DNA of 34,755 bases. It comes from Bacteroidota bacterium. Lineage in GTDB: Bacteria > Bacteroidota > Bacteroidia > Bacteroidales > JAIFNC01. Numbering within the stretch: position 1 is the stretch's first letter; the number at the start of each line of letters is the position of its first letter. Position numbers and translations under genes: made by a program. The DNA lies in assembly GCA_020047935.1 (NCBI GenBank), contig JAIFNC010000284.1, positions 1 to 34,755 on the forward strand, written 5' to 3'. This document shows, in pieces, positions 1 to 34,755 of this stretch. A model generated the notes under the pieces. That model worked only from the letters and a program-made list of their open reading frames with translations. It searched no databases and was not told where the DNA came from.

Positions 1-215
1 AAGCCGGCGAATTAAAAATAACTGCATTTGACGTTTTGCAAGCAAACGAAAGCGTAAGCCGAAGTGTAACTCAGTCATACATTGAAGACTCTATAAACAG
101 TGTTTTGCAGCGTTATTATATGCTAACTTTTACCTACAATCTGCGCACTTTTCAGCAAGGAAACCGCATGGAAATGGAGCGAGGCAGAAATTTTGAACGC
201 ATGCACGACCATTAA
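1..215 (+). CDS. Partial (3' end) outer-membrane beta-barrel protein, TonB-dependent-receptor-like
   Basis: Frame from nt 3 reads AGELKITAFDVLQANESVSRSVTQSYIEDSINSVLQRYYMLTFTYNLRTFQQ...HDH*, with TAA at 213-215. The 'LQRY.MLTFTYNL' last-strand pattern is typical of Bacteroidota OM beta-barrel family proteins. Confidence 0.7.
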   Translation, partial: AGELKITAFDVLQANESVSRSVTQSYIEDSINSVLQRYYMLTFTYNLRTFQQGNRMEMERGRNFERMHDH

Positions 216-225
216 TTTTATTTTT

Positions 226-297
226 TGTTGAAAAAAGGCGACAATTTACCAATTGGTTTTTAAACTTAAGCCGGTTATTGAGCCTTTTTATTCAACA
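226..297 (+). terminator. Long imperfect hairpin after the beta-barrel gene (possible terminator or stabilising stem)
   Basis: TGTTGAAAAAAGGC...CAAT pairs with ATTG.GCCTTTTTATTCAACA. Confidence 0.4.
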
Positions 298-444
298 TAA
301 ATGCATACAAAAAAAGTTAATAATTATCTGATTTTAAATGACTAACAACCTAATGATATAATTTTTTGTTAAATAAAAATTATTATTTGTTAAAGTCGGT
401 AAGTAGGTTTAATTTTAGCCGGTCAAATTAAAACAAAAAAAATA

Positions 445-1053
445 ATGACAATAACAAAGGATAAAGTAGTTTCAGTTTCGTATCAATTACGAGCTACTGA
501 CGGTGAGTTGATTGAAAGTGTAGATACCAGCCGCCCATTTATGTTTTTATATGGTGTTGGAAATATGATTCCGAAATTCGAAGAAAATTTGGCAGGAATG
601 AAAGAAGGTTCGAAATTCGATTTCGTTATTGTTGCCAATGAGGCATATGGTCCGGTAAATGACGATGCAATTGTTGAATTGCCTACCGATATTTTTAAAG
701 TTGACGGTGTTATTGACGAAGATTTGCTAATTATTGGCAATACAGTTCCGATGCAAGACCCTCAAGGACACAAATTTAACGGAATAGTGAAAGCCTTGGG
801 CGAAAATTCGGTAACTATGGATTTTAACCACCCGTTGGCAGGTGTAGATTTGCATTTTACCGGCGAGGTTTTCGGTATTCGCGAGGCTACCGAAGAAGAA
901 TTGAGCCACGGTCATATTCACGGTGCAGGCGGACACGACCATGGTCATGACCACGGCGGTTGCGGTTGCGGCGATGGCGGTTGTAACGACGACAGCTGCG
1001 GTTGCGAAGATGAAAAAGAAGAATCGTGCGGTTCGGGTTGCGGTTGCCACTAA
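445..1053 (+). CDS. slyD: FKBP-type peptidyl-prolyl cis-trans isomerase SlyD with His/Cys-rich metal-binding tail
   Basis: Motifs EAYG, DFNHPLAG and REATEEELSHGHIHG, followed by a His/Gly/Cys-rich C-terminus. Confidence 0.95.
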   Translation: MTITKDKVVSVSYQLRATDGELIESVDTSRPFMFLYGVGNMIPKFEENLAGMKEGSKFDFVIVANEAYGPVNDDAIVELPTDIFKVDGVIDEDLLIIGNTVPMQDPQGHKFNGIVKALGENSVTMDFNHPLAGVDLHFTGEVFGIREATEEELSHGHIHGAGGHDHGHDHGGCGCGDGGCNDDSCGCEDEKEESCGSGCGCH

Positions 1054-1077
1054 ATTGTGCTTAACTTACCCCAACAA

Positions 1078-1869
1078 ATGAACCTTACGGTGGTTGTTTC
1101 GTATTATAAGGCCTTGGAGAATTTAAAAATTATTCTTCAAGCGCTTAATAACCAAAGTGCAGCTAACTTTGAAGTAATAGTTTCGGAAGACGATTTTAAT
1201 GAGCAAACGGTTTTATTTTTAAACGAAAATAGGACAAACTATAAATTCGAAATTTTGCATCTTCATCAAACGGAAGATCATGGTTTCAGAAAAAATAAAA
1301 TGCTCAATAAATGTTTGCTTGCCTGCCGAACCGATTATATAGCTTTTATTGATGGCGATTGCATTCCGCATACCCATTTTGTAAAAGAATATATTCGAAA
1401 CGCAGAACCGGGATATTACATTTCGGGGCGAGCAGTGCTACTTGGCGAAAAAACAACCGAAGCATTCAAACGACACCAAAACTTGGCTAAATTGAGCTTT
1501 TGTAAGCTTATTTTTACCGATTCCGAAAAAATAAAGGACGGAATTTATAGTCCCGTGCTGCCGTTTTCGGCAAAAAGTCGTGGTTTGGTGGGCAGAAATT
1601 GGGGTATACATAAAAAACATTTGTTCGAAATTAATGGTTTCGACGAAGATTATCAAGAAGCCGGAGTAGGAGAGGACACCGATGTTGAATGGCGATTAAG
1701 TGCCAATGGAATAAAACGCAAAAGCGTTAAAAACAAAGCTATTGTGTATCATTTATTCCACAAAAGAGGCTACTCCGACGAAGGTGTTCAGCGTAATTAC
1801 CAAAAAATGTTTGCTAAGCAAAAAGCAAATACGGTTAAATGCCATAATGGAATCGAAAAACTAAAATAA
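1078..1869 (+). CDS. Glycosyltransferase family 2 with GT7/galactosyltransferase-like C-terminal domain
   Basis: EVIVSEDD, FIDGDC (DxD), INGFDEDY, GEDTDV and VYHLFH motifs. Start is ATG 1078 or GTG 1057. Confidence 0.9.
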   Translation: MNLTVVVSYYKALENLKIILQALNNQSAANFEVIVSEDDFNEQTVLFLNENRTNYKFEILHLHQTEDHGFRKNKMLNKCLLACRTDYIAFIDGDCIPHTHFVKEYIRNAEPGYYISGRAVLLGEKTTEAFKRHQNLAKLSFCKLIFTDSEKIKDGIYSPVLPFSAKSRGLVGRNWGIHKKHLFEINGFDEDYQEAGVGEDTDVEWRLSANGIKRKSVKNKAIVYHLFHKRGYSDEGVQRNYQKMFAKQKANTVKCHNGIEKLK

Positions 1870-1914
1870 TTCACAGGTTAGTTGAATTAATACTGTTGAA
1901 AAATTCAAATAAAT

Positions 1915-1947
1915 AAAACCTGATAGATTCGTCTGTCAGGTTTTTTT
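1915..1947 (+). terminator. Rho-independent terminator of slyD-GT2
   Basis: AAAACCTGATAGA-TTCG-TCTGTCAGG followed by T7. Confidence 0.85.
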
Positions 1948-1980
1948 GTTAGTGGTTAGAATTAGTAAATTGTGGATTTC

Positions 1981-2022
1981 AAAAAAATACCCGACATGCA
2001 TTTACGGTCGGGTACTTTTTTT
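1981..2022 (-). terminator. Rho-independent (bidirectional-type) terminator of the DPP-IV gene
   Basis: A7-TACCCGAC...GTCGGGTA-CT7, 7 nt past the stop at 2029. Confidence 0.8.
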
Positions 2023-2028
2023 AGTTGG

Positions 2029-4158
2029 TTACAAAAAATCGTCGAAAAATTGGGTAATTTTACGCATTAAGTTCACGCGGTCTTTTCCGCGCACATTATG
2101 TTCGTGTCCCGGGTAAACATAGTAATCGGCTATAACATCCGCTTTTACACATTCTTTCAAAAACTGCAAGCTGTGTTGCCAAACTACGGTATTGTCAATA
2201 TCGCCATGTATGAGCAATAAACGTCCTTTTAAATTAGCAGCCTTGGTAAGCAACGAATTGTTGGCATACCCGGCAGGGTTTTCTTGCGGAGTGTCCATGT
2301 AACGTTCGCCATACATAACTTCGTAGTATTTCCAATCAATTACCGGACCGCCGGCAGCACCAACTTTAAACACCGTGGCATGGTTTAGCATAAGCGAAGT
2401 CGTCATATAACCACCATAGCTCCAACCGTGTACTCCAATTCTGTCCATATCGGCATAGCCTAAGCTTTTCAAGTATTCAATACCTTTAAGTTGGTCGGCC
2501 ATTTCTGCGGTTCCTATATTTCGGTGTATTATGCTTTCAAATTCGAAACCTCTGCCAGCCGAGCCTCGGTTGTCAATAGTTAGCATAATATAACCTTTTT
2601 GCGCCATAAACAAATCCCAGCCCGGAACACTCCATGTGTTTTTAACTAACTGAGCATGAGGACCGCCATAAACGTACACAATTACCGGATATTTCTTTTT
2701 TGGGTCAAAATTCAACGGCAAAATTAACCGTCCGTACAAATCGGTTTTACCGTCGGCAGATTTTATGGTAATCATTTTTACTTCGCCCGTTTTAATATCT
2801 TTAAGCGGATTTACTGCTTCGAGCATTTTTTTTCTGAGTTTACCTTCCGAATCCATTACCTGCATAATTCGCGGAGTTTCGCGGTTGGTAAAATTATCGA
2901 CAAAGTAGCCGGTCGAATTATTGAATGTTATCGAGTGTACTCCACTGCCTTCGGTAAGCTTGGTTATAGTTCCGGTGCTTAGTTCAATGCGGTACAAATC
3001 GGCATTGCGAGGGTCTTCTTTGGTTGCAGTTATAAACACATGAAAACCGGCAGCATCAAAGCCCAAAACCTCGTTTACTACCCAAGCACCCGAAGTTAAT
3101 TGTTTGAGCATTTGCCCGCTGTTGTCGTACAAATATAAATGGTTGTAACCGTCGCGTTCGCTTTGCCAAATAAATTTGGTATTGTCTTTCGGTAAAAATA
3201 AAGCAGGATTTTCCGGTTCAACATACCGCGAATTTTCCTCGGTAAATAAGGTTGCAATAAAATTACCGTTGTCGGCATTATAGGCATTAAATTGCATTTT
3301 GTTTTGCTCGCGGTTAAGCACAGCTATATATACAATGGTGCTTTCGGGGTTCCAAGCAATGTTGGTTAAATATTGCTCACTTTTATCGCCGGTTTTTAAC
3401 ACTATCGATTTTCCGGTTGCCGGCGAATAAACCATTAGTTTAACTTCTTCGCTTTTTTCGCCCGCCATTGGGTATTTAATGTTTTCGAGCTTTGCTATTC
3501 GCTCTTCAACATGCACCAGCGGGTAATCGGCTACAAAAGTTTCATCTTTTTTATAGAAAGCCAATTTACTGCCGTCGGGCGACCAAAAAGTACCTTTGCT
3601 TATTCCAAATTCATTTCGGTGAACTGTTTGACCGTTTACAATTCCCGAATTTACATCGGTAGTTACCGGTACACTGTTGCCATTGGGCGAGGCAATATAC
3701 AAATTGTTCAACACAGTGTAAGCCAGTAAGTTTTGTTTTGGGTTGAAATCGAAATTGGCTGCATTTTCCGGATATTCGAACACACTTTCAAATTGTTTTG
3801 CTTTCAAGTTAAAAACAAAATGGGTCGAATTTGCAGCAAAAAGCAAGGTGTTTCTGTCTATCCATTCAAAAGGCGGAATTGTTTTCAATTCTTTCATCTG
3901 TTTAGCCTGAAACGCAAGGTTTAATTGCGCAAGGGTTAGCGCATCGGTTTCGGTGCCGCCCGAAGCATTCAGAAAAACCAAACTGCTGCCTTTATGAATG
4001 CATAAATTATTCGCATCGGGCTGCCAGCCGTTTAATCGAATGTTTTCAGCATACGAATACCATCCGCTAATTGCATTTTCCAAGGTCAGTCCGGTGTTCT
4101 GAGCCATAGTAGGAAACACAAAAAGCGTTGATAACAAAATAGTTAAAATTTTTTTCAT
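2029..4158 (-). CDS. Dipeptidyl peptidase IV / prolyl tripeptidyl peptidase family (S9B) serine peptidase
   Basis: Signal peptide, DPPIV_N beta-propeller (FWSPDG, YPMAG), catalytic GWSYGG, HGDIDNTV and YPGHEH. Confidence 0.93.
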   Translation of the reverse strand: MKKILTILLSTLFVFPTMAQNTGLTLENAISGWYSYAENIRLNGWQPDANNLCIHKGSSLVFLNASGGTETDALTLAQLNLAFQAKQMKELKTIPPFEWIDRNTLLFAANSTHFVFNLKAKQFESVFEYPENAANFDFNPKQNLLAYTVLNNLYIASPNGNSVPVTTDVNSGIVNGQTVHRNEFGISKGTFWSPDGSKLAFYKKDETFVADYPLVHVEERIAKLENIKYPMAGEKSEEVKLMVYSPATGKSIVLKTGDKSEQYLTNIAWNPESTIVYIAVLNREQNKMQFNAYNADNGNFIATLFTEENSRYVEPENPALFLPKDNTKFIWQSERDGYNHLYLYDNSGQMLKQLTSGAWVVNEVLGFDAAGFHVFITATKEDPRNADLYRIELSTGTITKLTEGSGVHSITFNNSTGYFVDNFTNRETPRIMQVMDSEGKLRKKMLEAVNPLKDIKTGEVKMITIKSADGKTDLYGRLILPLNFDPKKKYPVIVYVYGGPHAQLVKNTWSVPGWDLFMAQKGYIMLTIDNRGSAGRGFEFESIIHRNIGTAEMADQLKGIEYLKSLGYADMDRIGVHGWSYGGYMTTSLMLNHATVFKVGAAGGPVIDWKYYEVMYGERYMDTPQENPAGYANNSLLTKAANLKGRLLLIHGDIDNTVVWQHSLQFLKECVKADVIADYYVYPGHEHNVRGKDRVNLMRKITQFFDDFL

Positions 4159-4410
4159 AAATTATCTTTTTTTTGTATATTTTAATGCAAATTAAATTAA
4201 ATTTACACAAACCTTAGCATGGTTTTTAAATTTTGGTAATATTCCGAAAATTAGCTTTTTTTGTAATTATTTTAACAAAAAAAACAGGTAAATTTTAAAA
4301 TTATAGTTGAACAGAAAATTATTATAAACAAACAAAATTAAAATCGTTATAAACTTTGACGATTCAATTTTTTTTCATTACTTGCAATGCATAAAAACTA
4401 CAGTCAAAAA

Positions 4411-5319
4411 ATGAGCATACGAATTAAAAGCTTACTGATAGTTCCTGCTTTAGTGGGACTAATTTTGTTTACCGGCGGCTGTAAAAATGAGCCAAAAACC
4501 GACAACGACGAACTAAACAGTTTAATTCAGCCCGATGCCGAGTCCAGTCCGGTAATAAAAATAAATAACCGACTTTTCAGCGTGCCTTCGCCTGTGCAAA
4601 TTTCGCAATTGGTAAAATCGGTTAATCAGCCCTTCAACTCCGATATGTTGAATCCGGCTGAAAAGGTTTCTAATTATACCGAAACCATGAAACGCGCACT
4701 TAATTTGGGCGCTTACGGTGCCGATTTAAGCTATTTGAACATTTACGAGCGCTTGCCCGAAGCGGCTGCCTACTTTGCGGTGGTTAAGCAACTGTCCGAC
4801 GAATTAGGTATTACCGCCACTTTCGACAAAGAAACCATGAAACGAATTGAAAACAACAATTCGAATAAAGATTCGCTGCTTCGTATTTTTTCTACTATTT
4901 ACCGCGATGCCGATGCTTTTTTAATGAATAACGAACGCAACGAAGTTGCCGTGCTTATTCTTACCGGCGGATGGATTGAAAGTTTGTACTTTTTAACACA
5001 AATGGTTACCACAAACAAAAACCAAGATATTATTAATCGAATTGGCGAACAAAAATATCCGCTCGACAATTTGAACAGTATTATTACTCCGTATTACGGA
5101 AATTATTCGGAGGAGTTTGATGCACTCATTGAACAAATGGTTGAACTGGCTTATGTTTTTGATGGCGTTCAAATTGATTATACCTACGAACCACCTACAA
5201 TTGATGTGGCAAATAAAATAACGGTTATCAATAGTACCTCAAAAACAACGATTTCCGATTATCAATTGAAAAAAATTTCGGAACTTACCCAAATTTTGCG
5301 AAATAAAATTGTAAATTAA
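4411..5319 (+). CDS. Uncharacterised lipoprotein, largely helical
   Basis: Lipoprotein signal ...LILFTGG-C-KNEPK and a long open frame. Alternative start at ATG 4387. Confidence 0.75.
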   Translation: MSIRIKSLLIVPALVGLILFTGGCKNEPKTDNDELNSLIQPDAESSPVIKINNRLFSVPSPVQISQLVKSVNQPFNSDMLNPAEKVSNYTETMKRALNLGAYGADLSYLNIYERLPEAAAYFAVVKQLSDELGITATFDKETMKRIENNNSNKDSLLRIFSTIYRDADAFLMNNERNEVAVLILTGGWIESLYFLTQMVTTNKNQDIINRIGEQKYPLDNLNSIITPYYGNYSEEFDALIEQMVELAYVFDGVQIDYTYEPPTIDVANKITVINSTSKTTISDYQLKKISELTQILRNKIVN

Positions 5320-5374
5320 CGTATAAGGTAAAGCAGCTCTTTTTAAAAACAGGTATTAACTAAAATTAAATAGA

Positions 5375-5815
5375 ATGAAACGTTTTCATTTATCGATATT
5401 TACGGAATTCAAATTGCTTATGGTTGCTGCCGTTTTGTTATTCGCAAATTCGGCTTTTGCCCAAGAGCAAAATATTATAAAACTTTGCGATAAGTATTTG
5501 CAAGCGCCCTACATTTCCGATGGGCAACAGTACAAAGCCCTGCTTGCCGACGACGAATTGGCAGAGTTTCGCGCTACTTTTTACGGCGGAAGTGTATACC
5601 GCATTGTTAGTTGTTCGAGTTTAAAAGAAGGCAATATTGTGTTTGCTGTGTACGATAAAGAACGTAACTTGTTGTTTTCGAGCAAAGATTACCAAAATGC
5701 ACCCTATTGGGATTTTAAATTTAAAACCACTACCGATTGTATAATTGAAGCTGAAATTAATTCGAAAACCGAAAAATCGGGCTACGCAATTTTACTCATA
5801 GGGTTCAAGCAATAA
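5375..5815 (+). CDS. Uncharacterised secreted small beta-rich protein (PPC-like sandwich suspected)
   Basis: Sec signal ending SAFA-Q, alternating beta-strand pattern (YRIVSC, VFAVYD, CIIEAEI, AILLIGFK) and three Cys. Confidence 0.7.
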   Translation: MKRFHLSIFTEFKLLMVAAVLLFANSAFAQEQNIIKLCDKYLQAPYISDGQQYKALLADDELAEFRATFYGGSVYRIVSCSSLKEGNIVFAVYDKERNLLFSSKDYQNAPYWDFKFKTTTDCIIEAEINSKTEKSGYAILLIGFKQ

Positions 5816-5833
5816 CCAAAGGTAAAAACCGGT

Positions 5834-5882
5834 AAAATATCAAGTACTGATTTTTTGAACTATGTACTTGATATTTTTTTTT
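5834..5882 (+). terminator. Intra-cluster hairpin plus U-tract (terminator/attenuator) before the ABC gene
   Basis: Perfect 14-bp stem AAAATATCAAGTAC / GTACTTGATATTTT, 16-nt loop, T9 tract. Confidence 0.65.
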
Positions 5883-5912
5883 GAAGTTTTATTCTAATTT
5901 CAACGTAGAACA

Positions 5913-8900
5913 ATGAGCGAACGAATTCTGAAAGCTTTGATGCAATTATTTGCAATTATTGCCGACCCTGAGAACGATACGGTTGACAGGAGAAGCGTTG
6001 TTGAAAATTTTTTGCAGCAACAGCTTAATACCGAATTGGTTAAGCTCTATATGGATTTGTTCGACGGTTTTTTGGAATCAAATCAGGAAAAGCAAGTTAA
6101 GCGTTCAAAAAAGAAAGTATATTCGTCGAATTCGGTTCGTGTACTTAAACTTTGTACCGAAATTAACCAAGAACTTACCAAAAAGCAAAAAATAGTTTTA
6201 ATCATTCGGCTCCTCGAATTTATCAGAACCGATTCGGGAGAGGTTACCGAAAATGAAATTGATTTTGTTAATACCGTGGCTTCAACTTTTAATATTATCG
6301 ACCATGAATACAACAATTTACGGTCGTTTATTATAAAACATACCATTGAAGACATTTCGGGCAACGAAATTTTGCTTATCGACGATAATAGATACAACGA
6401 TGCGGATAATAGAATTTATACCGAATCGTTGCGCGGGCAAATTAGAATTTTAAACATTGCCTCGGTAGGCAGTTACATTATGCGGTACTTGGGCGACGAT
6501 GAGTTGTACCTAAACGGGCAACTTTTAAACCACGGGCGGTCGTATATTATTAATGTAGGCTCTTCGCTTCGAAATTCGAAAATCAAACCAATTTACTATT
6601 CCGATATTGTAAGCGTATTTAATACAAACGACAGCGGTGTCGGAATCGATTTCGAAGTCCATCATATCACTCATCGGTTTTCCAACGGCAAAATAGGTAT
6701 TCACGATATAAGCTTTAGTGAAGAGGAAGGCAAATTGGTTGGTATAATGGGCGTTAGCGGTTCAGGTAAAACTACCTTGCTTAGCGTTTTGAACGGTTCC
6801 GAAAAGCCGGCTGAAGGGCATGTATTAATTAACGGTAAAGATATTCACTCAAAAAACGACGAAATTAACGGATTAATTGGCTATGTGTCGCAAGACGATT
6901 TGCTGATTGAGGAACTTACCGTTTTTCAGAACTTATATTATAATGCAAAACTTTGTTTCGGCAATTATTCCGAACGCAGAATAATTCGTTCGGTACTACT
7001 AATGTTGCATAGTCTTGGTTTGTACGAAATTAAAGATATTATGGTTGGTTCGCCCCTCATTAAACGAATAAGCGGAGGGCAACGCAAACGATTAAATATA
7101 GCCCTTGAACTTATTCGCGAGCCGGCGGTACTTTTTTTAGACGAACCTACTTCCGGTCTTTCTTCGCGCGATTCGGAGAATATTTTGGATTTGCTCAAAG
7201 AGCTAACTTTGCGCGGAAAGCTGGTGTTTGTAGTTATTCACCAGCCATCGTCGGATATTTTTAAAATGTTCGATAAGCTTTTACTGCTCGATACCGGCGG
7301 ACATTTAATTTACAACGGCGACCCGGTTGATTCGATAGTTTATTTCAAATCGCGCGTTAAGCAAGCCGACTGGAACGAAAGCGAATGCCATGCATGCGGT
7401 AATGTGAACCCCGAACAATTATTTAACATTGTAGAGTCAAGGGTAATTGATGAATATGGTAATTTTACACGCACACGCAAAACATCGCCCTTAGAGTGGG
7501 CTAAATTTTTTAAGCAATTTGTGGGCGACCAGCATGGCGATGAAAAACAATATGGAAGCTTGCCAAAAATTTCCTTTAATATTCCTAACGGTCTAAAGCA
7601 GTTCTTTGTTTTTACCATTCGCGATGTGTTGTCGAAACTTGCCAACAAACAATATCTTGCATTAAATTTGCTGTTATCGCCTATTTTGGCTATAGCGCTT
7701 AGTTTTATTATAAAATACTACCAAGAAGGCGAGGATTACGAGTTTATCGACAATAGCAACCTGCCGGTTTATATATTTATGTCGGTTATTGTAGCGCTAT
7801 TTATTGGTCTTACGGTAAGTGCCGAGGAAATTATAAAAGACCGAAAAATACGAAAACGCGAAAAATTTCTGAATCTGAGTCGGAATAGTTATTTACTCTC
7901 GAAAGTGTTTATTTTAATCGGCATTTCAGCATTGCAATCGTTTTTGTTTGTTGTGTTGGGAAATTCAATTATCGAAATAAAAGGCATGTATTTAGAATAT
8001 TGGCTTATGCTTTTTACCGTTTGGATAAGTGCCAATTTGGTGGGTCTAAATGTTTCAGATACGTTTAAAACTACGGTTAACATTTATATACTTATTCCGT
8101 TTTTAATTATACCGCAAATTATTTTAAGTGGTGTTTTAGTGCAGTTCGATAAGCTAAACCCAATAATTTCGCGACCCGGAACCATTCCATGGTACGGCGA
8201 ATTTATAACCGCTCGTTGGGCGTATGAAGGTTTGGCGGTTAATCAGTTTGTTAATAATAGCTACGAAAAAGATTTATATGTTTTCGATAAAATTAAAGCT
8301 CGATGCGAGATAATGAATAATGTGCTTATAGGCAGATTGCAATTGCATGCCGATGAGGTACTTGCGCAAATAAACAAGCCGGAAAAAGACGAAAAGTTCG
8401 AAAAATCGTTGGCTATTTTGCGAAATGAAGTGGTTAAAGAATTAAAAGTAAATAAGTTTTTTAGCTTGGAAGCAGTAGATAATTTGTATTTGGACAAAGT
8501 GCAGGAAGTTGATATTGACATGGTTAAGATTTACCTCGATCAAATAAACAATTACTATAAGCAGTTGTATGTACGTGCCGAACGTTCGAGTGACGAAACA
8601 GTGTCCAAAAGGCAGAAAACGGCGGAAGAAAAAAACGCCTTTATTAAGTTAAAACGCGATAATTATAACCAATCGTTGTACGAAATAGTTACCAATTCAA
8701 AAGATTATACAAGAATAGTTGAGCATGGTAACGAAATTATTGTCAAAACCAATGCGGTATACTTGGAGCCTAAACCGGGAATTTTTGGTGCTCATTTTTA
8801 TGCACCGGTTAAAAAGGTAGGAAATTTGGAAATTGAAACCTATTGGTATAACTTAATGGTTATATGGGCAATGTCAATTGTTTTGTATGCTACCTTGTAC

Positions 8901-8966
8901 TTTAGAGTATTGGCGCGAATTCTCGATTTTCGTGAGCGTATTGATAAAAACGAACCTGCCGATTAG
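5913..8966 (+). CDS. Fused ABC half-transporter (ABCG/White-like NBD-TMD order) with N-terminal TerB-like and FHA-like regions
   Basis: Walker A GVSGSGKTT, signature ISGGQRKR, Walker B FLDEPTSGL, H-loop IHQP, ABC2-type membrane domain (EEIIKDRKI...RE, ARWAYEGL) and a ~240-aa N-terminal extension. Confidence 0.88.
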   Translation: MSERILKALMQLFAIIADPENDTVDRRSVVENFLQQQLNTELVKLYMDLFDGFLESNQEKQVKRSKKKVYSSNSVRVLKLCTEINQELTKKQKIVLIIRLLEFIRTDSGEVTENEIDFVNTVASTFNIIDHEYNNLRSFIIKHTIEDISGNEILLIDDNRYNDADNRIYTESLRGQIRILNIASVGSYIMRYLGDDELYLNGQLLNHGRSYIINVGSSLRNSKIKPIYYSDIVSVFNTNDSGVGIDFEVHHITHRFSNGKIGIHDISFSEEEGKLVGIMGVSGSGKTTLLSVLNGSEKPAEGHVLINGKDIHSKNDEINGLIGYVSQDDLLIEELTVFQNLYYNAKLCFGNYSERRIIRSVLLMLHSLGLYEIKDIMVGSPLIKRISGGQRKRLNIALELIREPAVLFLDEPTSGLSSRDSENILDLLKELTLRGKLVFVVIHQPSSDIFKMFDKLLLLDTGGHLIYNGDPVDSIVYFKSRVKQADWNESECHACGNVNPEQLFNIVESRVIDEYGNFTRTRKTSPLEWAKFFKQFVGDQHGDEKQYGSLPKISFNIPNGLKQFFVFTIRDVLSKLANKQYLALNLLLSPILAIALSFIIKYYQEGEDYEFIDNSNLPVYIFMSVIVALFIGLTVSAEEIIKDRKIRKREKFLNLSRNSYLLSKVFILIGISALQSFLFVVLGNSIIEIKGMYLEYWLMLFTVWISANLVGLNVSDTFKTTVNIYILIPFLIIPQIILSGVLVQFDKLNPIISRPGTIPWYGEFITARWAYEGLAVNQFVNNSYEKDLYVFDKIKARCEIMNNVLIGRLQLHADEVLAQINKPEKDEKFEKSLAILRNEVVKELKVNKFFSLEAVDNLYLDKVQEVDIDMVKIYLDQINNYYKQLYVRAERSSDETVSKRQKTAEEKNAFIKLKRDNYNQSLYEIVTNSKDYTRIVEHGNEIIVKTNAVYLEPKPGIFGAHFYAPVKKVGNLEIETYWYNLMVIWAMSIVLYATLYFRVLARILDFRERIDKNEPAD

Positions 8967-9010
8967 GGCAATGCGCTCATGGTTTCAATAATTGTACTTG
9001 CGAAATCAAA

Positions 9011-9043
9011 CATTTACAACTATTGTAAAAACAGTTGTAAATG
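9011..9043. terminator. Hairpin between the convergent ABC and siaC genes
   Basis: Perfect 11-bp inverted repeat CATTTACAACT / AGTTGTAAATG. Confidence 0.5.
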
Positions 9044-9053
9044 GCTATCTAAT

Positions 9054-9092
9054 AAAATAAAAACTTAGCGCTTGCATAGTGCAAACGCTAAA
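9054..9092 (-). terminator. Rho-independent terminator of siaB-siaC
   Basis: On the minus strand: TTAGCGTTTGCA-CTA-TGCAAGCGCTAA-GTTTTTATTTT. Confidence 0.75.
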
Positions 9093-9127
9093 TTCCTTTG
9101 TTTTAAACTATATAAACCACCTGACCA

Positions 9128-9517
9128 CTAATTATCTTCGTCAATAATTTCAATCATTTTAAAAGGTATTTTTAAAATCGACTGATAGTCTTCGCCGGCT
9201 TCCAGCATATCTTCGTCGTCTTCTTCGTAATACCAATTAATAAGCACACTTTCGGTTGAGCGCTGTACTGCTTCCAATTTTTTGAAAACATCCAATATAC
9301 ATTTCGACGAACTTGTATTGAAGTATTCTAACTGAATTTTAACCGTTGTTTTAGAGGCTGGAGTAGCAGCATACTTATCTAACCAATCGACAAGCGGTTT
9401 ATAAAATTCAATTGAATTTTCCGGTATCGAACGTCCTTTTATTTCAATTAGACCTTCTTCGGCATTGAAATTAACTGTTGGGGTTTTACCCGTTCCTTTT
9501 AATGCAATAGATTCCAT
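9128..9517 (-). CDS. siaC: SiaC family regulatory phosphoprotein (DUF1987), copy 1
   Basis: TP.V.F, GRSIPEN..EFY.P, YFNTSSSK (Thr68) and WYYEEDDEDMLEAGEDY. Confidence 0.9.
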   Translation of the reverse strand: MESIALKGTGKTPTVNFNAEEGLIEIKGRSIPENSIEFYKPLVDWLDKYAATPASKTTVKIQLEYFNTSSSKCILDVFKKLEAVQRSTESVLINWYYEEDDEDMLEAGEDYQSILKIPFKMIEIIDEDN

Positions 9518-9533
9518 TTTTCGATGTTAATTT

Positions 9534-10079
9534 TTAAGTTACTACAGCTTCCAAACAAAAAAAGCAATAATCATTTTTCATCGGATTAAAAGAATAGTTA
9601 AGCTTGTTTCCGGTTCGCTTTGCTATGTCTATAATGCCTAATCCGCCGCCGCCTTTTTCTGAAAACTCTTCGTTACCAAGTATTATTCTGTATAGTTCTT
9701 TTAATTCTTCAGTCGATAAAAAGTTTATTTGGTCTATTCTATCGCGAAGTACTTTTATTCGATTATTTTTAATAAAGTTACCTGTTGAAAGCAAATAGCC
9801 CGTTTCTAATTTTCGAATTACAAATATAATAAATTTTCCGCCATTTTCCGCTGTATTTCCCGGGGTTAAATCTACGTGGTGAAATAAGTTTTGAATAGCT
9901 TCTACCGATATATTGTACAATTTTTTCGAAACCCCCGGTTTCTCATCAATAACGTGCAATTGGTGCTCAATGGTATTAAGAACCTGATCTATAACGTTGG
10001 ATGAAATATCGCCTTTGTAGCTAAATATCACATTGCCTTTTATCTGTTCGTCGTACCACACATTGATATCGAATTCCAT
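9534..10079 (-). CDS. siaB: SiaB family GHKL-type Ser/Thr protein kinase (DUF6272-like)
   Basis: N-box EAIQNLFHH, TGNFI, G-box EKGGGGLGIIDIAKRTG, and position directly upstream of siaC. ATG 10079 is preferred because the GTG at 10106 overlaps the promoter. Confidence 0.85.
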   Translation of the reverse strand: MEFDINVWYDEQIKGNVIFSYKGDISSNVIDQVLNTIEHQLHVIDEKPGVSKKLYNISVEAIQNLFHHVDLTPGNTAENGGKFIIFVIRKLETGYLLSTGNFIKNNRIKVLRDRIDQINFLSTEELKELYRIILGNEEFSEKGGGGLGIIDIAKRTGNKLNYSFNPMKNDYCFFCLEAVVT

Positions 10080-10105
10080 TGAATTTTTCTGTTTAATCCT
10101 TTGCA

Positions 10106-10113
10106 CAAATATA
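10106..10113 (-). promoter_or_regulatory. Bacteroidota sigma-A -7 element for siaBC
   Basis: TATATTTG on the minus strand, 27 nt upstream of ATG 10079. Confidence 0.6.
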
Positions 10114-10158
10114 AGCTTTTTTTTATATAAAACCTAAAAGTACAATATTTGCGCCAAA

Positions 10159-11316
10159 TTAATTTTCGGAAGTTTTGTATTCTTTATGAGAACCTTTAAA
10201 AACACGAAATTCACGGAACTTGCATTCTATTTTGCCGTTCAGTAAACTGTAGGTTTTGGTGTGTTTTAGTTCTAAATGCTTAAATGCATACTCGTTACCC
10301 GACAAAATCCAAGCGGTATAATTGGTATATTTATGTTTTAATGTATCGCCTATTTCTTTGTACAATGCGTTTATGTCGTCGGTCGTAATTCGCTCGCCAT
10401 AAGGCGGATTGGTAATTATAAAGCCGTTTTCGGTGGGTGCTGTGGTATTTTCGAATTTTTCTTTTTTAATTTCTATTCGTTTGCTAAAACTTGCGTTGGC
10501 AATGTTTACTTTTGTTGCTTGCAATGCCTTGCTGTCCGAATCGGACCCAAAAATCATTATATTACCGTCGTATTTAATTTCGTTTTCTTGCGCGTGGTCC
10601 AACACTTTTTCCCAAATATCTTTGTCAAAGGTTATCCATCGTTCAAAACCAAATTCGGGGCGGTATATTCCGGGCGCAATATTATATGCCATCATGGCAG
10701 CTTCAATAAGCAAAGTGCCCGAACCGCACATAGGGTCGTAAAGCGGAGTTTTTTTGTCCCAGCCCGAAAGCGACAACATGCCGGCAGCAAGTACTTCATT
10801 GAGCGGTGCGGCAAATGCATCGGTACGGTAACCGCGTCGGTTAAGCGATTCGCCTGAACTGTCGAGCGATACGGTACAAACATTTTCGGCTATGTGCACA
10901 TTTATTCGTACATCGGGGTGTTTGATATCTACATTGGGGCGTATACGATGAATTTCGCGCATTTTATCAACAATGGCATCTTTGGTTTTAAGTGCCACAT
11001 AACCCGAATGATTAAAAAGTTTCGAAAAAACAATACTGTCAACCGAGATTGTCTGCAATCGGCCAATATAATCTTGCCAATTCATGGCAAAAAGTTTTTT
11101 GTATAAGTCTTCAACGCCCGAAATTTTAAATGTTTCGAGTTCTACCAAAACACGTATTGCGGTTCGCAAATTTAAATTCGCTTTGTACATTATTTCGGTA
11201 TCGCCTTCAAATGAAACGGCTCGGTTTAACTGCGTTACATTCGATGCGCCAATAGCATTTATTTCTTCTGCCAACACATTTTCAAGACCCAAAAGGGTTT
11301 TTGCCAACAACTTCAT
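10159..11316 (-). CDS. rlmL: THUMP-domain class I SAM-dependent rRNA methyltransferase (RlmL/YpsC-like)
   Basis: GLE.VLAEE, SLDSSGESL.RRGYR, APLNEVLAA, DPMCGSGT and NPPYGER. Confidence 0.88.
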   Translation of the reverse strand: MKLLAKTLLGLENVLAEEINAIGASNVTQLNRAVSFEGDTEIMYKANLNLRTAIRVLVELETFKISGVEDLYKKLFAMNWQDYIGRLQTISVDSIVFSKLFNHSGYVALKTKDAIVDKMREIHRIRPNVDIKHPDVRINVHIAENVCTVSLDSSGESLNRRGYRTDAFAAPLNEVLAAGMLSLSGWDKKTPLYDPMCGSGTLLIEAAMMAYNIAPGIYRPEFGFERWITFDKDIWEKVLDHAQENEIKYDGNIMIFGSDSDSKALQATKVNIANASFSKRIEIKKEKFENTTAPTENGFIITNPPYGERITTDDINALYKEIGDTLKHKYTNYTAWILSGNEYAFKHLELKHTKTYSLLNGKIECKFREFRVFKGSHKEYKTSEN

Positions 11317-11434
11317 ATTCGGGAATTTGGTTACTTTCTTGCAATTAGAATAATGAAAAACCCTAATTGTTTTGCAAACTTTACCAATTGGTTAGAACAA
11401 AACAAGTAGGAATAAATTTTCTTTTTCAGAAATG

Positions 11435-11442
11435 CAAAAGTA
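11435..11442 (-). promoter_or_regulatory. Putative -7 promoter element for the methyltransferase gene
   Basis: TACTTTTG on the minus strand in the intergenic region. Confidence 0.5.
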
Positions 11443-11492
11443 CAGTTTTAAAACGGAAAAACCTTAATTTCATTCGTAAATACTTGATTTTC

Positions 11493-12515
11493 TTATTTGA
11501 AAATTTCCGCAAGTTTTTTATCCAGTTCTTCGCCTCTTAGTCCTACGGCTAAAACATTGCCTTGCGGGTCGATGAGCACCGTGAATGGAATGCCTTCAAT
11601 TTGGTATTTTTCAACTACTTCCGAGTCCCAATATTTTAAATCGCTTACATGTATCCACGCTAATTTATCGGCAATAATGGCATTTTTCCAAGCTGCTTCT
11701 TCGCGGTCCAGCGAAACACCAAAAATTTCAAATCCTTTCGATTTGTATTTTTGATACAAAGCTACCAAATTTGGCGCTTCCTTTCGGCATGGTCCGCACC
11801 ACGATGCCCAAAAATCGATAAGTACGTATTTGCCTTTAAGCGATGAAAGCTTAACTTCCGTTTTGCTTGTATCGAGCAAAGCAATTTCCGGGGCAGGGGT
11901 ACCGGGGCTTAAAAAACTTGTTTTATCGAGTTTCGAATTTAATTCCATAACCAGCATATTATCGGAATACTTGGGGCTCAGGCTTGCCGAAAGTTTTTTC
12001 AACAATTCGGCATCGGTTTCCGGATTTAATTGGTCGATAAAAAATAAAGCACTAAGCGAATTGAGGTTGCCCGACAAGGTAGTTCGCAAATAGTTTTGTT
12101 TTTCGGTTTCAATCTGCTTTTGTAATTGTTCGAGTTTTTCCGAATATTTATCGAGTTCCGAAAAGGTTTTATAAATAAACTGAGTACCCGGCGAACCCTT
12201 AACGGTTGGTTTGTAAATGGCATTGGCATCGGCTGCAATTTCAAGTTGCTCTCCAATTTCCGGAACTATTATTAAATATAAATCTTCGGTAAAGCGAACC
12301 CTGAAATAGTCCGATTTATCTATTTTAAATTCAACTTTGAACTCGCCTTTGTCGTTAATAGGTGCTTTTGCATGCTCAAAGCCGGAAATTACGTGGTCTA
12401 TAACTACTTCTGTAAAACTTCCGCCGGTTATGGTACCTTTAATTTTTACATTTGCTTGGCTATATGCAAGTGTGGCAAGCAATGCTACGGCAATGCCGGT
12501 AAACAATTTTTTCAT
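11493..12515 (-). CDS. TlpA/ResA-family thiol-disulfide oxidoreductase with DUF4369-like N-terminus
   Basis: Signal peptide; LIDFWASWCGPCRKE, IFGVSLD and GIPFTVLID. Confidence 0.92.
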   Translation of the reverse strand: MKKLFTGIAVALLATLAYSQANVKIKGTITGGSFTEVVIDHVISGFEHAKAPINDKGEFKVEFKIDKSDYFRVRFTEDLYLIIVPEIGEQLEIAADANAIYKPTVKGSPGTQFIYKTFSELDKYSEKLEQLQKQIETEKQNYLRTTLSGNLNSLSALFFIDQLNPETDAELLKKLSASLSPKYSDNMLVMELNSKLDKTSFLSPGTPAPEIALLDTSKTEVKLSSLKGKYVLIDFWASWCGPCRKEAPNLVALYQKYKSKGFEIFGVSLDREEAAWKNAIIADKLAWIHVSDLKYWDSEVVEKYQIEGIPFTVLIDPQGNVLAVGLRGEELDKKLAEIFK

Positions 12516-12626
12516 TCGGGTCGTAATTAATTTGTAAAAAGTGTATAACCAATATTAGCTTATAACGAAATTGATGCTTGTTTAGTATAGCTGCCGCAAA
12601 ATTGTACTGTATGCTTGTAATAAATA

Positions 12627-12875
12627 CTAAAATGGCAATTTCGATTGGTATACTTTGTATTTAAGATAACTGCTAAGTTGTTCTTGAAGAATTAGTTGAT
12701 TTGCTAAACGACAATAACCGATTGAATAAAACTCCCGACCGTTATAAAACAAGTGGTAACCGTCTGCGAATACACTTTCTTGTATGGCAAATGCTTTGTG
12801 CGGTTCTTTTTTTAGTCTGTATTGAATTCTTTTTTTGAAGCTTTCGTTGTCGTCTCTTAACTGCTTAATTGCCAT
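12627..12875 (-). CDS. Small hypothetical protein (82 aa)
   Basis: ATG-started ORF filling an otherwise empty intergenic gap in the same orientation as its neighbours; no recognisable motif. Confidence 0.45.
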   Translation of the reverse strand: MAIKQLRDDNESFKKRIQYRLKKEPHKAFAIQESVFADGYHLFYNGREFYSIGYCRLANQLILQEQLSSYLKYKVYQSKLPF

Positions 12876-13091
12876 AGCGTTTTAAATTTTGTTTTGGCAT
12901 TTTTAGTGCAAAGCCTTAATTTTACTACCTTATATAGGCATTTTCATTTGCAATTGTACAAAAAATACTACAAATTCTAAAGAAAACACCGGTAAAAAGT
13001 TGAAAAGTTATTAACAAATTTTGCTATGCTATTTAAATTCAATAATTTATTATTTCAATAAAGAAACGAGGCTTTTTCCGGTTGGTGTTAG

Positions 13092-14114
13092 CTAAAAAAT
13101 GAAATTAAAGATAAAGCCTACCATTAAAATTCCGGTGGCTACAATTCCAACAAAGGTAAAAATTAAAGGCATTTTTAGCACTTTCTTCAGAATAATAATT
13201 TCGGGCAACGATAAGCCTATGGTGGACATCATAAACGCCAATGCGGTGCCCAACGGAACGCCTTTTTCAATTAAAACGCTTACAATTGGAATAATTCCGG
13301 CGGCGTTGGAATAGAGCGGAACCCCAATTAATACCGACAACGGAACCGAATACCAATTGGCTTTGTCCATAATCGAAACCATAAAGTTTTCGGGTACAAA
13401 ACCGTGCATTCCTGCGCCAATGCCTACCCCAATGGTTATGTAAATCCATACTTTACCAACAATTTCTTTTACTGCAATAAATCCGAATTGTATGCGATTT
13501 TCTATGGTCAGCTTCTCTTCAATTGCTTCGTTTTTTCCGAAGCGGGTTTTGTAAACCCAATCGGCAACCCACTTTTCAAGTTTTAGTCTTCCGATTAGCC
13601 AACCCGAAAATATGGCAATTATTAAACCGGTGGAAACGTAAATTGCGGCAACCTTCCAACCGAACATGCCGAATAGCAGTATGATAGCCACTTCGTTTAT
13701 CATTGGGGCGGCAATTAAAAACGAAAATGTTACGCCCAACGGAACACCGCTTTCAACAAAACCTAAGAATAAGGGTATGGCAGAGCACGAACAAAACGGG
13801 GTTACTATACCCAGCAAGCTTGCCAAAACATTTCCGGTAAATAACGACTTGCCTTCGAGTGCTTTGCGGGTGCGTTCGGGGGTAAAATAGGTGCGAATTA
13901 TTCCTACAAAGAAAATTATTAGCGCAAGCAACAACAGCACTTTCGGAACTTCAAAAATAAAAAATCGGACGCTTTCGGTAAAATGTGCGCCTTGTTCCAT
14001 TTTTAGCACCTTATCTATCAGCAAATCGGTTAATAACTGAAGATTTTTATAAATCAAAAACCAAATTGGCAGTAGTATTGCCGGTATTAAAAAGGCTTTT
14101 TGTTTAGCATTCAT
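13092..14114 (-). CDS. ArsP/DUF318 family permease
   Basis: Multi-TM protein with TPFCSCSAIPLF, FSFLIAAPMINE, GVPLYSN and GLSLPE motifs. Confidence 0.88.
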   Translation of the reverse strand: MNAKQKAFLIPAILLPIWFLIYKNLQLLTDLLIDKVLKMEQGAHFTESVRFFIFEVPKVLLLLALIIFFVGIIRTYFTPERTRKALEGKSLFTGNVLASLLGIVTPFCSCSAIPLFLGFVESGVPLGVTFSFLIAAPMINEVAIILLFGMFGWKVAAIYVSTGLIIAIFSGWLIGRLKLEKWVADWVYKTRFGKNEAIEEKLTIENRIQFGFIAVKEIVGKVWIYITIGVGIGAGMHGFVPENFMVSIMDKANWYSVPLSVLIGVPLYSNAAGIIPIVSVLIEKGVPLGTALAFMMSTIGLSLPEIIILKKVLKMPLIFTFVGIVATGILMVGFIFNFIF

Positions 14115-14174
14115 GGTAATTTTGTTTAATTTTTTATTTGTTGTAAGGTAATTAATCAGAAATAAAAAGTTGAA

Positions 14175-14681
14175 TTATTCTGAGTTTATAGTATTTTTCA
14201 ATAGTTCTTTTTCCAAATCGTAGGCAGATAAAAAACCGGTATGCCTAAAAAATTCTTTGCCGGTTTTATTTAGCAATATTTGAGTTGGAATAGCAGAAAT
14301 TCCATAATACTTAGCAAAATCGACATTTTCGGGCAGAGTAACGTTTATAAACAGTACATTTACCTTGTCCGAATAATTTGCAGTTATTTCTTCCAACACT
14401 TTTTCCATACGTTTGCAGGCAGCACAGTTCAGTGCGCCAAATTCCAAAAACGTGGTTTCGTATTGTTGTCCGTTTTTGATATAATTGAATTGCTTTTGAA
14501 TGTTATTTTCAACCTTGTTTTTCGTTTCGCCGGTAGTTTGTTGTTGTATAAGTTTTGAAGAATAGGCAGTTAGCCGGTTTTTAAAAACAAACAGCGAAAC
14601 AATAAAGGCAAGCGAAAACACGAGAAAAAATATTGAAAAAGCAAGACTAATCTTGCTTTTTTTGGGTTCCTGCTTGGTCAT
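14175..14681 (-). CDS. Membrane-anchored thioredoxin-family protein
   Basis: N-terminal TM helix, EFGALNCAACKRME (CxxC), cis-Pro IPTQ and GKEFFRHTGF. Confidence 0.85.
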   Translation of the reverse strand: MTKQEPKKSKISLAFSIFFLVFSLAFIVSLFVFKNRLTAYSSKLIQQQTTGETKNKVENNIQKQFNYIKNGQQYETTFLEFGALNCAACKRMEKVLEEITANYSDKVNVLFINVTLPENVDFAKYYGISAIPTQILLNKTGKEFFRHTGFLSAYDLEKELLKNTINSE

Positions 14682-14690
14682 TTCTGCAAT

Positions 14691-15452
14691 TTAGGGTTTA
14701 ATTTTTTCGAACAAACCCATTAGTTTGGTTTGCAGTATGTTTTTAATTTCCTGTTCGTGCTCGCTTATAGGTTTCACCGGAATTAAATCGGTAACTTCCG
14801 CCGGTTGCAAATTGGAACTAAACGCTGTATGTATAGCCCCCAATAAACTATGGGCAACAGTTTCTTTGCTTTCGGCTTCGGTTAGCCCCATTTGTTTGCC
14901 AATTTCGACCATTTCGAACCACTGAAACCAAAAATACGTAGGCAACATTGCCGATGCAATGGCGTAGGCTTCCAGCTTATTTTCGGCAGTTTCAAAAGTT
15001 TTACCTAAAGTGCCCAAAATAGAAATTAACTCGTCTTTTTGCTCAAAACCTTCGGCAAAACTTATTGGGTTATAGCCTTGGTTTATAAACGATGTAGCGT
15101 TGGGTATTAAGCGAGCAACTTTTTTGGTACCGAGTGTGGTGCTTATTTTTTCGATATTAATTTTGGGTGCCAACGAAACAAAGGTACTTTCCGGACGAAC
15201 AAAAGGCTGAATTTTGCCCAACGTTTCCATCATTACCGGCGGATGAAGGGCTATAAAAACAAGTCCCTGTTCGGATACCGTTTTTAAATCGGTAACGGTA
15301 ATTTCCGGAAACAAGGTTTTAAGGTTTTCTGTTACTTGGTTGTTGGTATCAAACACCGAAACATTTGCCAACGAAATGTGCTTGTTTTGAAAAGCTTGCA
15401 AAAATATTTTGGTTATTCTGCCGGCACCGATAAAGCTGATGGTATTTTTCAT
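14691..15452 (-). CDS. Pyrroline-5-carboxylate-reductase-like NAD(P)-binding oxidoreductase (divergent)
   Basis: Rossmann ISFIGAGRIT, RLIPNA and a helical dimerisation-type C-terminus. Canonical ProC SGSGPA and SPGGTT motifs are absent. Confidence 0.78.
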   Translation of the reverse strand: MKNTISFIGAGRITKIFLQAFQNKHISLANVSVFDTNNQVTENLKTLFPEITVTDLKTVSEQGLVFIALHPPVMMETLGKIQPFVRPESTFVSLAPKINIEKISTTLGTKKVARLIPNATSFINQGYNPISFAEGFEQKDELISILGTLGKTFETAENKLEAYAIASAMLPTYFWFQWFEMVEIGKQMGLTEAESKETVAHSLLGAIHTAFSSNLQPAEVTDLIPVKPISEHEQEIKNILQTKLMGLFEKIKP

Positions 15453-15526
15453 TTGTGTAAATTATTTGGATATTAAACTTGGTTCTTTACTGTCAATTTT
15501 TGTTTTTATTAAATTTTCTATTTGTT

Positions 15527-15546
15527 ATTTTGTTAAATATCGAAAT
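15527..15546. promoter_or_regulatory. Degenerate second copy of the operator-like palindrome (ArsR/SmtB-type suspected)
   Basis: ATTTTGTTAAATATCGAAAT matches the palindrome at 16708 at 16/20 positions and lies ~75 nt upstream of the P5CR-like start. Confidence 0.5.
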
Positions 15547-15606
15547 AGAATAATAAAAAAAATGTATATCCGTAATCACTGACGGTTATGTTTTGTTCTT
15601 ACTAGT

Positions 15607-15752
15607 ATTGACCCCCAACCCCCTGAAAGTGGGCTTTTTAGAGCAGTTTAAATTTTCAATATTCATCTTCAATTTGACACTCTGAATCTATAAATTTGCA
15701 ATAATCTTAGTGAATGTTCGAAAAAGCCCCTCTCAGGGGGTTGGGGGTCGAT
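15607..15752. repeat. REP doublet / REPIN-like GC-rich inverted repeat
   Basis: Arms ATTGACCCCCAACCCCCTGAAAGTGGGCTTTTTAGAGCA and TGTTCGAAAAAGCCCCTCTCAGGGGGTTGGGGGTCGAT (~38 bp, 4 mismatches plus 1 indel) around an AT-rich ~69-nt spacer. Confidence 0.8.
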
Positions 15753-15838
15753 TTGACACATTTCAGGAAAGAGTTCTGCCATATGCTTGTCATTATTTAA
15801 AAACAATTTGAGCCATAGCGAATACACATTAAAAAAAA

Positions 15839-16558
15839 TTAGTTCAGTAAAAGCTTCTGAATATAGAAAATATACACATAATACAAGCCCACCAAAATAA
15901 ATATTGCAGCTACCACGCGGTTAAACCATTTTTGAAACACTTGTATTTTGTTGTAGAAACCGCCAATGCTCGACACACTGAATGCCAACAGATAGGCAAT
16001 TATGATTACAGGTAAGCCGGTTGCAAAGGCAAAAGCAATGGGTAAATATAAGCCCGAAGCACTTGCAATGGTTAGCGGAATTAGCATTCCGAAAAACAAC
16101 ACACCACCGTATGGGCAAAATGCCAGCGCAAACAACATTCCCAGCAGCAGGGCACTTAAACTGCTTCCGTTCTTGGATTTTATTTGCATTTTTTCGGTTA
16201 GCTTATTAAACGACGGAAAATTGATTGTAAAAATATCGAGCATAAAAATGCCAATTATAATGAGCAGCGGGCCTAATATTTTTTCGCCGTTTGCCTGAAA
16301 AAGCTTGGCAACTTCGAATTTACTTGCCCCGAAATACAAAATTAGCCCCAATGAAGTGTACGAAATAGCCCTTCCTAAGGTATAAATAATTCCGTTCAGG
16401 AAAATTTTGCGTTTATTGGTCAGTTCTTTGCTAATGTAGGCAATAGCGGTAATGTTGGTAGCTAAAGTACATGGGCTAATGGAGGACATTAAGCCTAAGA
16501 TAAATGCGTATAATAGCGGAGCTTGTGCGCCGTCGGCCAGGTTTTGTAATAATTCCAT
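15839..16558 (-). CDS. ArsG-family / CcdA-DsbD-like transmembrane protein
   Basis: About six TM helices with ISPCTLATNITAIAYISK, YTLGR and AFCPYGGVLFFGMLIP (two membrane Cys adjacent to Pro). Confidence 0.82.
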   Translation of the reverse strand: MELLQNLADGAQAPLLYAFILGLMSSISPCTLATNITAIAYISKELTNKRKIFLNGIIYTLGRAISYTSLGLILYFGASKFEVAKLFQANGEKILGPLLIIIGIFMLDIFTINFPSFNKLTEKMQIKSKNGSSLSALLLGMLFALAFCPYGGVLFFGMLIPLTIASASGLYLPIAFAFATGLPVIIIAYLLAFSVSSIGGFYNKIQVFQKWFNRVVAAIFILVGLYYVYIFYIQKLLLN

Positions 16559-16707
16559 TTATTATTTCTTATTTGGTTTTAGCGGTTTTAGTTTTTGATT
16601 AGAAACCTTAGCTGCTTTTGCTAATGTTTTGCATTTTATTCAACTAATTTGAAGTTTTATTGAAATGATTTTCAATATGTTATCGTTTCTGAAATTTTCG
16701 TTTCGAT

Positions 16708-16727
16708 ATTTCGTAAAATTACGAAAT
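16708..16727. promoter_or_regulatory. Perfect 9-2-9 palindrome, likely ArsR/SmtB-type operator
   Basis: ATTTCGTAA-AA-TTACGAAAT, 150 nt upstream of the first gene of the ars-like cluster. Confidence 0.65.
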
Positions 16728-16988
16728 GATTTTGAGGAAAAAAATGCTTTACAACATGTTTTTGTGAAATTTGTTATTGAATTTTTCAAATAAAAATCAG
16801 AAAAAAGAATTTTAATCCGAAAAATATGGCGAATCTGAACAGTAATTTGTTAAATTTCAAGGTATTTTAATTCGTTTAATTAGCTGTATTTATAGTTCGT
16901 TTTTTAATTAAATTAGAGGTGGTGCAGAAAAATAATTTTTATTTTGAATTAATTGATTAAAATCAGCATTAAAACGAATGTTTGTATT

Positions 16989-16996
16989 TATTTTTG
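16989..16996 (+). promoter_or_regulatory. Putative -7 promoter element for glyA
   Basis: TATTTTTG, ~50 nt upstream of ATG 17045. Confidence 0.5.
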
Positions 16997-17044
16997 TGCC
17001 GAAATTTTTAGCATTGAAAAACCAACTAATTCAAAATAAAAAGA

Positions 17045-18325
17045 ATGAAAAGAGACACCGTAATTTTTGATTTAATTCAGCAGGAATACAACAGACAACT
17101 TCATGGAATAGAGCTTATTGCATCGGAAAACTTCGCAAGCCCGCAAGTTATTGAAGCCATGGGGTCGGTTATGAATAATAAATATGCCGAAGGTTACCCC
17201 GGACGTCGTTATTACGGTGGTTGCGAGGTGGTAGATATTTCTGAAAATTTTGCTATCAATCGTTTAAAAGAATTGTTTGGTGCTGCCTATGCAAATGTTC
17301 AACCGCATTCAGGTGCTTCGGCAAATGCTGCCGTATTTTTGGCTTGTATGCGCCCGGGCGACAAATTCATGGGTTTAGACCTTTCACATGGTGGACACCT
17401 TACCCACGGTTCTGCCGTAAATTTTTCGGGTATTTTATACCAACCGGTTGCTTACCAAGTAAATGAGCAAACAGGAAGAGTTGATTACGACGAAATGGAA
17501 AAAATAGCCTTGCGCGAAAAACCTCGAATGATTATTGGTGGAGCTTCAGCTTATTCGCGCGATTGGGACTACAAACGCATGCGCGAAATTGCCGACAAAG
17601 TTGGCGCTATTCTTTTTTTCGATATTGCTCACCCTGCCGGTTTAATAGCTAAAGGCTTGCTTAACAATCCGTTTCCGCATTGTCATATAGTAACTTCAAC
17701 TACGCATAAAACCTTGCGCGGGCCGCGTGGTGGTATTATTATGTTAGGCGAAGATTTCGAAAATCCGTGGGGCTTCAAAACGCCAAAAGGCGAAACCAAA
17801 CTGATGTCGGCTATGCTCGATTCGGCTGTTTTCCCCGGTATGCAAGGCGGACCGCTTGAACATATTATTGCTGCTAAAGCAATTGCTTTTGGCGAAGCGT
17901 TAACCGACGATTTCAAAAACTACCAAATTCAGGTAATGAAAAATGCCAAAATAATGGCAGAACAATTTATAAATCGCGGTTACAAGGTAATTTCAAACGG
18001 CACCGACAATCACTCGATGCTTATCGATTTGCGTACTAAAGTTGCCGATATTCATGGTAAACAAGTAGAACAAACCTTGGTTAAAGCAGATATTACCATT
18101 AATAAAAATATGGTTCCGTTCGATTCGCGTTCGCCGTTTACCACTTCAGGTTTCAGGGTTGGTACACCGGCTGTTACCACACGCGGTTTAACCGAAGTAC
18201 ATATTCCGCAAATTGTTGAGTTCATCGACCGGGTAATTACCAATATTAACGACGAAGCAGCGATTGCTAAAGTTAAAAACGAAGTAAACGAAATGATGAC
18301 GCAATTTCCGCTTTTTGCATGGTAA
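17045..18325 (+). CDS. glyA: Serine hydroxymethyltransferase
   Basis: [39 protein letters not shown]-lysine [12 protein letters not shown] and GTDNH. Confidence 0.98.
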
Positions 18326-18356
18326 TTCTTAAATAAATATAAGGATATTTTATTGT

Positions 18357-18400
18357 ATATGCCTGAATACTATTATATTCAGGCATATTAATTTTATTTT
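18357..18400 (+). terminator. Terminator of glyA
   Basis: Perfect 13-bp stem ATATGCCTGAATA / TATTCAGGCATAT followed by a T-rich tract. Confidence 0.7.
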
Positions 18401-18470
18401 TGGTTTATGCTTTTTTTTCGACTTAAAAAATGTAATTTTGTTTCTTTTGTATGGTCGTTAATTTTGAAAA

Positions 18471-19835
18471 ATGCGAATAAATAAATTACTCGAAAGATAC
18501 GTTGAATTTTTCCGAAGAAAAATGTTTAATAGCCCAAGCAGCCTATTGGATACGGTTGATTTGTGGAGAAACTTATTTTTTTTCCGGATTGTATTGGTAA
18601 TTCTGCCCGTTTCGGTGGTAGTATATATATTGGGTGCTACTGCCGGTATTTTGGCAAAAATGTATGGGCTTATTTTTTTCGATACCGTGGGTATGCTTAT
18701 TATCATATTTATTGCCTTCGATTCAAGTTTTTCAATTTTATTCAAAAAAATTCTGTTTCTGTTTACTATCTATTTTTTAGGTATTATGCTGTTTTATTAT
18801 TTAGGTTTTTTTGGTCCGGCGTTAATATACCTAATGGCTGTTTCAATTTTAAGTGCGTTAATTATTAACGAAAAAGTAGCTGTTGCTACCTTTGTTTTAA
18901 ATTTAGTGCTTTTTATATATTTTATTATTTCAGTAACATTAAATGTTGAATATAAGCCACTTATGATGAATGCTTCGGCTTTTTTGGCAGTGGGTATAAA
19001 TTTTATGGCATTTAACCTAATACTAATTATTGCGGTAATTTCATTAATCACCCATTTGCGCGAAGCGCTTACTTTACAGGGTAATATAAAAGCCAAATTA
19101 CTCGAAGAAAGTGCAAAACTGCAAATTGCAAAGCAACGTGCCGAACAAAGCGATTCGTTTAAGACCGGATTTATTCAGGATGTTTCGCACGGTATTCAAA
19201 TTCCGTTGAAAGCTATTAAAAGCTTTTCCGATTTGGTAAATAACGAAAATATTGAAATTGAAAAAAGACGCTATTTTATCGATATAATTTCGAGCAATGC
19301 CAAATTATTACAAAACATAGTTCACGATTTACAAATTCTTTCGACCATTGAAAACAACCAAGTAATAGTTACAAAAAGCACGATCGAACTTAATAAAGTT
19401 ATTGGTGAACTAATTACTGTTTTTTCTGAAGAATATAAAGATAAAAACATAGGAATTATTTTCAAACAAAAAATTGCCGACGGTCGCGACAACATTGAAA
19501 CCGACGAAGCGCTGCTTAAAAAAATTATCATAAATTTACTTTCCAATGCATTGAAATATACCGAATTGGGTTTTGTTGAAATTGGATATGTTTTCAGAAA
19601 TGAATGTATTGAAATTTTTGTCAAAGATACCGGTATAGGAATTGCACCTGAACAACTGAAAAATTTGTTTAACAGGTTTTATCGAGTTGAAAATGCAATA
19701 AACAGCCGACATGCCGGAACCGGTTTAGGCTTAAGCTTAGCACGAGCAAATGCGCAAGCCCTTGGTGGCGAGCTAACTTGTAATTCGATGTTGCATGTTG
19801 GTACTACATTTTACCTTAGCGTTCCGATTAAATAA
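18471..19835 (+). CDS. Membrane sensor histidine kinase (HisKA + HATPase), orphan, with atypical H-box
   Basis: About six N-terminal TM helices, H-box SHGIQIPL, N-box NLLSNALKYT, G1 VKDTGIGI, F-box FNRFYR and G2 GTGLGL. Confidence 0.88.
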   Translation: MRINKLLERYVEFFRRKMFNSPSSLLDTVDLWRNLFFFRIVLVILPVSVVVYILGATAGILAKMYGLIFFDTVGMLIIIFIAFDSSFSILFKKILFLFTIYFLGIMLFYYLGFFGPALIYLMAVSILSALIINEKVAVATFVLNLVLFIYFIISVTLNVEYKPLMMNASAFLAVGINFMAFNLILIIAVISLITHLREALTLQGNIKAKLLEESAKLQIAKQRAEQSDSFKTGFIQDVSHGIQIPLKAIKSFSDLVNNENIEIEKRRYFIDIISSNAKLLQNIVHDLQILSTIENNQVIVTKSTIELNKVIGELITVFSEEYKDKNIGIIFKQKIADGRDNIETDEALLKKIIINLLSNALKYTELGFVEIGYVFRNECIEIFVKDTGIGIAPEQLKNLFNRFYRVENAINSRHAGTGLGLSLARANAQALGGELTCNSMLHVGTTFYLSVPIK

Positions 19836-19924
19836 CGTTTTTTTAGCCAAATTTTAAAATAAATTGAAGAAAAAAAAGTTTAACTATAAAAATTGATGTA
19901 TTGTTTAATTTTAAAATTCGTAAT

Positions 19925-21508
19925 ATGAAAAAATTTCTCGTAAGCGCGCTTTCATTGTGTGTGCTTTTTTTGGGGATGAATGCGCAAAACAAATCGCCTG
20001 AAAATTGGTTTAATTTAGATAAAAATGCCGATAATATTCGAGGTATAAGCACGGAAAAAGTGTATGCTGAAATTTTAAAAAACAGAAAATCAAGTCCGGT
20101 AGTGGTTGCAGTGCTTGATTCGGGCGTTGATATTTACCACGAAGATTTGAAAGATAATATTTGGGTAAATGAAGATGAAATTGCAGGAAACGGTATGGAT
20201 GACGATAAAAACGGCTATATTGACGATGTAAACGGTTGGAGTTTTTTAGGCAACGCTAAAGGCGAAAATGTGAGCCAAGATAATTTGGAGCTGGCTCGTT
20301 TGTATAAAACTTATGCCGCAAAATTTGGAACCAAAGTTGCCACCGAAGTGCCAAAAGAAGAGCAAAAAGAATTTGGTAAATGGCAGATTGTTAAAGCCGA
20401 TTTTGAAACACAACGTAAAGAATATCAGGATAATTATGATGGATTTTTGGGATTTTCAGAACGCTTTTTGGCTGCAAAAAAGGCAGTTGAATCGTTTTTG
20501 GGTAAAGAAAACCCAAGTGCCGAAGAAGTAAAAGCTATTACCACAGACGATAAAGAATTGGCAGGTATTGTAACTTTTTATTATAATTCGCTAATGCGTG
20601 GTTTGAGTACCGATTATATAACTGAAGTAATTAACTATTATGGTGGTTATATAAAATATAAACTAAACCCCGATTTAAATAGCCGTGCCATTGTGGGTGA
20701 TAATTACGACAATGTAAACGAACGTATTTATGGAAACAGCGATGTAAAAGGGCCGGATGCCGACCACGGAACGCATGTTGCCGGAATTATTGCTGCTACC
20801 AGAACCAATAATTTAGGAATGAAAGGCATTGCCGATAATGTTAAAATTATGTCGGTTCGTGTAGTGCCGGATGGCGACGAACGTGATAAAGACGTTGCCA
20901 ATGCTATTTATTATGCAGTTGATAACGGTGCGCGCATTATAAATATGAGCTTTGGTAAAGACTATAGTGCGAATCCGGAAATTGTAGCGAAAGCATTTGC
21001 ATACGCTTCAAAAAAAGGTGTTCTTTTGGTTCATGCTGCCGGCAACGATGCTAAAAATGTAGATGTTACCGATAACTTCCCAACACGAAGTTACGAGGGT
21101 TTTAAAGAATTTTCGACATGGATTGAAGTTGGCGCTTCTGATTACGGTACCAATTCAAGTTTTGTTGGTAATTTTTCTAATTATGGCAAAAAGATGGTCG
21201 ATTTATTTGCACCTGGTGTTCAAATTTATTCTACCACGCCTGAAAACAATTACGAAAGATTCGATGGTACCAGCATGGCATCGCCGGTTGTAGCAGGTGC
21301 TGCAGCGTTAGTTTTAAGCTATTATCCGCAACTAACTGCAGTTCAAGTTCGAAGTATACTTTTAAAATCGGTTGAAAGCTATAAAAAAGAATTGGTTAAC
21401 AAACCGGGAAGCAAAGATGAATTGGTTAAATTTGCACAACTTTGCAAAACCGGCGGAATTGTTAATGTGTATAATGCTATACTGCTTGCCGATAAAATGG
21501 CAAAATAA
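19925..21508 (+). CDS. S8 family (subtilisin-like) secreted serine peptidase
   Basis: Signal peptide MKKFLVSALSLC; catalytic triad VAVLDSG, HGTHVAG and GTSMASP; oxyanion AAGN. Confidence 0.95.
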   Translation: MKKFLVSALSLCVLFLGMNAQNKSPENWFNLDKNADNIRGISTEKVYAEILKNRKSSPVVVAVLDSGVDIYHEDLKDNIWVNEDEIAGNGMDDDKNGYIDDVNGWSFLGNAKGENVSQDNLELARLYKTYAAKFGTKVATEVPKEEQKEFGKWQIVKADFETQRKEYQDNYDGFLGFSERFLAAKKAVESFLGKENPSAEEVKAITTDDKELAGIVTFYYNSLMRGLSTDYITEVINYYGGYIKYKLNPDLNSRAIVGDNYDNVNERIYGNSDVKGPDADHGTHVAGIIAATRTNNLGMKGIADNVKIMSVRVVPDGDERDKDVANAIYYAVDNGARIINMSFGKDYSANPEIVAKAFAYASKKGVLLVHAAGNDAKNVDVTDNFPTRSYEGFKEFSTWIEVGASDYGTNSSFVGNFSNYGKKMVDLFAPGVQIYSTTPENNYERFDGTSMASPVVAGAAALVLSYYPQLTAVQVRSILLKSVESYKKELVNKPGSKDELVKFAQLCKTGGIVNVYNAILLADKMAK

Positions 21509-21533
21509 CAGTTGGAAATATTTTTAAATAGCC

Positions 21534-21571
21534 AAAAAAGACCCGATTCAAATTTGTAACGGGTCTTTTTT
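21534..21571. terminator. Bidirectional terminator between the convergent S8 and M18 genes
   Basis: AAAAAAGACCCG...CGGGTCTTTTTT. Confidence 0.85.
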
Positions 21572-21599
21572 ATTGTGTCAAATGCTTTACCGTAGATGG

Positions 21600-22904
21600 C
21601 TACAATTCATAAAAAGCATCAAAAACTTCTTTCATATACAAGTGGTCGGTTACACCCGAAAGTTCGCGAATTGAGTGCATGGCAAACATAGGGTTGCCAA
21701 CGTCAACGGTTGCTATATCGAGTTGCGATGTAGAAATATTGCCTAAGGTACTTCCGCCCGCAACATCCGACCTGTTTACAAACTTCTGAAACGGAATGCC
21801 TTTACTTTCGCACAATTGTGCAAAAACGGCTCCGGTAACGCCATCGGTAGTGTACTTTTGTCCGTTGTGTATTTTAATAACCGGTCCTTTGTTCATAATT
21901 GGTCGGTTCAACGGGTCGTATTTGTGTTCGTAGTTTGGGTGCAAGGCATGTGCCATATCGGCCGAAATCATAAATGATTGCGAAACAGCGCGGTAAAAAT
22001 CGTCCGTATCGCCACCCAAGGCTAATACTACCCGTTCTATAATGGTTTTAAGCACCGGTGCGGCTGCGCCTTGTTTTGTCTGGCTACCAACTTCTTCGTT
22101 ATCGAAAAATGCGGCAACACACGTAGCTTTTGCAGGCTCGGCATTTGCCAATGCAATTGCACTTGCATGAACCATAGCCAAATTATCGAGTTTTCCCGAC
22201 GAAATAAATTCTTCGTTTAATCCAACAAACGAACCTTTTTCAAACTCGAACAAGAAAAGCTCAAAATCCAAAATATCGGTCTGAGCCACGCCTGCTTCTT
22301 TTGCCAATAATGAAATAAGGTAATTCTCTTTTTCAAACGTGCTGTTAATCATACCTAAAATAGGCAAAACATCGGTTTGGGCATTAATAGGAGTTCCGTT
22401 GTTTACTTCGCGGTTCATATGTATTGCCAAGTTCGGAATATAGGCAATGGGTCGGTCGATGCGAATGTTTTTAACCGTGGGTTTTAAGGTGTTGTTTGAG
22501 CGCAACGAAATTCGACCTGCCAACGAAAGCGGACGGTCGAACCAAGTACTCATAATTATTCCGCCGTAGGGTTCGGTATTAAGCTTTAAGTAATTGCCGG
22601 CCACAACCCATTCGGGCGACGGCTTAATTTTAAACACCGGCGAGTCGGTATGTGCTGCAATTATCTTAAAACCATGTTCTTGTGGCTTACCGGTTCCGGC
22701 TATAAAACCAAACATTGCCGAACCGTTTTTGGTTACAAAATATTTTCCGCCCGGTGCAATGTGCCATTTGTCTTCAAATTTAAGTTCTTTAAATTCCTTG
22801 TAGCCCCAAATTTTTTCAAGGTTTTCAACTGCGTGAAAAGGAGTAGGGCTTGAGTAAATAAAGTTGATTAAATTCTGAGCAAGGTCTTTTTCCTTTTGTT
22901 TCAT
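21600..22904 (-). CDS. apeB: M18 family aspartyl aminopeptidase (ApeB-like)
   Basis: SPTPFHAV, AHTDSP, LDNL, FDNEEVGS, SADMAHA.HPNY, GGSTLG and MHSIRE. Confidence 0.92.
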   Translation of the reverse strand: MKQKEKDLAQNLINFIYSSPTPFHAVENLEKIWGYKEFKELKFEDKWHIAPGGKYFVTKNGSAMFGFIAGTGKPQEHGFKIIAAHTDSPVFKIKPSPEWVVAGNYLKLNTEPYGGIIMSTWFDRPLSLAGRISLRSNNTLKPTVKNIRIDRPIAYIPNLAIHMNREVNNGTPINAQTDVLPILGMINSTFEKENYLISLLAKEAGVAQTDILDFELFLFEFEKGSFVGLNEEFISSGKLDNLAMVHASAIALANAEPAKATCVAAFFDNEEVGSQTKQGAAAPVLKTIIERVVLALGGDTDDFYRAVSQSFMISADMAHALHPNYEHKYDPLNRPIMNKGPVIKIHNGQKYTTDGVTGAVFAQLCESKGIPFQKFVNRSDVAGGSTLGNISTSQLDIATVDVGNPMFAMHSIRELSGVTDHLYMKEVFDAFYEL

Positions 22905-23033
22905 ATGGTAGTGTTTTATGGTATGAGTGCATGAATTTTTCGTAAATATAGAAAAAAGTACGAAAGTTTAACTTCAAAAATTCGAAATACATTAAATTTG
23001 GCATTGTAAATTTGCAAATGCCTGAATTTCAGC

Positions 23034-23076
23034 AAAAAAAAATAAACCGAATTGATTGAATTCGGTTTATTTTTTT
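23034..23076 (-). terminator. Terminator of the Kelch lipoprotein gene
   Basis: A-tract-TAAACCGAATT-GATTG-AATTCGGTTTA-T7. Confidence 0.85.
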
Positions 23077-23102
23077 AATTGAAAGTATGTTGGGCAACCG
23101 GT

Positions 23103-24623
23103 TTAACGCTTATATTGCCAAATATCGGTTTTTTCCAAGTAGGTTTTGCCGCCAATTATGTAGCCATAGGCACCAACCGAAAAGGCAACTGCTGAATGTC
23201 GTGCAACGGAAGGCAAGGATGAAAGGGTAGTCCATGAATCGGTTCCCGGGTTGTACCGATACCAATCGGTTTTCGATTCAACACCATCGGTACCCAACCC
23301 TACATATGCCTCGGTTGAAAGTACCAGTATGCTTGCTTTGCTTCGTTTTCCGCCTTTAAATGCATTTAATTTCGACCATTCGTCGGTAGCGGGATCGTAG
23401 CGCCAAAAATCGTCGAATAGTTCGGTTTCCGATTCGCCCAAACCTACAAAACCATGTTCCGATGTGCTGTAGCCAACAGCAAAAGCGCGAGCGCCGCCTA
23501 CAAAATTTTTCTTTTTGCTCCACGAATTAATTTCGGGGTCGTAGCTGTAAACTGAACTTAATGCGCTGCCAAACTGACCGCAAACTACGTAGCCTTTGCC
23601 TTTCAGGCTAAAAGAAGCAGCATTTTTAACCGCATTTTGATTGTAAAAAACGGCTCTTGAAGCCCAAATGTTTTTAGCATAGTCGTATTCGTAAAAGTCT
23701 GAATACATATCTAAACCGCTTTCGCCACCACCGGCAAATACTCTTTTATCAACCACAAACGCAAATGCACCGTTTCTGCTTCCTTTAAAATTAGCCATTT
23801 GTGTCCATCCGTTCAAACGAGGGTCGAACCTCCAAATGTCGTTTTTTGAACCTTGTCCGTCGTCGCCTGTGCCGTAATAACCATAATCGTTTACCGAAAA
23901 AGCTATTGCACCAACTCGCGGGCGCAAAGAATTTGACGCTTTTTCAACCCAAATATTTTCGGATGCCAATGTTTTAAACGTTACATTGCGGTCGTAATCG
24001 AGTTTTTTGTTGTAAATTATAAATCCGCGAATATTATAATTTGTTTGTGCATCGAGGTTTGAGATTGGAATAACAAACGATTGACTGGTTGCCGACCGAC
24101 CCATGGCTATATTATTGTCTTGTGTAGTAGGGTCGGCATTATGCGACCAGCAAATGCCAAAATTTTCAGCTTCGCCTTTGGTTATTATCAGTTGTCCGGC
24201 AACTAAGGCACCGGAAGGCGAAATTTGATATACCGAATCGATATAAACCGTTGGAAATTCATATTTCAGGTTAAGTGTTTTTACCTCGCCGTATATTGTT
24301 TCAGTTGTCGAAGAACCATAGGCACGATAATAATAAGTGGTAGCTTTTAGACCGGTTACTGCCGATGAATAGTCGCCGCTTGTAACGAGTGCACCATGAG
24401 CCGTAAATGATGAATTTTCGAGGTTCGGTTCAGTTTCGGTAATTGACCAACAGTGCCCATGCTCAATTATTTGCGCACCGGAGGTTTCAATATGACCTTT
24501 TAAGGTAGTAATGGTTCCGGAAACTGAGTATTCTTCGGTTGAAACGGTAAAGAGCGAATCGCCCTCGGTACATGAATTACTTAGTATACCTATGAGCAGT
24601 ATAAAAATTAAATAACGTTGCAT
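23103..24623 (-). CDS. Lipoprotein with two Fn3/Ig-like domains and a C-terminal Kelch beta-propeller
   Basis: Lipobox LSNS-C; two 'G.CWS...P...T.Y..R.Y/F' modules; six Kelch repeats (R..A.AF....GY.G.G....D.W.YDP....W). Confidence 0.88.
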   Translation of the reverse strand: MQRYLIFILLIGILSNSCTEGDSLFTVSTEEYSVSGTITTLKGHIETSGAQIIEHGHCWSITETEPNLENSSFTAHGALVTSGDYSSAVTGLKATTYYYRAYGSSTTETIYGEVKTLNLKYEFPTVYIDSVYQISPSGALVAGQLIITKGEAENFGICWSHNADPTTQDNNIAMGRSATSQSFVIPISNLDAQTNYNIRGFIIYNKKLDYDRNVTFKTLASENIWVEKASNSLRPRVGAIAFSVNDYGYYGTGDDGQGSKNDIWRFDPRLNGWTQMANFKGSRNGAFAFVVDKRVFAGGGESGLDMYSDFYEYDYAKNIWASRAVFYNQNAVKNAASFSLKGKGYVVCGQFGSALSSVYSYDPEINSWSKKKNFVGGARAFAVGYSTSEHGFVGLGESETELFDDFWRYDPATDEWSKLNAFKGGKRSKASILVLSTEAYVGLGTDGVESKTDWYRYNPGTDSWTTLSSLPSVARHSAVAFSVGAYGYIIGGKTYLEKTDIWQYKR

Positions 24624-24860
24624 GGTTAAATGTTTTTCAAATATTTTCGTAAATTTACTGCAATTTTAATACCTTTCAGTAATCTTTCCTATATTTAAAC
24701 GATTTTTTTTTAATTTTTGTTCGAATAATTCCTTGAATTTACGCTTGAGAATAAAATATTTAAAAAAGTTCGGTTCATTTTTTTTATTTTAAAAGAATTA
24801 CGTATCTTGTTTCGAGTTTTAGAATAAAAAACATTGGCTAAATTCTAATGTATAAGTTTT

Positions 24861-27800
24861 ATGCAATATAATAAAAGTTATTTATTTATAGCTATTAGTA
24901 TTTTAATGTTTACGAACAATATTTTTTCTCAAAATATTGTTTTCTCTAAACTTTCAATTGACGATGGCTTATCGCACAGTGTAGTATATAATGTTTGTCA
25001 GGATAACAATGGTTTTTTGTGGTTTAGCACGCAAGACGGAGGGTTGAACAGGTACGATGGTTATAGGTTTAACTCGTTTTTTACCAATCGGCGCGATTCA
25101 GGCTCTATTTCGAGCAACAATTTAAATAAATTGGTATTAGATGCCGATGGCAATTTATGGATAGGTACTTGGGGCGGAGGTGTTAATAGGTATAACTCGC
25201 GAACCGACCTTTTTACTAATTTCAAAAACGATCCGCTTAACTCCAATAGTTTGTCGGGCGATAAAATTCAAGCATTGGCTTTGGATGCCGCCGGAATAAT
25301 TTGGATAGGAACCGCCGGTACCGGTTTAAACAGCTTAGACCCCAAAACAAAAAAAGTTGTTAGGTATTTAAATAATCCGAATGACAATACCAGTATTGTA
25401 AACGATAGAATTTGGTCTATTTTGCCCGATGATAAAAATGGTGTATGGGTAGGGACTGAGCAAGGGTTGAATTATTTGGAAAAAAACAAGTCGAACTTTA
25501 AACAAATAACTTTTGAAATAGGAATCAATGAAGTTGGATTTCAAATTAGAAGTTTAGCTTACGATGCATCAGGTAATTTGTGGGTAGGTACTTCAAAAGG
25601 TATTGTAATTATAGATAAAGCCGGCAAACATTCGGTCTTATATCCTTATCCTGCTGATATTAGCGATAATCAGAAAAATAACATAAACGTTGTTTATAAA
25701 GATGCATTAAACAATATGTGGGTAGGAACCCAGTCGGGCGGACTTTCGCTGTACAATACGAAAACCAAAACCTTTAGCAATTATTTGAATGATTTAAACG
25801 ACCCTAATTCAATAAGTTTTAACGATGTACGCGATATAATACAAGATAAATCCGGAATTTATTGGGTTGGTACACGCGGAGGTGGGGTAAATAAGTTCGA
25901 TTTACGACCAAAAAAATTCAGCGCCATATATCCGAGCAAAGAAAAAGGGCTTTCGGGCAACCGAGTTAGAGCAATTCTGGCAACTCCCGAAGGCGATTTG
26001 TGGCTGGGAACCGATTTTAGCGGGTTGAATCGATACAATAAAAAAACCGGTGAATACACCTATTATAACGTGTCGCAGAGCAGGGGCTTTAAACTTAGCA
26101 GTAATCGCATCCGTTCGTTAGCGCGCGACCACGAAGGCAAAATTTGGGTAGGAACAGACGAAGGCGGATTGAATGTTATTGATTTGAAAAAAAATGAAGT
26201 ACTGGTTTATCAGCAAGAAAATACCCGATTAGCATCGAATGAAGTTTCTTGTTTATATTTCGATTCCAAGCACCGAATGTGGGCAGGAACAAAAAACGGC
26301 ATTTCGCTTTTTGACCTAAACAATAGAAAAATAAGAACTTATAAGCATTCGCCCTCAAATATGGGCAGTTTAAGCGATAACAGAGTACTTAGCATAATTG
26401 AAGATAAACAAGGGTTTATTTGGGTAGGTACCGATAATGGCTTGAACAGATACGATTCGGAATATGGTTTATTTGTTAAATATTATCAGCAAATTGATAA
26501 CGAACATTCGATATTAGATAACGATATTTATTCAATGACTATTGATAATTTAGGCCAATTATGGATAGGAACAGCGGGCGGATTAAATTTATATAATCCT
26601 AAAAAAGACCATTTTACGAACTTTGTAAATAACGAAATTTCATTTGGTGGCATAGTATATGGCTTGTTGCCCGACAATAATAACAATTTATGGCTTGGTA
26701 CCCTAAACGGATTGGCGCGTTTTTCAATTGATAATCATACGTTTAGAATGTTCGATGTGTCGGATGGTTTGCAGAGCCGCGAATTTTTGCAAGGTTCTTA
26801 TGCAAAAGACAGCATCGGATATTTGTATTTTGGTGGCATCCGCGGATTCAACTCTTTCCATCCCGACAGCATTTTTGAAAGCATGTTTAAACCCCAAGTT
26901 ATGATTACCGAATTTAAGGTGCTCAACAAATTGGTTCGTCCGGGCGTTACGTCTGTTATAACAGATGGTTTACCTTATGTAAAAGATATTTACTTAAGCT
27001 ACGAAGATAAAATCTTTTCGTTCGAATTTGCTGCTTTAGACTATACTTCTTCAGAAAAAAACAAGTACGCCTATATAATGGAAGGTTACGACAAAGAATG
27101 GACCCAGGCAGGAACCCGACGTTTTGTCATGTACTCCTCGTTGCCTTCCGGTACTTATACTTTTAAAGTGAAGGCAACAAATTCCGATGGTATTTGGAAC
27201 GAAACTCCGATTGAAATCAACATTCATGTTAAACCCCCGTTTTGGCAAACATGGTGGTTTTATTTGTTTGTTTTCGTTTTTATTGTAGGCAGTTTTTTCC
27301 TTTATTTGAATATTAAAATAAGAACACTTACCGAACAGAGGCGCCAGCTCGAAATTGCTGTGGCGAACAGAACTAAAGAAATACGCCGAGCAAAAGAGCA
27401 AATTGAAATTCAGCATGAATTGGTTACTGCACAAAACATTAAAATAAAAGACAGCATTCATTATGCAAAACGTATACAAAATGCAATGCTGCCTACAACC
27501 GAAGCATTCGAAAAAAACTTCGCCGATTATTTTATTCTTAATAAACCACGCGACATTGTAAGTGGCGATTATTATTGGATAAAAGAAATGGATGGCAGAG
27601 TTTATTTTGCCGTTGCCGATTGCACCGGACATGGAGTGCCGGGAGCTTTCTTAAGTTTGTTGGGCATGGCTTTTATGAATGAAATTATTAATAACCGCAA
27701 AATTCGAAATGCTGCCGAAATGCTTAATATTCTGCGCGATAATATTAAAAATGCACTGCATCAGAGTGGTAAGTCAGGCGAATCGTCCGATGGAATGGAT

Positions 27801-28196
27801 GTAGCGGTATGTATTATTGATATTGAAATGAATACCTTGAATTTTGCAGGTGCCTATAATCCGGTATATATATTCCGTAACAATGAACTTATTTCGTTAG
27901 TAGCTGACAAAATGCCAATCGGAATTTATTATAAAAGTGAAAGACCATTTACAGCAAGAGAAATTGAACTGAAAGAAGATGATACAATTTACATATTTTC
28001 AGACGGATACGCTGACCAATTTAGCGAAACTACCGGACGAAAAATGCTTAGAAGCGGATTTAAAAATTTGCTCCAAAGTGTACATAAACTGCCAATGAAA
28101 GAACAAAAAGAAAATTTGGAACGTGTTTTGTTAGAATGGCAAGGTAGCTTGCACCAAATTGATGACATATTAGTTATCGGTTTAAGGTATTTTTAA
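24861..28196 (+). CDS. Sensor PP2C/SpoIIE phosphatase with periplasmic two-component-regulator beta-propellers and Y_Y_Y domain (SiaA-like role)
   Basis: About 14 'D..G.LWIGT..GGLN.Y' repeats, Y_Y_Y (YAYIMEGYDKEW, LPSGTYTFKVKA), TM after PPFWQTWWF, and PP2C motifs RDIVSGDYY, VADCTGHGVPGAF, DGMD, FSDGYADQ and QIDDILVIG. Confidence 0.93.
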   Translation: MQYNKSYLFIAISILMFTNNIFSQNIVFSKLSIDDGLSHSVVYNVCQDNNGFLWFSTQDGGLNRYDGYRFNSFFTNRRDSGSISSNNLNKLVLDADGNLWIGTWGGGVNRYNSRTDLFTNFKNDPLNSNSLSGDKIQALALDAAGIIWIGTAGTGLNSLDPKTKKVVRYLNNPNDNTSIVNDRIWSILPDDKNGVWVGTEQGLNYLEKNKSNFKQITFEIGINEVGFQIRSLAYDASGNLWVGTSKGIVIIDKAGKHSVLYPYPADISDNQKNNINVVYKDALNNMWVGTQSGGLSLYNTKTKTFSNYLNDLNDPNSISFNDVRDIIQDKSGIYWVGTRGGGVNKFDLRPKKFSAIYPSKEKGLSGNRVRAILATPEGDLWLGTDFSGLNRYNKKTGEYTYYNVSQSRGFKLSSNRIRSLARDHEGKIWVGTDEGGLNVIDLKKNEVLVYQQENTRLASNEVSCLYFDSKHRMWAGTKNGISLFDLNNRKIRTYKHSPSNMGSLSDNRVLSIIEDKQGFIWVGTDNGLNRYDSEYGLFVKYYQQIDNEHSILDNDIYSMTIDNLGQLWIGTAGGLNLYNPKKDHFTNFVNNEISFGGIVYGLLPDNNNNLWLGTLNGLARFSIDNHTFRMFDVSDGLQSREFLQGSYAKDSIGYLYFGGIRGFNSFHPDSIFESMFKPQVMITEFKVLNKLVRPGVTSVITDGLPYVKDIYLSYEDKIFSFEFAALDYTSSEKNKYAYIMEGYDKEWTQAGTRRFVMYSSLPSGTYTFKVKATNSDGIWNETPIEINIHVKPPFWQTWWFYLFVFVFIVGSFFLYLNIKIRTLTEQRRQLEIAVANRTKEIRRAKEQIEIQHELVTAQNIKIKDSIHYAKRIQNAMLPTTEAFEKNFADYFILNKPRDIVSGDYYWIKEMDGRVYFAVADCTGHGVPGAFLSLLGMAFMNEIINNRKIRNAAEMLNILRDNIKNALHQSGKSGESSDGMDVAVCIIDIEMNTLNFAGAYNPVYIFRNNELISLVADKMPIGIYYKSERPFTAREIELKEDDTIYIFSDGYADQFSETTGRKMLRSGFKNLLQSVHKLPMKEQKENLERVLLEWQGSLHQIDDILVIGLRYF

Positions 28197-28221
28197 AATT
28201 TAATATTCGATTAATTTATTT

Positions 28222-28608
28222 ATGGAAACTATTAAAATAGCCGGAAATAGAGTGCTTCCCGATATTTATTTCGATGCGGTCAAGAATTCATTTCTGGTGG
28301 CCGGACGCTCATGCCCCGAAGATGTATCGAAATTTTACATGCCTCTAATTGAATGGTTGGAGGAATACGGAAAAAATCCGAACCCTAAAACCGTATTTGA
28401 TTTCAAACTTACTTACTACAATACGGCTTCGGCTAAAATGCTGCTTTCGCTTATGCAAAAAATAGAAGAAATGCATACCGAGGGTAAAGATGTTTTGATT
28501 CGTTGGTATTTTCCGGACGATGATGAAGATTTGGAAGAAGCCGGTGAAGATTTTAAGGATATTTTGGAAGTTCCTTTCGAACTTATAAGCTACGAATACG
28601 AAGATTAA
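28222..28608 (+). CDS. siaC: SiaC family regulatory phosphoprotein (DUF1987), copy 2
   Basis: GRSCPED..KFY.P, YYNTASAK (Thr68) and WYFPDDDEDLEEAGEDF; starts 25 nt after the phosphatase stop. Confidence 0.9.
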   Translation: METIKIAGNRVLPDIYFDAVKNSFLVAGRSCPEDVSKFYMPLIEWLEEYGKNPNPKTVFDFKLTYYNTASAKMLLSLMQKIEEMHTEGKDVLIRWYFPDDDEDLEEAGEDFKDILEVPFELISYEYED

Positions 28609-28657
28609 ACCCGAGATTTTAAAAACTAAAATATTTTAAAAAAAGTACTGAAAATAT

Positions 28658-28688
28658 TTTGTAATTAAAATTAAATTCCGTACTTTTG
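28658..28688 (+). promoter_or_regulatory. Consensus Bacteroidota promoter of tRNA-Lys
   Basis: TTTG (28658-28661), 19-nt spacer, TACTTTTG (28681-28688). Confidence 0.75.
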
Positions 28689-28701
28689 CACTCCGAAAAA
28701 C

Positions 28702-28774
28702 GATACGTTAGCTCAGTCGGTAGAGCATTTGCCTTTTAAGCAAGGGGTCCCGAGTTCGAATCTCGGACGTGTCA
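28702..28774 (+). tRNA. tRNA-Lys (anticodon UUU), CCA not encoded
   Basis: Cloverleaf: GATACGT/ACGTGTC acceptor, GCTC/GAGC D-arm, TTTGC-CTTTTAA-GCAAG anticodon arm and CCGAG-TTCGAAT-CTCGG T-arm; 73 nt. Confidence 0.97.
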
Positions 28775-28775
28775 C

Positions 28776-28806
28776 AAAAAAGCGAACTTCACGGTTCGCT
28801 TTTTTT
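28776..28806 (+). terminator. Terminator after tRNA-Lys
   Basis: AAAAAAGCGAAC-TTCACG-GTTCGC-T7. Confidence 0.9.
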
Positions 28807-28945
28807 GTTTCTATTGCCACCAAAATGTGCAAATCAAATTTATTGCTTTTTGAATGCTTAAATGGAAAAATTGCCGTTTACTATTTTACTGAAAAAGGAT
28901 TTCTATTGAAGAAAAATCTGTTTTTTAATCAATAAAAAGAATAGT

Positions 28946-31180
28946 ATGAAAACACGATTAGCAATTTTAGCATTTTCTCTCTTTTTTTCCGGTCTTGCAA
29001 CAATTTTTGCGCAAGAAAGGGTGTACTTATATTTCAGAATTGAAAATGAAAAGCGAATTCCGCTTTCGGGCATAAAAATAAGTGTAACTGAAGACCCCGG
29101 AGGAAAAGAAAGTTACGCTTTTTCCAACAGTTCGGGTATGGCTGAGTTTTTTGTGCCACGAGGCAAACTCTATAAAGTTACCGCCAATAATATTGAGCAA
29201 ACATCGGTTCAAGCACCCGATGAAGGATTAAGTTACGTAAACAGAACCATTGTGCTGCCGGGTATGTTGGCCGATGTAACCATGTTGCCCGATACCATCG
29301 TACAAAAGCTGCCGTATAATGCAAAAAAAACGACAACCGAAGTGCTTTGCAAGTTTAATTTGGTAACCTTAAACAATGTTCGGTTGCCCAATGTTTCCAT
29401 GAGCTTGTATTCGGTGCGAAACCGAAAAGTGTATAAAGCTTTTTCCGACGACCAAGGCATTGTACGACTGCTTGTTGAGCCCGGTGATTATAGCGTTAGC
29501 GTTGAACAATTACGCGACTACATGAATTATACCGTGCAATTTACCGAAGAAATGGGTTTTACCAAAATTTTACGTTTCGAACTGACAAATGTTAAAGAAA
29601 CCATGAATAACGATACCATTACGCAGCAATTGCCCGAATATCCTAAGCCATCGTCGGCAAGGGTTATGCTCGGAATTACGGTTCGCGACCGACAAGAGCG
29701 TTTGCTGCCCAACGAAAACGTGTTTTTGAATGTTATTGAAACCGGCAAAGTTTACAAATCGGTTACCGACCGGTACGGGAAAGTGAACTTTTTGCTGCCC
29801 AAAGGGTTCCGATATCAATTGAATTTAACTTACGAACGCGATTTGTATGTGTATGATTGGCCGCGTATACAAAGTATGCATACCACCCGTTCGGATGTTG
29901 CCTATATGGGTACCGAAAATATTCGAACTTTTTACACCACTACAAAACGCGATAGCAAAGGCTTTTTGACCGAATTTATGCAAGTGCCCATAAAACCTGC
30001 CAAAAATAATTCGAAAAAGGTAACTAAAAGTTATGGTTACGACCTTGAGTTTAGCTCGCAGTCGCCGGTTTGCACGCCGTTGGTTACCGAAACCAATATA
30101 TTTAGCGGCGGCGGGTTTTATTCCAGCGAATTTTATTGTTTCGATAAAGCCGGCGCATTTAAGTGGGCTGTAAACTTGGGCGAAAACGGCCCGTCGGCTG
30201 CTATGTTCGAAGGGGGCATTGTGTTGGTTATTTCGCAATCGTGCACCCTATACGCAATTGATGCCGAAACCGGAGTTTTGGCTTGGTCTAAATGGTTGGG
30301 GCCTAATATTTACCATTCGCCCAGTGTTGCCAACGGTAAAGTGTATGTAGTTTACCCCAACGACCTGAGGTCGCATAATACACGCAGTCCGAACGCTTAT
30401 GTAGCGGCTTGTTTCGACCTTAAAACCGGCAATGTGGTGTGGCAAAACAGTATAGATTCCGAAGTATTGGCGGCACCGGTAATTGCTAAAAATGGGGTGT
30501 TTTATACGACTCATTCCGGCATGTTGTACCATTTTAATGCAACCGATGGCACACTAATAACAAGTGCAAATGCCAAAGCAATTTGTCCGCCAACCATAAA
30601 TGGAAATAGTTTGTACGTTTCGATACGCGGCATAACCAACGAAAGCCGACTAATTGCCCGATACGATATCAAGGATTTTAGCAAAGCACCGTTTATTTAT
30701 TCGAATTTCAAAGGAAAGGCCTATTTTGGGGCTTCTACCGATATGGGAGCACATCAGTTAATGAGTGCCAACGACGCTTCGATTTTAAACATTAGTAACC
30801 AAAATGTAACTGTAATAGGAGGCAGGCTGGTGTGTTTTGATGCTACTACCGGTGCCGAAAAATGGGCGCATAAGTTTGAAACTGAAACCGGCGAAGGTAT
30901 TGCTTTGGCTTCCGCTGCCATGCCTGCCTATGCCGGCGGACACATAATTACTGCCGGACGATTAGGCAAAGTGCTAATTCATAATGTTGCCACCGGGAAA
31001 TTAATTAAAGAATTTATTACCAATCAGGCACTCAACTTTCAGCCGGTGGTAAACGATGGTAAAATTTACGTTTCAGGCGCCGATGGCAGACTGGTTTGCA
31101 TAAATACTTTCGATAAAAAACTTACCGGCTGGTCCGGTATGGGGGGCAATAATGGCAGGAATGCAGCTATTGAAAATTAA
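28946..31180 (+). CDS. Secreted protein with three tandem transthyretin/carboxypeptidase-regulatory-like domains and a PQQ/BamB-like beta-propeller
   Basis: Signal peptide, three N-terminal repeats ('L.....V.......K.Y...S/TD..G...FL.P.G..Y.V'), and C-terminal repeats 'YAIDAETG...W', 'CFDLKTG.VVW', 'CFDATTG.EKW'. Confidence 0.8.
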   Translation: MKTRLAILAFSLFFSGLATIFAQERVYLYFRIENEKRIPLSGIKISVTEDPGGKESYAFSNSSGMAEFFVPRGKLYKVTANNIEQTSVQAPDEGLSYVNRTIVLPGMLADVTMLPDTIVQKLPYNAKKTTTEVLCKFNLVTLNNVRLPNVSMSLYSVRNRKVYKAFSDDQGIVRLLVEPGDYSVSVEQLRDYMNYTVQFTEEMGFTKILRFELTNVKETMNNDTITQQLPEYPKPSSARVMLGITVRDRQERLLPNENVFLNVIETGKVYKSVTDRYGKVNFLLPKGFRYQLNLTYERDLYVYDWPRIQSMHTTRSDVAYMGTENIRTFYTTTKRDSKGFLTEFMQVPIKPAKNNSKKVTKSYGYDLEFSSQSPVCTPLVTETNIFSGGGFYSSEFYCFDKAGAFKWAVNLGENGPSAAMFEGGIVLVISQSCTLYAIDAETGVLAWSKWLGPNIYHSPSVANGKVYVVYPNDLRSHNTRSPNAYVAACFDLKTGNVVWQNSIDSEVLAAPVIAKNGVFYTTHSGMLYHFNATDGTLITSANAKAICPPTINGNSLYVSIRGITNESRLIARYDIKDFSKAPFIYSNFKGKAYFGASTDMGAHQLMSANDASILNISNQNVTVIGGRLVCFDATTGAEKWAHKFETETGEGIALASAAMPAYAGGHIITAGRLGKVLIHNVATGKLIKEFITNQALNFQPVVNDGKIYVSGADGRLVCINTFDKKLTGWSGMGGNNGRNAAIEN

Positions 31181-31815
31181 ACGTAAGTATAATATTTAAT
31201 AATTGAAGTTTTGCTGTAAAAAGTTAAATTTAGCTTTACTAAAATAACCGTATTTGCAGCAAAATTTCTTTTTTATTGTTCAATTTGTATTTGTTTTAAC
31301 TTAAATAATTACTTTCAATAAGTTATGTATATATTTAAAATACAATAAGTTGTGAATTTAGTTTATTAAAATAAAGAAAAAGACTTTCATGTCTTTATTT
31401 AATTGTAATTCAAAGTTGCTAATAGGAATGTTATAATTTAAAATAAGTTGAAAGTTCGGTTATTTTTGTAAATTTGATTCTTTACTTGATATGAAGTACT
31501 TTAAATAGTTGAAAAACAATATATTGTAGCTTTGTGTTGGTGTTATATTACAAACTGTATAATATTTTTAATTGATTATATATTAGTAAGTTAATAGATT
31601 TTGAGTCCAATAAGAGGACTGTAGTATATTTTATGTAAATTAGGGTACATCAAACGGTGTAAATCTTTGATTTAAAATGCGTTTTGTATTGAAAAGAAAT
31701 GCAATGCATGCTTTGCAATATATCGAAGAAATGTGTGCATCCTTAAATTCACTCTTTCTTTTTAAAGCCTTATTCAACCAATTAATGGTATAAATCATAC
31801 TAATTCAGTTATTAC

Positions 31816-31880
31816 CATATAGGCACCAAGTAAACGTAATTTTTCAATTATTTGTTTACTAAGTGCCTATGTGTTATTTT
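31816..31880. terminator. Long hairpin at the right end of the AT-rich convergent intergenic region
   Basis: CATATAGGCACCAAGTAAAC / GTTTACTAAGTGCCTATGTG (17/20) plus inner TAATT/AATTA stem. Confidence 0.55.
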
Positions 31881-31909
31881 ATAAATGAAAACAGAAGTGC
31901 TTTCTCAAA

Positions 31910-34129
31910 TTATATTGCAGCGTTTTCTTTACCTCCTTTAAGCTCTCCTTTACGCCATCGTTCCGTTTCTATTTTGTTGCCATTTTCATCAAAATACTTC
32001 CATCTGCCGGTTTTCATTCCGTTTCTATATTCGGCTTCAATTTTTACGGCGCCGGTTTCAAAATAGAAAAATCCTTCCTTGTGTTTTGCGCCGTCCTTGT
32101 AGTTAAATTCGGCTTTGCGTGCACCGGCAGGATAAAATTCTTTGTAAGCTCCTTCCAATACGCCTTTGCTGTAAGTGGCAGTTGCTAAGCGTTTTTCGCT
32201 TGGATCGTCGTAATAAAATACGGTTTCGCCTTCTGCAAGGTCGTTTTCGAAATTAACGGTATAAAATAATACCCCCGACGGATAGTAGCCGCGCGCCAAA
32301 CCGCTCAATTTGCCTGCTTTAACAAACCCTTCGAACCGTGTAAACCCTTCTGTGTATTTAATTTCGAAGCGTCCGTCGGTTTTAACCGAATCGGTATAAA
32401 CGTTTAATCCTAAATTTTCCACCGTATCGGCAAATAGGGCTGCCGATGCACTGTCGGTATAGTTTTCAATACTTTCCAGTACTAAGGCTTCTTCATTAAA
32501 TCCGGCTGCCAAAGTATTGGTAAAACTGCCTTTTTTAGCTTTAAGTGAAAAACCTATTTGCGAAAAACTTAGAATAGTTTCTTTATTTTTTTCAAGTGCC
32601 AATTTATTTTCTAAATTCATGAAATTCTGCATATTATCGTACATTTTAGGCATCTGTACAAAAAAACAAATATTGGTTTCGGGTTCAAAATTTTCCTTAA
32701 ATTGAAGAAACGATTCCTTTTTTGCCAAGGTTTTGCCTTTTATATAATCGTCCAAAAAGTTTTCCAACGCCAATTGCGAATTGCTGAAAACCATAAAGTC
32801 TTCAACCGAAGTAAAATACGGTTTTTCAAGTTTATCGAACAGTTTTCCGAAAAACATACGGAAAAATCCTTTAATTTCCAAATATTTTATGTCGAAGTTG
32901 TTGTAGGTTACCGTTTTGAATTTAACCGGCGTGCGCTTGTTTACCTGCGAAGTTAAATGGTCGAGTCCTTGCATTGCCGTATCGATGTTTTTGGTATGAA
33001 TAATAGCAATAACGTCTTCAATTCTGGCTTTTTCGTTGGGTTGAAGTTTAACAAATGCAATTTCGTTGCCTATCCAACTAAAAAAGTCTTTCTGCAAATC
33101 GACTCCCAAAAGGCTTTCTAATTTGGTAATATTTTTGGCATAATCCGAAAAATCATCGCCCATACTGTTAGATGCTTGAGCCAGCAGAATTTCCTGAAAA
33201 TCGCTGTAATTCTTGAAACATATAGCATTATAAAACGCTGCTTTGTCCGAAATTATATTGTACGCCGTAAATTCGGCAGGTTCGGTATGTGCCAAAGCTT
33301 TTATAAATGAAGATGTACTGTCGATGCTCGAAATACCCGAAAAATTTAGGGTTTCGTCGGTAATATCTATCATAAAACCCGAAACCATAAGTGCCGATGC
33401 AATGGTTTGCGCCATTTCAACATCCGAACCGGTAAAGGTGCGAATAAATTTGGGCAATTCTTTATAGTTGAAGTAGAAATTGAATAATCGTTTATCTCTT
33501 ACTTCTTCGGTAATTTGGGTAAAGTTTTTGTTCGAATTCCAAACATCGTTGGTTTTTCCGTCAATTATATTTTCGAGCAGGCTGCCATTTAGGCTACCCG
33601 CCAGCAAATTATCGATAATGGTAAGGTAAATTACGGTTGACCGGTCGGCTTTGTCGGTAAGCTGAAGTACTACATTGCCATTATAATCCGATTCTTGAAC
33701 CTCGTAGCCTGCCATGCCGGCAAATTCGGAAAGAAATGGCATATTTGCAATTTCTTCAACATCAATAACAAAGGCAAAATCCCAATCGACACCCGAAATC
33801 ATATGAGTTGATACAAGCAATCGGCGGTTTTTTAATAAGATATCGGCAGCCGCATTGTTTTTCAAAAAGCTGTTCACTGTTTCCAAGGTGCTGTTTAAGT
33901 CTTTGAAATATTCGTTTTTAACCAAGCCTTTCCAAATCTTGTTTTCGCTTAACGACGACCAAGCTTGCGTTAAATTTTCGGTTTCGATAATAAAAATAGC
34001 ATTTTCGGGTATGATGCTAAAAGCATCGCGTTTATTTGTGCTTTTAATTTTGGTATAGGCATAATAACCGCCGGCGCCGAGCCCGCCCAAAATTGCAATG
34101 CCGAGTAAAATTTTAAGAAATAATTTCAT
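31910..34129 (-). CDS. Membrane-anchored DUF3352-like protein with C-terminal MORN-variant (YwqK-like) repeats
   Basis: N-terminal TM anchor (KILLGIAILGGLGAGGYY), 'IPENAIFIIE', 'FFSWIGNEIA', and C-terminal repeats G...GYYPSG, G.YKEFYPAG, G.WKYFDENG. ATG 34129 is preferred over TTG 34153. Confidence 0.7.
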   Translation of the reverse strand: MKLFLKILLGIAILGGLGAGGYYAYTKIKSTNKRDAFSIIPENAIFIIETENLTQAWSSLSENKIWKGLVKNEYFKDLNSTLETVNSFLKNNAAADILLKNRRLLVSTHMISGVDWDFAFVIDVEEIANMPFLSEFAGMAGYEVQESDYNGNVVLQLTDKADRSTVIYLTIIDNLLAGSLNGSLLENIIDGKTNDVWNSNKNFTQITEEVRDKRLFNFYFNYKELPKFIRTFTGSDVEMAQTIASALMVSGFMIDITDETLNFSGISSIDSTSSFIKALAHTEPAEFTAYNIISDKAAFYNAICFKNYSDFQEILLAQASNSMGDDFSDYAKNITKLESLLGVDLQKDFFSWIGNEIAFVKLQPNEKARIEDVIAIIHTKNIDTAMQGLDHLTSQVNKRTPVKFKTVTYNNFDIKYLEIKGFFRMFFGKLFDKLEKPYFTSVEDFMVFSNSQLALENFLDDYIKGKTLAKKESFLQFKENFEPETNICFFVQMPKMYDNMQNFMNLENKLALEKNKETILSFSQIGFSLKAKKGSFTNTLAAGFNEEALVLESIENYTDSASAALFADTVENLGLNVYTDSVKTDGRFEIKYTEGFTRFEGFVKAGKLSGLARGYYPSGVLFYTVNFENDLAEGETVFYYDDPSEKRLATATYSKGVLEGAYKEFYPAGARKAEFNYKDGAKHKEGFFYFETGAVKIEAEYRNGMKTGRWKYFDENGNKIETERWRKGELKGGKENAAI

Positions 34130-34397
34130 TATTATAGGTATTAATGTTGGCAAAATGAACCGTTTAAAGGTAGTTTTCAGAAATAATTACCGGGTATTAG
34201 CATTTATTTCAAATTAAAAAACATCCCAAAACTGGTATTCAGACTTTAAAAGTACTAAATTTTCTGCAAAATCGAAAAATATTTTACAAACTTATTAAAA
34301 AAATGATATTTTTGTGCTTTTTTCAAATTCATGAGTTTTCTCACAAAATTTAAGTTTGAAAAGATTTATATTTACCATTATTTAAAATGCCCAAATC

Positions 34398-34755
34398 ATG
34401 AACATTATAAGCAACTATAATTTGAAGGAGCTTACAAGCTTTAACGTTGATTGTAACGCTGCTAAGTATATTGAATTTAACAACGAATTTGAACTAAGAA
34501 CTACGCTGGCAACCGAAGAATTTCAGGATTTTTTTCATACCAACTCGCATTTTGTTTTGGGCGATGGGAGTAATGTATTGTTTACTAAGGATTTTCCCGG
34601 TTTGGTAATTAGAGCTAATATTAAGCACATAAATGTAGTAAAAACCACAGACAAGCATGTGTACGTTGAAGCCGGTGCCGGAGTTTTATGGGACGATTTT
34701 GTTGCCTTTGTGGTAGGAAAAGGTTGGTTTGGTGCCGAAAATTTATCGCTAATTC
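34398..34755 (+). CDS. murB: UDP-N-acetylenolpyruvoylglucosamine reductase (5' part; runs off the window)
   Basis: MNIISNYNLKELTSFNVD...FVLGDGSNVLFTKDFPGLVI...VEAGAGVLWDDFVAFVVGKGWFGAENLSLI, matching the MurB FAD-binding N-terminus. Confidence 0.93.
   Translation, partial: MNIISNYNLKELTSFNVDCNAAKYIEFNNEFELRTTLATEEFQDFFHTNSHFVLGDGSNVLFTKDFPGLVIRANIKHINVVKTTDKHVYVEAGAGVLWDDFVAFVVGKGWFGAENLSLI

Follow-up and report, generated by a model that had tools for sequence, protein, structure and literature searches.

The described systems closest to the locus presented here are SiaABCD, which in Pseudomonas is studied as a path leading to c-di-GMP and biofilms, and the classical STAS switches (RsbU/RsbV/RsbW; SpoIIE/SpoIIAA/SpoIIAB). 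In Pseudomonas aeruginosa, SiaABCD consists of the PP2C phosphatase SiaA, the kinase SiaB, the phosphoprotein SiaC, and the diguanylate cyclase SiaD. To our knowledge, c-di-GMP signalling is largely absent from the phylum Bacteroidota. In P. aeruginosa, SiaC binds the helical stalk of SiaD (accessible text of PMC8457831), and SiaD binding is blocked by phosphorylation of SiaC at Thr68 (accessible parts of PMC7647112 and PMC8457831). As far as its accessible text goes, the latter paper also names HsbR/HsbA/HsbD and BgrSTUWV as cyclase-linked switch systems, describes the DUF1987 proteins as widespread, and suggests that they modulate adjacent proteins. A further related system involves Rv1747, the Mycobacterium tuberculosis ABC exporter that carries FHA domains at its N-terminus and is under the control of the Ser/Thr kinase PknF (accessible parts of PMC3138270 and PMC5549992).

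The window analysed here is a 34,755-nt stretch on contig JAIFNC010000284.1 of assembly GCA_020047935.1 (Bacteroidales, JAIFNC01), from a genome that is 70% complete, which sets the scope of every genome-wide count or absence below. We lean towards reading the window as the site of two nodes that belong to an expanded threonine partner-switch network of the SiaABC type, in a genome without c-di-GMP machinery, SiaC-1 gating an ABCG-type exporter and SiaC-2 serving as an extra input. Like SiaABCD, the network possesses a homologous SiaA-type PP2C phosphatase, a SiaB-type kinase, and a SiaC with Thr68 in the same motif; the order PP2C-SiaB-SiaC-X is kept in an operon on contig C178, and the Thr68 face of SiaC is used in the modelled target contact. 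Unlike SiaABCD, no cyclase or c-di-GMP genes are found in the 70%-complete genome, the SiaD position is taken by an ABCG-type exporter with a TerB-like/FHA-like module, the parts are multiplied (at least nine SiaC genes and about 30 phosphatases per genome), and SiaC-1 and SiaC-2 have an acidic loop not present in the SiaC of P. aeruginosa.

As in the STAS switches, a PP2C phosphatase and a GHKL-type kinase would set the phosphorylation of a small α/β protein, followed by a change of partner. However, the switch protein here is SiaC/DUF1987 in a genome with a single STAS match, and the candidate partner is a transporter, with nothing pointing to a sigma factor. In the case of Rv1747, as the accessible parts of its literature describe it, the likeness lies in an ABCG-like exporter, an N-terminal cytoplasmic regulatory module with an FHA-like part, and a gene beside a Ser/Thr phosphorylation system. 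There are differences in that the FHA-like domain of the window exporter has no Pfam FHA match and lies outside the modelled interface, the kinase is of the SiaB and not the Hanks type, and SiaC intervenes as a separate adaptor.

Components of the two nodes and the genome-wide inventory

Table 1. Features of the window discussed in the text.
Feature	Coordinates	Strand	Description
ABCG-type exporter, candidate output	5913..8966	+	1017 aa; ABC_tran 109.1 bits, ABC2_membrane 64.6 bits
Terminator-like hairpin	9059..9097	-	18 pairs and a T run; consensus scan only
SiaC-1	9128..9517	-	129 aa; SiaC PF09345, 154 bits, E 1.7e-45
SiaB-family Ser/Thr protein kinase (predicted activity)	9534..10106	-	DUF6272 PF19788, 116.9 bits
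THUMP/RlmL-like RNA methyltransferase	10159..11316	-	Pfam; NCBIfam RlmK/RlmL 370 bits, cut-off 466
SiaA-like sensor phosphatase	24861..28196	+	1111 aa; Reg_prop, Y_Y_Y, C-terminal SpoIIE/PP2C 70.9 bits
SiaC-2	28222..28608	+	128 aa; SiaC PF09345, 126.4 bits, E 6.2e-37

The earlier note had placed a SiaB-like kinase beside one SiaC and a PP2C phosphatase beside a second, and Pfam finds all four genes in those places; the kinase end it gave, 10079, is the first in-frame ATG (181 aa), the open reading frame reaching 10106 with a GTG start (190 aa). Both SiaC proteins pass the Pfam SiaC cut-off of 24.5 bits (PF09345, formerly DUF1987). SiaC-1 aligns without gaps to P. aeruginosa SiaC (6KKO_C, E 1.6e-17), and its Thr68 lies in an N-T-S-S motif that is in register with the N-T-S-S of the T68 phosphopeptide (peptide from the accessible part of PMC7647112); a conserved acidic motif is situated at residues 98–111. 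Across 23 aligned SiaCs, N67 is invariant and T68 is present in 21, the other two carrying Ser. Meanwhile, the NCBIfam SiaC equivalog NF038265 (cut-off 150) is missed by both SiaC-1 (98.1 bits) and SiaC-2 (78.6 bits), so that, judged by sequence, the two proteins are family members and not functional equivalents of Pseudomonas SiaC.

The kinase gene is located 16 nt upstream of SiaC-1. Its product resembles SiaB along its full length (6KKO_A, E 1.3e-13, residues 16–189), scores 142.7 bits against the cut-off of 85 for NF038262 'SiaB family protein kinase', and misses the stricter SiaB equivalog NF038264 (69.9 bits vs 225), which makes it a predicted SiaB-family kinase. SiaC-1 and SiaB form a conserved, self-standing two-gene unit: in 79 of 80 loci the gene immediately upstream of the SiaC-1 orthologue is SiaB, and orthologues from other families of the order share 66–79% identity with SiaC-1. 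In the proposed mechanism, the kinase of node 1 (9128–10106, minus strand) would phosphorylate SiaC-1 at Thr68, and the phosphate would be taken off by one or more of about 30 SiaA-like phosphatases encoded elsewhere. The THUMP methyltransferase gene runs in the same direction and lies upstream of the kinase gene at a distance of 52 nt; it also precedes 50 of 75 testable SiaC-1 orthologous loci. It is missing from operon-type modules and from modules of other orders; as a switch output it was rejected in favour of inherited synteny, and it is probably a syntenic neighbour outside the switch.

In node 2 (24861–28608), the phosphatase runs from an N-terminal hydrophobic leader through Reg_prop β-propeller repeats, a Y_Y_Y domain, a TM helix (796–821), and a coiled stretch to the PP2C domain (about 840–1110); the Reg_prop/Y_Y_Y part is presumed to be periplasmic. 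The best solved relative of the PP2C domain is SiaA (6K4E_A, E 2.1e-31), and its four Asp-bearing motifs align with those of SiaA, whose residues are named in the accessible part of PMC7647112. The whole-protein SiaA equivalog NF038263 is missed (182.6 vs 700; model positions 380–656) because the sensor part differs from that of SiaA. The parts are thus of true SiaA, SiaB, and SiaC type, as had been claimed, and the scores behind these assignments lie well outside what chance would give. The SiaC-2 gene follows the phosphatase gene by 25 nt with no kinase gene adjoining, and its product carries Thr68 and the acidic motif. SiaC-1 and SiaC-2 are 41% identical without gaps (50/122, BLASTP) and both read N67-T68, in agreement with the hand estimate of about 40% and the shared N-T motif in the earlier note.

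The nearest relatives of SiaC-2 are the SiaCs of PP2C-SiaB-SiaC-ABC operons (47–57% identical); identity to the SiaC of the C178 operon is 55%, vs 40–41% to SiaC-1. In a tree of 23 SiaCs, SiaC-2 is grouped with the operon-type clade (support 92/92), the sole placement used from a poorly resolved tree (1 of 20 branches starred, bootstrap unsettled), and SiaC-1 and SiaC-2 belong to separate paralogue groups. The PP2C plus SiaC-2 architecture has no counterpart among 30 loci examined; SiaC-2 is a lineage-specific duplicate of an operon-type SiaC with its own sensor phosphatase. Node 2 would be a further, envelope-sensing input, in which SiaC-2 would rely on a kinase encoded elsewhere and would most likely act on one of four exporter paralogues.

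Profile searches of the genome and its relatives, a check that the earlier note had envisaged, find SiaC, DUF6272, and SpoIIE expanded in this 70%-complete genome, and GGDEF absent from it and from 20 SiaC-bearing genomes of the order. The genome contains at least nine SiaC genes (9 matches), seven DUF6272 domains over five SiaB-type genes, and 33 SpoIIE matches. Among 32 SpoIIE ORFs, 30 are close to the PP2C of the window (E 1e-40 to 1e-95), giving the figure of about 30 SiaA-like phosphatases and agreeing with the many-input network that had been suggested; a regex for the helix preceding the PP2C domain missed many paralogues and was left out of the analysis. STAS has only one match and HATPase_c_2 only one strong match, and STAS/RsbW-type switching was rejected on these counts as the use of the many phosphatases. 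Unsplit PP2C-SiaB-SiaC operons exist on contigs C178 (PP2C-SiaB-SiaC-ABC) and C36 (PP2C-SiaC-PP2C-SiaB-SiaC, contiguous), and tandem SiaB-SiaB proteins and SiaB-SiaB-SiaC fusions are also found. Four exporter paralogues are encoded, and an exporter gene adjoins two of the nine SiaC genes.

GGDEF, EAL, and PilZ each have 0 matches in profile searches of the genome, which falls short of proof for the organism because the genome is 70% complete. In addition, the window contains no GGDEF gene, as had been noted, and GGDEF is absent from all 20 SiaC-bearing genomes among 41 sampled from the order, several of the 20 being 100% complete. In a literature search outside the subscription journals, no paper was found on a SiaA/B/C switch in Bacteroidota, matching the earlier note, SiaC appearing mostly in sialidase papers or as clinical acronyms; no paper on DUF6272 was found in such a search either.

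The exporter gene beside SiaC-1

The exporter gene lies just outside the coordinates that the earlier note had covered. Its product carries ABC_tran (264–414) and then ABC2_membrane (563–779) in one chain, followed in the C-terminal part by a soluble loop of about 200 aa and a last TM helix at 981–1001 (hydropathy). The N-terminus contains a TerB-like helical domain (~1–141) and an FHA-like β domain (~150–240) in a structure model with pLDDT 87.4. The best NCBIfam match is TIGR00955 (253.8 bits, under the cut-off of 736), and over 790 aa the protein shares 49% identity with the exporter that the C178 operon encodes. For TerB PF05099 (cut-off 24.4), the window exporter scores 18.5 bits and the C178 paralogue 36.6 bits; the helical part resembles 2H5N (Z 9.7, rmsd 3.6, 118 aligned) and 2OU3 (Z 7.1), values that are not decisive for a helical bundle. 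The N-terminal module matches 3416 proteins at E up to 1e-5, the best 120 of which have generic names or none.

The FHA-like part has no Pfam FHA match at E up to 10. In the PDB, the A1 profile has the MEK1 FHA domain as its sole match (weak, E 0.52), the Foldseek top rows for the exporter model are FHA domains (weak, E 5e-3 to 0.1), and VIA with model residues ~150–240 gives Z 6.2–7.6 (rmsd 2.0–4.2, 70–89 aligned), nearly all 50 rows being FHA. FHA domains hold phosphothreonine by conserved Gly-Arg, Ser-x-x-His, and Asn; in a 31-row, sequence-only alignment the nearly invariant residues here are just N201, G216, P226, and Y228, and the usual binding residues are not evident. The fold likeness held, but docking of phospho-SiaC on this domain was dropped as the main mechanism: there is no Pfam hit, the binding residues are not evident, and in the complex model SiaC sits on the TerB-like helices.

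In the window, the exporter gene is tail-to-tail with SiaC-1, and the terminator-like hairpin sits just past SiaC-1, in the gap between these convergent genes; the two are not co-transcribed. A convergent exporter within 1.2 kb accompanies SiaC-1 orthologues in 53 of 72 testable loci, while 19 lack one and 16 have none within a 2.4–8 kb flank; the THUMP gene is kept almost as often, so inherited synteny alone can preserve neighbours here. Furthermore, a co-directional PP2C-SiaB-SiaC-ABC operon, with an exporter paralogue at the SiaD position, is found in 17 of 30 loci (C178 and 16 relatives), and 14 of the best 30 exporter loci have no SiaB-SiaC within 1.5 kb, two of these 14 being at contig ends. 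The exporter family is present in 20/20 SiaC-bearing vs 3/21 SiaC-less genomes of the order, all of them kin and not independent samples. Of 120 high-quality genomes sampled across the phylum, four have the N-terminal module, and all four are SiaC-bearing, with SiaC adjoining the module. Two of these four (G146 and G150) have a single SiaC each, the exporter-linked one. A different genome, assembled as a single contig (G028), has two SiaC genes, both flanking exporter paralogues. Elsewhere in the phylum, the post-SiaC position is occupied by GGDEF (4 genomes) or HisKA-HATPase_c (5 genomes). No SiaC-ABC fusion is present among the 14 longer SiaC-containing proteins found (SiaB-SiaC, TIR-SiaC, SLT-SiaC, and others), an absence that is weak evidence.

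A partner for SiaC was sought by complex modelling, as had been proposed. Exporter residues 1–250 with SiaC-1 score 0.83 in three of three runs, and the best of three controls scores 0.00. Among solved complexes 116 of 157 attain this mark, as against 2 of 215 mismatched pairs, counts that are rough here because our own alignments were used for the complex model. The runs have at least 98% of contacts in common, with partner pLDDT of at least 90. In the model, SiaC-1 is docked on the TerB-like domain, away from the FHA-like domain, through an interface that takes in SiaC residues 65–72 (with N67 and T68) and 101–114, the modelled contacts involving exporter helix 66–82 and SiaC 101–111; since SiaC is known to bind helical partners, the score may partly reflect likeness to solved complexes. 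Of 28 exporters from SiaC-bearing genomes, 27 retain the predicted exporter interface. In three exporters from SiaC-less genomes the interface is specifically degenerate, with consensus identities of 0.14, 0.14, and 0.00 vs 0.52, 0.44, and 0.25 outside it.

The 5913–8966 exporter is, on gene order and this modelling, the best candidate for the missing SiaC output. The target of SiaC-1 would be this tail-to-tail exporter and not a diguanylate cyclase: SiaC-1 would dock on the cytoplasmic TerB-like domain via the surface that bears Thr68 and the conserved acidic loop. In this proposal, the phosphorylation state of Thr68 decides whether SiaC is present on the pump and would therefore gate export. 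What the analysis shows directly is which genes are present and in how many copies, that GGDEF is absent, and how genes are ordered and co-occur; the SiaC–exporter contact comes from a model, and the enzymatic activities, the pairing of enzymes with their substrates, and the influence on transport are inferences.

Competing readings of the locus

The earlier note had read the two loci as a split SiaABC switch; in that reading the window's kinase and phosphatase would serve both SiaCs and drive a non-cyclase target. The identities of the components and the lack of a SiaD-type output stand, while the joining of the loci as halves of one switch does not, given the unsplit operons, the at least nine SiaC genes, and the placing of SiaC-1 and SiaC-2 in different paralogue groups. 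The window PP2C does lack an adjoining kinase and the window kinase an adjoining phosphatase, contig C36 bears the same parts contiguously, and N67-T68, with the conserved surface around it, is intact in both SiaCs, which makes cross-phosphorylation chemically plausible. However, with five SiaB-type genes and some 30 phosphatases in the genome, nothing marks these loci as partners; they are 15 kb apart with unrelated genes between, the SiaB-SiaC-1 unit stands alone with no locus of the PP2C-SiaC-2 type near it in relatives, and SiaC-2 is nearer to the C178 SiaC than to SiaC-1. A single split switch is distinctly unlikely.

It is unlikely, to a lesser degree, that the exporter is a mere syntenic neighbour and that SiaC acts elsewhere, for example by titrating SiaB-like proteins with a second partner, as anti-sigma kinases have. 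The convergent orientation with its hairpin, the similar retention of the THUMP gene, and the seven of nine SiaC genes without an adjoining exporter all fit such a neighbour, and the SiaB tandems and fusions suggest SiaB roles beyond phosphorylation. Against this stand two conserved arrangements with paralogous exporters, one of them tight, co-directional, and with the exporter at the SiaD position, together with the co-occurrence, the retention of precisely the exporter-linked copy in single-SiaC genomes, the complex model that passes where controls do not, and a predicted interface that decays just where SiaC is missing. The signal might also run in reverse, the TerB-like/FHA-like module being an input that holds or frees SiaC by transport state and the true output lying elsewhere. 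The complex model backs contact and is silent on direction, and the exporter has two regulatory-looking domains; yet in homologous operons this position belongs to a gene for an effector enzyme, either a histidine kinase or, as in P. aeruginosa, a GGDEF protein, and the sensor phosphatases are already the dedicated inputs of these modules. A reversed signal is very improbable.

Export control as a possible output of the SiaABC switch

Beyond our preferred reading of SiaC-1 gating the exporter, SiaA-SiaB-SiaC may tentatively be regarded as a portable phospho-switch cassette whose target is the gene in fourth position, and which in these c-di-GMP-free Bacteroidales would gate a pump directly, SiaC docking with its Thr68 face on the TerB-like domain. 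In this class the fourth gene would encode an ABCG-type exporter, as against a diguanylate cyclase in Pseudomonas and part of the Bacteroidota and a histidine kinase in further members of the phylum. Dozens of sensor phosphatases would then converge on a few SiaC adaptors and four pump paralogues, so that export would be controlled post-translationally, without a second messenger or a transcription factor. The novelty is a variant of the SiaABC switch, the switch itself being already known, and the locus offers a concrete case for the suggestion that DUF1987 proteins act on adjacent proteins. Should the model hold, the locus would exemplify direct control of an ABC exporter by a partner switch. 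A large family of exporters that go by generic names alone would gain a regulator, and it would become clear why SpoIIE-type phosphatases have expanded in environmental Bacteroidales with almost no STAS proteins.

Components of the switch in the window and in the genome

Pfam searches show that the four genes that the earlier note had described as a SiaABC-type switch are real (table below). The two SiaC proteins, claimed to align gaplessly at about 40% identity with an N-T motif at Thr68 in both, share 41% identity over 122 residues, and N67-T68 is present in each. Pseudomonas aeruginosa SiaC (6KKO_C) also aligns with SiaC-1 without gaps (E 1.6e-17), the N-T-S-S motif being in register; a peptide with experimentally shown phosphorylation is printed in PMC7647112. 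SiaB (6KKO_A) aligns over the whole length of the window kinase (E 1.3e-13), which scores 142.7 bits versus 85 with the NCBIfam 'SiaB family protein kinase' model. The best solved relative of the window PP2C domain is SiaA (6K4E_A, E 2.1e-31), and the Asp-bearing motifs of the two coincide in the alignment. Hydropathy places one internal TM helix at residues 796-821 of this phosphatase; hence, the propeller part presumably lies outside the cytoplasm and the PP2C domain inside. Both SiaC proteins carry a strongly acidic loop at the same residues (98-111; DNA about 9185-9226 for SiaC-1), which is nearly invariant in 23 Bacteroidota SiaC sequences and reads differently in P. aeruginosa SiaC.

Features of the window, with domains assigned by Pfam for the five genes of the SiaC and exporter loci
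Feature	Coordinates	Strand	Description
Exporter	5913-8966	+	1017 aa; ABC_tran, ABC2_membrane; 260-aa N-terminal extension
SiaC-1	9128-9517	-	SiaC (PF09345), 154 bits
SiaB-family kinase	9534-10106	-	DUF6272
Envelope redox and permease genes (run)	11493-16558	-	TlpA-like thioredoxin (340 aa), 82-aa ORF, ArsP_1 permease, thioredoxin (168 aa), P5CR-like reductase, DsbD_2 protein
Histidine kinase	18471-19835	+	MASE11-HisKA-HATPase_c; no adjacent receiver gene in the window
Kelch-repeat protein	23103-24623	-	divergent flank of the PP2C-SiaC-2 pair
PP2C sensor phosphatase	24861-28196	+	Reg_prop repeats, Y_Y_Y, C-terminal SpoIIE/PP2C domain
SiaC-2	28222-28608	+	SiaC (PF09345), 126.4 bits
Beta-propeller protein	28946-31180	+	CarboxypepD_reg, PQQ_2; 338 nt downstream of the PP2C-SiaC-2 pair

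The genome-wide HMM check that the earlier note had proposed returns 9 SiaC (DUF1987), 7 DUF6272, 33 SpoIIE and 0 GGDEF matches in the 3.3-Mb assembly (337 contigs, rated 70% complete), of which the window is contig C292. The DUF6272 domains are distributed over five genes, two of which encode tandem SiaB-SiaB proteins (G000:C313:4641-6173 and G000:C43:2637-3788; 377 and 383 aa); single-chain SiaB-SiaB-SiaC proteins of 505-519 aa occur in four relatives (L074, L076, L077, L079). The window PP2C domain is matched by 30 of 32 SpoIIE ORFs at E 1e-40 to 1e-95, the others being one ORF at 4e-11 and one fragment without a match. In this 70%-complete genome, about 30 paralogous SiaA-like sensor phosphatases, whose sensor parts vary (Reg_prop/Y_Y_Y, PAS and GAF among them), contrast with a single STAS protein and one strong HATPase_c_2 match; hence, the SiaC proteins would be the obvious substrates of this expansion.

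The genome also contains unsplit modules. On contig C178, genes for GAF-PAS-PP2C, SiaB, SiaC and an ABC protein share one direction, and on contig C36 a PP2C-SiaC pair immediately precedes PP2C-SiaB-SiaC. These complete modules speak against the earlier reading of one switch split into two halves, and the two loci of the window are instead two nodes among many.

SiaC-2, which retains Thr68 and the acidic loop, has its best relative (61% identity) in a SiaB-SiaC-SiaC locus, followed by SiaCs of PP2C-SiaB-SiaC-ABC operons (47-57%) and then by SiaC-1-type proteins (about 40-45%). In a poorly resolved tree, support for its grouping with the operon-type clade is 92/92. The PP2C-SiaC-2 architecture is repeated at none of the 30 SiaC-2-like loci examined, and neither flank of the pair is seen at SiaC-2-like loci of relatives. 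SiaC-2 is probably a recent duplicate that links an additional envelope sensor to a target of the same type, and its kinase would be encoded elsewhere.

The lack of a SiaD output, as claimed in the earlier note, extends to the whole group. GGDEF, EAL and PilZ gave no match in the 70%-complete genome, with controls giving matches, and owing to this incompleteness 40 other genomes of the order Bacteroidales, each from a different family, were also surveyed. SiaC is present in 20 of the 41 genomes (2 to 21 copies), none of which contains GGDEF, and these include 100%-complete assemblies of 1 and 6 contigs; the two genomes with GGDEF are both without SiaC.

An exporter gene beside SiaC

An ABCG-type exporter gene, lying outside the span of the earlier note, is positioned tail-to-tail with SiaC-1, with a terminator-like hairpin between the two convergent genes. 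The ABC gene directly after SiaC on C178 is a paralogue of this exporter (49% identity over 790 residues, the extension included). Among the best 80 of 578 confirmed SiaC-1 relatives in a species-representative collection (nearly all titled Bacteroidales or Bacteroidota MAGs, 68-79% identity), SiaB lies directly upstream in 79. Where 1.5 kb or more of sequence is available downstream (72 of these loci), a convergent exporter occurs within 1.2 kb in 53 and an exporter within 5 kb in 3 more, with none in the examined flank in 16. The best 30 exporter loci include 11 in which, as in the window, a SiaB-SiaC pair converges on the exporter gene, 5 with co-directional PP2C-SiaB-SiaC-ABC and 14 with neither arrangement within 1.5 kb, 2 of the latter at a contig edge. 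With SiaC-2-like genes as the start, the PP2C-SiaB-SiaC-ABC operon is found in 17 of 30 loci (C178 and 16 relatives). The adjacency of SiaC and exporter is frequent, not universal. A THUMP methyltransferase upstream in 50 of 75 SiaC-1 loci warns that gene order in general is strongly conserved in this group, and because the genomes compared are related, the counts overstate independence.

At E up to 1e-60, members of the exporter family are present in 23 of the 41 genomes of the order, namely all 20 with SiaC and 3 others, whose exporters rank with the most divergent of the full-length matches (36-43% identity). Outside the order, 120 high-quality genomes of the phylum Bacteroidota contain SiaC in 8 and the N-terminal module of the exporter in 4; all 4 are SiaC-bearing, the two genes are adjacent in each, and in 2 of them the single SiaC is the exporter-linked copy.

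The strongest reason to regard the exporter as an output rather than a bystander is its place in the cassette: in SiaABCD the fourth position belongs to SiaD, whereas in the homologous cassette it is held by the exporter. At the best locus (Pfam) of each of the 24 SiaC-bearing genomes among 400 high-quality phylum genomes, SiaC is followed in 4 cases by a GGDEF cyclase gene, in a canonical PP2C-SiaB-SiaC-GGDEF operon; one such operon has a Reg_prop/Y_Y_Y sensor like that of the window phosphatase, and in one the cyclase is read in two frames. The exporter follows in 7, co-directional or convergent, counting G348 and G396, where only an ORF truncated at the edge of the locus is seen, with ABC_tran after an extension of ~265 aa. 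A HisKA-HATPase_c histidine kinase follows in 5, and something else or an ambiguous gene in 8. Five loci from another class of the phylum (L191, L192, L197-L199) show SiaB-SiaC and then such a kinase of 329-354 aa, a further candidate output of SiaC that is not a cyclase.

Predicted module and its modelled contact with SiaC-1

The model of exporter residues 1-260 (31-row alignment; mean pLDDT 87.4, pTM 0.81) predicts a helical part at residues 3-141 and a beta domain at residues ~150-240. The helical part resembles 2H5N, a P. gingivalis protein of unknown function (Z 9.7, rmsd 3.6, 118 aligned), and 2OU3, a tellurite-resistance-type protein (Z 7.1), in agreement with the Pfam TerB scores of the window exporter (18.5 bits, weak) and the C178 paralogue (36.6 bits, clear). 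The structural matches of the predicted beta domain are almost all FHA (Foldseek E 5e-3 to 0.1; VIA Z 6.2-7.6, rmsd 2.0-4.2, 70-89 aligned), although Z values of this size can by themselves mirror a common arrangement. Pfam FHA gives no match in the extension, and the classical phosphothreonine-holding residues are not evident among the conserved columns of the 31-row alignment. The membrane part contains a ~200-aa soluble loop before the last TM helix. The module has 3416 protein matches at E up to 1e-5, the best 120 bearing generic names or none.

Modelled together, each with its own alignment, exporter residues 1-250 and SiaC-1 give a complex score of 0.83 in 3/3 runs, with at least 98% of contacts in common and partner pLDDT of at least 90; the best of three controls scores 0.00. 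Of 157 solved complexes, 116 attain this mark, as do 2 of 215 mismatched pairs; this calibration is rough here, as the alignments were user-built. The predicted interface comprises residues 63, 65-72 (including N67 and T68), 75 and 101-114 of SiaC-1, the acidic loop forming half of it, and residues 64-82 and 114-125 of the exporter, both in the TerB-like rather than the FHA-like domain. The model lends support to, but does not demonstrate, binding of SiaC-1 to the exporter N-terminus. PDB searches with SiaC-1 and the module found no SiaC complex with a TerB-like domain among solved structures. According to PMC8457831, SiaC binds the helical stalk of SiaD, and part of the model confidence may come from this likeness.

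A conservation check that provided no input to the model compared 22 interface positions with the rest of exporter residues 1-141. Identity to consensus at the interface is 0.14, 0.14 and 0.00 in the three exporters whose genomes lack SiaC, versus 0.52, 0.44 and 0.25 elsewhere. One of 28 exporters from SiaC-bearing genomes is alike (0.14 versus 0.48), and the other 27 range over 0.32-0.77 versus 0.47-0.76. The contact helix is kept in C46 and C151, own-genome paralogues without a neighbouring SiaC. Of the four exporter paralogues, that on C151 (G000:C151:4837-7786) is split between two overlapping reading frames (4837-5895 and 5894-7786); the gene may be frameshifted, misassembled or a pseudogene.

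Other SiaC architectures and the proposed mechanism

Further SiaC arrangements are observed in relatives. Locus L078 (G025:C6) encodes an nSTAND1-PP2C protein and then a SiaC-TPR fusion (469 aa), and in L075 (G036:C103) a PAS histidine kinase gene is preceded by that of a 740-aa protein with a C-terminal SiaC domain. In L076 (G015:C210), a receiver-adenylate/guanylate cyclase gene lies ~550 nt after a SiaB-SiaB-SiaC fusion. Rare fusions of SiaC with a TIR or lytic transglycosylase domain (P0128-P0131, P0133; metagenome proteins, 1 to 3 sequences each) may be miscalled genes.

The earlier note was aware of no functional description of this switch in Bacteroidota, and the open-access literature searched returned Pseudomonas papers, with no paper about DUF6272 or about SiaC-type switches in Bacteroidota. 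The nearest precedent for phospho-control of an exporter such as that of the window is Rv1747, an FHA-bearing ABC exporter under Ser/Thr kinase control (PMC3138270, PMC5549992). In the proposed mechanism, Thr68 phosphorylation would be set by the sensor phosphatases and SiaB-type kinases, and the Thr68 face of SiaC is predicted to bind either its own kinase or the TerB-like domain of the exporter. Docking of SiaC on this domain would then alter export.
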